Below are positions 1 through 64,000 of a DNA stretch of 64,000 bases, piece by piece. The stretch covers positions 62,001 through 126,000 of the IMG/VR virus record IMGVR_UViG_3300021520_000002, one strand, 5' to 3'. The notes beneath the pieces are model-generated. The model made no database searches, was not told the origin of the DNA, and saw only the letters and a program-made list of their open reading frames with translations. The translations under genes were made by a program, and so were the position numbers. How positions within the stretch are numbered: position 1 is the first letter of the stretch; every line of letters starts with the position of its first letter.

Positions 1-105
1 TTAGATGAACTTCCTGAATTTGATGTTGATGAATTAGATGAAGATGATGCTGAAGATTTTGAAGATGAAGAAGAAGATTTTGAAGGAATGGAAGACGATA
101 TATGA
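1..105 (+). CDS. 3' end of a protein with a highly acidic C-terminal tail (truncated by window edge)
   Basis: Frame 1 is open from base 1 (LDELPEFDVDELDEDDAEDFEDEEEDFEGMEDDI*); stop overlaps the next ATG (ATGA). Confidence 0.7.
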   Translation, partial: LDELPEFDVDELDEDDAEDFEDEEEDFEGMEDDI

Positions 106-287
106 TTAAGGAAGATCAGAAAATAGATTTAGATCAGTTAATTAATGAATTTGTACAAATGGTGGATGAAAACAGTCCTGAAGCAAGTACTGATCCAAAT
201 GTTAAACGTGTAAAAGTAATTAGAGCACAGGGTGGTTGTGCTTGTGGAAATTGTTTTGATGAAGAAGACTTTGGTGAAACTCAATGA
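102..287 (+). CDS. small hypothetical protein with CxCxxC motif
   Basis: ORF with ATGA overlaps on both sides; CACGNC. Confidence 0.6.
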   Translation: MIKEDQKIDLDQLINEFVQMVDENSPEASTDPNVKRVKVIRAQGGCACGNCFDEEDFGETQ

Positions 288-514
288 AATTAACAAAATT
301 TGATCAAGAAATAAGTCAAAGAATTTCTAGTTCTATAATTCATGAAAAATATGATATATATGAAATTGAACAAAAAATTAAAAATAGTATAAAAGATTTA
401 GTTAATGGATGGTATAAATTTACAATTAATAAATTAATTGATAAATTTTCTATTGAATTTACTTATTGTCCTACTGAATTTAGTATGAAAACAATTTTAA
501 TCATTATCAAATAG
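284..514 (+). CDS. hypothetical protein
   Basis: ORF translationally coupled to the upstream gene. Confidence 0.55.
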   Translation: MKLTKFDQEISQRISSSIIHEKYDIYEIEQKIKNSIKDLVNGWYKFTINKLIDKFSIEFTYCPTEFSMKTILIIIK

Positions 515-544
515 TTAAAATTTTTTGGAGGCGTAAAATAAATA

Positions 545-1948
545 ATGGCAAGAAAAAAAGAAGATACAAATAGAAGCGCAACTAATAGTTTTGATTCATC
601 TTCATTTGAAGATGCATCAACAGAACAAGCTGAAAAGTTAGGAACAGCATTTGAAAGTATAATTACAAGTAAGTATGGTTTTGCAAGAGCACCGGAACCA
701 TATCTAACTCCATTTGGTATTCAGCATCTTGATACATTAATTGGTGGAGGAATAACATCTTCTGCTCCAGTTATGTTAACATCAACACCTGAAACTGGAA
801 AGAGTACTTTAGCATTTCAACTTTCATCTATATTTCAAATATTGTATCCTAATTCAATGGTTGTTTATTTAGATATTGAAACAGCTGCTAATAAATCAAA
901 TAAGAATAATGCAATGTCAAGAGTTAATATATTTAAAATTGATGAGAAGAGATTTAGATATGAACCTTTGGTTATTAATATAAATCAGTTGTTTGAATTG
1001 ATTGAACAATTATGTGCTGTTAAACAGTTGTTTGAAGAGAAATCTCAGAAAGAGTTTAAAGTGTTAATTATTTGGGATAGTATAGCGGCAACTCCATCTT
1101 CTAAAGTTGAAGATGCAGAAGATCCGAATAAAATTATTGGTGTTAAAGCACGTCAGCTTACATTCGCTCTCGAGAAATATTTGCCGATGATGGCATTCAA
1201 TAGAATAACATTTCTAGCTATTGATCAGGTTCGTGCAAATCTTAATATTGATCCTTATGCTCAAAAAGAAAAATCTGTTGGAGTATTTAAAGACTATCGT
1301 GCCGCTACATCTATATCTGCATTAAATCATAGAGTTGCTCAATGGTTATTTTTATCCAGAAAAGCAGCTATTACACCAGATGATGGATTAGGCATTAATG
1401 GTTGGTATATGAGTATGTATGTTGAGAAGAATAAAATTGCTCCATCTCAGGAAGCTATTACTTGTGTTTTTGATAAGAGAAATGGTCTTCATAAATTTTG
1501 GAGTGAGTATACATTTCTTAGTGAGATGATGCCATCTGAAAAGAAGTATTATAAAACTGAAGATAAAATACCATTTCCATTATCTATTAAAAAATCTGGT
1601 CCTCAAGTATATCTTGAATTTATAGATCCAACATCAGGAAGTGTTGCATACACATCTGAAAAAATGTATAAGAAGAATATGAATAAAGCTTATATTGAAG
1701 ATAGTACTTTTAGACAAGCTTTTGATTATGTAACAAGTATGGCTGTTGAACTTAGAATTAGACAAGGACTTTTTAGGGAAAGTGAAACTGCTATTAATAT
1801 AAGTTCTGAAGTAATTGAAGAATTTGAAGCTGAAAGTCTTTCAGATGATAATTTTGATAAACCAAAAATTTCAGTTGCTGAACAAGTTGCCGCTACAATA
1901 CCTTCTATCGATGGAGAACAAGAAGCTACTTATGAATCAATATTTTAA
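545..1948 (+). CDS. uvsX: RecA/UvsX-like recombinase
   Basis: TPFGIQHLDTLIGGGI, Walker A STPETGKST, YLDIE, Walker B IIWDSIAA, IDQVR, VEKNKIAP. Confidence 0.88.
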   Translation: MARKKEDTNRSATNSFDSSSFEDASTEQAEKLGTAFESIITSKYGFARAPEPYLTPFGIQHLDTLIGGGITSSAPVMLTSTPETGKSTLAFQLSSIFQILYPNSMVVYLDIETAANKSNKNNAMSRVNIFKIDEKRFRYEPLVININQLFELIEQLCAVKQLFEEKSQKEFKVLIIWDSIAATPSSKVEDAEDPNKIIGVKARQLTFALEKYLPMMAFNRITFLAIDQVRANLNIDPYAQKEKSVGVFKDYRAATSISALNHRVAQWLFLSRKAAITPDDGLGINGWYMSMYVEKNKIAPSQEAITCVFDKRNGLHKFWSEYTFLSEMMPSEKKYYKTEDKIPFPLSIKKSGPQVYLEFIDPTSGSVAYTSEKMYKKNMNKAYIEDSTFRQAFDYVTSMAVELRIRQGLFRESETAINISSEVIEEFEAESLSDDNFDKPKISVAEQVAATIPSIDGEQEATYESIF

Positions 1949-1962
1949 TATTGGAGACTATT

Positions 1963-2931
1963 ATGGATGTTAGATTTTTAAAAGAGATTAGTGAAGCGTA
2001 TATTATAGACACTGAACTTGATGCTTTTCCGGAACAAATATATAATGAATTATATGATATTACTAAGTTCATTCAGAAAAATGATCCGGAATTATATAAT
2101 GAACTTTATGAATCAACTAGAATTACTCAACAGAAAATTTTGAAAACATATCTTGATTATGTTTTTGAATTAAATGTTGTTTCTGAAGAGATTGAAGATC
2201 AAGAATTATTGCTTGAAGAACCTATAACTATGGCTGTAACTGGTGGTTTAGGATTACTTTTGGCATATTTATATCGAAAGGGATTGACTAAAGGTATAAT
2301 GAAAATTGGTGCTGAAGCTGGAAAAGTATTTCAATATATTGGGAATTTTCTAACTAAAAAAGGTAAATATATGCAACTTAGATATTCTATAATTCAAGAG
2401 AATTATAAAAAATGTTATCTAAAATGTGATATTGAAAAACCTTCAGATATTAGTGCTCTTTCATATGGTTCTATTTCTTCATCTTCAACATTTTCATCAA
2501 AAAAAACTTCAGATCAAGCTGAATGTCTTAGAGAATGTTATCTTGATAATTTAATTGATGTGATTTGTTTACATATGGAAGGATATTTTGCTTGTTTAAA
2601 ACGGACTGGAAATTCTGCCGCTTTACAAAATACTGAAACAGATGATGTTATGAAAATGATATCGTCAACTAATATTGCAACAGCGTGTTCTGATTATTAT
2701 GATTTGGCGAGAGAATCTCTTGGAAATTTTTATAAAGTTTTAGATTTAGTTTATAATGATATGAGTGAAGATGATAATAAATTAGAATGGATGAATAAGT
2801 TTAGAGGGAGATTATTTCAAACTCGTCAACAAGTTCAGAAATATAGTAATAATGAATTACAAAGATATGAATCTTCTGGTAATTCAAAACCTGATTTTAG
2901 AGGTAAAAGACCTGATTTCAGAAGGTCTTAA
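1963..2931 (+). CDS. hypothetical protein, possibly a processed virion/head protein with one hydrophobic segment
   Basis: ORF track start 1951 (TTG); ATG 1963 follows GGAG. Acidic N-terminus ending LLLEE, then AVTGGLGLLLAYLY, then a Cys-rich helical region. Confidence 0.6.
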   Translation: MDVRFLKEISEAYIIDTELDAFPEQIYNELYDITKFIQKNDPELYNELYESTRITQQKILKTYLDYVFELNVVSEEIEDQELLLEEPITMAVTGGLGLLLAYLYRKGLTKGIMKIGAEAGKVFQYIGNFLTKKGKYMQLRYSIIQENYKKCYLKCDIEKPSDISALSYGSISSSSTFSSKKTSDQAECLRECYLDNLIDVICLHMEGYFACLKRTGNSAALQNTETDDVMKMISSTNIATACSDYYDLARESLGNFYKVLDLVYNDMSEDDNKLEWMNKFRGRLFQTRQQVQKYSNNELQRYESSGNSKPDFRGKRPDFRRS

Positions 2932-2994
2932 TAAACATTTTATTCCCCTTAGGAGGGTGTATATAATATCCTATTTCCAGGTCGGAGGACAGAA

Positions 2995-3258
2995 ATGATC
3001 AGAGCTACAATGTCAAAACGTAGTAAAGCTGGGAAAATGAATGCTCTCGGTGGAGCTTTTGCAATGAGAATTGCAAGACAAAAAAATGATCCTCTTTATA
3101 CCAAAATGAAAAAACTTAAAATATTATATAAAGCAGCTAAGAGAACTTTACTTCAAAGATATGGAGCAAAAGGTAAAATGGCAGCTCGTATGGCTGCAAC
3201 CGGCAAAATTCAAACCTTTGCACCTAAAGTTATGGGTGGTCAATTACATAAAAGATAA
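2995..3258 (+). CDS. small very basic (Lys/Arg/Met/Ala-rich) protein, possibly DNA-condensing
   Basis: GGAGG RBS; only one acidic residue in 87 aa; followed by a hairpin. Confidence 0.65.
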   Translation: MIRATMSKRSKAGKMNALGGAFAMRIARQKNDPLYTKMKKLKILYKAAKRTLLQRYGAKGKMAARMAATGKIQTFAPKVMGGQLHKR

Positions 3259-3270
3259 ATATTTTAAAAA

Positions 3271-3302
3271 TAATTGGGAAGGTGTCAAAGCCTTCCCAAT
3301 TA
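3271..3302 (+). terminator. intrinsic terminator-like hairpin
   Basis: TAATTGGGAAGG...CCTTCCCAATT inverted repeat followed by a T-rich tract. Confidence 0.7.
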
Positions 3303-3319
3303 TTATATTTGCAATTTAT

Positions 3320-3329
3320 ATATAGAAAT
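3320..3329 (+). promoter_or_regulatory. putative phage promoter motif ATATAGAAAT
   Basis: One of six intergenic copies, each oriented towards the adjacent gene. Confidence 0.5.
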
Positions 3330-3364
3330 TATCTAATTATATAAATCTATAAAATGGAGGCGCT

Positions 3365-4336
3365 GTGTCTGATTTAAATAGTATGATGGAGATGCTTGAA
3401 GTACCACAAGATATAATTGATGATATAATTGAAACTGAAAAAAGTGCTGAGATTCCTGAAAAACAATTTGAAATTATCATACCCGATATTACACGAGCAT
3501 ATTCTTTATTTGATATTGATAAATTTACAAAAGAATTACAGGAAAAATCTGCCGCTAAAAATCAAGCATATAGAGAATTATTTCAAAATATTAATGCTTA
3601 TGATTTGGCAAACAATTGTATTAGAGATATTGTTTATAAATTATTAAATACACCAGTTGAATCTTTTGCCGATAAATGGCTACCAGTATTATTAAGATCA
3701 ACTTTGGGAAATGCTATACATAATTTTATACAAGACAATTCTAATCAATTTACGGAACGAGAAGTATCAATAAAAATACCATCAAAAAGAGTTTCTGTTA
3801 GATTAGATAATTTAATTGGTCCAAATATTTTAGTCGAGATTAAAAGTTTACCTTATTCAGAATATGAAAAAATAGTTAAATCTTGTAAGCCAAGAATTGC
3901 TGATTTTTATCAAGCAGTAGCTTATAAATATTTCTTAGAAAATTTTCTTGAAGAAGCCAAAAATTCTGGAGAGAAGACAAGAACTCCACCTCCAGCTTTA
4001 AATAATTATGATATTCAACAAATTCAGTTTATTTATGTTGCTCATGATGTTGTAGCAAATGATGTTGAATCACTTGCTGAAATATTAGAGAGAATTAAAC
4101 AACTTAAAAGACTTCTTAATTCTAAATCTAATACATTCTTCTTCATGACAACATTAGCAATTGATGTTACAAATAATATTGCTGATCCATATATTAATTA
4201 TATTAAAAATAAATTAGAGCGTATTAATCATTATTTAGATAGCGGCAAGATTCCACCAAATGATGATGAATTTGTAGATACAGGTAAATGTTTCTTCTGT
4301 CTCTACAAGAAATTATGTAATCAGAATAAGAGATAA
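3365..4336 (+). CDS. Cas4-like PD-(D/E)XK exonuclease with 4Fe-4S cysteines (solo, no CRISPR)
   Basis: N-terminal C-x-R, GNAIH, RLD, EIKS, QAVAY and C-terminal CFFCLYKKLC. Confidence 0.8.
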   Translation: MSDLNSMMEMLEVPQDIIDDIIETEKSAEIPEKQFEIIIPDITRAYSLFDIDKFTKELQEKSAAKNQAYRELFQNINAYDLANNCIRDIVYKLLNTPVESFADKWLPVLLRSTLGNAIHNFIQDNSNQFTEREVSIKIPSKRVSVRLDNLIGPNILVEIKSLPYSEYEKIVKSCKPRIADFYQAVAYKYFLENFLEEAKNSGEKTRTPPPALNNYDIQQIQFIYVAHDVVANDVESLAEILERIKQLKRLLNSKSNTFFFMTTLAIDVTNNIADPYINYIKNKLERINHYLDSGKIPPNDDEFVDTGKCFFCLYKKLCNQNKR

Positions 4337-4339
4337 CAA

Positions 4340-4379
4340 ATAGAGAAGGGTTAATTCCCTTCTCTATATTCTTTTTTTT
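4340..4379 (+). terminator. intrinsic terminator
   Basis: ATAGAGAAGGG-ttaatt-CCCTTCTCTAT followed by poly-T. Confidence 0.75.
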
Positions 4380-4389
4380 GGAGATAATT

Positions 4390-4629
4390 ATGATTGTTAC
4401 TGAAGATGTTGCTAAAAAAGAAATGAAATGTTATAGAAATGTTAATGATAAAGGTGAATTTGGAACTTGTTTAGGATCAATTTGTATGGCATGGGAATGG
4501 TATCCTATAAATCAAATTAATAATGATTATGATTTTAGCGCTGGTCCAGTTGAAAATATTACTTTCACATCAAACAAAGGATATTGTGCTGCGGCTGGTA
4601 GACCATATGGATATAGAACAGGAGCTTAA
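4390..4629 (+). CDS. small Cys-containing phage protein (CxxSxCMAWxW...GYC)
   Basis: GGAG RBS before ATG 4390 (ORF track 4378); motif typical of small phage proteins. Confidence 0.6.
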   Translation: MIVTEDVAKKEMKCYRNVNDKGEFGTCLGSICMAWEWYPINQINNDYDFSAGPVENITFTSNKGYCAAAGRPYGYRTGA

Positions 4630-4631
4630 TT

Positions 4632-5084
4632 ATGATTAGTATAACTTATTTATTCGAATCAGAAAAGGAGATCTTGCCGATGAAAATTGGTATTATAGGA
4701 TATTCAGCAAAAAAATTTGATAAAAAATTAGCTGAAAAATTAATTATAGAAGGTTTAAATAAATTCAAAGCTAAAGAAGGAGATGAGTTAGTTTCTGGAT
4801 TAACTGATTTAGGAATACCAGGATTAGCTTATAGAATCGGTAAAAAAAGAAATATGAAACTTATCGGTATTGCTTGTAAAAAAGCACACGATGAAGATAG
4901 TGTTTGTTATCCTGTTGATAAAGAAATAATAGTTGGAGATAATTGGGGTGATGAATCAAAAACATTTTTAAAATATATAGATATGTTAATTAAAGTTGGT
5001 GGTGGAAAACAATCAATAGAAGAATATAATAGATTCAAAGGTCCTAAAATTGAGTTTGAATTGGCCGCTAAAGAGGATAATTAA
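4632..5084 (+). CDS. SLOG-superfamily (DprA/LOG/YspA-like) nucleotide-binding protein with N-terminal MISITYLFE leader
   Basis: MKIGIIGYS, LVSGLTDLGIPGLAY, LIGIAC, VGGGKQSIEE match the SLOG Rossmannoid pattern. Confidence 0.7.
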   Translation: MISITYLFESEKEILPMKIGIIGYSAKKFDKKLAEKLIIEGLNKFKAKEGDELVSGLTDLGIPGLAYRIGKKRNMKLIGIACKKAHDEDSVCYPVDKEIIVGDNWGDESKTFLKYIDMLIKVGGGKQSIEEYNRFKGPKIEFELAAKEDN

Positions 5085-5085
5085 A

Positions 5086-5247
5086 ATGGAACAACAAACA
5101 GCTCAAATTATACCAATAAATATTAAAAGAGGTTTTAATCCTATTTTTAGTTGTAGTTGTGGAAATGAGTCTTTTAATGAAGGAAATGGAACTGAAATTA
5201 TAATCATTTGTAAAAAATGTGGTAATACTTATGTTGAAGTAAAGTGA
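5086..5247 (+). CDS. small zinc-ribbon protein
   Basis: CSCG...CKKCG; ATG after GAGG (ORF track 5050). Confidence 0.55.
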   Translation: MEQQTAQIIPINIKRGFNPIFSCSCGNESFNEGNGTEIIIICKKCGNTYVEVK

Positions 5248-5254
5248 GGAGAAA

Positions 5255-5395
5255 ATGTTTGGAGATTTTATACTATATATAAAAGAATCTTGGAAAGAAT
5301 TTTGGTGTATTCATAATTATAAATTTGATAGATCGTTATGGTTAATACCAACACATTTAACTGTTAAGTGTGAAAAATGTGGGAGATTAAAATAA
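5255..5395 (+). CDS. 46-aa protein (CxHxY...CxKCG), not in ORF track
   Basis: GAGGAG RBS; MFGDFILYIKESWKEFWCIHNYKFDRSLWLIPTHLTVKCEKCGRLK*. Confidence 0.55.
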   Translation: MFGDFILYIKESWKEFWCIHNYKFDRSLWLIPTHLTVKCEKCGRLK

Positions 5396-5410
5396 GGGGA
5401 GTTTAAGAAT

Positions 5411-6007
5411 ATGTTATCAATAGGTTTTTTATTTGAAGATGAAGAAGATGATATTGATATGGAACAATATTTTGAAGATCGGACAAATTATCATATTGGT
5501 CTTGTAAATAGTTATTTAGATGAAATAATTGAATTACATGATCCACGTTTAGATCTTGCCGTTTTAGAACAAGAAAAAGAAATACATGATCAAAGTAAAT
5601 TTGAAGAACCAGAATATGAACCTTATGTTAAATTAACATGGAATTATTATTTAAAAGATCATGGTAAAAAAATTGATTCTTCACAAGATGAATTAAAGAA
5701 AATACAAGCGGCAACTTTTCATCATGTGAAGAATAATCAACATCATCCTGAATCTTGGGACGAGAATAGTACTATAGAAAGTATCAACAGTAAAGATAGA
5801 GATAAACCAGGGAAAATTGTTGATGCAACAAAAATGTCACTTAATTATATTGCAGCAATGGTAGCTGACTGGATGGCTATGTCAGAAGAGAAAGGAACAG
5901 ATCCATATAAGTGGTGTGAAATGAACATCAATAAAAGATGGAAGTTCACAGAAGAACAAGTTAAATTAATTTATGATCTATTGGATAAGATATGGAAGAA
6001 AAAATAG
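5411..6007 (+). CDS. HD-superfamily (DUF5662-like) phosphohydrolase with N-terminal MLSIGFLFE leader
   Basis: YH...HDQSKF...HHVKNNQHHPE...MVADWMAMS. Confidence 0.75.
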   Translation: MLSIGFLFEDEEDDIDMEQYFEDRTNYHIGLVNSYLDEIIELHDPRLDLAVLEQEKEIHDQSKFEEPEYEPYVKLTWNYYLKDHGKKIDSSQDELKKIQAATFHHVKNNQHHPESWDENSTIESINSKDRDKPGKIVDATKMSLNYIAAMVADWMAMSEEKGTDPYKWCEMNINKRWKFTEEQVKLIYDLLDKIWKKK

Positions 6008-6189
6008 ATGTTAAAACAGAACTAGAAAGATGTAAAAAAGATCCTATATATTTTATAGAGAATTATGTTGAATCGAAAGTTGTTCAATTATTAGATTTTA
6101 AAAAGACTAAAGATGAAAAAATTAAAAAGGAAACAGAAAAAAGAATATTAAAAGTATTATTAGAACATGCTGAAAAACTAGAATGGTGA
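5992..6189 (+). CDS. 65-aa protein resembling the N-terminal helix of the large terminase
   Basis: ELERCKKDPIYFIENYV versus EWFKCRENPFYFILNYV in the terminase at 15449. Confidence 0.6.
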   Translation: MEEKIDVKTELERCKKDPIYFIENYVESKVVQLLDFKKTKDEKIKKETEKRILKVLLEHAEKLEW

Positions 6190-6197
6190 GGTAAATC

Positions 6198-6773
6198 ATG
6201 ATATCAATTCTTGCCGAATATGAAAAAGAATTTTTTACTTACAATACAATATCTTCTGATATGTGGTATGAACTTATTAAAGAAGCTAAAAAAGAACAAA
6301 AAATTTTTTTTGATCTTGAAAATAATGAATCTAAAAAACAACAGAGAACAATAAAAATATTAGATAAAAAAGATACTCCACCAACAAATGAATATATTTT
6401 TAATTGTGAATTATTTACAGCTGGAGGAGATTGGGAAGTTCCTGTAAATTATTTTAGGTGTCAATTAATAAAAGGTTATTTAGAAGATAGAACAAGTTAT
6501 AGAAGACCATATTTTATTTATATACCTAAAAAAATAGAAGGAAATTATAATCTTGTTCCAAATTTAAAATCTGATGGAACTTGGCATGCTCCTGATAATT
6601 CTTATTATAAAAAAGGAATTGATCCAGAAGTGAATGATAAAGATTGTTGGAAAGCTTTAGATGGATATTTGAGAAAAATAGTAGAAGATTATATTGAAAA
6701 AAGAAAGTTAAAACAATTGGAAGGACAAACATCAATTGAAGGAAAAGAATCAAATGAGAATACAACTTCGTAA
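6198..6773 (+). CDS. hypothetical protein with MISILAE leader variant
   Basis: GAGGT RBS; 191-aa ORF. Confidence 0.7.
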   Translation: MISILAEYEKEFFTYNTISSDMWYELIKEAKKEQKIFFDLENNESKKQQRTIKILDKKDTPPTNEYIFNCELFTAGGDWEVPVNYFRCQLIKGYLEDRTSYRRPYFIYIPKKIEGNYNLVPNLKSDGTWHAPDNSYYKKGIDPEVNDKDCWKALDGYLRKIVEDYIEKRKLKQLEGQTSIEGKESNENTTS

Positions 6774-6785
6774 AAGAGGGTACTT

Positions 6786-8987
6786 ATGAATATAACGGGA
6801 CAAAGTCAATACTCAAAAATTGTGTCAGGGTTAAGACAACCAGGTAGAAAATTTGTGGGTCAAGATTTAAATTTAATTTTTGTATATCCAATTTTATTAC
6901 CCAACAAATTACCTGATCTACAAAATGTAGAAATGATAATTAGAAATTTTATATCTACAACATTTTTAAAAGAGATATTCATACAAAACACTATTAGTAT
7001 GATTTCTTTAGCTAATCAGATTCAACCTCTTTCTGACGAGATGGGAATAAGGATAGATCCAAATGCAACAGTTGCTCAAGTATTTCAAAACAATCAAACT
7101 GTTGGAAATATTCCAGTTGCTACAAGATCTGATACTTCTCCAAATTATTCTGTAAGTACACAGTATAGAGATCAAATACAGAGAAAGATTAATGAGAAGA
7201 CAGCTGTAATTCAGAAAGTAGTAAAAACAGATCCAGTGATGAGTAAATTAAATCCTTATGTTGAAATGATAACTATGGGAAATCTTATAGATGTACCAGT
7301 TATTGTAGGTACAAAAACATTTCAAGTAGACACACTTTCATTAATTCATATTTTATTAGCGGCTGTTGCAACAGATACAAAATTAGATAGTATTACTAAT
7401 TTAAATATTATTTGTGATGAACTTAATAAATTAGATGAAACAAAATATTGGAGATTATTAAATAAACTTGCCGCTGAAGATAAATCATTTCATTTATGGT
7501 CATGGATTAAATCTAGTGGAGTTAAAGTTGGAGAAAAAATATCTAACAAAGCAACATTACATATTCCTGAAACATCTAAATTTGTTAGAACTCAAGCAAA
7601 AAAAGTTGGAACTTTTGCATCTAGAATTCAAACTCAGCGAGGTAGTCTCGCTGGTGATATAATTAATCCTCTTAGAGGTAAAACTGGAGATTTAAGTGAT
7701 TTTGCTGAAAGTTCAGCATTTGAAATATTACGAGTTATGAAAACTAATTTAGATCAAACAAGATTATTTTTTAGATTTGTTTTAGATCAAAAATTTCTTA
7801 AATCACAAGTTGGAATTGAACCTTTTGATGAAAAAAGTATGACAAAAGGAATGACAGATAATCTTATTCCAGATTTGAAAAGATCAAGAATATTAACAAT
7901 TTCTGGTTTTCAAGATTTGTTAGCAGCATTTGGACTTTCTGCTTTAAGATCCAGTATAGTTGCAATTGAACCAGAACCAGATGTTGTTGGTTTAGATTTA
8001 CTTAATATAATTAATTCAGAAATTAATGAAAAACTTATTACTAGTCTTACTCAAAGTAATGAAGATGTATTTAAAACTATTTCAAATGGAATGAATTCAG
8101 CTACTATTGAGGCGACTAAACAACAAATTGATGTTATTAAGAATTTATGTAATTTTGATATCGGCAAAGAGATGGTTGATACTGGTAATAAACTAGCTGA
8201 TAAAGAATTACCAGTTAATTTTAACAATCAACAATATGTAGATTATGCTCATACTTTATCTCAACTTGGAGAATTATCTTCTGTAAAAAATAAACAGATT
8301 GAAAATTTGTTATCTCAATTTAGAGATATTGGAACAGAAGTTGTTGGGGTTTTAAGAAATGAAATAAAGACTGAAATTGCACAACGTTTAAAAACTATAT
8401 TTCAAACTTATAGTCAAAATTATACGGCAAATAATGTACCAAGAGTAGCAATTGTATTGACTACTCCATCAAATCAAGTAACAACAGATCAAGTTAATCG
8501 AGGAATTATACCAACAACACTTAATTATCTTACAGAATATTTTTATTTTTTATATTTAAAAGCTTTACAAGTAGCTATTTGTAAACTTATAACTAAAGTT
8601 GAAGTAACAGTTGATACAGCATCTAATGACATTACTGATTGGCCGAATTATACATTGGTTTTGCCGATAGAAATTGTTTCAGCTTTACATGCTGCGATGG
8701 TTTCTAAAGGATGGGAAAGTTTAACTACAGATAAAGAAGGTAATTATTTAACGAGTGAAGAACTTTCTAAAGCTGGAATAATTCATGTGACAGAAAATTA
8801 TGTTAAAGGTATAGTTAAGTTTGTAAGTATGAAATTAGGAGTACCAAATTTTGTTGTAGTCGATTCTAAAAAAGGTGATGTTTATTATAAGTTAATGCAT
8901 CAATCTGGAATCAATAAAACAAAATTATCTACGTTAGAATTATTTGTTAAAGAATCAATAAATAAACCAATTATCAATTATTATTAG
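6786..8987 (+). CDS. large hypothetical protein, probably virion-associated
   Basis: 733-aa ORF with GAGGG RBS in the + strand structural block. Confidence 0.75.
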   Translation: MNITGQSQYSKIVSGLRQPGRKFVGQDLNLIFVYPILLPNKLPDLQNVEMIIRNFISTTFLKEIFIQNTISMISLANQIQPLSDEMGIRIDPNATVAQVFQNNQTVGNIPVATRSDTSPNYSVSTQYRDQIQRKINEKTAVIQKVVKTDPVMSKLNPYVEMITMGNLIDVPVIVGTKTFQVDTLSLIHILLAAVATDTKLDSITNLNIICDELNKLDETKYWRLLNKLAAEDKSFHLWSWIKSSGVKVGEKISNKATLHIPETSKFVRTQAKKVGTFASRIQTQRGSLAGDIINPLRGKTGDLSDFAESSAFEILRVMKTNLDQTRLFFRFVLDQKFLKSQVGIEPFDEKSMTKGMTDNLIPDLKRSRILTISGFQDLLAAFGLSALRSSIVAIEPEPDVVGLDLLNIINSEINEKLITSLTQSNEDVFKTISNGMNSATIEATKQQIDVIKNLCNFDIGKEMVDTGNKLADKELPVNFNNQQYVDYAHTLSQLGELSSVKNKQIENLLSQFRDIGTEVVGVLRNEIKTEIAQRLKTIFQTYSQNYTANNVPRVAIVLTTPSNQVTTDQVNRGIIPTTLNYLTEYFYFLYLKALQVAICKLITKVEVTVDTASNDITDWPNYTLVLPIEIVSALHAAMVSKGWESLTTDKEGNYLTSEELSKAGIIHVTENYVKGIVKFVSMKLGVPNFVVVDSKKGDVYYKLMHQSGINKTKLSTLELFVKESINKPIINYY

Positions 8988-8996
8988 GAGGATACT

Positions 8997-9728
8997 ATGT
9001 ATAATATTTTAACAGAACAAGAACAATTTAATATGATGAATGAATCTGCAGCCGCGCTTAGGAAAATGAAAAATGAGAAAGTTATTAAAAGAGATCCTTT
9101 AAAAGTTTTATCTGAAAATCTTCAAAGTATTAATATCGGTAGTGATCTTTTTGAATCATTCGATAGTTCATCTTGGGAAGGAAAAGTAAAAGTTGATGTT
9201 TTATATTTTGAACAACTACTTCAGAAATTAAATGAAGAACAGGTTAATTTAGTTGAATCTGCTCTTAATGTATATTTTAAAGATATAAGATTAATTTATG
9301 AATTTGTTAATCTTAAACCAGAGATTTATGGTAAAAATATTAATACTAAGATTTTAGAAGATTCAAATGAAGTAAGTCAACAAAAACTTTCATCCGTTAT
9401 TTATGAATATCTTGATAGTTATTTTTATGGACTGGCACCTGAAAAACGTGTAGATAAATATATTGAAACATCCAGAGAATTAACTAAAACTTTGATTAAT
9501 GAAGGTGTAGAAGCTGAGGAAGCTATTGAATTTAGTGTAAAGACAACAGTTATGGAAAATTTACTTACTAAAATAGCTTTCCCATTTGCAACATGGTCTA
9601 GAATACATTATTTAATAGAATCAGAAGACTATGGTAAAGTATTTGATCGTAAGGCATTGATAGATTTAGTAGAGTCATTTCAGAATAAGGTAGGGTCGAT
9701 ATCGAAGATTGTTGCCGCTGTAATCTAA
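8997..9728 (+). CDS. hypothetical helical protein, possibly head-associated
   Basis: AGGAGG RBS; N-terminal ILTE, MNE, LSE and LFE motifs resemble protease sites. Confidence 0.7.
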   Translation: MYNILTEQEQFNMMNESAAALRKMKNEKVIKRDPLKVLSENLQSINIGSDLFESFDSSSWEGKVKVDVLYFEQLLQKLNEEQVNLVESALNVYFKDIRLIYEFVNLKPEIYGKNINTKILEDSNEVSQQKLSSVIYEYLDSYFYGLAPEKRVDKYIETSRELTKTLINEGVEAEEAIEFSVKTTVMENLLTKIAFPFATWSRIHYLIESEDYGKVFDRKALIDLVESFQNKVGSISKIVAAVI

Positions 9729-9750
9729 CTAATCACAAGAGGGGTGTATT

Positions 9751-10989
9751 GTGTCTAAAGTTACTGAAATATATAATAAACTAGATCAAAATTTAAGTTC
9801 TAATGTTACTCTAGTTAATGATTTAAATACTGAGATGAGTAGACTTGTTTCTCAGGCATATTCGCAAGCGATGGCTTCTGATGAAGGTTTTTGTTTTAAG
9901 TTTACACTCCCAATTACAGCAGTAACAAATTTATTCCAGCTTGTTAAACTCGATCAAGATGAAGTTGGAAAAGCGTTTCAAGAAGATTGGAAGTATCCAT
10001 CACACGCAAATATGTATGCTGATCCATATTACCATATATTAATGTTATTATTATATTATGGTCTTCGTAAGAAAAAAGAAATTATGGTTGAACATGCTTT
10101 ATTTCTTATTCTTATAAAAACATGGAATGGTAGAAAAGCTAAATATCTTAAATTTTGTGATAAACGAGTTATGAATTATGTTGTAACACATATGGTAAAT
10201 AATAAACATCTTATATCTAAATATGAATCTCCGTTAAATTTGATAAAAGAATATTTTATTCCAACATTATTGTCGAAGTATAGCAGTGAGATCTTAAAAG
10301 ATCCTTATAGAATGAGACAATTGTTTATGCAAATTTGGGTTAGAGTAGATCAAATATTTGGGTTTAACATGAGAGTAAATCCAATTACCGGAGTTAATGA
10401 AGCACAGGGTGGAATTTTACCATTGTATATGAAAGCTAAGAAAGACAATTTAACATTAGCAACACCAACAATTGCAACTGGAGATGAGGAAGAACCTGAT
10501 TTTGATCAGTATTCGACAATACATAATAGAGATGAAATAACATCAAGTACAACTGATTTTATTACAATGAATACTCAAACTCAGTATCCAGCAAGTTTTA
10601 TTTCAACTGTTAATGGATATACAAAAGTATCATCACATGTGATTGAAGAAATGTTAAAAGCAATGCATAGTCATAAGTTTTATGATATTCTTCATAATAT
10701 TATATCTATCATTTTATCTAGAACAAGTGTTGTTGATAAAAGTGATATTTGTGGTAATGATTTTATGGTAAATGTTAAGAAAAATGTTATTTCATCTAAG
10801 AATACTGATGATATAAGAAACATTCAAAAGTTATTGGATGCTCTTTGTATTCAGATATTTGATGGACCAAGTTTAAAATTAGATTTTAATAAGTATAGTA
10901 ATGTTCAAAGAATTCAAATCCGAAATGTTTTAATTTATGGATTGATTTATAATCTGAAGAAAATAAATTGTCAGGGACAAAGTATTTAA
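9751..10989 (+). CDS. probable phiKZ gp68 / AR9 gp226-like sigma-like subunit of a non-virion RNA polymerase
   Basis: DPYYHILMLLLYY...KYLKFCDKRVMNYVVTHMVNNKHLISKYES resembles the conserved core of that family as recalled; size 412 aa is compatible. Not verified by search. Confidence 0.45.
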   Translation: MSKVTEIYNKLDQNLSSNVTLVNDLNTEMSRLVSQAYSQAMASDEGFCFKFTLPITAVTNLFQLVKLDQDEVGKAFQEDWKYPSHANMYADPYYHILMLLLYYGLRKKKEIMVEHALFLILIKTWNGRKAKYLKFCDKRVMNYVVTHMVNNKHLISKYESPLNLIKEYFIPTLLSKYSSEILKDPYRMRQLFMQIWVRVDQIFGFNMRVNPITGVNEAQGGILPLYMKAKKDNLTLATPTIATGDEEEPDFDQYSTIHNRDEITSSTTDFITMNTQTQYPASFISTVNGYTKVSSHVIEEMLKAMHSHKFYDILHNIISIILSRTSVVDKSDICGNDFMVNVKKNVISSKNTDDIRNIQKLLDALCIQIFDGPSLKLDFNKYSNVQRIQIRNVLIYGLIYNLKKINCQGQSI

Positions 10990-10994
10990 AATTA

Positions 10995-11030
10995 ATATCG
11001 GCAAGATCTATTACTAAATCTTGCCGATAT
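10995..11030. repeat. intergenic palindrome copy 1 (ATCGGCAAGAT...ATCTTGCCGAT)
   Basis: ATATCGGCAAGATCTATTACTAAATCTTGCCGATAT. Confidence 0.95.
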
Positions 11031-11045
11031 TTAACGAGGTAAAAA

Positions 11046-12110
11046 ATGGATAATTTAATAGACTACATAAATCAAGCCTTCTTTACGGAAGATACTGGAG
11101 TTATGAACTATTTCTATCAGCAACAATATCAAAATTATGCTCCAGATATTAATGGATATACCTTATGTTTTATGGTACCACCAGATTTAAGTGGTTATCG
11201 AGTAAAATTTAATGCTGGTTCTGGACTTTATACACAAGGAGATTCCAATTCTTATGTTGGAGAAGTATCAAATATGATGTCTTTTCTAGCTGTGGATTTT
11301 ACACCCCCACAAAGTCAAGTTAATACAGAACAAATATCATCTAGAACTGGAGCTATTCCTTATGCAACTGAAGTTTCAGAATCTGAACAATGTTCTGTTA
11401 CTTTTATAGATACTAATCAATTAGATATTTATCATTTTCATCATATATGGTTAGAATATATAAGAGAAGTTTTGGAAGGTGTAGTTGATCCAGCACCAGA
11501 ATATTTAAATTCAAATTCACAAATACAAGTAGATTATAGTTCACCAATAAATGATATATATGGTGCTATTGATTATGCAGCTTCTCTTTATATTGTAAAG
11601 TATAGACCAGATATGAAAACTATTACATATGTTGCTAAATGTATGGGAATTTTTCCTCAAAGTTTACCTAATAAAGAATTAGTTGGAACAAGAACTTCAA
11701 ATGAATTAACAACATTACCTTTTAATTATTTTTGCACAGCTTATAGAGAAGCAACACATCTTGATTCTGGAAATGGTGCTTGGATACTTGGAGAACTAAA
11801 TAGTTTTATTTTTAAGAAATATGCAACATCTTCAAGATCAATTCTTGGATTATTAACTGGTATGGGATTACAATCTTTATTTGAGACAGATGTTGGTGCA
11901 AGATTACTAAAATCTGTTGGACAAATTGGATCGGATGTTGTAAAATATGCAGATGTAGCATCAACAATATATAAATCAACTGAAAAATTTGGACAAATTT
12001 TTGGAGTTGGACAAACATTTGGTGAGTCAGTGGGTGGTGTTCCAAATATAGTTAGTTTTCCATCATTTAGTTCTTCATCTGATGATCCTGGGATGGGATG
12101 GGGTACATAA
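11046..12110 (+). CDS. tail-tube-like protein (paralog of 44323..45132) with Gly/Ser-rich C-terminal extension
   Basis: PDINGY...DFTPP...GIFPQSLP parallels PYISGY...GFTPH...GVFPTNLP in the tube gene. Confidence 0.65.
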   Translation: MDNLIDYINQAFFTEDTGVMNYFYQQQYQNYAPDINGYTLCFMVPPDLSGYRVKFNAGSGLYTQGDSNSYVGEVSNMMSFLAVDFTPPQSQVNTEQISSRTGAIPYATEVSESEQCSVTFIDTNQLDIYHFHHIWLEYIREVLEGVVDPAPEYLNSNSQIQVDYSSPINDIYGAIDYAASLYIVKYRPDMKTITYVAKCMGIFPQSLPNKELVGTRTSNELTTLPFNYFCTAYREATHLDSGNGAWILGELNSFIFKKYATSSRSILGLLTGMGLQSLFETDVGARLLKSVGQIGSDVVKYADVASTIYKSTEKFGQIFGVGQTFGESVGGVPNIVSFPSFSSSSDDPGMGWGT

Positions 12111-12136
12111 AATTTTAGAATTAAAAGAGGTAGAAT

Positions 12137-15100
12137 ATGGCAGATTTACCAACGCTCAGTAATGCAACACCTGAAGATTTTATTGATTATTATTTTAATA
12201 ATTTAAAAACAGATCTAGGAGTTTTTGATATTGAAATAGCTAAAGTTGGATTTATTGGCTTTTTAATGAATCTCCTTGGAAATACACATTTTGATGTAAA
12301 AACATATTATGATGGATTATTTAAAGAAGCTTTTGTAGCGACGGCTCAAAGTGAAGAGAGTCAAAATTTACATGCTGCTATTTATGGATATACACCAGCT
12401 TTTGCAATACCAGCAACAGCAACAGGCTCAATTGAATTCGATTTTAATACAGCTCTTTCTACAAAAAATCCTAAGACAGTTAAACGAGAAGTATTTATTG
12501 GATATAGAACAACAGATCCAACAGGAACAACTGCAGAAAGAATTGGTGATATTACATTTAATTCTTCAGTTTATAAATTTACAATTGATGCTTTATATAA
12601 ATTTGTTCAAGAAATTACAAATCCTGGTACACCGTCAGAATCTAGTTCATATTATACAGAAGTAACAACAGTTGATGGAACAAAAATTATAATTCCATCA
12701 TCATCAGCTTATATAATTGTACCACTATATTCAACAACCCAATATAATTATAAAACTTATGAATTTCAAATTCCAAAATATAATCTTGGCTCATTTCAGA
12801 CATATTATTTTACAATTGATAGTGGTTATTATCTTTCTGCTGTTGAAGTTTATATTACTCCTACTGGTGGTGTTGAAGAAGAATATGAGGTTCAATTTGT
12901 TAAATATCTTGCTAGTGGAGATGATAAAACAGTATTTCTTAAAAAGATATCATCAACAAATTATATGCTTGAATTTGGTTCTGGTACTAGAGGAGTTTGG
13001 GTATCTCAATATAATGCTCGAGTAGTTATTAAATATTGTGAAGGAACTGCTGGTAATTTAATTGATTCATCATCAACAAAAATTGCTATTAATTGTGAAA
13101 CTTATAGTAAAGATTATGAAATAGATCCAATAACTGGGAATTTAATTCCTTTTAGTGGTCAAACAATAATAAAATCAAATTCAGTAGTTACAGATTTTGA
13201 ATCATCTAATGGTGGTACAAATTCTTTATCTGGTGATAATTTAAGAAATGAAATTGTAAATTTTATACAATCGAGGGATAATTTAGTTAGTGAAACTGAT
13301 TTTTATAATATTACTAGTGAAAATACTTTTTTAAAAGATTTTAAATTTTTATTTAAAAAGACTAATGTATATGATAATATTTTTCATCTATATAGGGCTT
13401 TTAGAGATAGAAATCAAGAAATATGTTATACAACTGATTATTTATTACCAATAGTAAATATTAATTTAAGTCCAGAAAATCTTATTTTAACATCTATTGT
13501 TGGTACTGGTTCATTAATACCAGGTCATACATATGCATATAGGGTTAGTGCTTATGATTCTTGGGGAGTATCTATTCCTTGTGATGAAGTTAGTATTATA
13601 TTAGCTGTTGGAAGTGATAGTGTAAGAATTACTTGGGACGCTATGAATAATGCTGTTGGTTATAGAATATATGGTAGAACTGTTAGTTCACAAGGAATGT
13701 ATTGGGATACAACTGATTTATTTATTGTTGATGATGGGAGTGCTGGTACTCCAGAAATTGTTCCAAGTGGTGCAACTTTAACTGATATGATTTATGATCC
13801 AGTTTTCTTTTTAGATGATTCATTTAGTTGTACACCAGATTCAGTAACTAATATTTTTTCAAGTGTAAATCATGGATTAGATGATGATGATGTTATATGT
13901 TTCTCTGGTACAGGTGGTGGAGTTACTGTTCAAACATATTATTATATTATTGATTCAATAGTAGATTCTTTTAAAATATCTCTTAGTAGAAGTGGAACAG
14001 CCGTAACATTAACAGATAATATAGTTAATGGTTTTTTCCGACCTTTTATTAGTCCTTTTTTTTATAAAGGAAATTCTAGATTAGGATATTTTGATGGATA
14101 TATTTTAGATCAAAATTTGTTGGTTCAATTTAGTGAAGTTATTTTAAGTACAAATACTATAGGTACTGGTTTTGATGTTCCTGTGATTTATCTTAATTTA
14201 AATTATAATATGATTACAGAGACAACAATATTACAAGTTAAATCATATCAGGATATTTCAGCATTACAGTTTGTTATTACTGTTTTTGGTTCTACAATAG
14301 CAAATCAGACTATGGTTTGGAATCCAGTAACAGATGCATTTGAATGGAATTATACTAATAGTTTAACATTTGGTATTATGGAAGAAGAATTACAAATTGA
14401 AGTTGTTGGATATGAATTTACAACTGTTTTTGTTGAAAGATTTAGAAGTAGAACAAGTAGTTTTTATCAAATATTAAATATAAGTGATCAATTAAGGTTA
14501 TTTAGATATGTTTATGGTACTAATATGTATATATTAAATCTTCCAGTAATATATTATGGAGGATTTATTAGTGATTCCGATTATTATTTAGATAAAATAT
14601 ATGAATTTATGATTAGTGCAAGTTTTCAAAATAATAGAATGATAACTGACAATGTTCAAGGTAGATTTTTAAATACTTATATTATTAAATCACCAGTGAT
14701 TGAAAATTGTTTAGTTCAGAAGGGAGAAGTATTTTCTGATTATAATTGGTTGGTTGGTATTTTAGAAACTTTAGATGAACCTTATTTAACAGTACCATTA
14801 GTTGGAGATAGATATCGAGTAAGTACTACTCCAGTTGGAGGAAGTGTATTTGATGGACATGCTAATGAAATAGCAATATATGCGGTTGGTGGTTGGACAT
14901 TTTATATTCCCATTGAAGATGATGGAGTTTTTGATGCAACATCAAGATTTGCTTATATTTGGGATAGTTCTGCTTGGGTTAGTATTCCTTCTATTAGATT
15001 GCCTTTAAAAATGATTGTGAATATTAAAGTGAATAAGGATTATACAGATAGAAATCCAACAGATCTTGGTCAAGTAAAAACTAATTTAATATTAACATTA

Positions 15101-15379
15101 GCTGATCATTTACAGACATGGAGAACAGGAGTTAATATTAAATTTTATAGTAGTCAAATAGTTGATATAATACACAATAATAGACCATGGGTTAAATCTG
15201 TTGTTGTTTTAGTTACAGATTCATCTCCTGTTCCAAATAGTCTTAATAATGGTATTGAAATTATAACTGAAGATTTAGTAGTTCTTGGTAATTTACCTGA
15301 TAAGCTTGAGATTTTAAAATATATACCACCCATGATTTATTGGGATATTAATAACATTGTTGTGAATTTAAGTATTTAA
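12137..15379 (+). CDS. baseplate wedge protein (T4 gp6-like) with inserted FN3-like and DUF2793-like modules
   Basis: EAFVATAQ...AAIYGY, LEFGSGTRG, GGTNSLSGDNLR, NLVSETDFY; YAYRVSAYDSWG and WDAMNNAVGYRIYGR; FDGHANEIAIY..GGWTFY. Confidence 0.75.
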   Translation: MADLPTLSNATPEDFIDYYFNNLKTDLGVFDIEIAKVGFIGFLMNLLGNTHFDVKTYYDGLFKEAFVATAQSEESQNLHAAIYGYTPAFAIPATATGSIEFDFNTALSTKNPKTVKREVFIGYRTTDPTGTTAERIGDITFNSSVYKFTIDALYKFVQEITNPGTPSESSSYYTEVTTVDGTKIIIPSSSAYIIVPLYSTTQYNYKTYEFQIPKYNLGSFQTYYFTIDSGYYLSAVEVYITPTGGVEEEYEVQFVKYLASGDDKTVFLKKISSTNYMLEFGSGTRGVWVSQYNARVVIKYCEGTAGNLIDSSSTKIAINCETYSKDYEIDPITGNLIPFSGQTIIKSNSVVTDFESSNGGTNSLSGDNLRNEIVNFIQSRDNLVSETDFYNITSENTFLKDFKFLFKKTNVYDNIFHLYRAFRDRNQEICYTTDYLLPIVNINLSPENLILTSIVGTGSLIPGHTYAYRVSAYDSWGVSIPCDEVSIILAVGSDSVRITWDAMNNAVGYRIYGRTVSSQGMYWDTTDLFIVDDGSAGTPEIVPSGATLTDMIYDPVFFLDDSFSCTPDSVTNIFSSVNHGLDDDDVICFSGTGGGVTVQTYYYIIDSIVDSFKISLSRSGTAVTLTDNIVNGFFRPFISPFFYKGNSRLGYFDGYILDQNLLVQFSEVILSTNTIGTGFDVPVIYLNLNYNMITETTILQVKSYQDISALQFVITVFGSTIANQTMVWNPVTDAFEWNYTNSLTFGIMEEELQIEVVGYEFTTVFVERFRSRTSSFYQILNISDQLRLFRYVYGTNMYILNLPVIYYGGFISDSDYYLDKIYEFMISASFQNNRMITDNVQGRFLNTYIIKSPVIENCLVQKGEVFSDYNWLVGILETLDEPYLTVPLVGDRYRVSTTPVGGSVFDGHANEIAIYAVGGWTFYIPIEDDGVFDATSRFAYIWDSSAWVSIPSIRLPLKMIVNIKVNKDYTDRNPTDLGQVKTNLILTLADHLQTWRTGVNIKFYSSQIVDIIHNNRPWVKSVVVLVTDSSPVPNSLNNGIEIITEDLVVLGNLPDKLEILKYIPPMIYWDINNIVVNLSI

Positions 15380-15389
15380 ATTTGTTTCA

Positions 15390-15421
15390 ATCGGCAAGAT
15401 CTGAAAAATGATCTTGCCGAT
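15390..15421. repeat. intergenic palindrome copy 2
   Basis: ATCGGCAAGATCTGAAAAATGATCTTGCCGAT. Confidence 0.95.
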
Positions 15422-15448
15422 GTTCCAAAATTGGAGGCGAAAAATTTT

Positions 15449-17305
15449 ATGATACGGGCACCATTTGTTTTAACTAAATATGATGAAGAGTCACTGAATC
15501 TTCTTCAAGAAAGTAATGGAATAAGTATCGATGAATTTAAACAAAATGAGTGGTTTAAATGTCGAGAGAATCCATTCTATTTTATTTTGAATTATGTTTA
15601 CCTACCAGAAGTTGGTGGGAAATTAAAATACACAAAAGAATATTTACACCCAAAATTTAGAAGAATAATAAAATCAATATATAAAAATCATATGGCAATG
15701 TTAATGGCTTCAAGACAGTTAGGAAAAAGCTCAATTGCCGCTTGTCTACTTGCTTGGGCATTAATCTTTTTTCCAAATAATAGAGTTGTTATTCTAAACT
15801 ATAGAAAAATTGCCGCTCAAGAAAACTTAAAGAAAATAAAGTTCATAATACAAAATTTACCAAGTTGGATGAGGATTCCTTATAGATCTAAAAGTGAAAT
15901 AAAGGAATATGCTGAATTACAAAATGGTTCAAGAATAGACACATTTTATCCTTCATCAACAAGTTCTCCTTCTACATTAGCTCGTTCATTAACAGTTCCA
16001 ATCTTATATGTTGATGAGGTAGCTTTTATTTCTCATATGGAAGAAATTTATGGTTCAGCACAGCAGACACTTTCTAATGCTAGAGAACAAGCTATTAAAA
16101 ATAGTTATCCCTACTTTATTTTTATGACATCAACTCCCAACGGTGTTGAAGGTGATGGAAAATTCTTTTATGATTTTTGGATGAATGCTGTTGAATCTGA
16201 TGATCTTTTTGCTGAAGATCCAGAAACTGGAATGGAAGATTGGATACCAAATACTGATGATGTTCTTAATCAACCAGATAAAAATAGTTTTACAAGAGTT
16301 AAATATCATTGGTCTGAAAATCCAGATAAAACTATAGCATGGTATGAACAACAAAAGAAAGAACTCAACTTTGATCTTAGAAAGATTAATCAGGAATTAG
16401 ATATACTTTTTGTTGGTGGGACAAATTGTATTTTTACCGATGAAGTTTTACAAAAGTTAACATTTTTTCCTAGAGCAAATTATCTTGAACTTTCAAATCA
16501 AGTTCAGTTCGATATGTATGAGGAAATTGATACTCAAGATTATTATTTATTAGGGGTAGATACAGCGAGTTCTATTAAAGGAGCTTTTAATGCTCTTGAA
16601 TTATTTTCATATAGAGATTTTAAACAAGTTGGTGAAGCTAATGTTAGATTGGGGTCATTGACTAAATATGGTGAAACTGTTGATTCATTATTTAGACAAA
16701 TATATAAAACAACACAAAGAATAATTCTTTGTATAGAAAATAATTCTATCGGCAAAGCAGTTATTGAACATCTAATTTATCATATTAAAGATTTTAATTA
16801 TATGCCTTTTATATATAAAGAAAAAGATCCTGATATGGTAGAAAAACATGAATTTGGAATTTCAACAACTGGGAAATCTAAAGAATTAATGGTTTCTCTT
16901 TTTTATGATCATATTAATCAAAATCCACAATGTTTAAAATCCCAAAATTTAATTGCACAATTAGGTACAATTCAAAGATCGAATCGTGGAACAATTAAAG
17001 CTTCGGGTTTTAGTGATATGTTTATGTCTGGAAGTTTTTGTGCATATGTTCGTAATAGAACATTTCTAGATATTTTGCCGTTATTAGGTCAATCAAATAA
17101 ACAAGTACAAGATACATTTTTTAACTCGGTAAAAACTGCTGCTGAAATGATGAATGTTAAATTAATTATTAAAAATTCTTTACAACAAGAAACTGGTTTT
17201 ATGTCTGTTCAAGAAGATTCTTATAGAGATGAAGATGCTAAACACGAAAGTGATACAATATTAGATGAAGATTGGAGAATATATATACCGATCATGACAC
17301 CATAG
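15449..17305 (+). CDS. terL: terminase large subunit (T4 gp17-like)
   Basis: Walker A SRQLGKS, Walker B LYVDEVAF, coupling motif TSTPNG, nuclease LGVDTA, IENNSIG; ATG 15449 after GGAGG (ORF track 15431). Confidence 0.93.
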   Translation: MIRAPFVLTKYDEESLNLLQESNGISIDEFKQNEWFKCRENPFYFILNYVYLPEVGGKLKYTKEYLHPKFRRIIKSIYKNHMAMLMASRQLGKSSIAACLLAWALIFFPNNRVVILNYRKIAAQENLKKIKFIIQNLPSWMRIPYRSKSEIKEYAELQNGSRIDTFYPSSTSSPSTLARSLTVPILYVDEVAFISHMEEIYGSAQQTLSNAREQAIKNSYPYFIFMTSTPNGVEGDGKFFYDFWMNAVESDDLFAEDPETGMEDWIPNTDDVLNQPDKNSFTRVKYHWSENPDKTIAWYEQQKKELNFDLRKINQELDILFVGGTNCIFTDEVLQKLTFFPRANYLELSNQVQFDMYEEIDTQDYYLLGVDTASSIKGAFNALELFSYRDFKQVGEANVRLGSLTKYGETVDSLFRQIYKTTQRIILCIENNSIGKAVIEHLIYHIKDFNYMPFIYKEKDPDMVEKHEFGISTTGKSKELMVSLFYDHINQNPQCLKSQNLIAQLGTIQRSNRGTIKASGFSDMFMSGSFCAYVRNRTFLDILPLLGQSNKQVQDTFFNSVKTAAEMMNVKLIIKNSLQQETGFMSVQEDSYRDEDAKHESDTILDEDWRIYIPIMTP

Positions 17306-17315
17306 GAGAGTTAGT

Positions 17316-20300
17316 ATGGCTGATTATATGAATCCTAGTGTGGGGTTGAATCCGAATTTGATGAGACTTCAGATGCAAGCTCAAGCACAGGCACAAAGAT
17401 CTGAACAACAGCGTGGTCCTTATACAAGAAATACACCTAATGAAGGTGGAATGACTGCTGCTAATGAAGCAATATTTAGACAATTTCAAAGACCAATTAA
17501 TAAGATTCAAGGTAATAAAGCTTTCATGGCTAGTACTATGGGCTTTACAATGGCTATGGATTATCAGAAACAGTTGATAGGTACTATGACTTCAGTTTTT
17601 AAGAAAATAGATTCTAAAGAACTTACTAATGTTGTTGGAAATATGATGGGTAAAGCTGGTGCTTTGGCTTATCTTTTACCCACTTCATTATCGAGAGTTT
17701 TATCATCTAAAAGAGATTCATTTGAAAAAGTATTTTCTAGAGAACTTGGTGTTGTCGGCACAATGTATAAAACTCTTAATCTTATGTCACTTATTAGATA
17801 TCCAATGAGGACATTACCAGCGGGTTTAGCTATGTTAGCTGGATTTCCTAATCTAGCTAAATTATTTCCTCGTCCAGAAACATTATTAACTGGAGCAGCT
17901 GTAGGTGCTTATAAAGGTGCTAAAGCTGTTGGAGGAGTAGGAGCAGCTGCTGGTGGTGGAATACTTAATTATTTAACAGGTGGAGCTTTTGGAAAAGGAG
18001 TTGGTGCAGTTACTGGTTCTGCAGTTGGGGGTCAAGCTGTCGGTGTATTAAAGAAAGTTTTTGGAGGAATTGATTCTAAAGTTTTAGCTGTACTTGGTTC
18101 TCCAGTAGGTCTTTCTTTAGCTCTTGCTGGTGCTCAAATTGGATTAGCAATATGGAAATCTATTAAATTATCAAGATTATTACCATCTAGAAAATCACCT
18201 ATAAATTTAGAAAGAATGTATTCTGATAGTATGGGTTATGATGCTGTTTTGAGTCGTATAAGTTCTTTAGCTGCTGTTGGTAAAATGAAACCTGAAGAAG
18301 TAACTGCTCAAGCATCTTTAATAAATGCACAATTATTAATGTCTATTGAAAGGCATACTAGTCTTTTAAGACTTATGGCTGTTGAGGCAGATTATAAACG
18401 TGAAGAAAGAGAGAAACAAGGTCGTTCTTATAATATTGATGTTCTTGGTCAAGATCCAGCTGGAATGTTTTCACAAGGATTAAATAAAGCAACTGGATAC
18501 TTACATAAAACAATAGCAAAATATGATCCGATAACACAAATAATGAATTTCATATTTTCTGGTGGAAGATTAAGACCAAGAGGAGAAATAGCAAGACTTG
18601 AAAAAACATATGGTATAGGTCAATATGGAAAAAATATTAAAGAACAGTCTAAAAGTTTTGGAATAAGTTTAACAGAATCAAGACTATTATCTATGGATTC
18701 AAATCAGATAATTCAAATGGGTCTTAGTCATGAAGATAGAGTAGAAAAATTACTTCAATGGGACGGAGAACTTTTAAAAGGAATATATTCTGAAAATATA
18801 ACTTTGCGCAAAGGATTTGGTTTTGCAAAGAATGTTTTATATCAACCACATGAAAATCTTAAAAAGTTTGGTCATGCTATAAATCCACTTAATCTTCCAG
18901 GTATTCATGCTTTGAGTAGTTTAGCATCAGCACCATTTAGAGCTATTGGAGCTGTTACAAGAGGAATTTGGAGAGCACCAGGTGCTTTAAGACGTATGAT
19001 TAGTCCAGGTAGTCCAGAAGAACTTTCCATAGGTGGTAGTGGTGCGCAAGGTGCTCTTCCAGTTAGATGGGTTGGACAATTACCTCCAGGTAGAGCTAAA
19101 GGTGGACCAGTTATTAGAAATAAAACATATATTGTTGGAGAAGAAGGTCCAGAATTATTACGAGATGGAAGAGTTATTCCATTACGTGATAGTAAAGGAA
19201 GATTCAGATCACCTGGTACTCTTCATTTAAGTGCTGAACAAATGGCTGCTCGCAAAAGGAATCGTACACTCACACAAGAACTTGGAGAGGTTGCTGAAAA
19301 GAAAGAGAAGGCTGCAACAAGTGGAACACAATCTGGAATACTTTCAACTTTAAAAGATATGGCAAAGTCTTTAAAGAACTTTGCTATTGGTGGAGTTAAG
19401 GGAGCTTTTGAGGGTGGAAAAAATATTTTAGGAGATATATTTTCTGCTGGTAAAAATCTTATAGGTTCTGGATTTGGATTAGTTGGTGGTCTTTTTAAAG
19501 GGATACTTGGTTTTATGGTACACAATCCACTTATAACAATTGCTGGTGGATTATTATTATATTTAGTACCAAAATTAATCAAGTCACTTACAGAAAATTA
19601 TGAAATTGATTGGGATAAAATTAAAGAAAAATTAACTGGTGTATTAGAAAAAGGTTCTGAATTATCAAAAACTCCAATTGGCAAATATGCTTCTAGTGGA
19701 TTTATGATGGGTATTCCTTTTGGTATTATGCCAGGTATTATTGGTGCTTTAATTGGTGGTGGAGTTGGTGGCTTTTTTACATTAATGGCAAAAATTAAAG
19801 AAGATGATCCTGATAATATATGGAAAAAACTACTTGATGGAAAAATTTTAGATAAAGTTGAACAAGGTTCTTTTGCATTAGGTGGTGCTGTAGCAGGAGT
19901 AAAATTAGGATCTAGATTTGGACTTATGGGTTCTATTGTTGGTGGATTATTAGGTGGTGGTCTTGGTTGGTATGGGGCTATGTTAAAAGAAGGCAAAAAA
20001 GATGAAGTTATTCAAACTATAAAAGATATAGCTGCTAGTCCAACATTTCAAGGTATGGAAAGAATTAGTATGGCTGTTGCTGGTGGTTTAGCAGGATTGG
20101 GAATTGGATTAAAATTTGGATTAATACCAGGAGTAGTTGGTGGATTAGTAGGTGCTGGATTAGGTTATTATCTTGCTCTTATGAGAGAAGGAAAACAAGA
20201 AGAAGGAAAAGAAAAAATGATGTTACTTCTTAATGATATTTGGGAAGCAACATCTAAAACTCTTAAAGCCAATCCATTAATAGGAGAACTTGCTGCAGCT

Positions 20301-22247
20301 GGATTTCTTCTTGGAACACCTCTTGGTTTACCAGGAATGATTGCAGGTGGTATGCTCGGTGGTGGTCTTGGTGTATATCTTGCATTTTTTAGAGATGTAA
20401 GTGAAGATAAAAAAGACAGTTTATGGGCAAAATTATCAGATGAAAAATCTCCTTTAATAAAACAAATGAAAGGTGTTGGTGGTGCTTTACTTGGTTTTAA
20501 GATTGGAAGCTCAGCTGGACTTGGTGGTGGAATAATAGGTAGTATTTTTGGTTATTATATTGCTAGTATGGGTCTAATTAGTAAAGAATTGGATAAAGAT
20601 GATCCAAAAGTATCTAATATTTTTTATGGAGTAATAAAACAAATGTTTGCTGATACTTTTAGAGCTTCTGCAGATTATCCAGTAGCATCAGCATATGTTG
20701 GTGCCAGTTTTGGACTTTATCTTGGATTAATGACAAGAAATCCGTATATTGCATTTTATGGTGGAATAGCTGGTGCCGTAGCTGGGATGTTAATGAGCGC
20801 AATTTCAAGATTAGTAATTGATTTAGAAAAAGATACTAGTTGGCAAAATATAACTAAACAAGTTTTTAGAAGAATAGCTAGTTGGTCTGTTTTTGGAGGA
20901 AGAGATGAAGATTTTAAACAATTAATAAAAGATTTAGAAGGTGGAAACACTACTGCTCCAACATCTTCTACTGCTCCAACATCTTCTACTGCTCCAAGAA
21001 GTTTAGAAGAGTTTGATAAAGTGGGTCAGAATTGGAAATCTGGAAAATATTCAGTGTCCACTGGATCTACTAGTAAATCATCTAGTGCACCAGTTGGTAA
21101 AAGAGGACAAGGAGCTACTGAAGAAACTGTTGGAAGAGTTCCAGCAGAAATGATGGAATATTTTCAAGAAGCATCTGATACATATGGTGTTTCAAAGGAT
21201 ACTTTAATAGCTATAGCTAGTGCTGAAAATGCAAGATTTGAACCAAGTAAAGTTAATCCAAAAGGTGAACCAGGAAATCATGCTACTGGAATATTTCAAT
21301 TTCTTCCCAGTACTTGGAGAGCAATGGGTGGTAATCCAGAAGATATAACTGATGCTCGTACTAATATTATGATGGGTGGTAAATTAGTTGCCCAAAATAT
21401 TGCTGCATATCAGAAAAAATATGGTAGTGATCCAAATCGTACACAATTATATGAAATGCATCATTTCGGTACTAGTGGTGGTTTAAATTTTATGGGTAAA
21501 TTAGAATCAAGTCCAGAAGCTGGATTTTCATTATCAAAGAAAGAAATGGAACATAATCCTCATTTAGCTGCTAAAACAAATCGAGATATTGATAATATGA
21601 TGGCTAAAAAAATGGGTGTAACAGCTTCAGCTGTTAGTGGTGGTAAAATACCATTTTCAGGAACAGAATATACTTCAAATTATAAAGATGAATATTGGAA
21701 ACAATCACAAGCTATGCATGCTGCTTATCTTGAACAATGGAATAGTTTTGATAATGCTGGGGATAGTAATGCTTATACTGAAAGTTATTTAAAAGAACAA
21801 GCTAAACTTGAACTTGCATATGATGTTGCAGAAAAGAAATATGGTGGAGGAGTAGCAAAAGATGTAGCAAAAACTACTACACCAACTCCTAATAAAGGTC
21901 CCACAAGTATGGTTGAATTACTTGGTCACGCTTGGAAATCAGCTGGTGAATATATTTCTGGATTTGGAATGCCAACTGCTGAACAAGTTAAAGCTGAATT
22001 AGCAAAGACTAAAGAAACAGTAATGGATGTTGTTTCTGGTGCAACTGCTGCAACTACTCAAGCTGTTGGTAATGTAACTTCTGGAAGCAATAATACAAAT
22101 GTAAATCAAGTATCTGGTCAGTCTGGAGATAGTGGTTTAGATAGTTTTTGTTTAAAAATATTTAATAGTGTATGTTCAGTATTTAAGGATGATTATGTTA
22201 AATATCCTTTTTCTGCTGAATTATTTCATTCAAATAATATTAGTTAA
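17316..22247 (+). CDS. tape measure protein with C-terminal lytic transglycosylase (SLT) domain
   Basis: 1643 aa; Gly/Ala/Leu-rich amphipathic repeats; RAKGGPV...YIVGEEGPEL; SLT motifs IASAEN and ATGIFQFLPSTW. Confidence 0.8.
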   Translation: MADYMNPSVGLNPNLMRLQMQAQAQAQRSEQQRGPYTRNTPNEGGMTAANEAIFRQFQRPINKIQGNKAFMASTMGFTMAMDYQKQLIGTMTSVFKKIDSKELTNVVGNMMGKAGALAYLLPTSLSRVLSSKRDSFEKVFSRELGVVGTMYKTLNLMSLIRYPMRTLPAGLAMLAGFPNLAKLFPRPETLLTGAAVGAYKGAKAVGGVGAAAGGGILNYLTGGAFGKGVGAVTGSAVGGQAVGVLKKVFGGIDSKVLAVLGSPVGLSLALAGAQIGLAIWKSIKLSRLLPSRKSPINLERMYSDSMGYDAVLSRISSLAAVGKMKPEEVTAQASLINAQLLMSIERHTSLLRLMAVEADYKREEREKQGRSYNIDVLGQDPAGMFSQGLNKATGYLHKTIAKYDPITQIMNFIFSGGRLRPRGEIARLEKTYGIGQYGKNIKEQSKSFGISLTESRLLSMDSNQIIQMGLSHEDRVEKLLQWDGELLKGIYSENITLRKGFGFAKNVLYQPHENLKKFGHAINPLNLPGIHALSSLASAPFRAIGAVTRGIWRAPGALRRMISPGSPEELSIGGSGAQGALPVRWVGQLPPGRAKGGPVIRNKTYIVGEEGPELLRDGRVIPLRDSKGRFRSPGTLHLSAEQMAARKRNRTLTQELGEVAEKKEKAATSGTQSGILSTLKDMAKSLKNFAIGGVKGAFEGGKNILGDIFSAGKNLIGSGFGLVGGLFKGILGFMVHNPLITIAGGLLLYLVPKLIKSLTENYEIDWDKIKEKLTGVLEKGSELSKTPIGKYASSGFMMGIPFGIMPGIIGALIGGGVGGFFTLMAKIKEDDPDNIWKKLLDGKILDKVEQGSFALGGAVAGVKLGSRFGLMGSIVGGLLGGGLGWYGAMLKEGKKDEVIQTIKDIAASPTFQGMERISMAVAGGLAGLGIGLKFGLIPGVVGGLVGAGLGYYLALMREGKQEEGKEKMMLLLNDIWEATSKTLKANPLIGELAAAGFLLGTPLGLPGMIAGGMLGGGLGVYLAFFRDVSEDKKDSLWAKLSDEKSPLIKQMKGVGGALLGFKIGSSAGLGGGIIGSIFGYYIASMGLISKELDKDDPKVSNIFYGVIKQMFADTFRASADYPVASAYVGASFGLYLGLMTRNPYIAFYGGIAGAVAGMLMSAISRLVIDLEKDTSWQNITKQVFRRIASWSVFGGRDEDFKQLIKDLEGGNTTAPTSSTAPTSSTAPRSLEEFDKVGQNWKSGKYSVSTGSTSKSSSAPVGKRGQGATEETVGRVPAEMMEYFQEASDTYGVSKDTLIAIASAENARFEPSKVNPKGEPGNHATGIFQFLPSTWRAMGGNPEDITDARTNIMMGGKLVAQNIAAYQKKYGSDPNRTQLYEMHHFGTSGGLNFMGKLESSPEAGFSLSKKEMEHNPHLAAKTNRDIDNMMAKKMGVTASAVSGGKIPFSGTEYTSNYKDEYWKQSQAMHAAYLEQWNSFDNAGDSNAYTESYLKEQAKLELAYDVAEKKYGGGVAKDVAKTTTPTPNKGPTSMVELLGHAWKSAGEYISGFGMPTAEQVKAELAKTKETVMDVVSGATAATTQAVGNVTSGSNNTNVNQVSGQSGDSGLDSFCLKIFNSVCSVFKDDYVKYPFSAELFHSNNIS
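20951..20996 (+). repeat. 18-bp tandem repeat (TACTGCTCCAACATCTTC x ~2.5) encoding TAPTSS linker
   Basis: Direct repeats inside the tape measure gene. Confidence 0.85.
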
Positions 22248-22253
22248 TAAATG

Positions 22254-22288
22254 GATCGGCAAGATCTAGAAATAGAATCTTGCCGATC
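22254..22288. repeat. intergenic palindrome copy 3
   Basis: GATCGGCAAGATCTAGAAATAGAATCTTGCCGATC. Confidence 0.95.
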
Positions 22289-22307
22289 TCCCTCTAGGAG
22301 GCGAAAA

Positions 22308-24038
22308 ATGTTTGATGTTGATTATGATTATGAAGATATAGTTTATGAAGAGGAATATATTCCTAGTGAAAGTCCAATAGGTTCATTACCTGAAGATATG
22401 AATGATTCTAATGCTTATGATCCACAATATATGACTGATGCTGATGCTTACACAGTTAATCCTGAAGATATGACAGATGCTAATGCATATGATTATCTTA
22501 ATGATTCTGAATATCAAAAATTTACACAATATGGAAGTGATGCTGCAAGTGATGTAGGTACATATTTAAAAACTGGAGTCACTTCTGGTGCTCGAAGTAT
22601 TATTGATGCTTTAACATCAAATAAAAATTCAATACCACGTGGAAATTCTTTGTTTACTATTGGTAAACCAGTAGGATTTAATAATATTATAGATCCTCAA
22701 AAAAGACTTAGTAGTTATATTAGAACAAAAATGAGTGTTATTGATCTTATTCCATGTGAATATAGTATGGATTTTACAAAAATGCAAGAAACAGCAAAAG
22801 GACAAAATCCTGTTGGTGGTGGACTTTATAAAATATCATATGATAAAAATATTAAGATATATCAAAAATTACAAAATTATTATGGACTTAACATTTCTGA
22901 TACTAAATCTGGAATAAGATTGTATACAACTGATGATACAACAGCTATTGACAGTTTTAATATTCAATATAAACCTAGTATTTTTCAAGGTCCAGTTGAT
23001 TCTCTTGGAGAATTAACAAGAAATATTAGAGAAATCGGATCATCAGTATTTTCAAATTTTGAACCATCTATGAGAGATTTAGCATCTAAAGGTGGTGGAT
23101 TTATAACAGGAGGTTTAAATAAAGTTTCTCCTAATACTGGTGGTTATAATAAAGCTTTTGGAGAAATAGTTCAAAGTACTTTAGAAATTCTTGTTAAAGG
23201 AAATAGAGTTTCATTTCCTAAAATTTGGCAAAACACATCTCATCAAAGTACAATTTCAACAGTAATTAAATTAGTTTCACCTTATGGATCACCTAAAGCT
23301 ATTTATGAATTTATAATTAAACCATTAACTTATTTAATTTTATTAGCTGCACCTCAAACAACAGATGGTTTTTCTTATGGTGGAGCAATGCCATTAACAA
23401 TAAAAGCGTATGGTATGAATTATACAGTTTTAGGTTCAATTAATAATATAACCTGTCGTAGAGGTGGTAGTGATACAAGTTTTAATGTTTATAGGCAACC
23501 TTTATCAATTGATGTTAGTGTTGATTTTCAAACGTTATTCGATGGATTTGCTGCTTATTTACCTACTGATAATCGGGTATCTACAGAAGAAATAAGTGCA
23601 GCATCAGATCAAATATTAATGGGTCGCAGAGAACCTGAAGTTGAATTATATCAGAAAACAGCAACTTCACCATTAATGACAGTTGGAAAATATCTTGAAT
23701 CTTTAAAACCAATTAAAATAGTTGATGGAAATTTCCAAGTATATGGTAATATGAAAAAACCAGTAAGAGTTAATGCTCCTGGTACTGGTAGTTTAGGAGA
23801 TCTTAATCAAGCTTTAGGTAATATTCAATCTGGATTAGGTGTAGGATTTGATGTGTTTGGTAAAGTTATTGGTGATATGCCTGGTATGTCAAGTCTTGCT
23901 GAATTTACAACAGCAAAAGAATCTGTTACAGAAAATGTTAGTTCAGTTGTTGATTGGATGCAGATTTCAACACAAGCAACTTCTGCAGCTGATGCCTTTA
24001 GAAATAAAGTCACATCTAATTTTCAAACTTTTTGGTAA
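22308..24038 (+). CDS. tail/baseplate-associated structural protein (tube-initiator-like)
   Basis: ATG 22308 after AGGAGG (ORF track 22251 reads through the palindrome); follows the tape measure; FPKIWQN...KLVSPYG...GSINNITCRRG. Confidence 0.55.
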   Translation: MFDVDYDYEDIVYEEEYIPSESPIGSLPEDMNDSNAYDPQYMTDADAYTVNPEDMTDANAYDYLNDSEYQKFTQYGSDAASDVGTYLKTGVTSGARSIIDALTSNKNSIPRGNSLFTIGKPVGFNNIIDPQKRLSSYIRTKMSVIDLIPCEYSMDFTKMQETAKGQNPVGGGLYKISYDKNIKIYQKLQNYYGLNISDTKSGIRLYTTDDTTAIDSFNIQYKPSIFQGPVDSLGELTRNIREIGSSVFSNFEPSMRDLASKGGGFITGGLNKVSPNTGGYNKAFGEIVQSTLEILVKGNRVSFPKIWQNTSHQSTISTVIKLVSPYGSPKAIYEFIIKPLTYLILLAAPQTTDGFSYGGAMPLTIKAYGMNYTVLGSINNITCRRGGSDTSFNVYRQPLSIDVSVDFQTLFDGFAAYLPTDNRVSTEEISAASDQILMGRREPEVELYQKTATSPLMTVGKYLESLKPIKIVDGNFQVYGNMKKPVRVNAPGTGSLGDLNQALGNIQSGLGVGFDVFGKVIGDMPGMSSLAEFTTAKESVTENVSSVVDWMQISTQATSAADAFRNKVTSNFQTFW

Positions 24039-24052
24039 AAGAAGAGGTACTT

Positions 24053-25897
24053 ATGAGTGTTTTTGCTAATAGTTTTTCAAGTTATTTAAATTATACAGCT
24101 AATTATTCAAGCAGACTAAGTTTTTTAGAATCAATTTTTGGAGATGCTTTTCGTGCTGCTAAAGATCCAAAATTTATTTCTGTAGATTTTATAAATAAAT
24201 TAGATCAATTTCCTAAATTTCCATATTTTATGAATATCATATCTGGAACTAATAATATTAAAATACCATTTATTTATAAAACATGTTTGGATAATCCAAA
24301 GTATTTACTTGAATCAATGTTAGATTCAGATATTATTTATTTAAAAACAAATTATGATACTATTCCAAATGAAATAGAGGATATTTTAAGACATTCAAAT
24401 TTTCAATATACATATTTAAGTACAGTTGATCAGATTTATGATATGAATACAATTTATAAAACAGTATCTTTAGAAACAACATATAGAAATTTTTTTATCA
24501 ATATGTATTCACAAAAATATTCAACTGTTGGAAAAGATTATTCAGCAGGATTTGAAAATAGTTGTATGGTGAATACACAAGCTATTTCAACTTTATTACA
24601 AGTTGTTTTACCAACAACTTGTAATTTATCTGATAAATTATTAAGATATATTTTAAATTTTAATAGTTTAAAACCAGGTGATATTGGATATTTTCCTGGA
24701 ATTGAAGTTCAACAACTTAATAAAATAAATTTTCAACAAGCATTTAGTATTTTTATTACAAATAATAGTTTAGATATGAGTGGAGATATTGTTGAGTTAG
24801 TTACTAAATCAATTTATAATTACAATAAGATGTCATCAAATCTTAGAACTAATCTTATTAATGTTGTAAATCCTCGTCTTTCTGAATTATCACAGAAATT
24901 TACAGATTATTTAGATTCACTTCCAGTTTTTCAACCAAGTTTTAATTTAGTTTCAAATTTTGTTGATACTTTATATTATCTTTCTTCTGTTGATTTAACA
25001 TCATTATGTTTTGCAGATCCTTATATTGTTAATCAAGAAAATTCTAATATTTTAGCTATTGAAGAAGATGGAAATTTCAGACAATATATGGAAAAAATAG
25101 ACTCATTAAATCTTCAACAATATTTTTTTCTTGTATATATTTATAAATTTTGGCCGATGAAATTTCTTAATATTTTACAAATGGCTCTTAAAGAGTATAT
25201 TCAAGATATAATAAAAACTGTAGATGAAGAAGATAATAGTTTCACATCAACTGAATATTTAGAATATATGACAAGATTATATGCTGATCCTTATGCTCCT
25301 GGAGATATAGCTAATCCATTTAGAGATGCAAAAATAAGTTATGATAATCTTTGTATATTTTTAGCTGGAATTTTTACACGGGATTATATTTGGAAAGTTG
25401 AAAACATTAAAGAAGTTTCACGATTTATTTGTGAATTACATTGTATTCAGTTAATAGATGATTTTATTGCAAGTGATTATTATATTAATTTTGTGAGAGA
25501 TTTATTACAAGATATTTTTCAATATTTACGAGATAATGGACACATAGATCATTTATTTAATTGGTATAATAATCATGAAGTTGTTGATATTTATCTTAAG
25601 ATTTTTTTAAGATATCGTATTTTTAGTGAGGATACTAAAGGACCAGGAACAAGATTGTTTCATCTTATTACTGCAAATTTTAAAACAATTTTTGATAGAG
25701 TTATAACCAATTCAACTGGAGCAGCTACATATGATGTGTCAATTACTTTTAAAACAGCTGGAGAATTAAACGATCAATTTAAAAGCTTAATAAAAAGCAG
25801 TTCAATTAATAAAATGTATCAGTTTAATGAAAATTCAGTGTTATCAAGTTTAACATGTGAAAACTTTTATGCAGTATTAGGAAAATTCTTTTCATAA
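24053..25897 (+). CDS. hypothetical protein
   Basis: Long ORF; ATG 24053 after GAGGT (ORF track 24032). Confidence 0.7.
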   Translation: MSVFANSFSSYLNYTANYSSRLSFLESIFGDAFRAAKDPKFISVDFINKLDQFPKFPYFMNIISGTNNIKIPFIYKTCLDNPKYLLESMLDSDIIYLKTNYDTIPNEIEDILRHSNFQYTYLSTVDQIYDMNTIYKTVSLETTYRNFFINMYSQKYSTVGKDYSAGFENSCMVNTQAISTLLQVVLPTTCNLSDKLLRYILNFNSLKPGDIGYFPGIEVQQLNKINFQQAFSIFITNNSLDMSGDIVELVTKSIYNYNKMSSNLRTNLINVVNPRLSELSQKFTDYLDSLPVFQPSFNLVSNFVDTLYYLSSVDLTSLCFADPYIVNQENSNILAIEEDGNFRQYMEKIDSLNLQQYFFLVYIYKFWPMKFLNILQMALKEYIQDIIKTVDEEDNSFTSTEYLEYMTRLYADPYAPGDIANPFRDAKISYDNLCIFLAGIFTRDYIWKVENIKEVSRFICELHCIQLIDDFIASDYYINFVRDLLQDIFQYLRDNGHIDHLFNWYNNHEVVDIYLKIFLRYRIFSEDTKGPGTRLFHLITANFKTIFDRVITNSTGAATYDVSITFKTAGELNDQFKSLIKSSSINKMYQFNENSVLSSLTCENFYAVLGKFFS

Positions 25898-25910
25898 TGT
25901 TTCTATTTTT

Positions 25911-25920
25911 ATATAGAAAT
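25911..25920 (+). promoter_or_regulatory. putative phage promoter motif ATATAGAAAT
   Basis: Intergenic, upstream of 25942 and the helicase. Confidence 0.5.
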
Positions 25921-25941
25921 AATTAAATTATGAGGTGTATT

Positions 25942-26178
25942 ATGATTTCAGTAGTAGATTTATTTGAAGTGGGTGGTCCAAATGATGATAGAACATCTTT
26001 TGCGAATGAACGAATTGCTACGTTACAAAGGGCTTTCAAATCTGGAAGAATGAAAGCTCCTGATTATCAAGCTCAATTAAAACAATTTATGCAAATGAAA
26101 CGTGGAGTTCCATCAAAACAGATGCCAGAAAGTGAAATTAAAACGGCAGGAACTTATTTAAATTCTTCACCACAATAG
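25942..26178 (+). CDS. small protein with MISVVDLFE leader
   Basis: GAGGTG RBS before ATG 25942 (ORF track 25930). Confidence 0.7.
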   Translation: MISVVDLFEVGGPNDDRTSFANERIATLQRAFKSGRMKAPDYQAQLKQFMQMKRGVPSKQMPESEIKTAGTYLNSSPQ

Positions 26179-26190
26179 AAAAGGAGGCGT

Positions 26191-27078
26191 ATGGTTTTTG
26201 AAACTAAAAAGAGTGGGTCAAATTCATTATTAAAAGCTTTTACATCAAGATATGTTGCTGAAGATTTTTTTGTAAATATAGCTCGAATTGTACTTTACCC
26301 ATCCGAGTTTGGTAATTTCATATCAGATAGGACAAATTCTGTAATTGATTATATGAGAGATTTTTTAAAGAGTTTGTCATTATTGTCTAATAATTTACAG
26401 TTAGCAAATAGTAAAGTTGTTAGAAGCCAAATCACTATTTTAACTTCTTTATTAACAATTCGAGAATCAAGTCCGATTTTATTAACTTACGAAAATGTTA
26501 ATCAACATTTGATGCCTGGACAAGATTTAATAGTTACTAAACTTATTCAAAAATGTGTTGATGAAAAGATTACAGATACTGATGAGTTTCGTAAAACTAC
26601 AGATGAAGTTATTAATACAATTTCATCTTATTATGAAATGATGTCTGCTGCAGATAGTATTACAATGGTTGGTAATCTTTATGATTTGATTAATGAAGGT
26701 AATCTTGTGCCGATGGAGACATTAAAAAGTTATAAAGATATTATTAATGTTGCTTATAATGATTTATCAAAATTACAATCATTAAGTAAAGCAGAATCAG
26801 CGGCAGATTATTTTGTTATTTCAGATGATAAATCTTGTGATGTATTATCTAAAACATTAGTTGATTATGTTGCAAAGGGTTTTTCAGTATTTAAAACTGG
26901 TTTTGATTTATTTGATAAACATATTGATGGAGTTGAGAGTTCATCAGTACACTTAATTGGTGCGCCTTCTAATCATGCAAAAAGTTTATTTACAATTAAT
27001 TTATCATATAGAATGATTAAAAACAATCTTGCTGATTTTGATCCACAAGATTGTATATTATTTGTAACTTTAGAGGAT
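26191..27078 (+). CDS. DnaB/gp41-like replicative helicase, exon 1
   Basis: KTGFDLFD, Walker A-like GAPSNHAKS, FVTLED; ends at the group I 5' splice site. Confidence 0.85.
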
Positions 27079-28251
27079 TAAATATGGTCCTCTTTAAATC
27101 TCGTGAATTCGGTGAATATCCAGAAGATGGACAATACCGAGCCAAGCTTCTATATTAGACTGCTAATCTAGTATAGTTGAAGGTGTAACGACTATCCCGA
27201 AAGGGAGTACACTCAAGCGAGTGGAAGCGCGAGACATCCTAATCTAAATTAAATAAAAATTTTAAATGGAGGACAGGGTTTGGCCACCTTGGTAAACTAC
27301 CTATATAGTTTGCCTTACTCCAGAAAATAATATTTTGTAGGAGATATTATGATAATAAGATATTCAAAGAAATTAGAATCAGAAGTATATAAAATGACGC
27401 CAGAAGAAAAGCTTGAAAAATTGGTGTATTTTTATATTAATGGAATGTCTTTAGATCATTGTAGTTGGACATTTACTTGTGATAAAGATTTAATTATTTC
27501 TGCTTTAAAATATAAAGATGTATTTGAACATAAAATTTGTAGTAAATGTAAAATTTTAAAATCTTTTGATGAATTTTATATGAATGAAAGTATGGGTAAG
27601 GAAACAAATCGATCTGGTGTTTCTTGTCAATGTCGAGAATGTGTTAGTAAAAATGGTAAAAATTATTTTAAGAATAATAGAGATCATAAAAGAAAATATG
27701 ATAAAGAATATAAAAGACAACCTCATGTATTAGAACAAAGATTAGAATATCAAAAAAAATATTTTAAAGATCCAATAAATTTAAAGAAAAGTGCACAAAG
27801 AGCGAATAAAATATATCATAGTGATATTAAAAAAAGATTACATACAATAGTTTCTGTTTATATTAATAAATGTTTATTTGGTGGTAAAAAGGGAATTTCA
27901 ATAAATAAAATTCTTGGATATACTATGGATGATCTTAAAATACATCTTGAAAAACAATTTGATAATAATATGACTTGGATTAATTATGGATTTTATTGGG
28001 AAATTGATCATATTATTCCAGTTAGTAATTTTACATTTATTTCATATGAAGATGAAGCTTTTAAGAAATGTTGGTCATTGGAAAATTTACAACCACTTGA
28101 AAAAACAATAAATAGAATAAAAAGTAATAAATTGAACTTTGTAGTGATTTAAAAATTAGATTAGGATGAAGAGATAGTCTATTCTCATAGGCAACTATGA
28201 GCTGCAGATAATGCTGCGAATAAGAAGTAGCGATTCTTATTGAATAAAAAG
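27079..28251 (+). mobile_element. group I self-splicing intron (1173 nt) with HNH ORF in P8
   Basis: P1 AGAGGAT/GTCCTCT with U.G at the splice site; P7 GACTAT/ATAGTC; P8 CATCCTAATCTAA/TTAGATTAGGATG brackets the ORF; terminal G 28251; P10 TAAATAT/ATATTTA; splicing restores frame (VTLED|DIYKLVRRF). Confidence 0.9.
27349..28152 (+). CDS. intron-encoded HNH homing endonuclease
   Basis: CSKC and CREC zinc motifs; WEIDHIIP...NLQPLEKTINRIKSNK. Confidence 0.9.
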   Translation: MIIRYSKKLESEVYKMTPEEKLEKLVYFYINGMSLDHCSWTFTCDKDLIISALKYKDVFEHKICSKCKILKSFDEFYMNESMGKETNRSGVSCQCRECVSKNGKNYFKNNRDHKRKYDKEYKRQPHVLEQRLEYQKKYFKDPINLKKSAQRANKIYHSDIKKRLHTIVSVYINKCLFGGKKGISINKILGYTMDDLKIHLEKQFDNNMTWINYGFYWEIDHIIPVSNFTFISYEDEAFKKCWSLENLQPLEKTINRIKSNKLNFVVI

Positions 28252-29226
28252 GATATTTATAAATTAGTTCGACGTTTTGCATCAATATATGGAAATTATA
28301 AATTTGATTCTTTAAAAAGATTATTTGCAAAGTCATATGAAATGACAAGAGCAACACAAATTATGGATATGTCTACAGAAGCTAGTGCAAGATTGTATGG
28401 TAATTTAGATGGAGTATTTAAAAATGTTTTGAAGACAAGTATTGCAAAAGTAACTCAGGGAAAAGTAAATATTGCAATTAAACATTGTTCTGAAAATTCA
28501 TTTTCTCCTGGTGATCTTGGACGGTTTATAGATCGTTTAAATATCGAAGGATATAAAGTTAAAATAGTTTTTGTTGATTATTTAGATGTTATGAGTGCTA
28601 CAATTAATAGGTTTGGTGGAGCTGGAAAAGAATATGATATCTTAGGTCAAATCACACAGGAGTTACGTAACTTAGCTCGGATACATAAAGTGCCGATAAT
28701 AAGCCCAACTCAGAATAGAAGAGAATCTGAAAATGTTAATACTAAATTAAGTAACGAACAAACAGGGGATAGTTATAAGAAAATAAGATATTCAGATTTT
28801 ATCTATTCGTGTCGTTTAAGACCAGATCTTAACTTTCTATCTGAGGGTGTTAGACATCATGTTATTACAACAAAACATAATCCAGATGGAACAGTAGTTG
28901 ATTTTATTTCTCCAGAACTTATTAAGATTAAAGAAAGTTTATTTCAAGTATTAGTACCATTTGAAGTTAAGATTACAAAGTCAAAAGATTCAGAAAGAGA
29001 TTCTATGAAGTTTTTCTTATTCTGTAAAGAAAATTTAAGAATGTATAATAATGTTGATGAGTATATTAAAGATGCACCAATCATTGCAATTAATAGTGAG
29101 AAGTTAGAAAAGGATATTTCTATTTTAACAAATTTAGCAATTACAAGTGTTTCAAATGGTTCGGAAGGATTTTTTGAAGAAGAACAAAATGATCAATTTG
29201 GGATGAATGTTATACCTTTTGCTTAA
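28252..29226 (+). CDS. DnaB/gp41-like replicative helicase, exon 2
   Basis: Walker B VFVDYLD, ELRNLA, PIISPTQNRR, GDSYKK, ITKSKD. Confidence 0.85.
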   Translation, partial: DIYKLVRRFASIYGNYKFDSLKRLFAKSYEMTRATQIMDMSTEASARLYGNLDGVFKNVLKTSIAKVTQGKVNIAIKHCSENSFSPGDLGRFIDRLNIEGYKVKIVFVDYLDVMSATINRFGGAGKEYDILGQITQELRNLARIHKVPIISPTQNRRESENVNTKLSNEQTGDSYKKIRYSDFIYSCRLRPDLNFLSEGVRHHVITTKHNPDGTVVDFISPELIKIKESLFQVLVPFEVKITKSKDSERDSMKFFLFCKENLRMYNNVDEYIKDAPIIAINSEKLEKDISILTNLAITSVSNGSEGFFEEEQNDQFGMNVIPFA

Positions 29227-29272
29227 GGAGCGTAAATATGAGAAGTGATCCGACAGATAAATGAAATTAAAT

Positions 29273-29308
29273 ATATCGGCAAGATCTATTTCTAGGTCTT
29301 GCCGATAT
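29273..29308. repeat. intergenic palindrome copy 4
   Basis: ATATCGGCAAGATCTATTTCTAGGTCTTGCCGATAT. Confidence 0.95.
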
Positions 29309-29335
29309 TTAATAATCTTATGGGGGATAAGTGTC

Positions 29336-29581
29336 ATGGGCTACGGAGACAATCCTAGTGAATGTAAACGATATAGAGGATGTAACGCGCAAAAAAATAG
29401 AAATTTTTATTGTAATCATTATGATAAATGCTTAATGAAAGCTATTGAAAATGATTGGAGAAATTTCAATTGTAAAAGCTGTTGGAAATTTAAGTATAAA
29501 GATTCAATGAGAAAAATATATATCTGTGTTAATTACGCTAGTGTGATTCTATCATTAATGTTTTTATATTCTAAAAAGTGA
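29336..29581 (+). CDS. small Cys-rich protein (RNxxCxHYDxCL...CxSC)
   Basis: ATG 29336 after GGGGG (ORF track 29261 reads through the palindrome). Confidence 0.55.
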   Translation: MGYGDNPSECKRYRGCNAQKNRNFYCNHYDKCLMKAIENDWRNFNCKSCWKFKYKDSMRKIYICVNYASVILSLMFLYSKK

Positions 29582-29752
29582 ATTAGTTTCTGGTACTAAA
29601 AATTTTTTAAAAAGTGAAAACCCTTTTAACAAATACATGAAAATAGTCTACATAAAATGACGAAAGTAATTAGGTAACTATATTAATAACCGGGAAAGTA
29701 ATTTCCAAAAGATGTGAGTTTTTAAAACAAAATAATTTATGGAGGTTTTTAC

Positions 29753-30001
29753 ATGATAAGAGAGTTTATTCAATTAGTAGACGAAGCCGTCGATGAAGGT
29801 TTCGATCGTGGACTCAATCTATTTATGGAAGGTCTTGAAGAAGATCTTGCAAAGAGTGAGATTATTGCTGAGAGTGGTGGTTTTGATAAAGTAGTTTCTC
29901 AGATGATGACGGCTGATGGTATCGAACTTTTAAACGAAGAAGAAATCAGTGAAGAAAGAATTGATGCACTTCTGAAAGAACTGGAAGAAGGGGAGAAATA
30001 A
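29753..30001 (+). CDS. small acidic prohead core/scaffold-like protein
   Basis: GGAGG RBS; MIREFIQLVDE start; many hydrophobic-x-E sites; first gene of the head cluster. Confidence 0.55.
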   Translation: MIREFIQLVDEAVDEGFDRGLNLFMEGLEEDLAKSEIIAESGGFDKVVSQMMTADGIELLNEEEISEERIDALLKELEEGEK

Positions 30002-30004
30002 TAA

Positions 30005-30373
30005 TTGTATAGTATTTTTACGATATGCTTATTGATAGTTCAAATAGTTGTTTTGATATTAATTTTAACAAGAGTAAAAGGTAAGGATGATGAATTTGTT
30101 ATAGCTAATGCAACATTAGTTAATGTTGTAGATAATTATTATAATATGGTACTTATAGGTCAAGTGGAAGAATTAAGAAAACTTTATGATTTGAATCCTG
30201 AATCTAAAACAAATTCATTAAAACCATATACTGAAAAGTATAATATTTTACTCAAGAATTGTTCTAAAGAAATTATGACTTCATATTTGTCTAAGAATTG
30301 TTTAAGTATATTGTTGAGATATTATAGTGTTGAGAGTTTAGCTTTAATAATCATATCAAATTTTAAAAGGTAA
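30005..30373 (+). CDS. hypothetical protein with N-terminal transmembrane helix
   Basis: IFTICLLIVQIVVLILIL. Confidence 0.6.
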   Translation: MYSIFTICLLIVQIVVLILILTRVKGKDDEFVIANATLVNVVDNYYNMVLIGQVEELRKLYDLNPESKTNSLKPYTEKYNILLKNCSKEIMTSYLSKNCLSILLRYYSVESLALIIISNFKR

Positions 30374-30376
30374 TGT

Positions 30377-32485
30377 ATGTCATTCTTTGGTGAGTTATTT
30401 AAAGACGAAGCACTTGAAAATTTTGATGCTAGAATAGATACACTTGTTAATCAATTTCCATCAATTAATAGAGAAGAACCAGTTGATTTATTGTCAGGAG
30501 ATTTTATTTCATCATTTATGGAACATTCTTCAAAAGATGAACTGGAAAAAGTTCTTCAAGGAATTTCAGTTTCTAGAGATAGACTTGAAAGATACGCGGT
30601 TTATGATGAAGCATATAAATATGTTCCAATTCTTAAGAGAATGATGAAAGTTTATGTTGCTAATATTTTACAAAAGAATCCAGTAACTGGTAAAAGTATT
30701 TTAATTCAAGAATCTGGAGATTTGACAAGTGAGAAGCGCCAAAATAAAGAAGTATTAGATCAAGCAAAAGATTTTTCTAATAATTGTATTAAGACATTTG
30801 GTTTATTGGATAGATTAAAACATAAGATTTTACCGAATGAACTAACCTATGGTGACTGTTATCTTGAAGTAGTAGATGTAAATCAAGAAATTAAAAAATC
30901 TGATCCAGAAGGTGCTGCCGCTGTTCAAATGACAACATTATTTGAAGGTGAATATTTGAACATGAGTAAAGAAGTAGAACAAATGAAGAATCGTGCAAAT
31001 GGACATTTGCCGTTAGGACAAATTGATCAACTTCTGATGAAGACAGCTAATTATTTGGCAGAGATTGAAATAGCTTCTTTTCCTGAGTCGTATGATCCTA
31101 ATGAAAAAGATGATGAAGATAAAAAAAGAGATGTAAATAACTATAGTAATAGTGGTGAAGGTAATGAAAAAGAAAATAAAAAGAAAAGCGAAACTATAGA
31201 TTTTAATGATATAGTTTTAAAATTACATAAACCACAACAAATTATAGTTTTACAAACAAATTATGGTTCAACTATAGGATATCTTGAAGTTACAAAAGAT
31301 GAATTTCCTCAAGTATTTAATTTAACTCAATCTTTATCAACTTTAGTTGGACGTATAACATCACTTATAGGAAAAGATCAATTAAATCAAGATAACGTAA
31401 CTGATAGAATTGTTCGATTTATTGTAAAGCAGGCATTGGATAAAGCAGATAAAGCTAAAGCTTTTAATATGGATGATCAACAAAATGCCCAGTCAATTAA
31501 TGACATTTTGAAGAATCTAGATCCAAATGTTTATACATATATTAAAAGACTTATAATTGAACAAGGATTAAATCAAACGCAGTCTCAATATCTTCACAAA
31601 TTAAAAATAAGATTCATATCAGCAAGCCGTATGATAGCTTTTACAATTCCGTCAAACGAATATGATCCATATGGTATTTCATTTATTGATAATTTAGTAT
31701 TTCAGTGTAAGTTGTATATTCTATCGCAGTTGTCAAATGTAATTATGAAGTTGAGTAGAGCTGCACCAGTCAGGAAATGGACTATCGATACTGGTAGTAC
31801 ACAAATGCACGCAAACTTGATTCAGAAACTGAAAAGAGAACTCTACAATACAAGAGTTACACTTGATGATTTAGGTAGTTTTAAATCGATTCCAAAACTG
31901 TTAAGTGATTTCAAAGATATGTTTGTATTAGCTAAAGGTGGTAATAAACCAATCGATGTTGAAGTAACTTCTCATGGTGATCCAACTATTAGAGTAGCTG
32001 ATCTTGAGGATGCTAGAAGAGAAATTATGAGTCTTTCAGGTATTCCACCAGCGTATTTAGGTTATGCAGATGTAATAGAACTCAGGGAACAGTTGGTTCA
32101 TACTAATGTTTCTTTCGCGACAGAAATTATTGATATGCAAGAAAACATAACAGCTGGTCTTACAAAATTTGTAGATATTGTTGCTGAAATTTTAAAGGTT
32201 AACTATAAACCATCGGAATATGTGCAGATTAAATTGATTCCTCCGATAGTTTTAATTCTTCAATTAATTGAAATGACATTATCATCAATAGGAAATATTA
32301 ATGGAATTTTTCAAACATTACAAACTCCAGTTGATCCTTATTTCTTCTTAAAACAATATGTTCCTTATATTGATTGGGAAGCTTTTAAAGAAGCGGCAGA
32401 TGTTTATACTACTGCTCAGAAAACAAAAGCTGAAATTGATGCAAATAAGGGCGGCGGAGGCGATCCTGGAGCTGGAGGAGGATAA
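30377..32485 (+). CDS. portal protein (T4 gp20-like)
   Basis: YGDCYLE, PYGISFID, KLSRAAPVRKWTIDTG, LSGIPPAYLG; upstream of protease and capsid genes. Confidence 0.85.
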   Translation: MSFFGELFKDEALENFDARIDTLVNQFPSINREEPVDLLSGDFISSFMEHSSKDELEKVLQGISVSRDRLERYAVYDEAYKYVPILKRMMKVYVANILQKNPVTGKSILIQESGDLTSEKRQNKEVLDQAKDFSNNCIKTFGLLDRLKHKILPNELTYGDCYLEVVDVNQEIKKSDPEGAAAVQMTTLFEGEYLNMSKEVEQMKNRANGHLPLGQIDQLLMKTANYLAEIEIASFPESYDPNEKDDEDKKRDVNNYSNSGEGNEKENKKKSETIDFNDIVLKLHKPQQIIVLQTNYGSTIGYLEVTKDEFPQVFNLTQSLSTLVGRITSLIGKDQLNQDNVTDRIVRFIVKQALDKADKAKAFNMDDQQNAQSINDILKNLDPNVYTYIKRLIIEQGLNQTQSQYLHKLKIRFISASRMIAFTIPSNEYDPYGISFIDNLVFQCKLYILSQLSNVIMKLSRAAPVRKWTIDTGSTQMHANLIQKLKRELYNTRVTLDDLGSFKSIPKLLSDFKDMFVLAKGGNKPIDVEVTSHGDPTIRVADLEDARREIMSLSGIPPAYLGYADVIELREQLVHTNVSFATEIIDMQENITAGLTKFVDIVAEILKVNYKPSEYVQIKLIPPIVLILQLIEMTLSSIGNINGIFQTLQTPVDPYFFLKQYVPYIDWEAFKEAADVYTTAQKTKAEIDANKGGGGDPGAGGG

Positions 32486-32487
32486 TA

Positions 32488-32976
32488 ATGCTTTTAGTAG
32501 AAGTTTTATTTGAACAAACTCCATCTCAAGTTCCTCCGGTACAAATTATTCAACATGTTACTCATACTCCAAAAGAACCTGATTCTAAATCGGTGGAGCC
32601 GAAACAACAGGAACAACCTGCCTCACAGGCACAAGCTGTTCCTCAGGAACAACAAATTCCACAGGGTCAGGAAACTGGAGACGAAGAAACAACTGGGGAA
32701 GAAATTCCAGAAGATGGACTTGGTGATGGTGGTCAGATGCAAGAGGAAGGTATTTCACCAGATCTTTTGCCGATTAAAAAATATTATTTGATTAGTAAAT
32801 TAAAAGAATTAAAGAATCAACTTATAGAATATAGTTTACAGAACGATGAACTTGATATCTTATTAAAATTTGCAGACAATCTATCATACAGTTCATTATT
32901 AAATGTTGGACTAATAATCACAGATGTTATTGGACAACAATTAGCGAGGTTAAAAGATGGCAAAAATACCAATTAG
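32488..32976 (+). CDS. acidic Gln/Glu-rich prohead core-like protein with MLLVEVLFE leader
   Basis: Between portal and protease; disordered Q/E/P-rich N-terminal half. Confidence 0.55.
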   Translation: MLLVEVLFEQTPSQVPPVQIIQHVTHTPKEPDSKSVEPKQQEQPASQAQAVPQEQQIPQGQETGDEETTGEEIPEDGLGDGGQMQEEGISPDLLPIKKYYLISKLKELKNQLIEYSLQNDELDILLKFADNLSYSSLLNVGLIITDVIGQQLARLKDGKNTN

Positions 32977-33721
32977 GAAATATAATTTTATATTTGAGAC
33001 TACCTCGATTAGTTCACGTGATGATATCAAGGTTTTAGAGGAAACAAAGTTACCTAATGGAAATGGAAAAATTTCAGCTTCTGTTAGGTTACAGGAAGCA
33101 GAAATGAAAAATAGTAATAGTCGATATTACTCAAATTCAATCTGTGAATCTATAGTGAATCAGTTATCTCCAAAAGCAAGTAGTCGTTCACTTTTAATGG
33201 AGATCGATCACCCTTTGTTTGTCTCTGACGATCAAAATGTTCTCAAAAGGAGAGCATCAATTGTTGAAATTAATAATTGTGGTAGTTTATTAAGAGAGAT
33301 AAGTTTTGCTGATAGAAAAGTGGGTGGTATATTTGAAACGCTTAGTGGTTTCAAAGGTCCAGATTTATATAATATAATTATGAAAGATAAGGTTGATGTA
33401 GGATTTTCGTTGAGAGCTCTTGGAGCAGTCGAACAACTTCAGGATGGAACAATAATGGTTAAAGATCCTATCAAACCAATTACTTATGATGTAGTTTCAA
33501 ACCCAAGTCACGCAACAGCAAAAGTTCTCGAATTCTTACCAGAAAACGTTACAGATTTTATGTCTGAACATAGTATGATTTATGAAGCAGCTGATATGGA
33601 GATGCTGGATCTAGATCATATAACTGTTGCAGACAGTACAATTTCATTAACAGAATTTTTCGACGACATTTATAAACAAAAATTTTCGGAAGTTATTACT
33701 AGAATAACTTTTAGAGTTTAA
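32957..33721 (+). CDS. prohead core protease (T4 gp21-like)
   Basis: NSNSRYY, EIDHP, VGFSLRALG, TYDVVSNPS. Confidence 0.9.
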   Translation: MAKIPIRKYNFIFETTSISSRDDIKVLEETKLPNGNGKISASVRLQEAEMKNSNSRYYSNSICESIVNQLSPKASSRSLLMEIDHPLFVSDDQNVLKRRASIVEINNCGSLLREISFADRKVGGIFETLSGFKGPDLYNIIMKDKVDVGFSLRALGAVEQLQDGTIMVKDPIKPITYDVVSNPSHATAKVLEFLPENVTDFMSEHSMIYEAADMEMLDLDHITVADSTISLTEFFDDIYKQKFSEVITRITFRV

Positions 33722-33749
33722 TAATATTATATTTAAAGGAGATTTAACT

Positions 33750-35357
33750 ATGTACGAACAAGCGATATTTGAAAATTATGAAATGTTCTTAAATGAGCAT
33801 AGTGATGAATTTTCTACTCCAAGTGGAGCATTGAAACTCATTACTGACAACGGTATGTTCAGATCTTATATGGAAGGTTTGACCAACGGCCTTGATTCAA
33901 ATCAGAGAGCTGTTGTTATGTCAGTAGCAAATCGTCAGAGGGAATATCTTTTAACAGAATCCGCAAACGTTCCAGGTTCTACACTGGCATTTGGTTGGAC
34001 TGTTCTTTCTTTCCCTATTCTTGTTGATATTTATGCTGAGCCAGTTGTGTCAGAGCTTTGCAATGTTTATCCAGTATCTTCACCAGTAGCTTCAATTCCT
34101 AGAATCAAAATTATGGCCTATATTAGGGGTTATGATGGAAACGTAACTCAGGTTCGTATGCCTACATTGAATCAGGCAGTAAGACCTGGTGCACTTAATC
34201 TTACAGTAACACCAGCCGTAAGTAATAACATTTTTACTATTGCTTCAGCTGCAGTTGCTCCTGCAACAGTAACATCAGATATGTACAGAATTAACAGGAG
34301 ATATACTCTTCTTACAGCTGTTCAGATTAATGAAACAACTGCTCTTGGTCCTGTTGTTGCACATAACGTATCAGTAACAATTAAACCAGACAACAGAAAT
34401 CAGTTTGTGGGTAGTTTTACATTTAATGATAATACTCCTGCTCCTGTTGGTCCTGTAGCAATTGTTGGTACTTTAAATGGTCATATTGACTATGATTCAG
34501 GCATATTCCAGTATCAGATTGTTTATGCAGTTGGTGCAACAACTTCTACTTTTGCAACAGTTTCAGCAACTATGACTATTCGTTTTATGTCTCTGACAAC
34601 TCAGAATGGTCGTATAAAAGTTAAGATTCAGACAGAAATGACTGATGTAAGCATCGATCAGAATGAAGATTTCTTGATTGAACTTCCTCCGGAAGATATT
34701 CAGGATTTCAGAGCAATCTTTAAGATTGACATTTTGAGAACACTTTCAGAAGCTATTAAGAGACAGATCATGTTAAACAAAGATCAGGATCTTGCATTCT
34801 TCTTAGCAGCTGCAGAAGGTGATATGGCATCTAATGGCGCAGCAGAAGCATTGAATCTTGCAAGTTTTGATGTAACTGGTGGACGTTTTGAGCCTAACAA
34901 AGTCATCGACGTTTTCAAAGCAGTAATTCCTAAGATTTCTATTCTTACTGGAATTATTCGTAGAAACTTCAACATGTATCCTTCTTATCTTGTCGCTGGT
35001 TTGAAGACTGCCGCATTACTTAGATCAGTTCAGACTTTCGCTCTCCAGATGCCAGGTATTGGAAATGGCGACGGAGCAGTAGGTTGGGCAGGGGATGTTG
35101 CACAGATGTTGAAGATGAAAGTTCTTGAGTCCAATGCAATCGCTGAAGGTAAGATTTATCTTTCAACGAAAGCTCCGAACAATGCTCTCGAGAAATCAGC
35201 AATTGTAGATTTGATTTATCAACCTCTTTACATTGTAACTGAGGTAACTGATGGTCAGACCAGGAACTATGTAAGATCCAGGACACTCATTGAAATTCCT
35301 AGAACAGATGGTCTTGGTGTTATTAATATTACTGGTCTTGGCACATATTTTACGTAA
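33750..35357 (+). CDS. major capsid protein
   Basis: 535 aa directly after the protease; probable maturation site YLLTE|SA near residue 70; C-terminal YQPLY...VRSRT; highly-expressed codon usage. Confidence 0.85.
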   Translation: MYEQAIFENYEMFLNEHSDEFSTPSGALKLITDNGMFRSYMEGLTNGLDSNQRAVVMSVANRQREYLLTESANVPGSTLAFGWTVLSFPILVDIYAEPVVSELCNVYPVSSPVASIPRIKIMAYIRGYDGNVTQVRMPTLNQAVRPGALNLTVTPAVSNNIFTIASAAVAPATVTSDMYRINRRYTLLTAVQINETTALGPVVAHNVSVTIKPDNRNQFVGSFTFNDNTPAPVGPVAIVGTLNGHIDYDSGIFQYQIVYAVGATTSTFATVSATMTIRFMSLTTQNGRIKVKIQTEMTDVSIDQNEDFLIELPPEDIQDFRAIFKIDILRTLSEAIKRQIMLNKDQDLAFFLAAAEGDMASNGAAEALNLASFDVTGGRFEPNKVIDVFKAVIPKISILTGIIRRNFNMYPSYLVAGLKTAALLRSVQTFALQMPGIGNGDGAVGWAGDVAQMLKMKVLESNAIAEGKIYLSTKAPNNALEKSAIVDLIYQPLYIVTEVTDGQTRNYVRSRTLIEIPRTDGLGVINITGLGTYFT

Positions 35358-35372
35358 AATTTAGTTAAAGAT

Positions 35373-35406
35373 ATCGGCAAGATCTAAATTAATAGATCTT
35401 GCCGAT
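35373..35406. repeat. intergenic palindrome copy 5
   Basis: ATCGGCAAGATCTAAATTAATAGATCTTGCCGAT. Confidence 0.95.
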
Positions 35407-35409
35407 TAT

Positions 35410-35438
35410 TTTATTTTTGGAGATTGAATATGATAAGT
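35410..35438 (+). repeat. 29-bp direct repeat (5'UTR/RBS/start), copy A
   Basis: TTTATTTTTGGAGATTGAATATGATAAGT, identical at 36783..36811. Confidence 0.95.
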
Positions 35439-35648
35439 TTGTTTGAAATGTTTAAATTAAATGTTGATTCTAAACCACCATCAGAATGGAGTAATACAAA
35501 TACAAAAGTTTATGCTAAAAATCAACCAACATTTGAAGAATTAATAGCTCATCGCAATAATAAACAACCAATTAATAATTTTGATGATAGTTTAAGAGCT
35601 AAACAAGTATCATATCACTTCTTGAAAAAATTAAAATTAAATAAGTAA
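35430..35648 (+). CDS. small protein with MISLFE leader
   Basis: GGAG RBS before ATG 35430 (ORF track 35424). Confidence 0.65.
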   Translation: MISLFEMFKLNVDSKPPSEWSNTNTKVYAKNQPTFEELIAHRNNKQPINNFDDSLRAKQVSYHFLKKLKLNK

Positions 35649-35673
35649 ACAAAGAAAATGGAGGCGTAAATAA

Positions 35674-36570
35674 ATGGCATTAAGTGAATTTTTAAAAGCG
35701 ATGGAAATAGTTAGTAATATTAAGAAACAAGAAGTTCCACTTCCAATAGCCAGAAAGAGTGCTGTCGTAAGTCCTCTTAGGGTTGGAGACGATTTATCAT
35801 TAAGATCATCATTAACTTCACCTGTTAACTATGATAGACAAATGACTAAATTGATATTTGATTTAACAGAATTTATGGCCGCTGAAGGTCAACCATTAAT
35901 TAAAGAAAATTTTGAGTTCTTTTGTAAAACAACATCTAATATTGATAAGATTTGTTTGATTTGGGGTTTATATAAAACTACATACGAATCATTAGGAAAG
36001 AGAACTTTTAAGTGTGATAAAGAGAATTGTAAAGCTGAATTTAAACAGGATGTATTATTAGACAGTTTAGTTAAAGAAGATACTTTCTGTCCTTGGGAAG
36101 AGGAAGAACTTCCTTTTCATGAATTTATTTGGGAGATAGTTGTTCCTTATGAACAGTTTGAATTTATATTTGAAAGTAGAATACCATCAATCAGTGATAA
36201 TAACAGAGTATTAAGTAATTTATCTATTGAGTCAGTTCAGGAAAATTTTCAGACAGGTGGTAATTTATTTAGTAGAAGTGAACAAATGACACTTCTTAAT
36301 AGATCAGTTGCAATTAAGAGTGTAGTTAATCCAAATAATGTTCCTAAAACAGAAAATATGCAAGAGTTATTAATTGCTTTCAGAAAATATGTTCCTCATA
36401 TAGTTTCTGAAAAATTCTTTATTGAATACAATAAGAAATTTGATAAATATTATCCAAAATTTTATACAATGATACCTTGTCCTCAGTGTGGTAATGAAAT
36501 AAAATTCACGGTAGACCTGGAATCAGAATTTTTTCGGAGAAGCTTATTTGGTGGAGGGGAGGGCAGCTAA
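35674..36570 (+). CDS. baseplate hub assembly / tail chaperone (T4 gp26-like)
   Basis: IDKICLIWGLYKTTYE, CxxxxC, RIPSISD, C-terminal CPQCG...EFF. Confidence 0.7.
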   Translation: MALSEFLKAMEIVSNIKKQEVPLPIARKSAVVSPLRVGDDLSLRSSLTSPVNYDRQMTKLIFDLTEFMAAEGQPLIKENFEFFCKTTSNIDKICLIWGLYKTTYESLGKRTFKCDKENCKAEFKQDVLLDSLVKEDTFCPWEEEELPFHEFIWEIVVPYEQFEFIFESRIPSISDNNRVLSNLSIESVQENFQTGGNLFSRSEQMTLLNRSVAIKSVVNPNNVPKTENMQELLIAFRKYVPHIVSEKFFIEYNKKFDKYYPKFYTMIPCPQCGNEIKFTVDLESEFFRRSLFGGGEGS

Positions 36571-36769
36571 GAATTATAAATATTTTGTTGATACATTTAT
36601 CTTATATCAAGCTATGTTTGACAATACTGGAGATCTTAATTCTATTCTCAATCTTCCATATCCTTTATACAATGATATTATTCTCAAACAGATTGAAGAG
36701 AAGAAAAGAGAAAAGAAGCTTCATGATGAAAATATGAGAAAAATGAAAACACAACCGAAAAAGAAATAG
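36548..36769 (+). CDS. small baseplate assembly protein (gp51-like/tail chaperone second ORF)
   Basis: Overlaps the gp26-like gene; ILNLPYPLYNDIILKQIEEKKRE. Confidence 0.55.
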   Translation: MVEGRAAKNYKYFVDTFILYQAMFDNTGDLNSILNLPYPLYNDIILKQIEEKKREKKLHDENMRKMKTQPKKK

Positions 36770-36782
36770 TTATCGGCAAAAA

Positions 36783-36811
36783 TTTATTTTTGGAGATTGA
36801 ATATGATAAGT
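36783..36811 (+). repeat. 29-bp direct repeat (5'UTR/RBS/start), copy B
   Basis: Identical to 35410..35438. Confidence 0.95.
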
Positions 36812-37078
36812 GTTAGTATATTATTTGAAATTGGAAATAGTCCAGAGATGAGAGATAAATTATTCAAATTATCAAATTCATATCAGAAATCAATGAAATT
36901 ATTAAAAGAACCAGAAGATATTTCTGCAAAACAAAAATTAAGTGCTGCAGGAAATAGAGCACTTCAATTAGGAAGAAGTATTTCTTATAGATTACATGGG
37001 CAAAATCCAGAAACAACCATGAAAATGGCAGGAATATATAAATCAATGCTTCAACGTGCACAAGGTGAAAAAAAATAA
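36803..37078 (+). CDS. small basic protein with MISVSILFE leader
   Basis: GGAG RBS before ATG 36803 (ORF track 36797). Confidence 0.7.
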   Translation: MISVSILFEIGNSPEMRDKLFKLSNSYQKSMKLLKEPEDISAKQKLSAAGNRALQLGRSISYRLHGQNPETTMKMAGIYKSMLQRAQGEKK

Positions 37079-37108
37079 GATCTTGCCGATAAAATTTGAG
37101 GGTATATT

Positions 37109-37639
37109 ATGACAATAGATTTAAGAACACTTCCGACAAATATACTAGAACAAATCCCTCTATCAATTAGAACTTTTCAATCAGTATATACTGTTGAAGA
37201 TTTACCGAGTAGAATTCAAGAATTGATTAAACAATATCTTGATGCTACTCCAATTGTAAAGTATTCTAATGTTTTCGATTTTAAACCAGAAATTTCAAAA
37301 TATAGTGATTTTCAAACTATTAATAATAAAGTTGATCTTGTTATAGAATATTTAAAAAATTATCTTTTAGTTTTACCAGAATCATATCCATTTGATCCAA
37401 TATTTGGATGTAGTTTAAAATATCATTTACAAACAAGAGATACTAATTTAAGACAAACATTAATATCTGCAGAGATAGATAAAGTTGTTAATATTTTATC
37501 TCTTCAGTTTAATGTTCCAATTATTGTTAAGAGTGTTATTATGAATCCTGTATCTGGAACAGTCTATAGTGAATTTAATATAAAGATTGATCTTCAGATA
37601 GGTGAATATTATAAAAGCATTAATGTTGAATTTACGTAA
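37109..37639 (+). CDS. gp25-like baseplate wedge / sheath initiator
   Basis: LKNYLLVLPESYPFDPIFGCSLKYHL. Confidence 0.75.
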   Translation: MTIDLRTLPTNILEQIPLSIRTFQSVYTVEDLPSRIQELIKQYLDATPIVKYSNVFDFKPEISKYSDFQTINNKVDLVIEYLKNYLLVLPESYPFDPIFGCSLKYHLQTRDTNLRQTLISAEIDKVVNILSLQFNVPIIVKSVIMNPVSGTVYSEFNIKIDLQIGEYYKSINVEFT

Positions 37640-37674
37640 AAAGATCTCAACCAGTTATAGTTGAGATCTTTTTA
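37637..37674. terminator. bidirectional terminator between convergent genes
   Basis: TAAAAAGATCTCAAC-cagttata-GTTGAGATCTTTTTA. Confidence 0.8.
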
Positions 37675-38472
37675 TTATGTATTAGTGTTTACATATTCTG
37701 AAATTTTATTCAAAGTTATTTCATTAGTTTTTTCAAGGTTATAACTTGCATGTATTAAAATTGGATTTTTTTCGTTTTTAAATAATTCTCTTATAAAACC
37801 TTTACGTAAATATATTTTATAAGTATTAGATACAATAATATCAAATATTGACCATAATGGAAGAATACGTTGAATAATATTAATGACTTCGAATTTTGAA
37901 CATTCACCAACATATAATTCAGATGGATTCATAATTGTGAAATATATTTGACAAATAGATTTATCTATAGTTACTAATATAAAACCATGATTTAAAATTG
38001 ATGGAAATGTTTTAAGAAAATCAGTTTTAAATTTAGTTTTTTGATCGTAATTTATACTATATTTTTGTGGTTCAATATTATTAAAAGTTAATTTTCCTTC
38101 TACACCAATTTCTAATTCATTTTGTTTTTTCTTTTCAACTACAGTTGTATAATGTATAAAACCATTTTCAGCTGTACCAAACATATCATCAGGCAAACGT
38201 TTTGTACAATCAAAATGTATCATATTATCTGAAACGCTATAAGTTGCAACTCCAGGAATAAGATCATATAATGATTGTATTTTAGTTAATTTGCCGATCT
38301 GTACGAAGAATTTTGAATAGAAATTATCATCCATTTTAACAAAGGGGCAAACAACATCTGTGATTGTATCTCTTATTTTTTTTGCTAAAATGAATTGTTG
38401 ATCTGATGATAGCATTACTTGTGTAAGATTGATATTTGATTTTTTGTTGTCAACTTGGTAATTAATTGGCAT
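37675..38472 (-). CDS. hypothetical protein, isolated minus-strand gene in the structural block
   Basis: AAGGAG RBS; own upstream motif and terminator. Confidence 0.7.
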   Translation of the reverse strand: MPINYQVDNKKSNINLTQVMLSSDQQFILAKKIRDTITDVVCPFVKMDDNFYSKFFVQIGKLTKIQSLYDLIPGVATYSVSDNMIHFDCTKRLPDDMFGTAENGFIHYTTVVEKKKQNELEIGVEGKLTFNNIEPQKYSINYDQKTKFKTDFLKTFPSILNHGFILVTIDKSICQIYFTIMNPSELYVGECSKFEVINIIQRILPLWSIFDIIVSNTYKIYLRKGFIRELFKNEKNPILIHASYNLEKTNEITLNKISEYVNTNT

Positions 38473-38515
38473 TTTTACACTCTCCTTTTATTGTATTATA
38501 TTTACTAAAAGTATC

Positions 38516-38525
38516 ATTTCTATAT
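38516..38525 (-). promoter_or_regulatory. putative phage promoter motif ATATAGAAAT
   Basis: Minus-strand copy upstream of 38472. Confidence 0.5.
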
Positions 38526-38552
38526 AAATTTAGAAGCTGATAAGGATAGAAT

Positions 38553-39512
38553 ATGTTAAACGCTCTATATGATCCACAGTCAGTTCAATCATATCATAGT
38601 GAATATTTAAAATTAATAAATTTTTATATGAATATTAAACGTCCAAGTTCATTTATTCGATATTACAATATTGATATTGATAATTCAACATATGATGAAA
38701 AATTGGAATCAACTTATGATATGTATCACGTTTCAAATATTAGATTTAATCTTTATGATTTTACTCCATCATTTTATTTAGCACCAGTTTTAAATGCGAC
38801 TGCTAATGTATCTGATCTTCGAGGACAAATGCTAGATGCAACATCTACAATTGTTACATATAGTATTGAGAAGCCAAGAATTCATGATTTAGTTATGTTT
38901 TATTCACCAGTTAAAGGTGGAGAAATTTTTAGAGTTACAAATTTTCGAACCCCGGTTAATGCAATACATTCAGATCCAAATCTCACATGGTTTGAAATGG
39001 ATCTTGAATATGCACCTTTATCAGATCCTGGCCGATTAAAAATTCTGAATCATTTTGTTTATGATTTATCTGAAGAGAAGTATATTAGTTATCAAGATTA
39101 TATAAAGTTTATGGATTTACTAAAATCATTAGAGGATTTACTAACTCAAATTTCAAAATTTTATGATTCATATAATGACTTATATCAATATACTCAGTTA
39201 GTCCCGGTTGAAGTTAATGAGTTATTGATATTCTTTAAAAGGACATATGCTAATAAGTATAAGAGAATACTAGAACAATTTTTATTACCTTATGGGTATC
39301 TTGACAATACAAATTTTCAGATGATGTATTCTGATGTTAACGAGTTACCTTTTGTTGCTGGAAATTATACATATCATGTTTATAATTTAACAACAAAACA
39401 AATTGAAGATTATACTTGGTCAGTATCTCATACTGAAGATCAAGTTGGACTTGATGAATTATTTTTATTAGCATTTAGACTTTTACAGATATCGTATGAT
39501 TGGAAAATTTAG
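38553..39512 (+). CDS. virion structural protein (neck/head-completion-like, tentative)
   Basis: FIRYYNID...KPRIHDLVMF...IFRVT; located in the tail cluster. Confidence 0.5.
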   Translation: MLNALYDPQSVQSYHSEYLKLINFYMNIKRPSSFIRYYNIDIDNSTYDEKLESTYDMYHVSNIRFNLYDFTPSFYLAPVLNATANVSDLRGQMLDATSTIVTYSIEKPRIHDLVMFYSPVKGGEIFRVTNFRTPVNAIHSDPNLTWFEMDLEYAPLSDPGRLKILNHFVYDLSEEKYISYQDYIKFMDLLKSLEDLLTQISKFYDSYNDLYQYTQLVPVEVNELLIFFKRTYANKYKRILEQFLLPYGYLDNTNFQMMYSDVNELPFVAGNYTYHVYNLTTKQIEDYTWSVSHTEDQVGLDELFLLAFRLLQISYDWKI

Positions 39513-39526
39513 TTTGGAGAACTATT

Positions 39527-41194
39527 GTGGCTAATGAACTTTCAACAACTCTAATAGAAACAAAAACAATCACAATTGATCAAATTAGAAATTTTTTTGA
39601 TCAACATATTAAAACTTATTATCCTTATAGAGATGATAAAGTCTATTCAACTTTAATTTCTAATTTGGTGGAATATTATTATAATAATATGTATAATGTT
39701 ATTCCACAAGAGTTAAAAGAGTTTATTGAACAATATAATATTGATAATGTTGATTTATATGATAGACTTCTTGTTGATATTGGTGTTCCAAATACACTAA
39801 TTCAACAACTTACATATAATGAAAAGTCTATTTTTTTAAAAAGTCTTGTTGATTTTTATCAGTATAAATCAACTTTAAAATTTGTTCAAAATGTTGGAGA
39901 AGCTTATATTGAAACTGATAGAATAAATATTTATGAACTTTATATTGATTATGATTTTGCACGTGAACAACCATGGGTATTAAAACCTATAAATATTCAT
40001 CATCATGATCAAGTTAATTTAACTGAAGAATCGTTAGATTATATTGATGCTTATGAGAGAATTCCATCATTATTAATTGATCCAGAAAGACTTAGTGTTA
40101 TGAGAGATGATAATCAACTTGTTTTGCCGATAAAATCAAATATATTGTTTCTCGATTACACTTTATCTACTGATGTTAGTACATTATATTCTTTAATTGT
40201 TGTGACATTTTTAAAAGAGTATAAGAACACTTATATTGAATTATATTTTGCCGATGGAACATCAATTTCATCTAAATTAGGTTCAATTCTTTTTGCTTGG
40301 TTTTATTTAATTAGTCAATATCATAATTATGATTGGCCTGCAATCGGAAACGATCCAATATATATTCCAGTAATGTTAACAATGTTATATGATAGTCCAA
40401 CATATCCTTATTCTATTACTGATTTAGATGGATTAATAACTGATTATAACAACATAACAACAATTACTGAAAGAGATGATTTTTATAAAGATAAACTTGC
40501 TATGAAATTTTATACTATTCCTATTGTAACATTTCAAGCAATTACACTTATAGAAATGCAAGGAATACTTAGAGTTTTAGATTCAGAATTAGGTTCATAT
40601 TTAGATTTAAAAATAAGTGAATCTGTATCAAGTATTGAAGATCTTTTAACAAATATATATACATCGTTAAATGTATATATAAATAGTTCATTAACACCAT
40701 CAGATTTTAAAAAATATTCTGAATATTTTATAAAATTTTTACCACAAATTATAGAAAATCCAACATTAACACCTACTTATAAAATTTTACAAATTCTTAA
40801 ACCATTTCATGTCGAATTGTATACTAGATTTCAAGAAATAATTTCATGTGATGATAAGTTTAATTCTATTTGGTTTGAAACTGGTGATGTTAATTATAGA
40901 TTTCTTTATAATGCAGCAAGTGTTTTTAATGCATCTGATATTTCAATATTTTCAACAGTAATGGCAAGTCAAAATGATGTTCTTTCAATTATAGATAGTT
41001 ATACTATTACAGATAGTATAGATTGGGTTGATAATCATTTTTATGATATTGATAAAGGAGTTAATATTACAGGTGTTGGTGATTATATTGCAGTAGTAGC
41101 TGGAATTAGTGGTTTAGTAGCTCCAACTTGGACTACTACTACTGGTGATATAATTGTTGATAATACAGTTCAATGGATGTGCATATCAGTTTAA
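39527..41194 (+). CDS. baseplate wedge protein (gp7-like)
   Basis: LVDFYQYKST and LKPFHVE motifs; GTG 39527 after GGAG (ORF track 39500). Confidence 0.6.
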   Translation: MANELSTTLIETKTITIDQIRNFFDQHIKTYYPYRDDKVYSTLISNLVEYYYNNMYNVIPQELKEFIEQYNIDNVDLYDRLLVDIGVPNTLIQQLTYNEKSIFLKSLVDFYQYKSTLKFVQNVGEAYIETDRINIYELYIDYDFAREQPWVLKPINIHHHDQVNLTEESLDYIDAYERIPSLLIDPERLSVMRDDNQLVLPIKSNILFLDYTLSTDVSTLYSLIVVTFLKEYKNTYIELYFADGTSISSKLGSILFAWFYLISQYHNYDWPAIGNDPIYIPVMLTMLYDSPTYPYSITDLDGLITDYNNITTITERDDFYKDKLAMKFYTIPIVTFQAITLIEMQGILRVLDSELGSYLDLKISESVSSIEDLLTNIYTSLNVYINSSLTPSDFKKYSEYFIKFLPQIIENPTLTPTYKILQILKPFHVELYTRFQEIISCDDKFNSIWFETGDVNYRFLYNAASVFNASDISIFSTVMASQNDVLSIIDSYTITDSIDWVDNHFYDIDKGVNITGVGDYIAVVAGISGLVAPTWTTTTGDIIVDNTVQWMCISV

Positions 41195-41227
41195 TAAAAA
41201 ATATAAAATTTGCTGGAGGTTCCAGTT

Positions 41228-41950
41228 GTGTTAAATCATATTATATCTGCAGAAGATGATCTTAGAATTTTTGATAAATTAGCGTTAGAAATGAGAAAAA
41301 ATCCAGGAAGAGGTCCAATTGGTTGGGTTCAAATTTTTCTCCAAACAAAGAAAGGTCTTATTTATGATGAAGGTTCAAATCTTGTTAGTGCACGAGGTCG
41401 TGAATTTGTTGCACAAAGAACATTTAACATCACCAATTATAATGGTGGTTTAAGAACTGATTGGAGAAAACATATAGTAACACATTATGGGGTTGGGTCT
41501 GGTGGATCAACAATAACTGGAGGTGGAGTTGTTTCATTATTAGGTCCATACATATGTGATACACAATTAATTACAGCAATAGATCTTGGTGAAAGTGGTT
41601 ATTTAACTGAGCCAGGTGGAATAACTAATGCTGTTAAACCAATTACAGCAGATGGTGGATCAATGGTTTTAGAAGTTCAAAATTATACTGGTGGAGTAGT
41701 TTCATGTGATTATTACACCAAAATAAAGAATACTTGTATAATTCCATCAGGTCAACCAACTAGTTTAGCTGCTGGAGATTCAGTTAAAGTTGATGAAGCT
41801 GCTCTTTATTTTGTTTTGAATTCAGCAGTTGATCCAGATGTAGATCCACCAATATACTCAGATCCGAATTTATTTGCTCATATTTGTTTTGCTCCAAAGT
41901 GGAAAGAAAAAGAGAGTACTTTAACAATTGTTTGGTATATTTTATGTTAA
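41228..41950 (+). CDS. baseplate/tail-fibre attachment protein
   Basis: NLVSARGREF, YGVGSGG, VDEAALY, LFAHICF, LTIVWYI; GTG 41228 after GGAGG (ORF track 41210). Confidence 0.6.
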   Translation: MLNHIISAEDDLRIFDKLALEMRKNPGRGPIGWVQIFLQTKKGLIYDEGSNLVSARGREFVAQRTFNITNYNGGLRTDWRKHIVTHYGVGSGGSTITGGGVVSLLGPYICDTQLITAIDLGESGYLTEPGGITNAVKPITADGGSMVLEVQNYTGGVVSCDYYTKIKNTCIIPSGQPTSLAAGDSVKVDEAALYFVLNSAVDPDVDPPIYSDPNLFAHICFAPKWKEKESTLTIVWYILC

Positions 41951-41952
41951 TA

Positions 41953-41989
41953 AACTTTTATATTTTTTCCCGGTAAAATATAAAAAGTT
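41953..41989 (+). terminator. AT-rich hairpin before the sheath gene
   Basis: AACTTTTATATTTT...AAAATATAAAAAGTT. Confidence 0.5.
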
Positions 41990-42024
41990 ATTTATTTCGA
42001 AATTTTTAATTAAGGAGAGTTAAT

Positions 42025-44253
42025 ATGCCTGTTACTGATAGGAGAGAACCAGCTGTATATGTGACAATAGAAGATGCCTCCTATGCAGCACCAGCTTTAG
42101 AATTAGGTAGAGTTGGTTATGTTGCAACGGTTTGTGATCATGGTGAGCATAATAAAATATTGACAATAACAGCTCGTGATGAATTTCATAAAAAATTAGG
42201 TAAACCAAATTTTAGAAAGACAAGTCAAGCTCATTACTTGATTGATAAGTTTTTACAGTACTCAAATAAGTGTTTGGTTGTGCGAGTTATGCCTGATGAT
42301 GCACATTTATCTAATAGTATAATTGAAGAATCAACAGCTTCTGTAAAAATTATGAAATCTGATGGTGTAAATGAAGCTTCGTTTACGTTTATATCTGCAG
42401 TAAGCACATCTATATGGCAAGAAAGTCATGCTTATACTGCTGGTGCTATAGTAACTGTTTCTGATATTTTAAATTTTATTTATATTGCTGAAACTACTGG
42501 AACAACTGGGTCTTCTCGTCCAGGTTGGCCAATATCACCATCAGTAACTGTTGATGATGGTTCAGTTCGATGGAGATGTGAATTAAATCCTTATAATATT
42601 GTAACATGTACAGATTCAAATTCTTATGATGTTGTTTCTGTTGGTACTTGGATTTTTGCTGAAGATGATAGTCCTTCTAATGCAGCCCAAGTAGTTTCAA
42701 AAACAAATGTTGGTGGTTATTATTTAACAATTGATAGAAATTATGATGGAACTGCTCCAGTTGGACCACCATCTCTAGGATATTCATGTACTCCTTATTA
42801 TCAATGGAGTGATACATCAATATCATCAACAGCTGATTTTAATGTTTTATCAAGTACAGTTGTTTGGTATTTTTATGCAAAAGGTGCTGGATCTTATTAT
42901 AATAATATAACACTTAAAGGTGTCAGAAATGTACAGATGGAAAAAATGTACACGGATGATAATGGTGAAGTTAAATATCCTTATCTTTTTATGGATGTTG
43001 GAATTTATTATGTTAATGATGATAATACTGAATCTTTATTAGAAGGACCATGGACTGTATCATTGATTCGTAGAACAGAAAATGGTTCTATTATTCGTGA
43101 CATTACTAGTGGTCAAGTTTTATATATTGAAGATGTTATAAATCAATCAAGTGATTATCTTGGAGTCATTTCTGCTGATGGGGTAAATCAATTAATAAAT
43201 GCTACAGACGCTGCTGAAAGGCGTCTTGAAGTTATGTTAATTCTTAGCATAACTGGAACAACTATAACCTCAGCTGGAAATATTGCTGATGGTGGATTAG
43301 TTTTTCTAAATGGAGCGGATGGTACGGTAGATACTGCTAGAACAAAGCAAATGTATAATTCAGATACTGGTTATCTTGAAACAGATAATGATTATCTTAT
43401 GGCACTAGTTACTCAAGCTTATAATGGAACATTAACATCAACAGATGGTTCAGTTGAACAAATTCCAGAATGTGTCTACCCTTGGTACGACATTGATTAT
43501 GTTCTTACAGGTGGATACCCAGCGGCAGTTCAGTATGGTGGAAGAACTCTTGCTGATATTAGACAGGATTGTGTACATCTTGCAGATACTGGTAGTTTAA
43601 TAACAAACTATCAGGATGATATAACCGCAAGGTTAGAAAGTGTTGACTGGAATAATTGGACGTCAATGTTATATGTTCAGTATCGAAGAATTTTTGATAC
43701 TTTTACTGGTGAATATTTATGGATAAATCCAGTATATCATGCTATTGAAAGGCATTTATATTGTGATGCAGTTTATTTCTTAGCTGAGCCAGTTGCCGGT
43801 ATTGAGAAAGGTGCAATTAGTGAAAAGATTGATCTTGCATATAAAGGAAATCACACCCAGCGTGGTGATTTGCAGGATAAAAATCTTAATATGGTTATTG
43901 TAGAACCTCAGGGTAAATATATATTAACTCAGTTAACTACATGGAAAAGATTATCAGTTTTACAGAGAGGACATGTTGCTAAATTTGTTGCATATATTCG
44001 TAAAGAAATTCCTAAATTTCTCAAGGATATTTTACAGAGAAGAGCAACTTCTTATTGGATAGGTCAAGCACAATATCGGACCAGTGAATTTTTATCTAAA
44101 TTTTTAGAATCAAGTGTTGAAAGATATTCGGTTCTTAAAAGTTTCACTGTAAGTGTTGTTTTTGATGATGCTAGAAATGAATTAAATGTTTATGTTGATA
44201 TCACACCGATCAGATCAATTGAAAGAATTAATGTATTTATTATAGTTCATTAA
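42025..44253 (+). CDS. contractile tail sheath protein
   Basis: PAVYVTIED, LVVRV, AKGAGSYYN, PVAGIEKG, PIRSIERINV. Confidence 0.92.
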   Translation: MPVTDRREPAVYVTIEDASYAAPALELGRVGYVATVCDHGEHNKILTITARDEFHKKLGKPNFRKTSQAHYLIDKFLQYSNKCLVVRVMPDDAHLSNSIIEESTASVKIMKSDGVNEASFTFISAVSTSIWQESHAYTAGAIVTVSDILNFIYIAETTGTTGSSRPGWPISPSVTVDDGSVRWRCELNPYNIVTCTDSNSYDVVSVGTWIFAEDDSPSNAAQVVSKTNVGGYYLTIDRNYDGTAPVGPPSLGYSCTPYYQWSDTSISSTADFNVLSSTVVWYFYAKGAGSYYNNITLKGVRNVQMEKMYTDDNGEVKYPYLFMDVGIYYVNDDNTESLLEGPWTVSLIRRTENGSIIRDITSGQVLYIEDVINQSSDYLGVISADGVNQLINATDAAERRLEVMLILSITGTTITSAGNIADGGLVFLNGADGTVDTARTKQMYNSDTGYLETDNDYLMALVTQAYNGTLTSTDGSVEQIPECVYPWYDIDYVLTGGYPAAVQYGGRTLADIRQDCVHLADTGSLITNYQDDITARLESVDWNNWTSMLYVQYRRIFDTFTGEYLWINPVYHAIERHLYCDAVYFLAEPVAGIEKGAISEKIDLAYKGNHTQRGDLQDKNLNMVIVEPQGKYILTQLTTWKRLSVLQRGHVAKFVAYIRKEIPKFLKDILQRRATSYWIGQAQYRTSEFLSKFLESSVERYSVLKSFTVSVVFDDARNELNVYVDITPIRSIERINVFIIVH

Positions 44254-44259
44254 TGTTAA

Positions 44260-44297
44260 AAATCGGCAAGATCTATATTACAAGATCTTGCCGATTT
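44260..44297. repeat. intergenic palindrome copy 6
   Basis: AAATCGGCAAGATCTATATTACAAGATCTTGCCGATTT. Confidence 0.95.
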
Positions 44298-44322
44298 AAC
44301 AATTTACTTAAGGAGAATTTTT

Positions 44323-45132
44323 ATGGCTGATGCAACTTCTATTATAAGTAGGCTTGCAACCAGATTTAATAATGCTATTAAAGACCGTGACAAGCCAGAT
44401 TTTTTAACTCGTGATATCGGTGGTCAATGGAGAACAAATCAACCTTACATCTCAGGATATTTTCAGTTAGTATTTGGATTGCCACAGATTCTTTTTGATG
44501 GTGCTGATAATGCAGCTGTTGCCGCTAGATGGTTACATAGTACTTGTGAAGGGTTTACACCTCATACACAAAGTATTACAAAAATAGATATCATGGGACA
44601 AGGTCAGATTGGTTCTTCATATATTGCCAATATGATAACTACAAGAGAATTTTCTACAACTTTTAGGGAGTATCAGAACTTACCAATGTTAAATATTATT
44701 AAACGTTGGAATCCTTTTGATCCTTTTACTGGTGTAAGTGCTCTTCAAGGAAATCAATTTATTCCTATCAATTATAAAGGCTGGTGTGCAGTCATTCAGA
44801 CTAAACCAGTTAAGTCTCAGAATCAGGATATTTCTGTTGCTGATATAGAAGAGTGTTATATTTATCAAGGTGTTTTTCCAACAAATCTTCCTGTTGATGC
44901 TTTTGCATCAGATATTACAGCGAATGATACATCCCAATTATCTATAACTTGGAGTTTTGATGGTGCGCCACTCACATCTGCTGAGACTGGTGTTGCAGAT
45001 AAATGTGTAAGTTTACTTAAAGATCTTAGATATATGGGTAGTGCAGATAGTACATTTGAACGTTATCTTTCTCATGGACAGTCATTAAGTCCTTGGGGAT
45101 CTAATAGCGGTCAAGTCGGTACAGTTGTCTAA
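44323..45132 (+). CDS. tail tube protein
   Basis: Follows the sheath gene; FSTTFREY, GVFPTNLP, LSITWSFDG. Confidence 0.8.
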   Translation: MADATSIISRLATRFNNAIKDRDKPDFLTRDIGGQWRTNQPYISGYFQLVFGLPQILFDGADNAAVAARWLHSTCEGFTPHTQSITKIDIMGQGQIGSSYIANMITTREFSTTFREYQNLPMLNIIKRWNPFDPFTGVSALQGNQFIPINYKGWCAVIQTKPVKSQNQDISVADIEECYIYQGVFPTNLPVDAFASDITANDTSQLSITWSFDGAPLTSAETGVADKCVSLLKDLRYMGSADSTFERYLSHGQSLSPWGSNSGQVGTVV

Positions 45133-45137
45133 AATTT

Positions 45138-45226
45138 GAGAGCATATTTTTGCTGTGTCTACGCCTCCCAGCAAACTCCTTCGCTCTCTTCCCCCGGACC
45201 TCTCCTTCGTCGGAGAGGTCCTTTTT
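45138..45226 (+). ncRNA. candidate 3'UTR structured RNA exposing an anti-RBS loop (UACGCCUCC)
   Basis: Nested stems GAGAGC/GCTCTC and TTTGCTG/CAGCAAA with loop TGTCTACGCCTCC, followed by a terminator. Confidence 0.4.
45196..45226 (+). terminator. intrinsic terminator at the strand switch
   Basis: GGACCTCTCC-ttcgtc-GGAGAGGTCC-TTTTT. Confidence 0.85.
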
Positions 45227-45539
45227 ACCGCAAATCTTTTGTGGTCTTATTTTCTTTATAATATTTGATCATATAATAAATTCTATAAGGTTGTAAACTC
45301 ATTAAAATACACAATATAGCTCCAAGAGGATGTTTTTTAAATCCAGCAATATTAGCATTTAATTCTCTTTTCCACACAATAATTTCTTTATCATTAACAT
45401 GATATGTTTCATGTTCAATTAAAAAATTTTGTACACATTTTGGTAGATCTCTTCTGATAGAAATATTTCCATCTAGATTTGAATTACCAAATTTTGGATA
45501 CAACTCTGATTTGGTTTTGAAATTAATTTTTATTTCCAT
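45225..45539 (-). CDS. small zincin-like (HExxH) protein
   Basis: FLIEHETYH...ELNAN; AGGAG RBS. Confidence 0.55.
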   Translation of the reverse strand: MEIKINFKTKSELYPKFGNSNLDGNISIRRDLPKCVQNFLIEHETYHVNDKEIIVWKRELNANIAGFKKHPLGAILCILMSLQPYRIYYMIKYYKENKTTKDLR

Positions 45540-45559
45540 TGAATTCTCCTAAAAAGAAA

Positions 45560-45598
45560 TTGGGTGACCCGAAGGTCACCCTTTGTTTATGCAATTTG
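45560..45598 (-). terminator. cUUCGg-loop terminator, 39-bp direct repeat copy A
   Basis: Minus strand GGGTGACC-TTCG-GGTCACCC then T-rich; repeated at 46850..46888 with one mismatch. Confidence 0.85.
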
Positions 45599-46183
45599 TA
45601 CATCTACTTTTTCTTCTAAAGGTTGTATTCCTTCCTTCAAAAGTTCTTCATCTGTCCATTTTTTACCAGAATCAATACATTTTACTTTAATTTTACCAAG
45701 ATAATATGGAAGATCTGCTTTTCTATTTTTCTTGGCGCACCATTGTTTTCCAAACTCTTCATCATTGAATGGAATCAGATCATCAATTCTCATCTCATAT
45801 GGAGGAGCGCCAGCGAAACATCCAGAATCCTGGAACAGACAGAATCGTTCAATAAAACCATCCTTGTCGACAAATATGTCTGATCCACCAAAGATTCCAT
45901 ATGGATAGAAATATCCACAATCTTTTAAAAAATCTTTAATAATCATATCTTCTGGATCAATTGTATCATCCAGAGTTAAAATTTTTCCATCTTTATTAAA
46001 ATATGAAGATGGAACATCTTTTTCAAATTCGATAACTATTTTCAGAAATTTTTGGTTTTGATATGTTTCAAAATCGAATTTTTCTTCTTTATTTATTTTT
46101 GTTTGTACAGCATCAATAACTTTACCATTTCCCAATTCTGGGTGAACTATTTTAACTCCTTTAAAAACATCTATAGCTTTCAT
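45587..46183 (-). CDS. hypothetical protein
   Basis: AAGGAGG RBS; 198 aa. Confidence 0.7.
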   Translation of the reverse strand: MKAIDVFKGVKIVHPELGNGKVIDAVQTKINKEEKFDFETYQNQKFLKIVIEFEKDVPSSYFNKDGKILTLDDTIDPEDMIIKDFLKDCGYFYPYGIFGGSDIFVDKDGFIERFCLFQDSGCFAGAPPYEMRIDDLIPFNDEEFGKQWCAKKNRKADLPYYLGKIKVKCIDSGKKWTDEELLKEGIQPLEEKVDVQIA

Positions 46184-46419
46184 AACTCCTCCTTAAATTC
46201 TCATATTAGCAGCAATACATGTTCCTGGTTTCTCTCGCTGAATGAATACAACACACCAATGTAATCTTTTTGCTTCTTTAAAAGCTTTAATAAAACCATC
46301 AAATGAAAATTCAAAATCTTGACATATATCATTGTATCCGAATACTTTATACATTTTTTCTCCTCCTTTCAATTTTCACATTTACGACATTCTTCGAGCT
46401 TCATTTTTTCTCCTTGAAT

Positions 46420-46749
46420 TCAAACCAATTTATTAATCATTTTTTTATCTATATCAGTTTCGGTTATATCTTTTAATCTTAATCCGGTTATATTTGCTAT
46501 TTCAAGCGCATTTGACTTCGGAATCATCCACATTCTGTAGAGATATCCAGTGTCTAAATTAAAATCTATTAACCCGGATTTCATTGTAGGGTGATACATC
46601 TTCCCATCGATAGATATGGGTAAAAATCTGGTTAATGCAATACAGACACATTCTCCTTCTGGAATAATTAATTTGACTCCATAAGTGCATTTTTCAGATA
46701 TTACATTATCACTCATTGCAGCTTTTCCTTCTTTAAATTCAATTATCAT
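46420..46749 (-). CDS. hypothetical protein
   Basis: AAGGAG RBS. Confidence 0.65.
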   Translation of the reverse strand: MIIEFKEGKAAMSDNVISEKCTYGVKLIIPEGECVCIALTRFLPISIDGKMYHPTMKSGLIDFNLDTGYLYRMWMIPKSNALEIANITGLRLKDITETDIDKKMINKLV

Positions 46750-46816
46750 TTTTATTCTCCTTCCTCCTTTAGAATTAATAAAGATATCTATTTCTAGACT
46801 CTTATTATACTTTATT

Positions 46817-46826
46817 ATTTCTATAT
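46817..46826 (-). promoter_or_regulatory. putative phage promoter motif ATATAGAAAT(AATAAA)
   Basis: Between a terminator and the next minus-strand gene. Confidence 0.55.
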
Positions 46827-46849
46827 GAGAAGATTAAAAACAAAAAAAT

Positions 46850-46888
46850 TTGGGTGACCCGAAGGTCACCCTTTGATTATGCAATTTG
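46850..46888 (-). terminator. cUUCGg-loop terminator, 39-bp direct repeat copy B
   Basis: Matches 45560..45598. Confidence 0.85.
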
Positions 46889-47498
46889 AATATTTGATAT
46901 TTGCTATATTATAAGCTATAGCTGCATCCTCTTTAACATCAAAATAACCTAAATGTATTCGTTTTTTATTAATACTAATTAAAGCTTTCCATTTTTTATG
47001 ATATTTATTCCAACTAACACCTTTATAACCATTATTATTTTGAATAGTTCTATTATTAATATTTTGCAATTTAGTACAAACTCTTAAATTCTCTTCAAGA
47101 TTATTTAATCTATTTCTATTTTTATGATCTATTTCATATCCTTCTGGTACTACTTGTCCAGACATAGAAATTATTGCTTGATGTAATCTTATATTATGTT
47201 GTATATTATCTATATTTGACCATGAAGTTGCAACATAATTTCCATCTGTTAATCCCCATTTGTATTTTTCTATTTCTGATTTATATTTAAGATCAAAAAT
47301 AGTTTCAGCAACTTCTTTACATTTTCGATTATATAATTTCATTCTACAAATATTATTTTCAACTATAATTTCATTTGGATCATATATTGTTCTTTCTAAT
47401 ATTTTACCATGAATTCGGATTTGTTGATAATGTTTACTACAATAATCTGTTTTTCCGTAACAATTTTTAACACATTTTTCAATAGAACAAATTTTCAT
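46866..47498 (-). CDS. free-standing HNH homing endonuclease with AP2 domain
   Basis: RLHQ...EIDHKNRNRLNNLEENLR; GYKGVSW...KWKA...HLGYF...AAIAYN. Confidence 0.88.
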   Translation of the reverse strand: MKICSIEKCVKNCYGKTDYCSKHYQQIRIHGKILERTIYDPNEIIVENNICRMKLYNRKCKEVAETIFDLKYKSEIEKYKWGLTDGNYVATSWSNIDNIQHNIRLHQAIISMSGQVVPEGYEIDHKNRNRLNNLEENLRVCTKLQNINNRTIQNNNGYKGVSWNKYHKKWKALISINKKRIHLGYFDVKEDAAIAYNIANIKYSNCIIKG

Positions 47499-47718
47499 AA
47501 TAACTCTCCATTAAATCATATTTATAAAGGTAGCCCAGTTTTTAACGTTCTTTTAAATCAGTACAATGTATTCCTTCATTGTTTTTTGAATTGATTTTAC
47601 ATCTATAATTTGATGAATCAAAAGTATTTGATTCTATAAATTCTCCATGTTCACAGGTTAAGCATAATTGTGAATCAGGCCAATCATATATAGTAACTAT
47701 ATAATACATTGTTTCTCC

Positions 47719-48261
47719 TTATAATATATTAATTATAGTTATGAATGTAATTACAACAAATATTCCAGTATGAAAACCTGCTGAAACCATTTTTGCTTCA
47801 CCTGATTCCCAATTATATCTTGGAACAAATTGAATTTTCATATTTCCATCTTTATCTTTTACTTCAATTTTTTCAGTCATATGAAATTTTCTAAATGACC
47901 AAATTAATAGAATTACAACAAATGTATATATAATAAATATCATAACAGTTCTTGCAATATCTCTACCAATAACTTTATATACTAATAGAAACATTGCTGT
48001 TTTTCCTACTGGTGTTTTAGCAAATTCGTTTATATTTGTATTTAAACTTTTTGCCATTTCATCAATAGCTTTTCCAATTTCTCTTCCAACTCCAACCCAA
48101 CTTTTAACATTTTCTGGAGTTGATTCTTGTTTTTTCTGACTATCAATAATTTCATTTCTTGCATCTTTACCTATTTTTGATAAATCAACTGTTACAGTTT
48201 GAGCAACTGAAAAAGTTGCTGATATCAAAATCAAACATATTACAAGGTTTATTATTTTCAT
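47719..48261 (-). CDS. membrane protein with signal peptide
   Basis: N-terminal signal peptide plus two or three hydrophobic helices. Confidence 0.7.
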   Translation of the reverse strand: MKIINLVICLILISATFSVAQTVTVDLSKIGKDARNEIIDSQKKQESTPENVKSWVGVGREIGKAIDEMAKSLNTNINEFAKTPVGKTAMFLLVYKVIGRDIARTVMIFIIYTFVVILLIWSFRKFHMTEKIEVKDKDGNMKIQFVPRYNWESGEAKMVSAGFHTGIFVVITFITIINIL

Positions 48262-48623
48262 TTTTTCTCCTCAACATCTACATATGAAACTGATTTAGCA
48301 ATTCTATCACAAGTACAAAGAGCAATTCTTTTTGTATCATATGTCACTTTTACTAATTTACCACTTACTGCCGCAGTTTTAAATATTTTTATCATATCTA
48401 AACTATTAGGTATAAGTACATGTACATCTTCAGTAGACATAGAACCTACTCCATTTCTCATAATACCCATACTAATATCAGCAGCAACATAATCTGGACA
48501 AATAATTGGTGTTTCATTTGTTACTTTTTTAACTTGACCTATTAATTCACTATCTCGTTGGGTATAACCACAACTACTAATTAATATGATCATTAAACAC
48601 ATTACAAACATTTTTATTTTCAT
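48258..48623 (-). CDS. putative lipoprotein
   Basis: Lipobox-like ISSC after a hydrophobic leader. Confidence 0.65.
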   Translation of the reverse strand: MKIKMFVMCLMIILISSCGYTQRDSELIGQVKKVTNETPIICPDYVAADISMGIMRNGVGSMSTEDVHVLIPNSLDMIKIFKTAAVSGKLVKVTYDTKRIALCTCDRIAKSVSYVDVEEKK

Positions 48624-49162
48624 TTTTTTATCCTGTCTATGAGATTTGTTATTTCTGTTTCTGAAACTGGTTTAAATCCCCACATTTCAACACCAACATT
48701 AATTACATTTTCTTGTATTAGAAATAGGTCATGAATATGACCACATATGAAAATTTTATTTCTATCAATACAACTAACACAAGGGTCGTGTACTAAAATA
48801 ACTTTATATTCTTCTCGATATAATGCTTCTTCATTTGTTATATTTAAATCTAATTCTAAAGCTGTATGAACAGTTTTAAATCCCATTCGAACATAATCAA
48901 ATGGTTTGAACTCATCATGATTACCAAGAATCAAATGATGAGTTCCATTTAACTGATCAAATATTCTTGTAATTATATTAAGTTCATAATGTCTTGCCAT
49001 TGCAAAATCACCAACACAATAAGTTACATCATCATCAGAAACAACATCATTAAAATTTCTGATTAAAGTTTTTGTCATTTCTTTGAGATTTCTAAATGGT
49101 CTTGATGCTAAAGTTAAAATTCCTTCATGATTGAAGTGAGAGTCAGACCAGTAATATTTCAT
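48620..49162 (-). CDS. calcineurin-like metallophosphoesterase
   Basis: SDSHF, VGDF, LGNHD, VH, GHIH, NVGVE. Confidence 0.9.
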   Translation of the reverse strand: MKYYWSDSHFNHEGILTLASRPFRNLKEMTKTLIRNFNDVVSDDDVTYCVGDFAMARHYELNIITRIFDQLNGTHHLILGNHDEFKPFDYVRMGFKTVHTALELDLNITNEEALYREEYKVILVHDPCVSCIDRNKIFICGHIHDLFLIQENVINVGVEMWGFKPVSETEITNLIDRIKK

Positions 49163-49431
49163 TCTTTCTCCTCAATTGTAGTCACAACAGTTTGAGCATT
49201 TTCTAATAGTTCTAAATGACCTACTTTACTTCTTTGTGTTCTACTAATTGTTTTAATATATTTTTCTTCTAATTGTAAAATTGTTGCATGATCAGGAGCA
49301 TCTGGATGTTTATATGTAACTTCTATAATTTCCACTAAATCAATTGAATTATATTCTAAGTTACTAGGTCTTGTATACCAAGCAATATGTTTTTCTTTTA
49401 TTTTTTGTTCTTCTTCGATATTGATTATCAT
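49159..49431 (-). CDS. hypothetical protein
   Basis: ATGA-coupled ORF. Confidence 0.6.
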   Translation of the reverse strand: MIINIEEEQKIKEKHIAWYTRPSNLEYNSIDLVEIIEVTYKHPDAPDHATILQLEEKYIKTISRTQRSKVGHLELLENAQTVVTTIEEKE

Positions 49432-49613
49432 TCTTTCTCCTTATAAGGATACATCTTCTCCATTTGAGCATAATAACGATCAACTCTAGATCGATCTATT
49501 TCTTTTTCAATATTACCAATTCTTCTTTCAATTTTATTTTTTTCTTTTCTTGACGCTAATCGTTTCATATTAATTAGTTCATTTTTTTGAACTACAAGAT
49601 TTGAAAGTGTCAT
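49428..49613 (-). CDS. hypothetical basic protein
   Basis: Tightly packed ORF. Confidence 0.55.
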   Translation of the reverse strand: MTLSNLVVQKNELINMKRLASRKEKNKIERRIGNIEKEIDRSRVDRYYAQMEKMYPYKEKE

Positions 49614-49614
49614 A

Positions 49615-49884
49615 TTATGGCCTCAATTTAACATCATATACAAGATTATTATGAATCAAACCTCCTAACTTAACAGCTTCATTCATTTTATCTTTATATA
49701 TAACTTTGCTAATTGTAAAACCAACAGACATTCCAACTAATACCCAAATTATCAGAATAGTTAAATGTTTCTTTAACCAGATATTGAGTTTATCCCACCA
49801 ATCTATTGGAGAATTAAAAGTTTTTACTTGTTGTTTCTGATTCATTATTATTTCACTTTCTGGATTGTATATTCCTTCACTCAT
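49615..49884 (-). CDS. small membrane protein
   Basis: One hydrophobic helix. Confidence 0.6.
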   Translation of the reverse strand: MSEGIYNPESEIIMNQKQQVKTFNSPIDWWDKLNIWLKKHLTILIIWVLVGMSVGFTISKVIYKDKMNEAVKLGGLIHNNLVYDVKLRP

Positions 49885-50374
49885 TTTTAACTCCTTTTAC
49901 ATTTTCTTGTATAAACTCTAAAAGATTTCCACCTTCAAATTTATATCCTTTTATTCCAGCGGCAAAAGCTGCTTGCATATCTCTATCACGATCTCCAATC
50001 ATAAAAGAAGCACCAGTATTTATTGGATTATTATCAAAAATTGCCGATAGAAATAAACCTGTCTTTGGTTTTCTACAACCACAATCATCTTCATCAATAT
50101 GTGGACATATATAGAATGCATCGATTTTTTTGCCGATATTAACTTCTAATGTTTTATTTATCCATTGATGTAATTTATCGACTTGTTTCTTTGTATATAA
50201 TTTTTTACCGATACCACTTTGATTAGTGATAACAATAACTTTATATCCATTCTTTTTTAATAATTTAATAGCTTCTTTAGCTCCATCGATCCATTTAAAA
50301 TCTTTCTTATCCCAAATATATCCAACATCATGATTGATAACTCCATCACGATCTAAAAAAGCAATCTTATTCAT
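49877..50374 (-). CDS. gmhB: D-glycero-D-manno-heptose 1,7-bisphosphate phosphatase
   Basis: FLDRDGVIN, ITNQSGIG, CPH...CGCRKPK, MIGDRDRD. Confidence 0.92.
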   Translation of the reverse strand: MNKIAFLDRDGVINHDVGYIWDKKDFKWIDGAKEAIKLLKKNGYKVIVITNQSGIGKKLYTKKQVDKLHQWINKTLEVNIGKKIDAFYICPHIDEDDCGCRKPKTGLFLSAIFDNNPINTGASFMIGDRDRDMQAAFAAGIKGYKFEGGNLLEFIQENVKGVKNE

Positions 50375-50378
50375 TTAT

Positions 50379-50573
50379 TTATCCTTTTATAATTAAATTT
50401 TCTATAAAGCGTTCAATTACAGTTTCAAAATATGATTGATGTTGATATGGGTTATCTTCTTTTTGTTCAATAATTGCTTGAAGTAATTTTTCTTTTATCA
50501 TTTTTGAAATTTCTATTTTATCATTTTCATTTAATATTATATTATAATATTTTTTTGGTTCTAATGTTGCCAT
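50379..50573 (-). CDS. hypothetical protein
   Basis: Tightly packed ORF. Confidence 0.55.
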   Translation of the reverse strand: MATLEPKKYYNIILNENDKIEISKMIKEKLLQAIIEQKEDNPYQHQSYFETVIERFIENLIIKG

Positions 50574-50908
50574 TATTTTACTTCCTTATCGAAATGACCC
50601 ATATTATAATGTTTTTCAAGATCTTCCATATTATTAATTAATATATTACACGAACAAGCTATTGAATCTTTTCCTCTTATAGTATCTACAACTTCATCTA
50701 ATGATGGTCTTATCATTTCTTTCATTTCTAAAGGTGGAGTATTTATATAATCAATTATAAAGTTTATTTGATTAGAACATTCATTAACTTTATTCCAAAT
50801 ATCAGTTTGCCAAGCATGTCTAACTTTAAGACCTTGTGATGCACCAGTTTTTTCATTTACAATTTCTTCAAAAAGTGGTGGTAATTTTTCAATCTTTTTC
50901 ATAACCAT
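50573..50908 (-). CDS. hypothetical protein
   Basis: ORF with GAGGAG RBS. Confidence 0.55.
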   Translation of the reverse strand: MVMKKIEKLPPLFEEIVNEKTGASQGLKVRHAWQTDIWNKVNECSNQINFIIDYINTPPLEMKEMIRPSLDEVVDTIRGKDSIACSCNILINNMEDLEKHYNMGHFDKEVK

Positions 50909-51842
50909 TCTCCTCTAAATGTTTAATTAATTCTTCTTGTGTTATAGCGGCAGTTCCTAATTTTTCAACTACAAGTCCAGCTGCTATATTAGATAATTTA
51001 ACAGCTTGTTCAATTTCTGCTCCAGCACCAAGTGCAAGAGCAAGAACTGATACAACTGTGTCACCTGCGCCGCTAACATCATATACTTGTCTAGCTGTTG
51101 ATGGAAAGTCTAATCTATCTTTATCTCTACGAAGAAGAGTCATACCTTTTTCACCTCTAGTGATAAGTATATTTTTAATATCAAAACTTCCATTTAAATA
51201 ATCTAATTTATCAATATCATCACTATTTGTTACAAGAAATAATTCTTTCATATTAGGAGTTATAACAGTTGCTCCAGAATACTTACGCCAATTTTTTCTT
51301 TTTGGATCTATTATGATTGGTTTATTTCTGAAATGGGACATTACAACATCCAATATATCATCTGTTACTGTTCCTTTATCATAATCTGATATCACAACAA
51401 CATCAAAATCTTCATAATTATTTATATTATCAAATATTATTTTATTTTCATCAATAACAGATATTTGGTGATTTGGTTCTTTATCTATTCTTACAATTTG
51501 ATGACCATGAGCAACTATTCTATTTTTAGTAATAGTTGACCAAAATTTATCAATAAATAAATTTGATCTTATATCAAAATTTTCAAATGATTGTTTGAGA
51601 ATTTTTCCATCATCATCATCACCAATTACACCTGTTATTTCAACATTTCCTCTAAGTGATTTGATATTATAAGCTGTATTGCCAGCTCCCCCAGGTCTCA
51701 TAGTTGTTCGTTCAAATTTCATAATAGGAACTGGAGCTTCAGGAGATATCCTATCTACAGTTCCTATTGTGTATTTATCTAACATTACATCTCCAATAAC
51801 AAACACTTTAACTTGACTAAATTTTTCAATTATTTGTTTCAT
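50889..51842 (-). CDS. hldA: D-glycero-beta-D-manno-heptose-7-phosphate kinase (HldE/RfaE kinase domain)
   Basis: GDVMLDKY..G.VDRISPEAPVP, GGAGN, SDYDKG, TPNMKE, DVSGAGDT. Confidence 0.93.
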   Translation of the reverse strand: MKQIIEKFSQVKVFVIGDVMLDKYTIGTVDRISPEAPVPIMKFERTTMRPGGAGNTAYNIKSLRGNVEITGVIGDDDDGKILKQSFENFDIRSNLFIDKFWSTITKNRIVAHGHQIVRIDKEPNHQISVIDENKIIFDNINNYEDFDVVVISDYDKGTVTDDILDVVMSHFRNKPIIIDPKRKNWRKYSGATVITPNMKELFLVTNSDDIDKLDYLNGSFDIKNILITRGEKGMTLLRRDKDRLDFPSTARQVYDVSGAGDTVVSVLALALGAGAEIEQAVKLSNIAAGLVVEKLGTAAITQEELIKHLEENGYEKD

Positions 51843-52336
51843 TATTTTTCTCCAAAATATCTTCTATAAAAGTTTTTCTCACCATCATGGTGATTACTTC
51901 TTTCAATACCATGTTCAAAAATAGCGCTTTTAATTCTTTGTAGAAATCTAGGCATCTCTTTTTCACTAGGTTTCTTTTTCATTCCTAATAACATTACAGC
52001 ATCACCCAATGCTTCTCTTAATTTCCAATTATTTTGTCTTTCACAAAAATTTTTATAATCTTTAAGAGATTGTGTTACAGATCCTAAAATTTCTGGAATA
52101 TGTTCTGGATATTCTGAAATGAAATTCTTAATTTTTTTAAGTTGTTCTTCTTGTTCATATGGTAGCATTTGTCTCCTTTTTATATGAAATGGTGCGCTAT
52201 TACGCCAAAAGATTCCAACCCTGTATCCCACCCATGGCACATCACTTAAAGCTCTTACCCCTTTAAGCATTTTGCACCAGGTGGAGTGTTCATATCTACT
52301 CTTTAAAGGATGGCTGCTTCGAGGCCTACCTCCCAT
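51842..52336 (-). CDS. hypothetical protein
   Basis: 164-aa ORF inside the heptose cluster. Confidence 0.6.
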   Translation of the reverse strand: MGGRPRSSHPLKSRYEHSTWCKMLKGVRALSDVPWVGYRVGIFWRNSAPFHIKRRQMLPYEQEEQLKKIKNFISEYPEHIPEILGSVTQSLKDYKNFCERQNNWKLREALGDAVMLLGMKKKPSEKEMPRFLQRIKSAIFEHGIERSNHHDGEKNFYRRYFGEK

Positions 52337-52344
52337 TTCATTTA

Positions 52345-52602
52345 TTAGAAATGTTTATCGTTACGAAATGGAATATTATCATAATTTCCATAATCACCAA
52401 AAATTTCCATAGGAACTAATATTTGTTTATCATTATGTGAATGATTTCTAAGATTATATATAATACTAGACATTCTATCAATTGTTTTTTGTAACTTTTT
52501 CACTTCTATTCTTGTACGTTCAATTTTTTCACTATCACTAAGTTCTTCCCAATATTTTTCTCTACTACATACTGCTTTGTCTTGTTGTTCATCCATTTTC
52601 AA
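52345..52602 (-). CDS. hypothetical coiled-coil protein
   Basis: ORF overlapping the upstream stop. Confidence 0.55.
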   Translation of the reverse strand: MKMDEQQDKAVCSREKYWEELSDSEKIERTRIEVKKLQKTIDRMSSIIYNLRNHSHNDKQILVPMEIFGDYGNYDNIPFRNDKHF

Positions 52603-53569
52603 TTTCTCCTTTCATTCTTTCTCTGATAGTTGTATATATCATATGATTGATCATGAAATAAACTTCTTGAATAATTTCAGTTATAAGTGATGGTATTCGA
52701 ATGGTATAATTACTATTATTCACTAGATTTATACTTGGATTTTGTCCAGCAAAAGTAATAATTTTACATTTTACACGTTGCCCTTCAAGAGCAGCTCGTA
52801 ATATATTTTTTGATTTGCCGCTAGTTGAAAGTAATAATAAAACATCTTTTTTATCTAAAAAAGGTATAAGTAGATTATGAAAAACATATTCATAAGATAC
52901 ATCATTACCCATTGAAGTTACAGCTGAAATGTTTTCTGTAAGAGCGATTGCTGGAAGTCCTATACACATAAATTCACCAGCTAGATGAATCGCATCTGCA
53001 GCACTTCCTCCATTACCACATATTACTAATTTACCACCTCTTTTAAAAGATTTAAATATAACATCAATAATTTCTTTAATTATACCATTATGTTTTTCAT
53101 TTTCATCTAATAATTTTATTGCTTCACAGTGAATTTTCATATATCCATTTTCAGGAAGACATGATTTTTGAATATTACTAATAATATTAGTTGTTGAATA
53201 TTTATCAAGTCTTGGAATAGCAACAACTTCACCACTCCATTCTTTTACAAGTTCTTCTTCAATCTCTAATCTTCCTTCCCAATCTCCACCTTTAACAATA
53301 ATATCTGGTTTTATTCTTTTTATTAAATTATCAGGTCTTTCTTCATTAAATACAATAACATTATCGACATATCTTGTATGTAATAACATTACTTCTCTAT
53401 CTACCTGATTTCTAAAAGGTTTTCTTCCTCTTAGTTTCTCGAATGATGAATCACTATTTAAACCAACAATTAATTCATCACCAAGTGATTTAGCTTTTCT
53501 AAGTAAATGAAGGTGACCAGGATGTAATATTTCAAAACATCCATTAGTGAATACTGTTTTTGGTTTCAT
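52589..53569 (-). CDS. hldC-gmhA: fusion of heptose-1-phosphate adenylyltransferase (HldC/RfaE2) and phosphoheptose isomerase (GmhA)
   Basis: N-half TNGCFEILHPGH, GLNSDSS, VKGGDW, YSTT; C-half CGNGGSAADAIH, GND, STSGKS, IQE. Confidence 0.92.
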   Translation of the reverse strand: MKPKTVFTNGCFEILHPGHLHLLRKAKSLGDELIVGLNSDSSFEKLRGRKPFRNQVDREVMLLHTRYVDNVIVFNEERPDNLIKRIKPDIIVKGGDWEGRLEIEEELVKEWSGEVVAIPRLDKYSTTNIISNIQKSCLPENGYMKIHCEAIKLLDENEKHNGIIKEIIDVIFKSFKRGGKLVICGNGGSAADAIHLAGEFMCIGLPAIALTENISAVTSMGNDVSYEYVFHNLLIPFLDKKDVLLLLSTSGKSKNILRAALEGQRVKCKIITFAGQNPSINLVNNSNYTIRIPSLITEIIQEVYFMINHMIYTTIRERMKGEIENG

Positions 53570-53784
53570 TTCTTTTCTCCTGGAATTTCACATGTAATAC
53601 TTTTTGCTCCAAAGGCTTTTTGTTCATATTTGATTAATCCTTTCACAGCTTCACAACTTTTAATAATAGATAATTCTGTTTCGTGTTCTAATAGTAATAT
53701 TTTTTCTTGATGATCATAATCTTGTTTTGAGCTACATGAAACTAATAATAAACTAATAAATATTAGTATTATATATTTTTTCAT
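53566..53784 (-). CDS. putative lipoprotein
   Basis: MKKYIILIFISLLLVSC lipobox. Confidence 0.65.
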   Translation of the reverse strand: MKKYIILIFISLLLVSCSSKQDYDHQEKILLLEHETELSIIKSCEAVKGLIKYEQKAFGAKSITCEIPGEKK

Positions 53785-54032
53785 TATTTATCCTTTATTT
53801 TGTTATAATATAAAATTAGAACTTCTAAGGCACAAGAAAGAGCTTTGTATTTTCTATCAAAACTTTTTTGTATACAACCTCCATCGAATCTCACTTCATC
53901 ATTACGCCACCAATAAACTCCTTTCATGTTCAATCTATAATCATTTTTCTTGTTAAATATATATCCAACAACTTTATGATTATATACTAATTGAGTATTT
54001 CCATTTGGTAATCTATATGTTGAAAACGTCAT
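53784..54032 (-). CDS. hypothetical protein
   Basis: Coupled ORF. Confidence 0.55.
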   Translation of the reverse strand: MTFSTYRLPNGNTQLVYNHKVVGYIFNKKNDYRLNMKGVYWWRNDEVRFDGGCIQKSFDRKYKALSCALEVLILYYNKIKDK

Positions 54033-54340
54033 TTGTTCTCCTCAAGCATTCTAACAGGTTTCCCATGAACGATGGCGTATGCTATTTCTTTTTTCGTACT
54101 TTCTCCAATGTAACCACCAACATTAATAATCAACACTTCATCAGCAAGATCTATTTTTCTGAGATGTAATTTGTCTAACATCTTTTTGACTTCTCCGTTC
54201 ATATCTATTCCTTCAATATGACCAAATAATCCAACTGTTAAAACAATTTTACCTTTTAATGTTTCTTCTTTCATTGCTTGTTCATATTCATTTTTAAATC
54301 TTGTTGAACCACAAAGACATACTATTTTGGGTCTATCCAT
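54029..54340 (-). CDS. nucleoside 2-deoxyribosyltransferase-like (NDT-fold) protein
   Basis: IVCLCGS.RF...KIDLADEVLIINVGGYIGESTKKEIAYA...GKPV. Confidence 0.7.
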   Translation of the reverse strand: MDRPKIVCLCGSTRFKNEYEQAMKEETLKGKIVLTVGLFGHIEGIDMNGEVKKMLDKLHLRKIDLADEVLIINVGGYIGESTKKEIAYAIVHGKPVRMLEENK

Positions 54341-54353
54341 TTCTCCTCCTTTC

Positions 54354-54617
54354 TCAGTATAAATCCTCAGACATTAATGTTGGTGATGCCCAAGGGTCTT
54401 TATGGTCTATCAATTGATTACACTCTACCGCTATTTTAAATGCTTCGTGTCTATCCACAAATATGTCAGCATCAGTTATAAAACCCTGTGTATACTCAGA
54501 GTGTTTAACGGGTCTATCTCCCGTTTCTTCAACTATCTTTTTTATAACATCACCATGACGTTTACCTGTCCAGACCTTACCATCACTAATCCTTTGAATT
54601 GCTGATTCTTTAATCAT
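54354..54617 (-). CDS. small phage protein (G.RH...QGF.TD...FVDR.EA..IA)
   Basis: ATG 54617 after AAGGAG (ORF track 54665 runs into the structured RNA). Confidence 0.65.
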   Translation of the reverse strand: MIKESAIQRISDGKVWTGKRHGDVIKKIVEETGDRPVKHSEYTQGFITDADIFVDRHEAFKIAVECNQLIDHKDPWASPTLMSEDLY

Positions 54618-54635
54618 AGTTTCTCCTTTAAAAAC

Positions 54636-54741
54636 AATACAGGGAATGGGGTAGCTGAGCCCCACAAGCGGGATTTTACAAGCTGCGGGCTCTTAACCCA
54701 TGCTAACCCTCGATCACTTCGCCTTATCACGTCCCTGTATT
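54636..54741 (-). ncRNA. GC-rich structured non-coding RNA of unknown class (~106 nt)
   Basis: Closing stem AATACAGGGA/TCCCTGTATT; internal GAGCCC/GGGCTC or TGGGG/CCCCA helices; GC far above the flanks. Confidence 0.55.
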
Positions 54742-54753
54742 TTTATTATTTGT

Positions 54754-54923
54754 TGGCACAGAAGATAGGGATTCAAACCCTACACGGACTGGACATTCTC
54801 ATTCTTATACGTCCTTTCTTCCTTAATCAGTACTTTATAAAAGGCATCAATCTCATATATTTCCCTTTATCATCTCCATCCTGAGATGTTCAGGATTGTG
54901 TCTACTCATTCCACCACTTCTGT
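54754..54923 (-). ncRNA. tRNA-like RNA (170 nt) with ~95-nt variable-arm insertion
   Basis: Acceptor ACAGAAG/CTTCTGT+G+CCA, Leu-type D arm GTGGAATGAGTAGACAC, stem ATCCTG/CAGGAT with loop AACATCT, T arm TAGGG-TTTGAAT-CCCTA. Confidence 0.7.
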
Positions 54924-55388
54924 GCCGTTAATTTTAATCTTCTTTTCTTATCTTACCACATTTGTGACAAGACCATTCGTGATCTTTTACAACAGTTTTC
55001 CATCTGTTATAACCACAATCACAAGGTTTAATATCATCTTTTCTTTTATAGTTTCTTATTTTTTTCTTAGGTGACCACATGTTTTCTCCTTTATTTGCCT
55101 ATTGTTTTTTTACTTACAAATCCACCTTTTCTTTCAGAACCACATTTACTAGTTGTAACTGTTATAGATTTATCTGAATTTACATATGTTTGAACTGATG
55201 CTTTATTTGTTTTTGTAACACTATCAGGTTTTCGATTAGTTACATTGTTTTTCATAATTTCTCCTTGTTAACTATCACGATTTGATAATGCTTCTTTAGC
55301 AGCTTCTACAGCAATCATAACAACTGCTGTAAGTACTGTAACGCTAACTCCTATTACAACTTGTTTTATAACATCAATTGACTCTTTT

Positions 55389-55649
55389 TTAAACCAACTC
55401 ATGTTGTTCTCCTTTATTGTAGTTTTTCATATATGGATCTATATTGTCCATAGCTTTTTGAATATTAAAACATATTTTACTTCCACAAATTGGACAATTT
55501 TTAGTTGCTCTTGTATCATAAATAATTTCACATTCAATACATAATACAGCATATCTTAATCCTATAGAACTAATTATTTGTGTATTATTTGATATAACTG
55601 AAATTTGTATGTCTTCTTTTTTAAAGAATTTATTTATGAAGTTGTTCAT
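55389..55649 (-). CDS. small zinc-ribbon protein
   Basis: CIEC...CPICGS. Confidence 0.65.
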   Translation of the reverse strand: MNNFINKFFKKEDIQISVISNNTQIISSIGLRYAVLCIECEIIYDTRATKNCPICGSKICFNIQKAMDNIDPYMKNYNKGEQHELV

Positions 55650-56398
55650 AATCTAAACTCTTGACCTTTCATGACAAATCCTTTAAATCCATCATGTTTA
55701 GCAGCAGGAAGAGGACCATCTTGATAATGACATAACCACATCTTTTTACGAATATTTTCAGGTAGTGTTAATAGTTCAGAATAATGTGCGTGAACTCCAC
55801 TTTTAAAAGGAGTTGTTTCACAGTCCTGAAAAATTAAATCTGCTGATGCATAAAAATCTTTAATCTGATTAGGATTAAACTGTGTATCTGTTGTTATGAA
55901 TATATTTTTAGTTTTAGTTCTTAATTTCAATCCAAAACATGGTCTAATACTAAATCCATCCATTATATGTACTACCTGGATAGGTGTTATTAAAATATTA
56001 TTCCAATGAACAGTTTCATTTTGACTAATAGCAATTACGTTAAAATAATCACTTAATTTCATTATCTTATTTTGAATACTTCCCAAACCACCAGATAATG
56101 TATTTTGCCATATTGATTCTTCTAAGGCTTTACTTATTAATAGATCAGGTTTAGTACAAGATGGATCAAAATATCGGCAAAAAGCTAAATATTCTAATCC
56201 ACCGGCATGATCTGCATGAAGATGTGAAATATACACTTCTGTTATATCTTTATATGACATTCCAGAATCTTTCAATGAAAATCTAATATCTGAACCTGCA
56301 TCAATTAAAAGTTTTTCTTTACCTTTAGTTAATAACATATTTGTTTGATAATTTGTCATTGAAAAAGCACTTCCACTTCCTAAGAATTTTAGTATCAT
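55646..56398 (-). CDS. MBL-fold metallohydrolase, Apyc1-like (cyclic nucleotide phosphodiesterase / RNase Z-like)
   Basis: FLGSGSAF, LIDAG, SHLHADHAGGLE, LSGGL, FQDCE, GVHAHY.ELLTLP, WLCHY. Confidence 0.8.
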   Translation of the reverse strand: MILKFLGSGSAFSMTNYQTNMLLTKGKEKLLIDAGSDIRFSLKDSGMSYKDITEVYISHLHADHAGGLEYLAFCRYFDPSCTKPDLLISKALEESIWQNTLSGGLGSIQNKIMKLSDYFNVIAISQNETVHWNNILITPIQVVHIMDGFSIRPCFGLKLRTKTKNIFITTDTQFNPNQIKDFYASADLIFQDCETTPFKSGVHAHYSELLTLPENIRKKMWLCHYQDGPLPAAKHDGFKGFVMKGQEFRL

Positions 56399-56424
56399 TT
56401 TTGTTTTTCCTTTTTAGATTTTTA

Positions 56425-56512
56425 TGGTGGCGCTGACTGGACTTGAACCAGCATGGAGAAAATCTCCGAGAGATTTTAAATCTCTTGTGTAAACCAATTC
56501 CACCACAGCGCC
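56425..56512 (-). tRNA. tRNA-Leu(TAA)
   Basis: GGCGCTG...AGAGA-TTTAAAA-TCTCT...GTTCAAGTC...CAGCGCC A CCA; long variable arm. Confidence 0.95.
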
Positions 56513-56519
56513 GATTATG

Positions 56520-56789
56520 TTAAGATTTACATTTATTTAATAGAATAATTGTTACTTTCAAAAAATCAACAAGATGATCAGCATCATATACACTTTCATA
56601 TTCAAAATCTTCTTCAGCTTCAAATATCGAAATATATTTACTATTGATAGTTTCTCTTTTTTCTTCTAATTTATCCATTTTTGAACTTTTTTGTTTATCT
56701 TCATTAAGCATTTCTAAATTTAAAACATATATTTTTTCTTCTAACATTGTTAATTCAATGATATCTTTTTTTATTTCATCTATTGTCAT
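56520..56789 (-). CDS. hypothetical protein between tRNAs
   Basis: ATG 56789 after AAGGA (ORF track 56855 overlaps tRNA-Ser). Confidence 0.55.
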   Translation of the reverse strand: MTIDEIKKDIIELTMLEEKIYVLNLEMLNEDKQKSSKMDKLEEKRETINSKYISIFEAEEDFEYESVYDADHLVDFLKVTIILLNKCKS

Positions 56790-56814
56790 TTTTATTTTCC
56801 TTTTTTGTATTATT

Positions 56815-56904
56815 TGGCGGAGAGCGTAGGATTTGAACCCACGAACCGCTTTCACGATTTCTAGTTTTCAAGACTAGCACCATCAGCCTCTCGGTCAGCT
56901 CTCC
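56815..56904 (-). tRNA. tRNA-Ser(TGA)
   Basis: GGAGAGC...CTAGT-CTTGAAA-ACTAG...GTTCAAATC...GCTCTCC G CCA; long variable arm. Confidence 0.95.
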
Positions 56905-56910
56905 ATTTAA

Positions 56911-57150
56911 TTATTTGCCGATTTTAATTTTCTCTATAATTTTACAATCCTCTAAATGACAAAAATCATCAATTCTACAATCATAGCAAACTGTTAGATT
57001 TGGACAACAATCTTCAACTATTCTAAAAACATCATTACCAAATCTACCATGTAGTTTATTTAAAATAAATGTGATCATTCTACTATTTTTAGCTGTAATA
57101 AGTTTACAATCATTACATTTCTCATCACATAAATATCTTCTATCTTTCAT
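56911..57150 (-). CDS. small Cys-rich protein
   Basis: CDEKCNDC...CCP...CYDCRIDDFCH. Confidence 0.6.
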   Translation of the reverse strand: MKDRRYLCDEKCNDCKLITAKNSRMITFILNKLHGRFGNDVFRIVEDCCPNLTVCYDCRIDDFCHLEDCKIIEKIKIGK

Positions 57151-57391
57151 TGTAATACTCTCTTTTTATATGAACAATTTTAACACACTCACATGGAACT
57201 TTTCTAACTCTCCCAGAAAGTCTTTTCTTAGGAACTGAACCTTCACCTTTACAAATTAAACAGTTTGGATCAGGATGTTTAGTTTCATATGGTTTGTATC
57301 TATCAATTGTAGAATCTATTACTTTATTAATATCGACCCCAACAAATGTTGCCATTGATGTTAATGTTAATAAACTTTTATCTTCCATCAT
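57140..57391 (-). CDS. small zinc-finger protein
   Basis: CLICKGEG...PCEC. Confidence 0.6.
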   Translation of the reverse strand: MMEDKSLLTLTSMATFVGVDINKVIDSTIDRYKPYETKHPDPNCLICKGEGSVPKKRLSGRVRKVPCECVKIVHIKREYYNER

Positions 57392-57588
57392 AACATTCCA
57401 GTTACATAAATTCTAACATATGGTATATCAATAGCATTAATACAATGAGTAACAGTAACTACTTTTCCAATTGCTCCACCACTAATAGATCTAATAAAAT
57501 CTCCAATTCTTGGAACAGCAACAAATGTTTTTGGCCAAAATAATGTTTTAAGATTATCTTCGTTTGATGTGACTTCACCTGCTATCAT
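57388..57588 (-). CDS. hypothetical protein
   Basis: AAGGAG RBS; VPRIGD motif. Confidence 0.6.
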   Translation of the reverse strand: MIAGEVTSNEDNLKTLFWPKTFVAVPRIGDFIRSISGGAIGKVVTVTHCINAIDIPYVRIYVTGML

Positions 57589-57597
57589 TTTCTCTCC

Positions 57598-57828
57598 TTA
57601 ACATACACAATGATCTGGAATTTCCATTAACCAAACTCTCCAATATTTTTCTTTTTCAGCAAAAGACATATCTTTAACATCTAAATCTTTTGGATGTCTA
57701 TAAAAATCATTACCTAATTGTGATAATTTTTCATCTTGTTTTAAATTCTTTTTTAAATGTTGTAAAGTACAATAGTTACATTTTGTTAGTTCACTCATTT
57801 CATTTTCCATTTTGCTACAAGTTCCCAA
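57598..57828 (-). CDS. small Cys-containing protein
   Basis: CNYC...HCVC; true start probably the later MSELT. Confidence 0.55.
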   Translation of the reverse strand: MGTCSKMENEMSELTKCNYCTLQHLKKNLKQDEKLSQLGNDFYRHPKDLDVKDMSFAEKEKYWRVWLMEIPDHCVC

Positions 57829-58073
57829 TTTCCAAATCTTTCATCAAAATATATAATCATATCAGAATCATTAATAGATGTAGATAACGTTTCAATTTCT
57901 GTTTTTAATATGTTAGATTCAAATTCTGCAGTTTGTGATATCATATTTTTTAAATGTCTAAACTTTTCTAATTTTGCATTTACTTGAATTTCAATTAATT
58001 CTTTTATAATTTCTTTTTTAAAAACTTCAAGTATACTTTTTATTTCTTTTTCTAAGTCCATTTTATATTCCAT
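57795..58073 (-). CDS. hypothetical protein
   Basis: Packed ORF. Confidence 0.5.
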   Translation of the reverse strand: MEYKMDLEKEIKSILEVFKKEIIKELIEIQVNAKLEKFRHLKNMISQTAEFESNILKTEIETLSTSINDSDMIIYFDERFGNWELVAKWKMK

Positions 58074-58461
58074 CCCAAGGTGAATAAAGATTTAGATTAC
58101 CTCTTTTTTTGATTGCCCAACGATGACTTCCTGGACCAATAAATTCTATAAATCCATTTTCAGTATCATTAACTCCAGATACTCCACCATGTCTAATATC
58201 AAAACCTTCAGAAAAATCTTTGCCTCGAACATTGAAAAATGCCGTTCCTGGTAATCCATTTTGATCATTTTCTGTTGGCTTTAAAGTAACATCTAAAATA
58301 TCTGTTATTATTATTTCATCAAAAATAATATCTCTCTCATTTGCTAATCGTTGATCAACAAGAGGACCACTATCATATACCTTTCCACCAATCCAATATA
58401 CACTGTTATCAACTATATCTGTAAGATCAGGAAAAAACTTTCCATCCACCATTAAGTACAT
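58063..58461 (-). CDS. hypothetical protein
   Basis: AAGGAGGT RBS. Confidence 0.65.
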   Translation of the reverse strand: MYLMVDGKFFPDLTDIVDNSVYWIGGKVYDSGPLVDQRLANERDIIFDEIIITDILDVTLKPTENDQNGLPGTAFFNVRGKDFSEGFDIRHGGVSGVNDTENGFIEFIGPGSHRWAIKKRGNLNLYSPWDGI

Positions 58462-58496
58462 ACTACCTCCTTTTGAAATTAAAATATATTTATATT

Positions 58497-58506
58497 ATTT
58501 CTATAT
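58497..58506 (-). promoter_or_regulatory. putative phage promoter motif ATATAGAAAT(AATA)
   Basis: Upstream of 58461. Confidence 0.55.
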
Positions 58507-58528
58507 GAATTAAGCTAAAATTAAAAAT

Positions 58529-58562
58529 TATCGGCAAGACCTATTTCTAGATCTTGCCGATA
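58529..58562. repeat. intergenic palindrome copy 7
   Basis: TATCGGCAAGACCTATTTCTAGATCTTGCCGATA. Confidence 0.95.
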
Positions 58563-58567
58563 TTAAT

Positions 58568-59215
58568 TTATTTCCAATTATCCTGAATCACCACTTTTCC
58601 ATCAATATGGGTGTGGCGTCCAATTTTATCTATGAGTTTATCATGTTCTAATATTATATCTATTAATCTATCATTAATTACAGAAATTTCTCCATCAATT
58701 CTTTTCATCCATGCTATTACAGCTTCAGAGAAAGATGAGACTTCCACTATTCCTTTAACTGTTTTCTCTTTAGGTTCTTCAATAATAGTTTTCTGTTTAG
58801 GTTCTTCAAAGATAGATTTTATCTTTTGTTGTCTTGTAATAAGTTCTCTTGGTGGAACTACAAATTTCAAATCCCAATCAAAAGTATACTTTTCTAAAGC
58901 AACCCAAGGATTTGTTATTTTAGGTAATTTTATAACTCTTTTATAAAATTCTTCCCAAGACACAGCACTTTTTACAATTGTTGCCAATTTAAAAAGTATA
59001 GTATCAGGAATCAATACAATATCGTTACCAGTTATTCCTAATTTTTTATTTCTAAGTTTTGAAGCATTAAATGTTTTGATAAGAGTAGTTGCTATTTTAT
59101 ATCTAAGAGTTTCGATATCATCACATTTATGTTTCATTGCCGATAAAATAAAATCTATTTGTTTTCCATTTAATTTTTTAAATTCTTCTATTATTTGACT
59201 GTATTGTTTACTCAT
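58568..59215 (-). CDS. hypothetical protein
   Basis: AAGGAG RBS; 215 aa. Confidence 0.65.
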   Translation of the reverse strand: MSKQYSQIIEEFKKLNGKQIDFILSAMKHKCDDIETLRYKIATTLIKTFNASKLRNKKLGITGNDIVLIPDTILFKLATIVKSAVSWEEFYKRVIKLPKITNPWVALEKYTFDWDLKFVVPPRELITRQQKIKSIFEEPKQKTIIEEPKEKTVKGIVEVSSFSEAVIAWMKRIDGEISVINDRLIDIILEHDKLIDKIGRHTHIDGKVVIQDNWK

Positions 59216-59216
59216 T

Positions 59217-59762
59217 TTACTCCTTTAGTAATTGAGTATATAAGTTCATTACATGTTTAGCTTGCTTATGAGCTACAGGATTGTTTCCACCTTTATATAA
59301 AGCAAGCGCCTTTTGTAAGTCTCCATTCGTTTCTTTTAGTTTTTGTTGCAGAATACGTACTCCATGTAAAGTATCTACATCGCTAAAAGAACTTGCTGTT
59401 GGTGTTTGTAGAATTCCTTTATATCTAACAGGAGTTCTATTTTTAGGTCCAACTGCTTGTTCGTCAAAATTTGATTCTGTTTTCATAAGAGCAGTAATTA
59501 ATTTATTATTAAGTCCTGTTTGTTTATGTGAAACTAGAATCGCCTTTACCAGTTCCGGTACTTTATTTTTTGGAGCATGAAGTCTATTTAAATCTTTTTC
59601 AATTTGTTCTGATAATAATTGATCTTTTGTTTTTAAAATTTCTATTTTTATTTCTTGCTTTTTTAGTACCGGCACTGGCAATGAATTGTTCAAACTATTA
59701 TATGTAACTACTACAAAGTATATACACATACATTGAATAAACAGTCTTGTCAGTAACTTCAT
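59217..59762 (-). CDS. lytic transglycosylase (SLT) with N-terminal signal/anchor
   Basis: ALMKTESNF, GILQ, ALALYKGG; hydrophobic N-terminus. Confidence 0.8.
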   Translation of the reverse strand: MKLLTRLFIQCMCIYFVVVTYNSLNNSLPVPVLKKQEIKIEILKTKDQLLSEQIEKDLNRLHAPKNKVPELVKAILVSHKQTGLNNKLITALMKTESNFDEQAVGPKNRTPVRYKGILQTPTASSFSDVDTLHGVRILQQKLKETNGDLQKALALYKGGNNPVAHKQAKHVMNLYTQLLKE

Positions 59763-59775
59763 TATATACTACCTC

Positions 59776-59928
59776 CTAAGTTTTTCTATTATCATTCTCT
59801 GAAATTTTTTGAGCTTTTTCTTGTGCTTTATTTGCAAATTCATTAACTTTATTTCTAAATTTATTACTATAAATGTATAGGCTTATCGCCCATCCAATAA
59901 TTAGTATTATCCAAAACCAATCCATCAT
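59776..59928 (-). CDS. 50-aa single-TM protein (paralog B), not in ORF track
   Basis: MMDWFWIILIIGWAISLYIYSNKFRNKVNEFANKAQEKAQKISENDNRKT*. Confidence 0.65.
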   Translation of the reverse strand: MMDWFWIILIIGWAISLYIYSNKFRNKVNEFANKAQEKAQKISENDNRKT

Positions 59929-60081
59929 TTATACCTTATCTTTATCTGAAATATCTTGAGCTGTACCTTTTATTTTATCTGCTCCAGCATCAACAACTTT
60001 TTTGAATGTTTTACTATAAATATATAAGGTTATCATCCAACCTATAAAACATATTATTGCTGCCCACACCCAAAAGTCCAT
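59929..60081 (-). CDS. 50-aa single-TM protein (paralog A), not in ORF track
   Basis: AAGGAGGT RBS; MDFWVWAAIICFIGWMITLYIYSKTFKKVVDAGADKIKGTAQDISDKDKV*. Confidence 0.7.
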   Translation of the reverse strand: MDFWVWAAIICFIGWMITLYIYSKTFKKVVDAGADKIKGTAQDISDKDKV

Positions 60082-60094
60082 ATTAACCTCCTTT

Positions 60095-60361
60095 TTAGTC
60101 GTTTCTTATATCAATGATTTTTGCTAAATAAATTGAATAAGAATTTTTTGGATCTTTTTCTTCAAATTTAAATAAATTATTTAAATATTTTGAAATTTTA
60201 TTTCTTTTCTTTAAAATAAGAGTATGAGTTGATGTGAAATCACTAAATTGTTCTTCTGTTATAATATTTTCAGTAACTAATTGTTTAAGAATAACTTCTT
60301 TAATATTATCACCAAAATTTTGTAGATCTTCAAATGAGTAATCAAAATGTTCTATTATCAT
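60095..60361 (-). CDS. hypothetical protein
   Basis: GAGGT RBS. Confidence 0.6.
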   Translation of the reverse strand: MIIEHFDYSFEDLQNFGDNIKEVILKQLVTENIITEEQFSDFTSTHTLILKKRNKISKYLNNLFKFEEKDPKNSYSIYLAKIIDIRND

Positions 60362-60385
60362 TTTACCTCTTTTTGTTAGATTGAG

Positions 60386-60457
60386 TTGCAGGGGTCAGAC
60401 TTGAACTGACGACTTGAAGCTTATGAGGCTTCCACGCTACCTCTGCGTCACCCTGCA
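60386..60457 (-). tRNA. tRNA with CAT anticodon (elongator Met or Ile2), CCA not encoded
   Basis: TGCAGGG...GAAGC-CTCATAA-GCTTC...GTCAG-TTCAAGT-CTGAC-CCCTGCA-A. Confidence 0.88.
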
Positions 60458-60470
60458 AATCTTTTAAGAA

Positions 60471-60542
60471 GGAGGAATTGGCTCAACTTTCCCTAAATTA
60501 TTGTCGACAATTAAATGTCATCGGATGTTTGGCCATTCCTCC
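60471..60542 (-). ncRNA. candidate small structured RNA upstream of the CAT tRNA
   Basis: Closing helix GGAGGAAT(T)GGC/GCCA(A)TTCCTCC with an inner ATTGTCGACAAT palindrome. Confidence 0.35.
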
Positions 60543-60546
60543 CAGT

Positions 60547-60771
60547 TTATTCTTTTTTTGTTTCTTCATTAAACCGCTTAAGAGTTTCAACGGCTCCTTC
60601 TAATTCTTTGCCGCATTTTTCACAAACTATTAAAGGTTCAGGACAAGGATCATCTTCAGGATTATAATCATATACTCCTTTTTTAACTACCTTTCCTTCT
60701 AGAGTGGCAAAAACTTTATCACCCTTCTTTAATGGCTGTTGACAAATGTAGCAGTTCTTAGCTGCTGCCAT
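60547..60771 (-). CDS. small zinc-finger protein
   Basis: CYIC...CEKC; AGGAGG RBS. Confidence 0.65.
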   Translation of the reverse strand: MAAAKNCYICQQPLKKGDKVFATLEGKVVKKGVYDYNPEDDPCPEPLIVCEKCGKELEGAVETLKRFNEETKKE

Positions 60772-60787
60772 AATTTAACCTCCTATT

Positions 60788-61288
60788 TTATAAATAACAG
60801 AAGATAACTTCTTCTGGAGTTATCTTTTCTAAAATTTTTAAAACAACATCTTTATCTAATCCTCCATTACTCACTCCTGGTATCGGCAAATAAACTTCTT
60901 TAAGATTATTATCTTTTATTAAATAACTTAATTGAATCATACTTCTTTGAATAAGTCCTAAATCAGCTTTACACCAGAAACCTGGAACATTTTCATCTGT
61001 TGGTTTAAATCTTGGTTTAATATGATCTAGTGTTTGTTCATAATTTCCATATGATGGTTTAACTGGAAAAACTATAATTCTTTCATATATAAATCCAACA
61101 ATATTTCCATATTTTTCTAAATGTTGTCCTAAATTTTTTGGAAGATCTAAAATTAATTTTGCCATAGCAAGAGCATTACCTCTACCAAGAACACCCTCTT
61201 TTGATTTTTTTATATATCCATTTGTAGTGATACACACAATTTTACCTTGTTTCCAAAGTTCTACTATATTAGCTTTTATTATTTTCAT
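60788..61288 (-). CDS. macrodomain-like (ADP-ribose-binding/hydrolase) protein
   Basis: ITTNGY...GVLGRGNA, FPVK, ADLGLIQRS, LPIPGVSNGGL; ATG 61288 (ORF track 61333). Confidence 0.7.
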   Translation of the reverse strand: MKIIKANIVELWKQGKIVCITTNGYIKKSKEGVLGRGNALAMAKLILDLPKNLGQHLEKYGNIVGFIYERIIVFPVKPSYGNYEQTLDHIKPRFKPTDENVPGFWCKADLGLIQRSMIQLSYLIKDNNLKEVYLPIPGVSNGGLDKDVVLKILEKITPEEVIFCYL

Positions 61289-61457
61289 TTCGTTCTCGTC
61301 GTGAACTTCTATCAAAAGCAATACTTGCTCCAATAAGTCCTAGAATAGAAACAATTAATACAACCAAGAAAGCTCCCAATATAAATTTAGGAAAAAATAT
61401 ACAAAGCCCTAAAACTATTGCTCCAAATAAACTAAATATCTTAGCTATTGCACTCAC
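61269..61457 (-). CDS. small two-TM membrane protein
   Basis: AAGGAGG RBS; two hydrophobic helices. Confidence 0.6.
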   Translation of the reverse strand: MSAIAKIFSLFGAIVLGLCIFFPKFILGAFLVVLIVSILGLIGASIAFDRSSRRERNENNKS

Positions 61458-61491
61458 ACTTCCTCCTTAAGGATATGTATTTAATTTTATT

Positions 61492-61501
61492 ATTTCTATA
61501 T
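61492..61501 (-). promoter_or_regulatory. putative phage promoter motif ATATAGAAAT(AATAAA)
   Basis: Upstream of 61457. Confidence 0.55.
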
Positions 61502-61580
61502 ATAAATAGATAATATTAAATTTGAGTTTAAGAATAAAAATTAGGGCGTCTTTGATGACGCCACTTGTTTTTTGTTGATA

Positions 61581-62288
61581 TTATTTTACTCGATTATCAA
61601 ATGTTCTCATTATTCTTATATTAATTTTATTTTCAGTTAACATATTACATATTGCATCTCTGAGATTTTCAAATTTTTCTTTAGTTGGTTCTGGTAAATT
61701 AACTTGTTTGTATCTTGAATTTACTCCAAGCCAAACATATTCTGGATTAATTTTTTTAATCATTTTTAAAAATTCATCATGATCAAAATCCATAACTGGT
61801 TCTATTGTTAGAATTTTATGAGGCCAATTTAATTTTAGAAATTGTCTATATCTAACTATTGGCGCTGGTGCTTTTGAAATTTTTTCATAACCATCATTTC
61901 TATTGGTTTCTAATGTTGTTATTAATTTCACATTATCTGGTAATATATCTAGAAATTGTTCAAAATATTTTGGTCTCTTACTTTGCATGAAGAATATTTT
62001 ATTTTTATGCTTTATATTACTCATACTTTTAATTATTTTGATAGTAAATTCTGGATCACAAAATGATATATCTCCGTTACCACATACAAATATTGTTTTA
62101 GCACTAGGTATTTTATCTAGCCTATCTGGATGTGTATGTGGAATAAAGTTATAACAATCAATACATCTCTTTTTCTGTCGTTTAGCTTGTGCTTGAAAAC
62201 TGGGTTTACAGTATTCACAATCAAACTCGCAACCTTTAAATGGGTTCCATGTCTTCACATTTGTATACATATTTGATTTTGTTGTCAT
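61581..62288 (-). CDS. DUF5131 (phage Gp37/Gp68) radical-SAM-like protein
   Basis: TWNPFKGCEFDCEYC, IFVCGNGD, QSKRP, TTLETN, TIEP. Confidence 0.75.
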   Translation of the reverse strand: MTTKSNMYTNVKTWNPFKGCEFDCEYCKPSFQAQAKRQKKRCIDCYNFIPHTHPDRLDKIPSAKTIFVCGNGDISFCDPEFTIKIIKSMSNIKHKNKIFFMQSKRPKYFEQFLDILPDNVKLITTLETNRNDGYEKISKAPAPIVRYRQFLKLNWPHKILTIEPVMDFDHDEFLKMIKKINPEYVWLGVNSRYKQVNLPEPTKEKFENLRDAICNMLTENKINIRIMRTFDNRVK

Positions 62289-62301
62289 TTATTTTTCCTT
62301 T

Positions 62302-62336
62302 AATCGGCAAGATTCTATTTCTAGATCTTGCCGATT
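62302..62336. repeat. intergenic palindrome copy 8
   Basis: AATCGGCAAGATTCTATTTCTAGATCTTGCCGATT; core is the exact reverse complement of copy 3. Confidence 0.95.
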
Positions 62337-62341
62337 TTTAT

Positions 62342-63073
62342 TTATTCTTCAACATATCCAATTTTCTTATTTGGTGAATACTTAATATTCTTAATATCAT
62401 GTTCTTCTTTAATGAATATTATTATTCCCATAACAGCTTGTGAATGTGAATATTGATATGATTCTGGGTATAAATACCAATGATCTGGTATCCAATATAA
62501 TTTCTTCAATTCTTTTAAAACATCAAATATTGAATATTTAAGTCTTTCAGATTTTGAATATGGATTAACTAATATAAAATTTGAAATTAACATTAATTCA
62601 TTTCCAATATTATAATCAATTAATGACATAATCTTTTTCAGATATTGTACACTATTTTTTGGTTGCATTACACCATCATAATTGATTATAGATATTTTAG
62701 GATTATAAATAACAACTTTTTCTAATTCTTCTACAAAATCTCCATGTATCCAATTAATATTCGGAAAAAATCTTTTATTTTCTTCAATAATAATTTCTTC
62801 TCTATCAACTCCAAAATACTGATCTGGACGAATTAGACCTTTTTCTGTTATATAACCTAATTCACCTTTTATTGGTTTATCTTTGTTGAAGTGTGAACCA
62901 CACATTGCCCAATATTGACCATCTTCTGGAATTGATTTTCTTCCAAATATTTCTTTATATAAATTCACTATGGTAATAAAACGAGAAATCTTTTTCTGTT
63001 TTACATCCCATGGTGCGTTATATATATAATTTGGTAGAGATGATTTTTTATTAAAGTGAGGGTTGAGTTGCAT
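62342..63073 (-). CDS. putative SAM-dependent methyltransferase-fold protein
   Basis: YWAMCG...YFGVDRE...WIHGDF...IINYDG spacing fits Rossmann MTase strands; ATG 63073 (ORF track 63115). Confidence 0.45.
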   Translation of the reverse strand: MQLNPHFNKKSSLPNYIYNAPWDVKQKKISRFITIVNLYKEIFGRKSIPEDGQYWAMCGSHFNKDKPIKGELGYITEKGLIRPDQYFGVDREEIIIEENKRFFPNINWIHGDFVEELEKVVIYNPKISIINYDGVMQPKNSVQYLKKIMSLIDYNIGNELMLISNFILVNPYSKSERLKYSIFDVLKELKKLYWIPDHWYLYPESYQYSHSQAVMGIIIFIKEEHDIKNIKYSPNKKIGYVEE

Positions 63074-63998
63074 ATGATTTCCTTGGTTTTGGATTTTTTC
63101 TCTTAATATGAGCAAAAATTTCAGGATATTTTTGAATTGCTCGTACTAATCCTGAATAACCATTATTTTTTAACCAATTATGGTTTGGTAATCCATTATG
63201 TTTTTTAGCTAATTCTTCAGAAATTTTAATCCATTCATCAATAGATTTTGTTATATATTGTCTCTTAATATGATCAAATTTTTCTGGATATCTTGTAAGC
63301 ATACCTGCCAATCCAGAATAACCATTATTTTTTAACCATTTAACAGTTGGTAATCCATTATGTTTCTTAGCTAATTCTTCAGCAATTTTAACCCATTCAC
63401 TACACAATATTCTTTTTTTCTGTCTCTTAATATGTGCAAATTTTTCTGGATATTTTGTAAGCATAGCTATTAATCCTGAATATCCATTATCTTTTAACCA
63501 TGTTGAATTTGGTAATCCATTATGTTTCTTAGCTAATTCTTCTGAAAATTTAATCCATTCATCAATAGATTTTCTTACTTCTTTCTGTTTCTTAATATGA
63601 GCAAATTTTTCTGGATATTTTGTAAGCATACCTGACAATCCTGAATAACCATTATTTTTTAACCAATCATGGTTTGGTAATCCATTATGTTTCTTAGCTA
63701 ATTCTTCAGCAATTTTAACCCATTCATCTGGAGAAATCATTCTTTTCTGTCTCTTAATATGTGCAAATTTTTCTGGATATTTTGTAAGCATAGCTATTAA
63801 TCCTGAATATCCATTGTTTTTTAACCATTTAGGTGTTGGTAATCCATTATGTTTCTTAGCTAATTCTTCAGCAATTTTAACCCATTCATCACATGTTTTT
63901 AACTTACTCTCATAAACTTCTCTAAACTTCTTAAAATGATCAATTCCACAAGTCTTTGTTGCAAATATTAGAAGATCTTTAAATATCTCATTAATAAA
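63051..63998 (-). CDS. protein with five C-terminal ~54-aa tandem repeats (5' truncated by window edge)
   Basis: Frame stays open from 63998; repeat EWxKxxEELAKKHNGLPxxxWLKxNGYSGLxxMLTKYPEKFAHIKRQ. Confidence 0.8.
   Translation of the reverse strand, partial: FINEIFKDLLIFATKTCGIDHFKKFREVYESKLKTCDEWVKIAEELAKKHNGLPTPKWLKNNGYSGLIAMLTKYPEKFAHIKRQKRMISPDEWVKIAEELAKKHNGLPNHDWLKNNGYSGLSGMLTKYPEKFAHIKKQKEVRKSIDEWIKFSEELAKKHNGLPNSTWLKDNGYSGLIAMLTKYPEKFAHIKRQKKRILCSEWVKIAEELAKKHNGLPTVKWLKNNGYSGLAGMLTRYPEKFDHIKRQYITKSIDEWIKISEELAKKHNGLPNHNWLKNNGYSGLVRAIQKYPEIFAHIKRKNPKPRKSYATQPSL
63103..63892 (-). repeat. five ~162-bp tandem coding repeats
   Basis: Near-identical units with CCATTC anchors at about 63231, 63393, 63556, 63721 and 63882. 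Confidence 0.9.
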
Positions 63999-64000
63999 TA

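Follow-up and report, generated by a model that had tools for sequence, protein, structure and literature searches.

An uncultured freshwater jumbo phage maintains the DNA word TTGCCG-N-T at about one copy per 1.2 kb on both strands and forces rare codons into its genes to do so, much as bacteria keep Chi or DNA uptake sequences. No protein that reads the word has been identified. The most abundant form, TTGCCGAT, occurs 34 times in the window (the 64,000-nucleotide stretch analyzed, positions 62,001 to 126,000 of IMG/VR record IMGVR_UViG_3300021520_000002) and 156 times in the 285.6-kb genome (G000). The word marks one widespread clade of low-GC jumbo phages that encode their own multisubunit RNA polymerase.

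The sequence-only reading reported this octamer as strongly over-represented inside coding DNA, with 18 palindrome arms and 16 intragenic copies against about one expected, and the observation is confirmed. All 34 coordinates are exact; 18 are arms of nine inverted pairs and the other sixteen are solo copies. In 100 dinucleotide-preserving shuffles of the window, chance expectation is 0.60 (sd 0.71, maximum 3). Genome-wide, the 156 copies compare with 4.2, 2.4, and 2.0 under Markov orders 0 to 2. Loss of the enrichment under codon- and dinucleotide-preserving shuffles had been named beforehand as the outcome that would overturn the claim, but the enrichment persists: coding DNA holds 107 copies, against 10.15 +/- 2.73 (maximum 16) after shuffling synonymous codons within genes and 2.71 +/- 1.58 after shuffling codon order. 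The peptide contexts originally listed (LPI/LPM, FAD, IGK, xSAx, and FCR) are correct, and TGCCGCT is also enriched, with 68 copies against 2-5 expected.

Some details require correction. The word is longer than an octamer and has one degenerate position: TTGCCG-N-T with N = A in 156 copies, C in 39, G in 25, and T in 20, plus flanks T-(T/C) on the 5' side and A on the 3' side. The full word is (T/A)(T/C)TTGCCG-N-T-A, with 240 copies. All frames are used, but unevenly, with 33 sense copies in frame 1, 15 in frame 0, and 2 in frame 2. Of the copies listed as intragenic, that at 56915 lies inside only a doubtful short ORF and that at 4674 overlaps a possible RBS and ATG. Other top 8-mers, such as ACAAGTGG and GGAACATC, are local Gly-Thr-Ser coding repeats and not dispersed words. 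The copies and associated features in the window are as follows, with G002, G001, and G005 denoting relatives.

1181-1188 (+), solo TTGCCGAT, sense, in ORF 545-1948
3666-3673 (+), solo TTGCCGAT, sense, in ORF 3365-4336
4674-4681 (+), solo TTGCCGAT overlapping a possible RBS/ATG of ORF 4632-5084
8160-8167 (-), solo copy, antisense, in ORF 6786-8987
8661-8668 (+), solo copy, sense, in ORF 6786-8987; conserved in G002
16748-16755 (-), solo copy, antisense, inside the large terminase gene 15431-17305
32767-32774 (+), solo copy, sense, in ORF 32488-32976
38291-38298 (+), solo copy, antisense, in clade-specific minus-strand ORF 37675-38472
40124-40131 (+), solo copy, sense, in ORF 39500-41194
40248-40255 (+), solo copy, sense, in ORF 39500-41194
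50041-50048 (+), solo copy, antisense, in ORF 49877-50374 (-)
50130-50137 (+), solo copy, antisense, in ORF 49877-50374 (-); conserved in G002
56173-56180 (-), solo copy, sense, in ORF 55646-56398 (-)
56915-56922 (+), solo copy 11 nt from tRNA gene 56818-56904; probably not in a real protein gene
59137-59144 (+), solo copy, antisense, in ORF 58568-59215 (-)
60882-60889 (-), solo copy, sense, in ORF 60788-61333 (-)
10994-11031, no strand assigned, intergenic hairpin, ATCGGCAAGATCT-loop-AAATCTTGCCGAT; position conserved in G002, G001, and G005
15390-15421, no strand assigned, intergenic hairpin just upstream of the terminase RBS; conserved in G002
22254-22288, no strand assigned, intergenic hairpin with TAGAAATA in the loop region
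29273-29308, no strand assigned, intergenic hairpin; conserved in G002
35373-35406, no strand assigned, hairpin right after the major head protein gene (33750-35357); RNA contig depth falls from 12.4 and 9.9 to about 0.2-5 across it
36772-37090, no strand assigned, split hairpin, with left arm 36772-36779 and right arm 37083-37090 flanking a 92-aa ORF; the arms form a normal 24-nt-spaced hairpin in G002
44260-44297, no strand assigned, hairpin after the tail sheath gene 42025-44253; conserved in G002 and partly in G001
58529-58562, no strand assigned, intergenic hairpin in the minus-strand arm, TAGAAATA on the sense (-) strand
62302-62336, no strand assigned, intergenic hairpin in the minus-strand arm, TAGAAATA on the sense (-) strand
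1084-52822, 16 further copies of the degenerate word TTGCCG[C/G/T]T, at 1084-, 1887+, 3199-, 4241-, 5556+, 5707-, 7468+, 9712+, 15735+, 15810+, 17075+, 31007+, 43793+, 44519+, 49958-, and 52815+
46866-47498 (-), one of four clade-specific I-HmuI-like HNH + AP2 endonuclease genes (weak candidate reader)

The interpretation first offered was frame-independent selection at the DNA level, through a Chi-, parS-, or HIP1-like mark, a site for a genome-organizing protein, or a modification-biased motif, and it is partly supported. Its core inference is strongly supported by three results: survival of the enrichment in the codon shuffles, recruitment of rare-codon pairs, and equal numbers of sense and antisense copies (50 to 49). 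The rare-codon choices are ATC-GGC in 23 of 79 Ile-Gly-(Lys/Asn) contexts, TTG-CCG in 18 of 34 Leu-Pro-Ile/Met contexts, and GCC in 34 of 64 xTT-Ala-GAT contexts. Between 30% and 53% of the synonymously accessible tripeptide contexts carry the word, despite codon frequencies of 3-9%. Among the specific functions, parS is disfavored because the word is not a palindromic 16-mer and no ParB is encoded, and HIP1 is disfavored because the word is not a palindrome and no C5, N4/N6, or D12 methyltransferase is encoded. A Chi-like mark or a site for a genome-wide DNA-binding or DNA-processing protein remains compatible but is unproven, and the strong strand polarity typical of Chi is absent. The sequence-only reading did not see that solo copies turn over while the hairpins stay fixed, that the word is clade-specific, or that its architecture most resembles DNA uptake sequences.

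The enrichment is 38-fold over base composition and 10-fold over synonymous-codon shuffles. About 80% of all GCCG tetramers in this CpG-depleted genome (O/E 0.41) carry the flanking T's of the word. Fold-enrichment is similar on both strands and in both genome arms, and spacing is Poisson-like and uniform along the genome. Solo copies are not concentrated upstream of genes (9 observed against 8.5 expected). Neighboring copies tend to alternate in orientation, with 48 opposite against 17 same within 600 nt (permutation P < 5e-5), as would be expected if both orientations are needed near any point.

Two inverted copies form the stems of 26 intergenic hairpins, and these behave differently from the solo copies in relatives. 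Solo sites are conserved at no more than the background rate; in relative G010, 4 of 62 are kept, against 6.5-8.7% for control 8-mers. Yet every member of the clade keeps a high density. Hairpin arms, by contrast, are conserved in place, in 19 of 24, 6 of 10, and 7 of 7 cases. In G010, the bases outside the core covary between the two arms, so the hairpin really forms. A shared reader or origin for solo copies and arms is suggested by their common lineage-specific flanks, ...TTGCCGATA in G000 and G(A/C)TCTTGCCG in G010, G001, and G003. The word is absent from a complete relative with 50% terminase identity and from 20 more distant relatives, whereas a different word, AAGCGC, is enriched in relative G006.

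Taken together, these observations are best read, although only tentatively, as a clade-specific, density-selected signal that acts at the DNA level in either orientation and wherever it happens to lie, so that the lineage maintains the number of copies (about 0.84 per kb) and not their places. The analysis itself demonstrates that copies are created and lost by point changes, many of them synonymous, and that rare codons are tolerated to keep them. It is an inference that the word is read by a DNA-tracking or DNA-processing protein that needs to meet it frequently, on the model of Chi for RecBCD/AddAB-type helicase-nucleases or of uptake sequences for their receptor. Under this reading, the word most likely marks or protects phage DNA and seeds recombination-dependent replication after breaks, whichever direction the enzyme arrives from. 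Several findings weigh against this view. No reader protein has been found, the phage encodes no RecB-type PD-(D/E)XK nuclease, and, with the host unknown, the Chi analogy was not tested. Strand polarity is weak (65 to 37 overall, with no switch point), whereas classical Chi is strongly polar. Bacterial contigs binned together with G010 show only about 3-fold enrichment and no polarity, the excess of inverted pairs at 200-500 nt is more than simple same-strand redundancy predicts, and a non-adaptive drive would give the same static pattern. In intergenic spacers, two inverted copies give both orientations at once, and in this view they have been co-opted as the stems of stable hairpins that punctuate transcription units, for example directly after the major head protein gene.

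Such a drive is a doubtful but possible alternative, in which the word has no function of its own and accumulates through sequence-biased mismatch repair or gene conversion templated by the abundant hairpin arms, leaving the hairpins as the only functional elements. The lack of positional conservation of solo sites, their resemblance to single hairpin arms including the lineage-specific flanks, and the clear constraint on the hairpins fit this idea. Furthermore, many differences between relatives are CpG transitions (TTGCTGAT or TTGCCAAT), and word density rises as CpG O/E falls across the genomes examined. However, the one-off variant TTGCTGAT is present in 40 copies against about 10 expected and is not depleted in the way that very-short-patch-type repair would predict; no C5 methyltransferase was found, and a Vsr-type repair gene was not sought. 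Complementarity between paired solo copies does not extend beyond the core, and the observed occupancy of accessible contexts, using rare codons, needs a very strong bias. A less likely possibility is that the word is the binding or nicking site of the clade-specific I-HmuI-like HNH-AP2 endonucleases, with the AP2 domain docking on the GCCG-N-T core and the HNH domain nicking nearby. This would give sequence-directed nicks on both strands that prime recombination or replication, possibly together with the clade-specific RecQ-like helicase and NAD-dependent ligase, which are also restricted to the word-bearing genomes. Four paralogous HNH_3+AP2 genes are present in G000, two in G010, and one in the G002 fragment, but none in the complete, word-free relative G007 or in 20 other relatives apart from one weak hit. 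The HNH part aligns to the nicking homing endonuclease I-HmuI (PDB 1U3E) and the AP2 part to the plant AP2 domains of WRI1, TEM1, and ERF1. Plant ERF and DREB AP2 domains bind GCCGCC and (A/G)CCGAC, GCCG-N-C cores that differ at exactly the position that is degenerate here. On the other hand, the association rests on a single clade in which 37 genes are clade-specific, and the ERF base-contacting Arg and Trp residues appear, on inspection of the alignment, to be mostly replaced in the phage domains. HNH-AP2 homing endonucleases occur in 1,380 phage records, which were not examined for a comparable word, although no report of one is known. Moreover, homing endonuclease targets are normally long and rare and tend to be lost rather than multiplied.

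It is also unlikely that the word is kept as the target of a DNA modification, by a host methyltransferase or as a sequence-specific hypermodified base, that protects or marks phage DNA. The word does have the form typical of Type IIG or Type III methyltransferase sites (asymmetric, 7-8 bp, with one N), it contains a CpG in a genome otherwise depleted of CpG, and a sister lineage carries a different short GC-rich word that includes the palindrome AGCGCT. However, no C5, N4/N6, or D12 methyltransferase is encoded in G000, and no C5 methyltransferase in G002, G006, G007, or the further genomes G008 and G009. Modification was not measured, as all runs are kept only as contigs, without read-level data. 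Phages, in addition, usually avoid rather than accumulate modification or restriction targets. Least likely is a transcription signal, either a sigma-28/FliA-like -10 element or a promoter, pause, or terminator element of the phage's own RNA polymerase, a reading already largely refuted for the solo copies. In its favor, GCCGATAA, identical to the FliA -10 consensus, occurs 71 times; hairpin arms sit 15-45 nt upstream of start codons; and in G000 and G002 the hairpin loops contain TAGAAATA, the core of the phage promoter-like motif TTTCATATAGAAATAATA. The resemblance to the sigma-28 element is nevertheless coincidental: besides the sense-antisense equality and the lack of enrichment upstream of starts, no -35 TAAA lies at the required spacing, no sigma-70-family region 2 is encoded, and the phage carries two sets of split multisubunit RNA polymerase genes. 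The hairpin loops of G010, G001, and G003 also lack TAGAAATA.

The closest known systems are the DNA uptake sequences (DUS of Neisseriaceae and USS of Pasteurellaceae). These are likewise short, asymmetric, GC-rich words with AT-rich flanks, at about 1 copy per 1-2 kb, found in both orientations and inside genes in all frames with preferred peptide contexts. Their inverted pairs form intergenic terminator-like hairpins, lineage 'dialects' exist, and density is maintained while individual sites turn over. Here, however, the carrier is a virus with its own RNA polymerase rather than a competent bacterium, no competence receptor and no host carrying the word are known, and the drive through uptake followed by recombination has no obvious counterpart in a phage. 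Chi sites, and Chi enrichment in phages that rely on host RecBCD/AddAB, also involve an over-represented asymmetric 5-8-mer in coding DNA that is independent of frame, depends on frequency and not on place, and differs between host lineages. Chi is strongly polar with respect to replication or DNA ends, is far less enriched in E. coli than the word is here, and is not known to build hairpins; the host of this phage, and therefore its Chi, is unknown.

HIP1 and other highly iterated palindromes of cyanobacteria share a hyper-abundant octamer inside genes that is maintained against codon preference, is lineage-specific, and has a still debated function, but HIP1 is a palindrome linked to cognate methyltransferases, whereas this word is asymmetric and no methyltransferase was found. 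For the hairpins only, REP/BIME elements and the T4-type PeSL promoter-stem-loop cassettes offer repeated intergenic stem-loops of conserved sequence at gene boundaries, and the hairpin split by an inserted small ORF recalls their modular shuffling. Those elements do not have hundreds of single-arm copies inside coding DNA. Finally, the stoperators of cluster A mycobacteriophages and the dispersed C1 operators of phage P1 are asymmetric protein-binding words scattered in tens of copies over a phage genome, but they are mostly intergenic, oriented with transcription, conserved in place, and ten times rarer, and they belong to temperate phages with a known repressor.

The phage, here termed G000, is represented by a single viral contig of 285,572 bp that IMG/VR rates as 95% complete, with a GC content of 29.4%; the window is bases 62,001-126,000 of this contig. 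It was recovered from freshwater lake metagenomes, where lake samples hold the phage at about 27x depth, and also appears in metatranscriptome assemblies. The window encodes a T4-type large terminase, a tail sheath, an SLT-domain protein of 1,643 aa, and a major head protein, whereas a family B DNA polymerase, class II ribonucleotide reductase, type II topoisomerase, a clamp-loader-like ATPase, a RecQ-like helicase, an NAD-dependent ligase, and the RNA polymerase genes lie outside it. G000 is therefore an uncultured jumbo myovirus that transcribes with its own multisubunit polymerases, as phiKZ- and AR9-like phages do, although no tubulin (PhuZ) was found in the genome. It has no near relative among deposited phages, the closest sharing only about 25% terminase identity. 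Genes run rightward up to about 107 kb and mostly leftward after that. Other features of the genome are as follows.

G000 196621-197664, 177910-182556, 183080-184858, 222157-224127, 237060-239048, and 240184-241374 (outside the window): two sets of split beta/beta'-like multisubunit RNA polymerase genes.
Window 26191-29226: the DnaB-like replicative helicase, encoded in two ORFs (26191-27081 and 28240-29226) separated by an endonuclease VII/HNH-like gene (27349-28152); it appears to be a gene split by a mobile endonuclease.
G000 0-40 kb and 260-285 kb (outside the window): very large ORFs (up to 2,233 aa) containing long 9-nt-periodic Gly-Thr-Ser/Gly-Ser-Ser collagen-like repeats.
G000 232054-232128 (-), with window tRNAs at 56428-56512, 56818-56904, and 60386-60457: at least ten tRNA genes, seven outside the window and three inside it (the stretch 80,001-120,000 was scanned for tRNAs by Rfam only); one has anticodon CTA (amber-suppressor-like, called 'Pyl' by ARAGORN), but ORFs are long under table 11, so no recoding is evident. 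Rfam finds only tRNAs in the window.
G000, 12 sites, for example upstream of the genes at window 15431 and 22251: ribosome-binding sites of a subset of genes that read GGAGGCGT/GGAGGCGA (12 copies against 0.3 expected), in which the position after GGAGG departs from the canonical GGAGGTGA complement of the 16S rRNA tail.

The over-representation of an octamer inside coding DNA, first noticed in the sequence-only reading, is real and highly significant. All 34 positions reported for the window are exact, against 0.6 expected from dinucleotide-preserving shuffles. The genome holds 156 copies, against 2-4 expected under Markov orders 0 to 2, comprising 26 inverted pairs and about 104 solo copies. 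Loss of the enrichment under codon- and dinucleotide-preserving shuffles had been named in advance as the outcome that would overturn the observation, and it did not occur: coding DNA holds 107 copies, against 10.2 +/- 2.7 after synonymous codons were shuffled within each gene, which keeps every protein and each gene's codon usage, and 2.7 after codon order was shuffled. Codon choice shows the pressure directly. Ile-Gly-(Lys/Asn) is written ATC-GGC in 23 of 79 cases, although ATC and GGC make up 7% and 3% of their codon families, Leu-Pro-(Ile/Met) is written TTG-CCG in 18 of 34 cases, and xTT-Ala-GAT uses GCC in 34 of 64 cases. The phage tRNA-Ile(GAT) and tRNA-Pro(TGG) read codons that the word forces into genes. 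The other top-ranking 8-mers (ACAAGTGG, GGAACATC, and TCTGGAAC) are accounted for by the local Gly-Thr-Ser coding repeats near the contig ends and are not dispersed words.

The word is longer than the octamer first reported and has one soft position. It reads (T/A)(T/C)-TTGCCG-N-T-A, with N = A 156, C 39, G 25, and T 20, whereas every other single-base variant stays near expectation. In this form TTGCCGNT totals 240 copies. About 80% of all GCCG tetramers in the genome carry the word's flanking T's, although CpG overall is depleted to 0.41 of expectation. Solo copies are equally sense (50) and antisense (49) and use all frames, though unevenly. Relative to codon-aware expectation, both strands in both genome arms are enriched 7- to 18-fold, and copies are spread uniformly with near-Poisson spacing. 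They are not concentrated upstream of start codons (9 observed against 8.5 expected). A mild excess on the + strand (65 to 37) recurs in G010, a relative described below (59 to 31), but there is no switch point. An unexpected regularity is that neighboring solo copies within 600 nt are in opposite orientation in 48 cases and in the same orientation in 17 (permutation P < 5e-5), and in G010 the counts are 14 and 6 (P = 0.02). No full explanation for this preference is at hand. The effect is mainly at 200-500 nt, where G000 has 33 opposite against 7 same, and the hairpin-like order ATCGGCAA...TTGCCGAT is the commonest, but complementarity does not extend beyond the core.

The inverted pairs read ATCGGCAAGATCT-loop-AGATCTTGCCGAT and lie in intergenic spacers, 15-45 nt before the next start codon. 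Ordinary terminator-like hairpins with unrelated GC-rich stems and A/T-rich flanks also exist in the genome. One word-hairpin directly follows the major head protein gene, and RNA-contig depth falls from 12.4 and 9.9 to about 0.2-5 across it. However, the RNA runs are kept only as contigs, whose breaks are themselves caused by the repeated hairpin, and transcript ends were therefore not mapped. In G000 and its relative G002, the loop region is TAGAAATA on the sense strand, which is the core of a promoter-like motif, TTTCATATAGAAATAATA. This motif occurs about 45 times in G000, 15-70 nt upstream of start codons, mainly in the minus-strand (probably early) arm (in the window, for example, at 46789, 46816, 58496, and 61491 on the - strand). 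Its core is also enriched in a word-free relative, G007, and it is probably the promoter of one of the phage RNA polymerases. In the relatives G010, G001, and G003 the loops are different, while the stem CGGCAAGA(T/G)C is kept. Moreover, the bases just outside the TTGCCG core covary between the two arms in G010 (at/at, ac/gt, ag/ct, tc/ga), so base pairing matters. One hairpin in the window (36772-37090, with arms at 36772 and 37083) is split by a 92-aa ORF with no known family, whereas in G002 the two arms form a normal hairpin. The 5' leader of this ORF duplicates the leader that follows the hairpin at 35406, suggesting that the hairpins act as insertion or recombination points for small gene cassettes.

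An exact-pattern scan and a terminase profile recovered related contigs: G002, at about 74% nucleotide identity; G001, G003, and G005, at about 69%; and G010, a 256.7-kb contig binned into a bacterial MAG. All are enriched in the word, while the reversed control pattern is near zero. A metagenome scan found at least 119 contigs with the hairpin. The low-GC contigs among them are relatives from lakes, sludge, and digesters, all rich in TTGCCG, the high-GC contigs are coding coincidences (GGC-AAG-ATC codons), and no bacterial contig with the hairpin was found. In contrast, the complete genome G007 (314.8 kb, terminase 50% identical) has no such word and a normal CpG level, and twenty more distant relatives show nothing. 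A further relative with 51% terminase identity, G006 (IMGVR_UViG_3300026488_000030, locus L033), is enriched in a different dispersed word, AAGCGC(C/T). In this genome AGCGCT occurs 25 times in 21.6 kb and AAGCGCCG 16 times against 0.4 expected, and the word lies inside genes and is not part of that genome's hairpins. CpG is depleted to 0.41 of expectation in G000 and 0.44 in G002 but is near 0.93-0.96 in G007 and G006, which lack the TTGCCG word, and across the genomes examined word density rises as CpG O/E falls.

Hairpin arms are conserved in place (19 of 24, 6 of 10, and 7 of 7). Solo copies are conserved barely or not at all above control 8-mers: 16 of 45 against 15-22% in G002, and 4 of 62 against 6.5-8.7% in G010. 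The solo copies nevertheless follow the lineage-specific flanks of the arms. The lineage therefore keeps the number of copies, not their positions.

Several identities can be set aside. The word is not a protein motif or a translational device: pausing by rare codons is rejected because the same DNA word is selected in six frames that encode different codons. It is not a dispersed repeat family of the MITE or REP type, as solo copies share only about 11 nt, lie in intact ORFs, and show no extended complementarity when paired. Solo copies are not promoters, and the identity of GCCGATAA with the sigma-28 (FliA/SigD) -10 consensus (GCCGATAA/T) is a coincidence, because no TAAA lies at the required 11-15 nt upstream, sense equals antisense, copies are not enriched upstream of starts, no Sigma70_r2 domain is encoded in G000, and the phage brings its own polymerase. 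It is not parS, a palindromic site of about 16 bp present in few copies, as the word is asymmetric, has 240 copies, and is accompanied by no ParB_N domain in G000. Nor is it HIP1, as the word is not a palindrome and the methyltransferase families PF00145, PF01555, and PF02086 are all absent from G000. The near-complete strand skew with a defined switch point that characterizes KOPS/SRS translocase-orienting sequences is also lacking. The sequence-only reading had inferred frame-independent selection at the DNA level and had listed a Chi-, parS-, or HIP1-like mark, a genome-organizing protein site, or a modification-biased motif as its basis; this interpretation is partly supported, in that the DNA-level selection is borne out but parS and HIP1 are not.

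The combination of an asymmetric word, both orientations, any frame, Poisson placement, rapid turnover with maintained density, lineage dialects, and inverted pairs reused as intergenic hairpins is the pattern of Chi and, even more closely, of DNA uptake sequences. The word is therefore read as a frequency-dependent DNA signal for a protein that tracks or processes DNA, and the tendency of neighbors to alternate in orientation fits a signal that must be met from either direction. The analysis demonstrates a density-selected signal acting at the DNA level, but that it protects or marks phage DNA and seeds recombination-dependent replication is an inference that has not been demonstrated. Neither the reader protein nor the host has been identified, Chi-like polarity is weak, and no RecB-type PD-(D/E)XK nuclease is encoded in G000. 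Attempts to find the host gave no assignment: relatives of the ribonucleotide reductase point to no particular phylum, and the 'Lentimicrobiaceae' MAG that contains G010 is only about 3-fold enriched in the word and shows no polarity. This roughly 30%-GC MAG has its own over-represented element, GCGAACTATGTCA, with about 32 copies in 300 kb (its contigs C2-C30, loci L177-L192).

A lead on the reader comes from the 37 genes shared by the word-bearing G000 and G010 but absent from word-free G007. Four of these are paralogous I-HmuI-like HNH nickases fused to an AP2 DNA-binding domain, and a RecQ-like helicase and the NAD ligase are also in the set. The four HNH-AP2 genes of G000 are located as follows.

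G000 19188-19745: HNH-AP2 gene.
G000 108866-109498: HNH-AP2 gene.
G000 133874-134434: HNH-AP2 gene.
G000 135528-136190: HNH-AP2 gene.

Plant AP2 domains bind GCCGCC and GCCGAC, which are GCCG-N-C cores that differ at the very position that is degenerate in this word, whereas the core here is GCCG-N-T. The lead is weak, however, because the association rests on one clade, such endonucleases are common selfish genes in phages, and the ERF contact residues are not conserved. Binding of an HNH-AP2 protein to word DNA such as TTGCCGATA was not modeled, and the match to an AP2/ERF-type site (GCC box, DRE) is left undecided. PHROG and Pfam scans of the clade-specific unknown proteins gave no DNA-binding candidate. 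The idea that nick-primed replication replaces a primase is rejected, as a weak gp61-like Zn-ribbon/Toprim ORF is present both in G000 and in G007. An 8-nt primase recognition site has a precedent in phage NrS-1, but there in only two copies per genome (PMC7102993). A non-adaptive drive and a modification target are rivals that these data do not exclude. A bolder possibility, not excluded but considered unlikely, is that a whole clade of jumbo phages uses a virus-specific 'self' word, read by a phage-encoded DNA-processing enzyme, for example the HNH-AP2 nickases, to direct nicking, recombination-dependent replication, or discrimination of self from host DNA. Sister lineages would then have evolved different words, and this would be the first uptake-sequence- or Chi-like iterated signal that belongs to a virus rather than to a cell.

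If the reader protein is phage-encoded, it would reveal a new way for large phages to mark, protect, or replicate their DNA; if it is host-encoded, the word becomes a handle for assigning hosts to this widespread clade of uncultured low-GC jumbo phages. The word is also a simple diagnostic for the clade in metagenomes and a confounder for codon-usage and k-mer-based host prediction. A literature search for the octamer returned only primer hits, and keyword searches for over-represented octamers in phage genomes, and for iterated palindromes linked to methyltransferases, found no precedent.

Comparison with the best-studied iterated words places the element closest to Chi and the uptake sequences. 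Like Chi, the regulatory sequence of RecBCD/AddAB, it is a short asymmetric word that is statistically over-represented and independent of reading frame. However, the strong strand polarity of Chi relative to replication direction or DNA ends is not seen, as fold-enrichment is similar on both strands. Its abundance, polarity, and recognition by the helicase-nuclease in a host chromosome were not tested, the host being unknown, and the roughly 3-fold enrichment without polarity in the bacterial contigs binned with G010 does not decide the matter. As with DUS/USS, there are hundreds of copies in both orientations, many of them inside genes, and inverted pairs form intergenic terminator-like hairpins; an uptake receptor or competence machinery acting on the word was not examined, the carrier being a phage with no known host. 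Chi, DUS/USS, and HIP1 are classic cases in which a DNA-level signal overrides codon choice, and all the well-studied examples are cellular. Here a clade-wide word with this architecture, hundreds of frame-independent copies plus inverted pairs that form hairpins, is found in a virus that carries its own RNA polymerases.

What the first reader, a model, noticed from the sequence alone, without database searches (positions are those of the whole stretch)
4632..6773. Cargo island of nucleotide-signal enzymes inside the virion block
Leader-tagged SLOG and HD-domain proteins cluster with small zinc ribbons. SLOG domains sense nucleotide signals (for example Thoeris ThsA) and HD domains hydrolyse nucleotides. 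Pre-packaged versions could sequester or destroy immune messengers at the moment of injection.
Basis: inference. Interest (0 to 1): 0.6.

Follow-up and report, generated by a model that had tools for sequence, protein, structure and literature searches.

The report
Leader-tagged enzyme cargo in jumbo phage
In an uncultivated 285-kb freshwater jumbo phage, three neighbouring genes, two of them nucleotide-type enzyme folds (SLOG and HD), start with the same 9-residue tag found on dozens of its other small proteins and on its head-assembly proteins, which most likely loads them into the capsid for injection, though their targets are untested.

Summary
Window 4632-6773 encodes three proteins that begin with the leader M-[IL]-S-I-x-x-L-F-E or the variant MISILAEYE.

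- **150 aa:** a stand-alone SLOG domain (AF2 pLDDT 88; LOG and MoCo-carrier matches, Z 13-15).
- **198 aa:** Pfam DUF5662, shown here to be a divergent HD domain (pLDDT 93; best matches HD-GYP and PgpH, Z about 9; invariant H, HD, H, HH, D).
- **191 aa:** fold unknown.

Two untagged Zn-ribbon-like ORFs and a 65-aa TerL-N-like ORF lie between them.

The strict leader occurs 18 times in the genome, always directly after a start Met, and 0 times in shuffles. Looser "MIS" forms bring the total to about 35 ORFs. Ser3 uses both codon boxes, so the peptide is what is selected. Close homologues carry the leader and distant ones lack it. The scaffold-like protein (MLLVEVLFE) and the major capsid protein (MYEQAIFE), which flank an S80 Glu-specific prohead protease, share the motif. 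In related phages a leader-tagged Tad6-family Thoeris inhibitor sits in the same slot.

My best reading is a T4-CTS-like capsid-targeting, protease-cleaved propeptide that loads a variable counter-defence cargo. Packaging is inferred, and the immune-messenger targets are speculative. I rate it a new variant of a known kind.

The parts
4340..4367 (+). Terminator-like hairpin plus T-run that separates the upstream Cas4-like nuclease gene (3365-4336) from the island
   Evidence: 11-bp stem, 5 GC pairs, T-rich tail; sequence
4378..4629 (+). 83-aa untagged Cys-containing ORF (TTG start; ATG alternative at 4390), no family
4632..5084 (+). 150-aa stand-alone SLOG-domain protein. Leader MISITYLFE = 4632-4658, then a disordered linker; the fold starts at residue 18. 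An internal ATG at 4680 is preceded by AAGGAG, so an untagged isoform is possible.
5086..5247 (+). 53-aa untagged Zn-ribbon-like ORF (CSC...CKKC). A homologous 43-aa ORF follows the SLOG gene in relative L005.
5255..5395 (+). 46-aa untagged ORF, CxH...CxxC, phrog_4188 (unknown function)
5411..6007 (+). 198-aa DUF5662 protein, a divergent HD-domain metal-dependent phosphohydrolase fold. Leader MLSIGFLFE = 5411-5437, followed by an acidic linker. Invariant H28, H59-D60, H105, H111-H112, D153.
5992..6189 (+). 65-aa untagged ORF resembling the N-terminal segment of large terminase. A 178-nt metatranscriptome contig (100% identical) covers 5998-6175.
6198..6773 (+). 191-aa tagged protein (leader MISILAEYE = 6198-6224) of unknown fold. 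Conserved motifs FDLEN...AGGDWE...YFRCQ...IP...GN. Absent, together with the 65-aa ORF, from a sludge relative and from L005.
6786..8987 (+). 733-aa conserved downstream anchor gene (717-718 aa in relatives), unknown function. It begins a tight co-oriented run of genes that ends at a hairpin at 10994-11031, just before the tail tube gene.
32488..32976 (+). 162-aa acidic, Q-rich scaffold-like protein between the putative portal gene and the protease. Its N-terminus MLLVEVLFE has the leader form.
32957..33721 (+). Prohead maturation protease, Peptidase_S80 (phiKZ gp175 type): the enzyme proposed to cut after the leader's Glu
33750..35357 (+). Major capsid protein; N-terminus MYEQAIFE carries the same I-F-E ending
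25942..26178 (+). Further leader-tagged small ORF in the window (78 aa, MISVVDLFE)
35430..35648 (+). Further tagged small ORF just after the MCP gene (72 aa, MISLFEMF)
36803..37078 (+). Further leader-tagged small ORF in the head module (91 aa, MISVSILFE)

Best explanation
**What it is.** The window comes from a 285.6-kb, 29% GC freshwater jumbo myovirus. Its 9-residue N-terminal leader (consensus M-I-S-[IV]-x-x-L-F-E) is most likely a capsid-targeting propeptide of the T4 CTS type.

**How I think it works.**
1. The leader directs the protein into the assembling prohead core.
2. The phage's Glu-specific S80 prohead protease cuts it off after the Glu.
3. The mature protein stays in the head and is ejected with the DNA.

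**The finding within this system.** The genes at 4632-6773 are one variable, accessory stretch of the system. They load a stand-alone SLOG domain, a DUF5662-type HD phosphohydrolase and a 191-aa protein of unknown fold.

**Likely role.** The cargo most likely acts in the first minutes of infection as counter-defence. The HD enzyme has a seven-residue H/HD/H/HH/D pattern and its best structural matches are cyclic-dinucleotide phosphodiesterases, so I think it hydrolyses a nucleotide-derived molecule. The SLOG domain would bind or cleave a ribonucleotide-type ligand.

**Shown versus inferred.**
- Shown: the folds, the leader's statistics and modularity, its presence on head proteins, and a tagged Tad6 homologue in the same slot in relatives.
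- Inferred: targeting, cleavage, ejection.
- Speculative: immune messengers as the substrates.

**My odds.** Leader as prohead-targeting or cleaved propeptide, about 0.65. Cargo role in counter-defence, about 0.45. SLOG or HD acting specifically on immune nucleotide messengers, about 0.25-0.3.
For: **Leader statistics.**
- 18 of 18 strict motifs sit directly after a start Met, against 0 in 30 shuffles.
- The looser M-x(4-7)-[LI]FE form occurs 38 times, against 1-7 in shuffles.
- About 35 MIS-type ORFs lie among about 100 ORFs at genome 15-69 kb.

**Peptide-level selection.** Ser3 is coded by TCN 11 times and AGY 7 times.

**Modularity.**
- SLOG: the 7 closest of 44 homologues carry the leader.
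- DUF5662: 40 of the best 54 homologues carry it, and none of the next 66.
- 191-aa family: 11 of 33 carry it, and other homologues have different N-termini such as MKL....

**The leader is not part of the fold.** In both AF2 models the leader has low confidence (mean pLDDT of residues 1-10 is 46-49), and the first ordered element starts at residue 17-18.

**Link to the head.**
- The scaffold-like protein starts MLLVEVLFE and the MCP starts MYEQAIFE. Both flank a Peptidase_S80 protease and both N-termini are conserved in a relative.
- Proteases of this kind and T4 gp21 all cut after Glu. T4's 10-20-residue CTS propeptides target Alt and the internal proteins into proheads (PMC5694885).
- Tagged proteins are small (39-277 aa). 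Replication, tail and terminase proteins lack the tag.

**Link to counter-defence.**
- Leader-tagged Tad6-family proteins lie next to DUF5662 in L007 and L008. Tad6 binds ThsB and inhibits Thoeris (PMC13728456).
- The slot's content varies between relatives: an Rv2179c-like exonuclease in L005, and loss of the 65- and 191-aa genes in L005 and in a sludge relative. This resembles the variable internal-protein loci of T-even phages.
- T4 injected proteins Ip2 and Ip3 are anti-restriction factors (PMC12373910).

**Other tagged enzymes.** A LigD 3'-phosphoesterase and a canonical HD in this genome. In relatives, an M48 peptidase with a related IFE-type N-terminus (MEFEELIFE) and a probable J-domain protein, called from an HPD motif only.

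**Folds.** (SLOG; HD).
Against: - There are no proteomic, cleavage or binding data. The phage is uncultivated.
- Characterised S80 proteases prefer a small residue at P3 (A/S/G-x-E, PMC5694885). Here P3 is Leu, as in T4.
- The complex prediction of protease with SLOG gave no answer, which is neither support nor evidence against.
- Most DUF5662 and SLOG homologues elsewhere are untagged, and SLOG homologues also occur as lone genes in cyanobacterial and other bacterial chromosomes. The activity may therefore be generic nucleotide metabolism.
- The structural Z of about 9 for an all-helical domain is only moderate. The HD call rests on the consistency of the hits plus the motif.
- HD-GYP's GYP motif is absent.
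- This genome has no Tad6.
- No PADLOC or anti-defence family hits the window's own proteins.
- Immune messengers are usually made after the phage is sensed, so pre-loading is not obviously needed.
Confidence: 0.5

Rival explanations
1. The tag does load the proteins into the head, but the SLOG and HD enzymes do early housekeeping or host take-over rather than attack immune messengers. Examples would be trimming nucleotide pools or alarmones, or processing DNA or RNA ends alongside the tagged LigD 3'-phosphoesterase.
For: - SLOG is closest to the LOG and PpnN nucleotide N-glycosidases and to MoCo carriers.
- HD matches also include the YfbR, DatZ and OxsA nucleotidases.
- Untagged homologues are widespread in phages, and SLOG homologues are also found in bacteria.
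- A tagged LigD_N phosphoesterase and a canonical HD point to nucleic-acid or nucleotide chemistry in general.
Against: - A tagged Tad6-family Thoeris inhibitor occupies the same slot in relatives.
- Gene content in the slot turns over between close relatives, which is typical of arms-race loci.
- The best HD matches are cyclic-dinucleotide phosphodiesterases.
Confidence: 0.22
2. The leader is not a packaging signal. It marks proteins for something else: cleavage-dependent activation, transient assembly-factor roles in the prohead followed by degradation, a degradation or localisation signal, or an optimised translation start.
For: - T4 core proteins that carry cleavage sites (gp22, gp67, gp68) are destroyed rather than delivered (PMC5694885).
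- Many tagged ORFs are very small (39-80 aa) with no recognisable domain.
- The leader DNA is AT-rich.
- SLOG has an internal ATG with its own AAGGAG.
Against: - Synonymous codon variation, including both Ser codon boxes, argues against a nucleic-acid element.
- Folded enzymes (SLOG, HD, LigD-PE, Tad6-like, M48) are unlikely scaffold debris.
- The motif is strictly N-terminal and shared with the scaffold-like protein and the MCP.
- Its length and its ending in a hydrophobic residue, any residue, then Glu match T4 CTS behaviour.
Confidence: 0.18
3. The shared N-termini are a trivial by-product of recent gene duplication or of mis-called starts, and the cluster is a set of ordinary unrelated accessory genes.
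For: - Some tagged small ORFs lie in tandem and could be paralogues.
- Gene callers sometimes chose the internal Met (P0009).
Against: - The tagged proteins have unrelated folds.
- Similarity stops after residue 9.
- The leader is conserved in homologues from many independent metagenomes, including one with a GTG start.
- The motif never occurs away from a start codon.
Confidence: 0.02

Closest known systems
T4 capsid targeting sequence (CTS) on the internal proteins IPI-III and Alt, cut by the gp21 prohead protease
   Same: - A short (about 10-residue), strictly N-terminal tag shared by otherwise unrelated small proteins.
- It ends in hydrophobic-x-Glu.
- The phage encodes a Glu-specific prohead protease.
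- Head proteins carry the same site.
- The cargo genes sit in variable loci, and the known cargo (IPI*, Ip2, Ip3) is injected anti-restriction protein (PMC5694885, PMC12373910).
   Different: - The sequence differs (MIS[IV]xxLFE against T4's MKTYQEFIAE, the latter from my own knowledge).
- The protease is S80 (phiKZ type), not S77.
- About 35 tagged ORFs, against a handful in T4.
- The cargo includes enzyme folds (SLOG, HD, LigD-PE).
- Nothing has been shown experimentally.
Ejection and inner-body proteins of phiKZ-like giant phages (phiKZ, 201phi2-1, SPN3US), processed by the S80 protease
   Same: - Giant myovirus with an S80 protease.
- Many head-internal proteins are expected.
- Weak sheath similarity to AR9, PBS1 and phiR1-37.
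   Different: - Their propeptides are mostly long (over 100 residues) and not conserved as one tag.
- Their cleavage motif is A/S/G-x-E (PMC5694885).
- Here the tag is a uniform 9-mer with Leu at P3.
- The MCP has no detectable match in 50,697 phage records.
Tad6 and other Thoeris inhibitors (Tad1-8). From my own knowledge, also the phage enzymes that destroy immune nucleotides (Acb1, Apyc1, AcrIII-1).
   Same: - A Tad6-family protein with the same leader occupies the slot between or next to SLOG and DUF5662 in relatives L007 and L008.
- The idea of a phage phosphodiesterase removing a signal has precedents.
   Different: - This genome has no Tad6.
- SLOG and DUF5662 are unrelated in fold to Tad1/2, Acb1 (2H), Apyc1 (MBL) and AcrIII-1. 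I recall these folds from memory and did not test them.
- None of the known ones is reported, as far as I know, to be virion-packaged.
SLOG superfamily: LOG phosphoribohydrolases, MoCo carrier proteins, LDcluster4 (PF18306), and the ThsA and TRPM ligand-binding domains
   Same: - Rossmann-like fold with Gly-rich loops (Z 12-15).
- 'GGGKQSxxE' lies where LOG has PGGxGTxxE. The LOG motif is from my own knowledge.
   Different: - No Pfam LOG (PF03641) hit.
- The segment before the helix reads W-G-D-E-S. I recall an Arg-bearing motif in LOG at this point, but that alignment is by eye and untested.
- It is a stand-alone 133-residue domain without an effector.
- No ThsA chain appears among the top 50 matches shown.
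HD-domain phosphohydrolases, especially the bimetal cyclic-dinucleotide phosphodiesterases HD-GYP and PgpH
   Same: - All-helical HD fold (Z 9.2-7).
- Ordered invariant H...HD...H...HH...D.
   Different: - No GYP motif.
- The spacing between the fourth His and the HH pair is much shorter.
- Sequence similarity to Pfam HD is undetectable.
- DUF5662 is mentioned in no paper in the searched library.

Membership tests
SLOG superfamily | Rossmann-like alpha/beta fold shared with LOG, DprA, YpsA, MoCo carrier and TRPM N-terminal domains | tested here: met
   AF2 pLDDT 88. Foldseek E 7e-6 to 1e-3 to LOG, MCP, TRPM and YpsA. VIA Z 14.9-10 to the same proteins plus DprA, ShosA and PpnN.
SLOG superfamily | Conserved glycine-rich ligand-binding loops after the first strands and before the last helix | tested here: met
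   Invariant G20, G23, G56, G61, G102, G106, G123, G125 plus T58, E108, S109, Q127, E131 in 35 sequences.
LOG (cytokinin-type phosphoribohydrolase, Pfam PF03641) | PGGxGTxxE motif with a catalytic Glu, plus a catalytic Arg motif; hit to the family model | tested here: not met
   No PF03641 hit. The motif reads GGGKQSIEE, so the Glu is kept but the G-T is not. By eye, W-G-D-E-S stands where I recall the Arg motif. The LOG motifs are from my own knowledge.
ThsA-type SLOG sensor (Thoeris) | SLOG fused to an effector (SIR2 or TM) and activated by gcADPR | tested here: not met
   The protein is a stand-alone 150-aa leader plus SLOG with no other domain. Ligand binding is not testable here.
HD superfamily | All-helical fold with the metal-binding H...HD...D signature | tested here: met
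   Invariant H28, H59-D60, D153, plus H105 and H111-H112. Nearly all of the top 25 wide structural matches are HD-domain proteins. The next-nearest Atlas clusters are PF01966.
HD-GYP cyclic-di-GMP phosphodiesterases | HHExxDGxGYP motif | tested here: not met
   The sequence has HHPESW and no GYP. The resemblance is in fold only (Z 9.2).
Pfam DUF5662 (PF18907) | Score above the gathering threshold over the full model | tested here: met
   85.1 bits against a cut-off of 27, model positions 1-154 of 156.
T4-type capsid targeting sequence / prohead-protease propeptide | Short N-terminal tag shared by unrelated proteins, ending in hydrophobic-x-Glu | tested here: met
T4-type capsid targeting sequence / prohead-protease propeptide | Genome encodes a Glu-specific prohead protease, and head proteins carry the same site | tested here: met
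   Peptidase_S80 at 26.8 bits against 23.4. Scaffold-like protein MLLVEVLFE and MCP MYEQAIFE.
T4-type capsid targeting sequence / prohead-protease propeptide | The tag is cleaved, and the mature protein is present in virions and ejected | not testable with these tools
   The phage is uncultivated. The complex prediction gave no answer.
Tad6 (PF25188) Thoeris inhibitor | Hit above the Pfam threshold | tested here: not met
   There is no match anywhere in this genome. The feature is met only by leader-tagged genes in the equivalent slot of relatives L007 and L008 (43.4 bits against 27 for L007; L008 from the precomputed hit).
Zinc ribbon | Two pairs of Zn ligands (CxxC/CxC/CxH) about 15-25 residues apart in a small beta-rich protein | tested here: inconclusive
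   The spacing is present in the 53-aa and 46-aa ORFs. The only Pfam ribbon hits are sub-threshold, on the 43-aa homologue in L005. No structure was predicted.

The most novel reading that the evidence does not exclude
A widespread clade of uncultivated freshwater jumbo phages uses one 9-residue 'zip code' (MIS[IV]xxLFE). It loads dozens of swappable proteins into the capsid and delivers them with the DNA as a pre-made arsenal against signalling-based immunity. That arsenal includes a Tad6-type Thoeris inhibitor, a new HD phosphodiesterase family (DUF5662), a minimal SLOG protein and a LigD-type phosphoesterase. In this reading DUF5662 hydrolyses a cyclic nucleotide messenger. The SLOG acts as a LOG-like glycosidase or a sponge for ADP-ribose-derived signals such as gcADPR.
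Probability: 0.2. Interest if true: 0.8.

Novelty: new variant of a known kind. Interest (0 to 1): 0.6.

Why it matters
If the leader is a capsid-targeting tag, a simple sequence rule would list the whole injected proteome of a large group of uncultivated phages straight from metagenomes. That would give a catalogue of first-minute host-takeover and counter-defence factors. It would also assign a fold and a testable activity to DUF5662, a mostly viral family that no paper in the searched library mentions, and to a viral branch of the SLOG superfamily. It would extend the T4 CTS principle to S80-protease giant phages, whose known propeptides are long and dissimilar. A portable 9-residue tag could also be useful for loading foreign proteins into phage heads. 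If the enzymes do destroy or bind immune nucleotides, they would be, as far as I know, the first virion-delivered inhibitors of signalling immunity.

Tried and rejected
- **Complex prediction, S80 protease with SLOG:** 'no answer' (ipSAE 0.00). This is neither support nor evidence against.
- **Foldseek of the DUF5662 model against PDB:** nothing significant. Only the wide VIA search showed the HD fold.
- **Profile searches of the three families against PDB sequences:** nothing usable.
- **hhalign of DUF5662 against the phage's own canonical HD protein:** no alignment.
- **191-aa protein:** no hit in Pfam, PHROGs, PADLOC, the Atlas or the PDB profile search, and no match in 50,697 phage records.
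- **Cultured relatives:**
  - The MCP has no match in the phage collection.
  - DUF5662 has one weak hit.
  - SLOG hits only Bacillus phage G gp345 and Sinorhizobium phage Phosso, from residue 18 onward.
- **A conserved SLOG plus Zn-ribbon gene pair, rejected.** My automated scan found a Cys-rich ORF downstream in 2 of 43 genomic loci, one of which looks spurious, and one further case was seen by eye. Bacterial neighbourhoods of SLOG homologues are not conserved and gave no hint of the ligand.
- **Tad6 in this genome:** absent.
- **Promoter scan:** no more sites than in shuffles.
- It carries no annotation and would not have changed the verdict.


Full report
**Setting.** The window is bases 62,001-126,000 of a single 285,572-bp contig with 29% GC, an IMG/VR virus record estimated 95% complete. 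It is a jumbo myovirus. The window encodes:
- a large terminase (15431-17305), a tail sheath (42025-44253) and a tail tube (11046-12110);
- a major capsid protein (33750-35357);
- a Peptidase_S80 prohead protease (32957-33721);
- a UvsX-like recombinase and a split DnaB-like helicase.

The capsid protein has no match in 50,697 deposited phage genomes. The sheath is only 24% identical to those of AR9, PBS1 and phiR1-37. Identical DNA occurs in lake and freshwater metagenomes from several studies, so this is an uncultivated freshwater phage lineage.

**What is at 4632-6773.** After a terminator-like hairpin (4340-4367), ten co-oriented, nearly abutting ORFs run to a second hairpin at 10994-11031, just before the tail tube gene. 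The finding covers six of them.

| Coordinates | Length | Feature |
|---|---|---|
| 4632-5084 | 150 aa | starts MISITYLFE |
| 5086-5247 | 53 aa | CxC...CxxC |
| 5255-5395 | 46 aa | CxH...CxxC, phrog_4188 |
| 5411-6007 | 198 aa | starts MLSIGFLFE |
| 5992-6189 | 65 aa | resembles the N-terminal segment of large terminase |
| 6198-6773 | 191 aa | starts MISILAEYE |

Upstream lie a UvsX-like recombinase and a Cas4-like nuclease. Downstream lie conserved 733-, 243- and 412-aa genes of unknown function. The cluster therefore sits at the upstream edge of the structural block, and probably in one transcription unit with it, rather than inside it.

**The 150-aa protein is a SLOG domain.**
- The direct Pfam hit is weak (LSDAT_prok, E 0.02), but homologues carry PF18171 and PF18306.
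- An AlphaFold model built on 35 homologues has pLDDT 88.
- Foldseek matches LOG, MoCo-carrier proteins, TRPM N-terminal domains and YpsA at E 7e-6 to 1e-3.
- VIA gives Z 14.9 to a MoCo-binding protein and 13.7 to LOG, with Z 10-12.6 to YpsA, ShosA, DprA, PpnN and TRPM2.
- The nearest Atlas clusters are 'SLOG cluster 4', and they are mostly viral.
- Invariant residues are the glycine loops plus T58, E108, S109, Q127 and E131. 'GGGKQSxxE' lies where LOG has its PGGxGTxxE motif, but there is no LOG Pfam hit and W-G-D-E-S lies where I recall LOG's Arg motif, judged by eye.
- It is a stand-alone domain, so it can only be a binder or an enzyme, not a sensor coupled to an effector.

**The 198-aa protein is a divergent HD domain.**
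- It is a full-length member of Pfam DUF5662 (E 5e-24), a family that no paper in the searched library mentions.
- Sequence profiles find no solved structure, and Foldseek finds nothing.
- The model has pLDDT 92.6. A wide structural search lists almost only HD-domain proteins in its top 25:
  - HD-GYP DvhD (Z 9.2), PgpH (8.9), Bd1817 and PA4781;
  - the cGAMP phosphodiesterase V-cGAP3;
  - the nucleotidases YfbR, DatZ and OxsA.
- H28, H59-D60, H105, H111-H112 and D153 are invariant in 38 sequences. From my own knowledge, this H/HD/H/HH/D order is the pattern of bimetal HD phosphodiesterases. I could not check that these residues cluster in three dimensions.
- DUF5662 clusters in the Atlas are 75-89% viral.

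**The 191-aa protein remains unknown.** It has 33 metagenomic homologues with strongly conserved motifs but no family, fold or PDB match.

**The leader is the most striking feature.**
- *Chance.* The motif [ILV]S[ILV]xx[LIM][FM]E occurs 18 times in the six-frame translation of the genome, each time directly after a start Met, and never in 30 shuffles. The looser M-x(4-7)-[LI]FE form occurs 38 times against 1-7 in shuffles.
- *Extent.* With variants such as MISILAE, MISIIFE and MISIMEIFD, about 35 ORFs carry the tag. Most lie at genome 15-69 kb, and the finding is the downstream end of that array.
- *Peptide, not DNA.* Ser3 is coded by TCN 11 times and AGY 7 times, so selection acts on the peptide.
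- *Modular.* The tag is present on the closest homologues of all three families and absent from distant ones, which begin directly at the fold or carry other short N-termini.
- *Not part of the fold.* In both models the leader has low confidence (mean pLDDT of residues 1-10 is 46-49), and the first ordered element starts at residue 17-18.

**Link to head assembly.**
- The 162-aa acidic, Q-rich scaffold-like protein, encoded between the putative portal gene and the protease, begins MLLVEVLFE.
- The capsid protein begins MYEQAIFE, and the protease has IFE at residues 12-14.
- The first two N-termini are conserved in a relative.
- The protease belongs to the S80 family. Its characterised members, like T4 gp21, cut after Glu. 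T4 uses 10-20-residue N-terminal capsid targeting sequences to load Alt and the internal proteins into proheads (PMC5694885).
- Tagged proteins here are small (39-277 aa). Replication, tail and terminase proteins are untagged.

I therefore read the leader as a T4-CTS-like targeting and cleavage propeptide. This is an inference. One point against it is that known S80 enzymes prefer A/S/G at P3, whereas Leu stands there here.

**Link to counter-defence.** Related contigs keep the same order of nuclease gene, island, then the 717-733-aa gene, but the island's content varies.

| Locus | Source contig | Gene order in the island |
|---|---|---|
| L005/L006 | 49.8 and 87.8 kb | SLOG, Zn ribbon, two small ORFs, Rv2179c-like exonuclease, DUF5662. 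No 191-aa gene. |
| L009 | 13 kb | SLOG, 70 aa, DUF5662, 187 aa |
| L007 | 4.9 kb | SLOG, Tad6-family protein (MISLLYLFE; 43.4 bits against a cut-off of 27), 69 aa, DUF5662, 187 aa |
| L008 | 47.5 kb | Tad6-family protein (MVSIAYLFE), 46 aa, DUF5662, 189 aa, and further on an M48 peptidase starting MEFEELIFE |

A sludge relative lacks exactly 5998-6758, the stretch that holds the 65- and 191-aa genes. Tad6 is a ThsB-binding inhibitor of type I Thoeris (PMC13728456). T4's injected Ip2 and Ip3 are anti-restriction proteins (PMC12373910). Other tagged proteins in this genome are a LigD-type 3'-phosphoesterase, a canonical HD protein, a DUF5661 protein and glycine-zipper proteins. A relative tags a probable J-domain protein, called from an HPD motif only.

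- In favour: the folds, the tag, the plausible delivery route and the neighbouring Thoeris inhibitor all fit 'pre-packaged counter-defence'.
- Against, or open:
  - There is no evidence of packaging, cleavage, ligand or activity.
  - Most homologues of both enzymes are untagged.
  - SLOG homologues stand alone in cyanobacterial and other chromosomes without informative neighbours.
  - This genome lacks Tad6.
  - Messenger-based defences usually fire after sensing, so early delivery is not obviously required.

My odds are:

| Claim | Probability |
|---|---|
| Leader is a prohead-targeting, cleaved propeptide | about 0.65 |
| Cargo serves counter-defence | about 0.45 |
| SLOG or HD act on immune nucleotide messengers | about 0.25-0.3 |

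**Expression.** One 178-nt contig from a lake metatranscriptome matches 5998-6175 exactly. This is weak evidence, because DNA carry-over is possible.

**Verdict.** The system is a new variant of a known kind: CTS-tagged injected proteins, here in an uncultivated S80-protease jumbo-phage clade, with a different and much more widely used tag and with enzyme cargo. Interest 0.6.

Noticed in passing
window 26191-29226: A DnaB-like helicase appears split into two ORFs: 26191-27081 matches profile positions 332-390 and 28240-29226 matches 417-583. An endonuclease VII/HNH-type ORF (27349-28152) lies between them. This is possibly a homing-endonuclease or intron insertion.
   Followed up: no
L010:3797-6722 (relative, contig IMGVR_UViG_3300009502_001749): In the relative, the major capsid gene is interrupted after about 325 codons by a 302-aa ORF that looks like an HNH-type homing endonuclease (judged by eye from its sequence; no family search was run) and resumes at about 6135. 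The putative portal gene also seems to be interrupted by similar ORFs. The window's own MCP gene (33750-35357) is intact.
   Followed up: no
window 5992-6189 and L005:9808-10008: A 65-66-aa ORF resembles the N-terminal segment of large terminase (phrog_5989, E 1e-6), although a full TerL is encoded at 15431-17305. Its position differs between relatives. It is the only part of the island seen in a metatranscriptome contig.
   Followed up: partly
genome 17576-18013 (L001:7576-8013), 188565-189251 minus strand (L004:8565-9251), 189269-189559 minus strand: Further leader-tagged enzymes lie outside the window. One is a LigD 3'-phosphoesterase domain protein (E 2e-19). Another is a canonical HD protein (PF01966), which has a small neighbour with the variant N-terminus MINIGYLFE.
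   Followed up: partly
genome 30042-39513 (outside the window, L002): Five large paralogous ORFs (295-886 aa) all begin MN(V/L)PPYG(D/N)..K. They are probably a family of tail-fibre or other structural proteins.
   Followed up: no
window 4665-4682: Inside the SLOG gene, an AAGGAG lies 9 nt upstream of the in-frame ATG for Met17. This is exactly where untagged homologues start, so a tagged and an untagged isoform might both be made. The internal Met is common among relatives but not universal.
   Followed up: partly
L005:1574-2107, L008:11250-12125, L009:10836-11717: Relatives tag a probable J-domain protein (HPD motif seen by eye, no family hit; MISVSYLFE, GTG start). Their M48 metallopeptidase begins MEFEELIFE, the MCP-like variant of the tag.
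   Followed up: no
window 56425-56512, 56815-56904, 60385-60457 (minus strand): Three tRNA genes (Leu-TAA, Ser-TGA, Met-CAT) lie in the minus-strand half of the window. GC skew switches sign near 44-46 kb, where gene orientation flips.
   Followed up: no
homologue lists: Many homologues are filed under Patescibacteria (CPR) or DPANN archaeal MAGs, for example Dojkabacteria, Paceibacterota and Nanoarchaeia. These low-GC contigs are probably phage contigs binned by mistake, though a CPR host cannot be excluded.
   Followed up: no

What the first reader, a model, noticed from the sequence alone, without database searches (positions are those of the whole stretch)
4632..37078. Shared N-terminal M[IL]S[IV]xxLFE leader on unrelated proteins: candidate capsid-loading tag for injected cargo
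MISITYLFE (4632, SLOG), MLSIGFLFE (5411, HD hydrolase), MISVVDLFE (25942), MISVSILFE (36803) and MLLVEVLFE (32488, between portal and protease) share spacing and then diverge completely. MISLFE (35430) and MISILAE (6198) are shorter variants. T4 internal proteins use a ~10-aa capsid-targeting sequence cleaved by gp21 after hydrophobic-x-Glu, and this phage has a gp21-like protease and a YLLTE|SA site in its capsid protein. Inference: a portable tag that packages diverse effectors for ejection with the DNA.
Basis: partly seen in the sequence, partly recalled or inferred. Interest (0 to 1): 0.85.

Follow-up and report, generated by a model that had tools for sequence, protein, structure and literature searches.

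The report
Capsid-loading leader peptide on many phage proteins
An uncultured 285-kb freshwater phage puts the same nine-residue start (M-I-S-[I/V]-x-x-L-F-E) on at least 19 otherwise unrelated proteins, most likely a cleavable address label that loads them into the capsid, as phage T4 does with its injected internal proteins.

Summary
All seven N-termini sit at the stated coordinates behind ribosome-binding sites. Shuffled sequence gives about 0.2 matches where the window has 5.

The window is part of IMG/VR contig 3300021520_000002 (285,572 bp, lake water). In the 111 kb I could read:
- 19 genes start with the nine-residue leader, and about 8 more with 6-7-residue variants.
- All 25 M[IL]S[ILVM] starts have Glu at residue 6, 7 or 9.
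- The 19 cargoes form 18 unrelated families, including SLOG, DUF5662, DUF5661, LigD 3'-phosphoesterase and HD.
- Relatives add a C39 peptidase and a Tad6 (Thoeris inhibitor) homologue.

Distant homologues and Pfam profiles begin after the leader. The motif ends in hydrophobic-x-Glu, the cleavage rule of T4 gp21, and the phage's protease aligns with gp21. The protease, the capsid protein and the protein in the gp67/68 position carry the same [L/I]-F-E near their N-termini.

Best reading: a T4-type capsid-targeting sequence with a new consensus and a much larger cargo set, in a phage that also has phiKZ-like RNA polymerase genes. Cleavage, packaging and ejection remain untested.

The parts
4632..5084 (+). 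Leader MISITYLFE (4632-4658), variable linker SEKEILP, then a SLOG/LOG-fold domain that starts at Met17
   Evidence: N-terminus read. Homologues carry PF18171/PF18306. In alignment A1 the 7 closest homologues have the leader and the distant ones start at M..IGVVGYS. The AF2 model has pLDDT 52 for residues 1-10 and above 89 for the core. Foldseek hits LOG, Moco-carrier and TRPM SLOG structures.
5411..6007 (+). Leader MLSIGFLFE (5411-5437), acidic linker, then a DUF5662 domain that starts at Met17
   Evidence: Pfam DUF5662, E=5e-24, residues 17-191 aligned to profile positions 1-154. The protein atlas also assigns it to DUF5662. The orthologue in the relative starts MLSLSYLFE.
6198..6773 (+). 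Short leader variant MISILAE (6198-6218) on a 191-aa protein of unknown family. The gene is absent from the close relative.
   Evidence: no family found. L008 has no orthologue between the DUF5662 gene and the 718-aa gene. The 7-residue variants MISIIFE, MISVIAE and MISMVAE recur in the same contig.
25942..26178 (+). Leader MISVVDLFE (25942-25968) on a 78-aa basic protein. It is conserved in both relatives.
   Evidence: Orthologues start MISITNLFE (L003) and MLPVSFLFE (L002). Mature pI is 10.0.
30377..32485 (+). Putative portal protein (context; gene order portal, small core protein, protease, capsid protein as in T4 genes 20-67/68-21-23)
   Evidence: Assigned by position and size only. No Pfam or PHROG hit. 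T4 gene order read.
32488..32976 (+). Leader MLLVEVLFE (32488-32514) on a 162-aa acidic, Q/P-rich protein in the position of T4 prohead-core proteins gp67/gp68
   Evidence: Orthologues start MFLVEVLFE (L003) and MFLCEILTE (L002). T4 gp68 starts MLLIPE and gp67 MEGLIE. It lies on the same RNA contig as the protease and capsid genes.
32957..33721 (+). Prohead protease. The conserved N-terminal KYNFIFE|T (residues 8-14, nt 32978-32998) is a candidate self-cleavage site.
   Evidence: Pfam Peptidase_S80, 26.8 bits against a cut-off of 23.4. PHROG 207/3014 head maturation protease. BLASTP to T4 gp21: 25% identity, E=9e-7. KYNFIFE is invariant in three genomes. T4 gp21 has LIE at residue 9 (PMC9026906).
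33750..35357 (+). Major capsid protein. It has N-terminal MYEQAIFE|N (33750-33773) and LLTE|S at residues 67-70 (33948-33959).
   Evidence: PHROG 20655 major head protein. PDB 7x30 major structural protein, E=1.6e-9, with ILME|S aligned to LLTE|S. Both motifs are conserved in L003 and L002 (MELPLFEN; MLLTE|A). T4 gp23 has FLTE|A at residue 65.
35373..35407 (.). Conserved hairpin (13-bp arms) just after the capsid gene. It is followed by the cassette TTTATTTTTGGAGATTGAAT + ATGATAAGT that starts gene 35430.
   Evidence: The RNA contigs of two metatranscriptomes end at 35374 and 35397, while DNA depth stays flat.
35430..35648 (+). Short leader variant MISLFE (35430-35447) on a 72-aa protein
   Evidence: A 29-nt stretch (20 nt upstream plus the first 9 nt of the gene) is identical in gene 36803.
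36803..37078 (+). Leader MISVSILFE (36803-36829) on a 91-aa basic protein
   Evidence: Mature pI is 10.1. The orthologue in L003 lies right after the capsid gene with the same hairpin-SD-leader cassette, but its start codon is ATA.
4669..4681 (+). Half copy (3' arm AGATCTTGCCGAT) of the genome's intergenic hairpin. It lies inside gene 4632 and encodes the linker E-I-L-P immediately before the ancestral Met of the SLOG domain.
   Evidence: The reading is an inference: a relic of an intergenic hairpin at the leader/cargo junction.

Best explanation
The nonapeptide M-[I/L]-S-[I/V]-x-x-L-F-E, with its shorter forms MIS-(I/V/L)-(x)-(F/A)-E, is most likely a capsid-targeting propeptide of the T4 kind.

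Proposed sequence of events (all inferred):
1. The first four residues dock the newly made protein onto the assembling prohead core.
2. After the shell closes, the gp21-like prohead protease (32957-33721) cuts after the Glu (P3 = Leu/Ile, P1 = Glu).
3. The leader diffuses out, and the mature, mostly basic cargo stays inside with the DNA.
4. At the next infection the cargo enters the cell with the DNA, before any phage gene is expressed.

Shown here:
- The motif is strictly N-terminal and is selected at the peptide level.
- It sits on unrelated cargo.
- It is absent from homologues outside the clade.
- It matches the N-terminal sites of the phage's own protease, capsid protein and gp67/68-position protein.

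The cargo includes nucleotide-directed enzymes and, in a relative, a Thoeris-inhibitor homologue. A pre-packaged counter-defence and host-takeover arsenal is therefore the most likely purpose. Some of the small leader proteins may instead be core or inner-body parts.
For: 1. Position and number. Five matches in the window against 0.19 expected. Sixteen of 45 [LI]FE tripeptides have Glu at residue 9. All 25 Shine-Dalgarno-preceded M[IL]S[ILVM] starts in 111 kb have Glu at residue 6, 7 or 9.

2. Specificity to this clade. The strict DNA pattern has 53 matches in all of IMG/VR (2.9 million contigs). Eleven lie on this contig, 5 on its 95% relative and at least 8 on relatives confirmed by tblastn. 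Five look like gene starts, and two of those lie on contigs syntenic with this phage.

3. Peptide-level selection, not DNA-level. Ser3 uses TCA 7, AGT 6, TCT 3 and AGC 1. Leader codons follow the genome's usage, and nothing upstream is shared beyond the Shine-Dalgarno sequence.

4. Portability. There are 18 cargo families among 19 leader proteins. Pfam domains start after the leader: DUF5662 at residue 17, LigD_N at 29, HD at 42, NT5C at 19 and C39 at 13. In the SLOG family only the 7 closest homologues have the leader. Between orthologues the leader core is invariant, the next 12 residues are 46% identical with indels, and the cargo is 72% identical. The AF2 model leaves residues 1-10 at pLDDT 52.

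5. Link to head maturation. The protease is homologous to T4 gp21. The protease (NFIFE|T), capsid protein (AIFE|N and LLTE|S) and gp67/68-position protein (VLFE|Q) carry the same site, conserved in relatives. T4 head proteins read from its genome show the same layout: MEGLIE, MLLIPE, MNEPQLLIE, MLKEQLIAE, MAKINELLRE, MKTYQEFIAE.

6. Precedent. In the T4 CTS, residues 4 and 7 act in targeting and residues 8 and 10 in processing. The CTS carries foreign proteins into the head (PMC9026906; PMC7411985; PMC3012670).

7. Cargo properties. Mature pI is 9 or more in 19 of 27 leader proteins against 28 of 84 other small ORFs (p=0.0014). A relative has a Tad6 homologue, E=5e-14.

8. Expression. Gene 32488 lies on one environmental RNA contig with the protease and capsid genes.
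Against: - There are no virion proteome, cleavage or packaging data. The phage is uncultured.
- The residue after the Glu (P1') is very varied (I, D, S, V, Q, G, E, A, F, N, L, K). Known T4 sites are followed by small residues.
- Three leader genes (an HD enzyme, a 96-aa protein and a 52-aa protein) lie in a block with ribonucleotide reductase and RNA polymerase genes rather than structural genes.
- The protease's best Pfam match is S80. Characterised S80 members cut after A/S/G-x-E and remove long propeptides (PMC10052503). The specificity assumed here is therefore inferred from the substrates, not from the enzyme family.
- An arsenal of 27 or more tagged proteins is much larger than T4's handful.
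Confidence: 0.7

Rival explanations
1. The leader is a protease-cleaved propeptide, but its bearers are mainly prohead core, scaffold or inner-body components. They would be degraded or stay structural, and would not be effectors delivered to the next host.
For: - Many bearers are tiny (52-97 aa) and have no recognisable domain.
- Gene 32488 occupies the gp67/68 core position.
- No gp22-like scaffold gene lies between the protease and the capsid gene.
- phiKZ-type heads hold an inner body of many cleaved proteins (PMC10052503).
Against: - Several bearers are enzymes or inhibitors with no plausible structural role: SLOG, DUF5662, LigD 3'-phosphoesterase, HD, C39 peptidase and a Tad6 homologue.
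- The cargo set differs between close relatives. Gene 6198 is absent from the 95% relative. That pattern fits accessory arms-race genes, not a conserved scaffold.
Confidence: 0.15
2. The N-terminal motif serves something other than the capsid. Candidates are a degron for timed proteolysis, a localisation signal (for example import into a phage nucleus or membrane targeting), or a translation-initiation or operator element on the mRNA.
For: - The phage has phiKZ/AR9-like split multisubunit RNA polymerase genes and a sheath distantly like those of AR9 and PBS1. Some phages of that group build a nucleus.
- The motif lies at the start codon, where RNA-level control often acts.
- A 29-nt stretch spanning the Shine-Dalgarno sequence and the first three codons is identical for two of the genes.
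Against: - Serine at position 3 uses both codon families, and no upstream DNA is shared among the other genes. The constraint is therefore on the peptide.
- The replication and recombination proteins seen here that a nucleus would import (UvsX, helicase) lack the motif, while the capsid protein and prohead protease have it.
- Nine residues containing a Glu, with no basic or long hydrophobic stretch, do not make a Sec, Tat or lipoprotein signal.
- The invariant hydrophobic-x-Glu ending is the gp21-type cleavage rule.
Confidence: 0.1
3. The similarity reflects common descent of a fast-evolving paralogous gene family, or chance, rather than a transferable tag.
For: - Some bearers are tandem small genes. 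L048 has four in a row, and two of them are detectable paralogues.
Against: - There are 18 unrelated families among 19 proteins, with distinct Pfam folds whose profiles start after the leader.
- Leaderless homologues exist outside the clade.
- Shuffles give about 0.2 matches against 5 observed.
Confidence: 0.02

Closest known systems
Capsid targeting sequence (CTS) of phage T4 internal proteins IPI/IPII/IPIII and Alt, and the short N-terminal propeptides of gp67, gp68, gp21, gp22 and gp24 (Mullaney & Black 1996; reviewed in PMC9026906, PMC3012670)
   Same: - A 6-19-residue peptide at the extreme N-terminus that ends in Leu/Ile-x-Glu.
- A gp21-family protease encoded between the portal and capsid genes.
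- The same kind of site on the protease itself, on the core proteins and about 65-70 residues into the capsid protein.
- One conserved leader on otherwise unrelated, mostly basic, fast-changing cargo, which in T4 counters host defences.
- A two-part logic: the upstream residues are conserved in addition to P3 and P1.
   Different: - The consensus differs (MIS[IV]xxLFE against MKTYQEFIAE), with an invariant Phe at P2 and Ser at position 3.
- At least 27 tagged genes were seen in 39% of the genome, against a handful in T4.
- The cargo includes several recognisable enzymes.
- The host phage is an uncultured 285-kb freshwater jumbo phage with phiKZ-like split RNA polymerase genes, and its capsid protein has no detectable similarity to gp23.
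- Nothing has been tested at the bench.
Proteolytic maturation in phiKZ-like giant phages (phiKZ gp175, 201phi2-1, SPN3US gp245; MEROPS/Pfam S80)
   Same: - The protease's best Pfam match is Peptidase_S80.
- It is a giant myovirus with multisubunit RNA polymerase genes.
- It is expected to have many head-internal and ejection proteins.
- Cleavage is after Glu and mostly removes N-terminal propeptides.
   Different: - Characterised S80 enzymes cut after A/S/G-x-E. Here P3 is Leu or Ile.
- Their propeptides are 20-254 residues long and share no common leader. Here one 9-residue leader is reused.
[quoted passage not shown]
Head-packaged anti-restriction proteins of phage P1 (DarA, DarB, Hdf and others) and the ejection proteins of P22
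   Same: These proteins are carried in the head and delivered with the DNA, so they can act before phage gene expression.
   Different: From my own knowledge, not tested here: their incorporation depends on ordered protein-protein assembly, not on a shared cleavable leader.

Membership tests
T4-type capsid targeting sequence (cleavable N-terminal propeptide) | A short peptide (about 10-19 aa) at the extreme N-terminus of the precursor | tested here: met
   The leader is 9 aa, with variants of 6-7 aa, and always begins at Met1 behind a Shine-Dalgarno sequence. Sixteen [LI]FE motifs have Glu at residue 9 exactly.
T4-type capsid targeting sequence (cleavable N-terminal propeptide) | Ends in the prohead-protease site Leu/Ile-x-Glu | tested here: met
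   L7-F8-E9 is invariant apart from I7 in one protein. All 25 MIS-type starts end in hydrophobic-x-Glu.
T4-type capsid targeting sequence (cleavable N-terminal propeptide) | The phage encodes a gp21-family prohead protease within the head module | tested here: met
   BLASTP to T4 gp21 gives E=9e-7 over 157 residues. Pfam S80 and PHROG 207 also match. Gene order is portal, 32488, protease, capsid protein.
T4-type capsid targeting sequence (cleavable N-terminal propeptide) | The same leader occurs on unrelated cargo, and cargo homologues elsewhere lack it | tested here: met
   There are 18 families among 19 proteins. Pfam profiles begin after the leader. Distant SLOG homologues have no leader.
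T4-type capsid targeting sequence (cleavable N-terminal propeptide) | Sequence homology to the T4 CTS (MKTYQEFIAE / MKTFKEF...) | tested here: not met
   MIS[IV]xxLFE shares only Met1 and the final Glu with the T4 CTS. A second, rare leader in the relative (MK[ST]IREQLFE, L042) matches 5 of 10 positions, but this is too short to count as evidence of homology.
T4-type capsid targeting sequence (cleavable N-terminal propeptide) | The leader is removed by the protease in vivo | not testable with these tools
   This needs virion or prohead mass spectrometry, or an in-vitro protease assay.
T4-type capsid targeting sequence (cleavable N-terminal propeptide) | The leader is necessary and sufficient for encapsidation, and the cargo is ejected into the host | not testable with these tools
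   The phage is uncultured. No cultured relative was found by capsid, DUF5662 or DNA searches.
phiKZ-type (S80) head propeptides | Cleavage motif with a small residue at P3 (A/S/G-x-E) | tested here: not met
   P3 is Leu or Ile in the leaders, protease, capsid protein and core protein. The S80 rule is from PMC10052503.
phiKZ-type (S80) head propeptides | Long, protein-specific propeptides (20-254 aa) with no common leader | tested here: not met
   Here a single 9-aa consensus is reused.
Sec/Tat/lipoprotein signal peptides | A basic n-region, a hydrophobic core of 7-15 or more residues, and a signal-peptidase or lipobox site | tested here: not met
   The leader is nine residues with no basic residue, a terminal Glu and no Cys.
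SLOG superfamily (cargo of gene 4632) | A Rossmann-like LOG fold with the Gly-rich GGGxQS..E motif | tested here: met
   Homologues carry PF18171/PF18306. G123-G125, Q127, S128 and E131 are invariant or nearly invariant. The AF2 model has pLDDT 88. Foldseek matches LOG and Moco-carrier structures at E of about 1e-5 to 1e-6.

The most novel reading that the evidence does not exclude
The leader is a clade-wide address label that can be read from sequence alone. It would mark the whole set of proteins these jumbo phages pre-load and inject: 27 or more per genome, including enzymes aimed at nucleotides and nucleic-acid ends (SLOG, HD, DUF5662, LigD 3'-phosphoesterase), a C39 peptidase and a Thoeris-inhibitor homologue.

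New genes would be recruited to this arsenal by recombination at the genome's repeated hairpins, which attaches a hairpin-SD-leader cassette. Two traces fit this. A half-hairpin survives at the leader/cargo junction of the SLOG gene (4669-4681). An identical cassette precedes genes 35430 and 36803.

If so, scanning metagenomic phages for lineage-specific leaders would be a general way to find injected counter-defence proteins without culturing.
Probability: 0.3. Interest if true: 0.85.

Novelty: new variant of a known kind. Interest (0 to 1): 0.68.

Why it matters
- Proteins that travel inside the capsid act before any phage gene is expressed. They are therefore the phage's first answer to host immunity, and they are normally found only by virion proteomics of cultured phages.
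- Here a nine-residue label appears to name them directly in the sequence of an uncultured jumbo phage clade. That gives a ready list of candidate injected effectors, most of unknown function and some enzymatic. One is homologous to a known Thoeris inhibitor.
- The T4 targeting-and-cleavage logic would extend to a very distant lineage that combines a gp21-like head module with phiKZ-like RNA polymerase genes.
- A short portable tag with a matching protease is also a candidate tool for loading foreign proteins into large capsids.

Tried and rejected
- **No cultured relatives.** Megablast of the head module and tblastn of the capsid protein against 50,697 GenBank phages found nothing. The DUF5662 protein found one weak hit.
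- **Few new loci from protein searches.** The search for related loci with the protease alignment chose N-terminal patterns and added only an ordinary T4-like locus, L054.
- **Neighbourhood of the other SLOG extension.** Whether this is another lineage's leader is untested.
- **Small family for gene 25942.** The homologue search gave only 3 proteins, too few for a deep conservation test.
- **T4-like leader.** The scan for MK[ST]I.E.LFE found it convincingly only in the one relative.
- **No defence-system or HD label.** PADLOC gave no hits for ten cargo proteins. PDB sequence search gave no useful relative for DUF5662, so 'HD hydrolase' for 5411 is not supported.
- **No introns detected.** Rfam found no intron or other RNA family except three tRNAs.
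- **No shared promoter.** I looked for a shared promoter upstream of the leader genes and found none beyond the Shine-Dalgarno sequence.
- **Weak extra candidates.** MYNILTE at gene 8997 and MVFE at gene 26191 are not conserved in relatives (MYNFLTD; MDFASN), so I treat them as chance.
- **Weak host hint.** The only host hint is that two clade contigs are binned with Bacteroidota MAGs.

Full report
**Observation.** Each ATG lies 6-9 nt behind a GGAG/GAGG-type ribosome-binding site. For 25942, 35430 and 36803 the longest ORF starts 2-4 codons earlier, but the ribosome-binding site and the orthologues point to the MIS start. The strict DNA pattern occurs 3 times in the window against 0.00 in shuffles. 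The loose pattern M-x5-L-F-E occurs 5 times against 0.19, and no shuffle of 100 reached 5.

**Where the window comes from.** The capsid gene matches IMG/VR contig IMGVR_UViG_3300021520_000002 (285,572 bp) at 100% identity. The window is roughly bases 62,001-126,000 of that contig.
- It is a myovirus of about 28% G+C.
- It encodes UvsX, large terminase, tail tube and sheath. Elsewhere on the contig it has split multisubunit RNA-polymerase beta-like genes and ribonucleotide reductase.
- No cultured phage is close. The sheath is faintly similar to those of AR9, PBS1 and phiR1-37.
- The DNA is present in many freshwater lake metagenomes and in two metatranscriptomes.

**The set is much larger than reported.**
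- A scan of all IMG/VR (2.9 million contigs) for the DNA pattern encoding M-I-S-[I/V]-x-x-L-F-E found 53 matches in 47 stretches. Eleven are on this contig and five on a relative with 95% capsid identity.
- Those hits gave me 111 kb (39%) of the genome. In it, 19 ORFs start with the nine-residue leader.
- All 25 ATG starts of the form M[IL]S[ILVM] behind a ribosome-binding site have Glu at residue 6, 7 or 9.
- Of 45 [LI]FE tripeptides in 33,420 residues, 16 have Glu exactly at residue 9.
- Other contigs with several leader genes are true relatives, with 35-65% amino-acid identity in neighbouring genes. These are L025/L204, L032/L037, L038 (six leader genes in a row), L039 and L040.
Five look like gene starts. 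Two of these (L125, on a 256.7-kb contig binned with a Lentimicrobiaceae MAG, and L117) are syntenic with this phage.

**The constraint is on the peptide.**
- Ser3 is encoded by TCA (7), AGT (6), TCT (3) and AGC (1). The other leader codons follow the genome's ordinary usage.
- Upstream DNA shares nothing beyond the ribosome-binding site. The exception is genes 35430 and 36803, which share an identical 29-nt cassette.

**The leader is portable.**
- The 19 leader proteins of this genome form 18 BLASTP families.
- Recognisable cargo domains are:
  - a SLOG domain in 4632: homologues carry PF18171/PF18306, the AF2 model has pLDDT 88, and Foldseek matches LOG-type structures;
  - DUF5662 in 5411, DUF5661, a LigD 3'-phosphoesterase domain and an HD domain;
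  - in relatives, a C39-like peptidase and a Tad6 (type I Thoeris inhibitor) homologue at E=5e-14 (Tad6 function from PMC13728456);
  - a weak, sub-threshold NT5C-type nucleotidase match in L005 (20.8 bits against a cut-off of 24.8). That contig carries the leader but was not shown to belong to the clade.
- In every case the Pfam profile starts after the leader, at residues 13-42.
- In the SLOG family the seven closest homologues carry M[IL]S[IVL]xxLFE plus a variable linker. More distant homologues start directly at the domain.
- Between orthologues, M1, S3, L7, F8 and E9 are invariant. The next 12 residues are the most variable part (46% identity, with indels), and the cargo is 72% identical.
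- AF2 leaves residues 1-10 at pLDDT 52.
- The architecture is therefore leader, flexible linker, cargo. In 4632 and 5411 a second Met marks the ancestral start.

**Link to head maturation.**
- The 254-aa protein at 32957-33721 matches Pfam Peptidase_S80 and PHROG head-maturation-protease families. It aligns with T4 gp21 (25% identity, E=9e-7).
- It lies in the order portal, small acidic protein (32488), protease, capsid protein. This mirrors T4 genes 20, 67/68, 21 and 23.
- Three obligatory head proteins carry the same site near their N-termini, conserved in both relatives:
  - 32488: MLLVEVLFE|Q;
  - the protease: KYNFIFE|T;
  - the capsid protein: MYEQAIFE|N.
- The capsid protein also has LLTE|S at residues 67-70.
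- Read from the T4 genome, the corresponding proteins begin MEGLIE, MLLIPE, MNEPQLLIE, MLKEQLIAE and MAKINELLRE, and the internal proteins begin MKTYQEFIAE. gp23 is cut after FLTE at residue 65.
- The literature states that the T4 capsid targeting sequence docks proteins onto the prohead core and is removed by gp21. Residues 4 and 7 matter for targeting and residues 8 and 10 for processing. The sequence carries foreign proteins into the head, and gp21 itself has a conforming LIE-9 site (PMC9026906; PMC7411985; PMC3012670).
- In two lake metatranscriptomes a 3.5-kb RNA contig covers 32488, the protease and the capsid gene. It ends at the hairpin after the capsid gene, while DNA depth from the same sample stays flat. 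Contaminating DNA in the RNA libraries cannot be excluded. The drop in depth at the hairpin argues for real RNA.

**Most likely mechanism** (inference; confidence about 0.7). The first residues (M-I-S-I/V) bind the assembling core. The protease cuts after L-F-E. The mature protein stays with the DNA and is delivered at the next infection. Consistent with packing against DNA, 19 of 27 mature leader proteins have pI of 9 or more, against 28 of 84 other small ORFs (p=0.0014). The enzymatic and inhibitor cargo suggests counter-defence and takeover roles. This part is conjecture.

**Rivals.**
- **Core or inner-body components.** The bearers may mostly be structural or degraded parts rather than delivered effectors. 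This is plausible for the tiny ones and for 32488. It fits poorly with the enzymes and with cargo that varies between close relatives (gene 6198 is missing from the 95% relative).
- **A non-capsid signal or an RNA element.** Codon variation argues against an RNA element. The motif's presence on the capsid protein and protease and its absence from UvsX and the helicase argue against another destination. The leader also lacks signal-peptide features.
- **Paralogy or chance.** This is excluded.

**Points against the favoured reading.**
- There is no proteomic evidence.
- The residue after the Glu (P1') is very varied.
- Three leader genes sit beside ribonucleotide reductase and RNA polymerase genes.
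- Characterised S80 proteases cut after A/S/G-x-E and remove long propeptides (PMC10052503).

**Comparison with known systems and novelty.**
- It works like the T4 CTS and meets every membership feature that could be tested, except sequence similarity to the T4 leader itself.
- It does not fit the phiKZ/SPN3US pattern of small-residue P3 and long, individual propeptides, even though the phage has S80-like and RNA-polymerase features of that group.
- The principle is known. The consensus, the scale (27 or more tagged genes in 39% of one genome), the enzyme cargo and the lineage are new.
- I found no paper describing this leader, within the limits of the searchable library.
- I rate it a new variant of a known kind, with interest about 0.68.

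Noticed in passing
window 10997-11029, 15390-15422, 22255-22287, 29275-29307, 35373-35407, 44262-44296, ~58538-58561, ~62312-62335; also L048 ~2130-2160 and ~3850-3880: A conserved palindromic hairpin (ATCGGCAAGATCT, a 7-9-nt loop, AGATCTTGCCGAT) follows many genes, including the capsid and sheath genes. Environmental RNA contigs end at the copy after the capsid gene. DNA depth spikes there, as expected for a repeat. It is likely a terminator or RNA-processing element. The copy at 22255 overlaps the mechanically called start of ORF 22251, which is probably wrong.
   Followed up: partly
window 4669-4681 (inside gene 4632); 37079-37091: Half copies (the 3' arm only) of that hairpin. One encodes the linker E-I-L-P directly before the ancestral Met of the SLOG domain. 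This suggests the leader was joined to the cargo gene at a former intergenic hairpin. Further 12-nt half-sites lie inside coding regions at L024 ~5515 and ~10903 and are unexplained.
   Followed up: partly
window 35402-35438 and 36775-36811; L003 12550-12630: An identical 29-nt cassette (TTTATTTTTGGAGATTGAAT + ATGATAAGT) begins genes 35430 and 36803. In the relative the same hairpin-SD-leader cassette follows the capsid gene, but the start codon reads ATA. Gene order of the small leader genes differs between the two genomes.
   Followed up: partly
window 26191-27081, 27349-28152, 28240-29226: A DnaB-like helicase is split into two ORFs by an endonuclease VII/HNH-type ORF. The helicase is also in two pieces in L003 and L002. 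Rfam detects no intron at gathering score.
   Followed up: partly
L002 4460-8151 and 9406-11880; L003 4860-8390 and 9598-12523: In both relatives the portal and the major capsid genes are interrupted by inserts that carry endonuclease-like ORFs. In the window both genes are intact. The pattern suggests mobile introns, inteins or free-standing homing endonucleases in essential head genes.
   Followed up: no
window 56425-56512, 56815-56904, 60385-60457 (minus strand): Three tRNA genes: Leu(UAA), Ser(UGA) and Met(CAU). They read TTA, TCA and ATG, which are also the leader's Leu7 codon, one of its Ser3 codons and its Met1 codon. This probably just reflects AT-rich codon usage.
   Followed up: no
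L024 4858-6787 (contig ~183-185 kb); L117 950-2919; L040 ~13769-14439: A 52-59-aa basic protein with the leader (MISITRLFE...) overlaps the start of a 592-aa RNA-polymerase-beta-like gene, and the pairing is conserved in three genomes. It could be an adaptor that carries a virion RNA polymerase into the capsid. This is pure speculation.
   Followed up: no
L042 5322-5837 and 9329-9760 (relative contig 3300009502_001749): Two proteins start MKSIREQLFE and MKTIREQLFE. This is a second leader type, ten residues long, ending in the same L-F-E and matching the T4 IPII/IPIII leader MKTYQEFIAE at 5 of 10 positions. It was not found in the parts of the window's own genome that I hold.
   Followed up: partly
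alignment A1: proteins P0008, P0010, P0011, P0019: SLOG homologues from other metagenomic contigs carry a different short N-terminal extension (MTRLEQYI, MSRFESYI, MNNFKEYL) instead of MIS..LFE. This may be another phage lineage's leader on the same cargo. The neighbouring DNA could not be fetched.
   Followed up: partly
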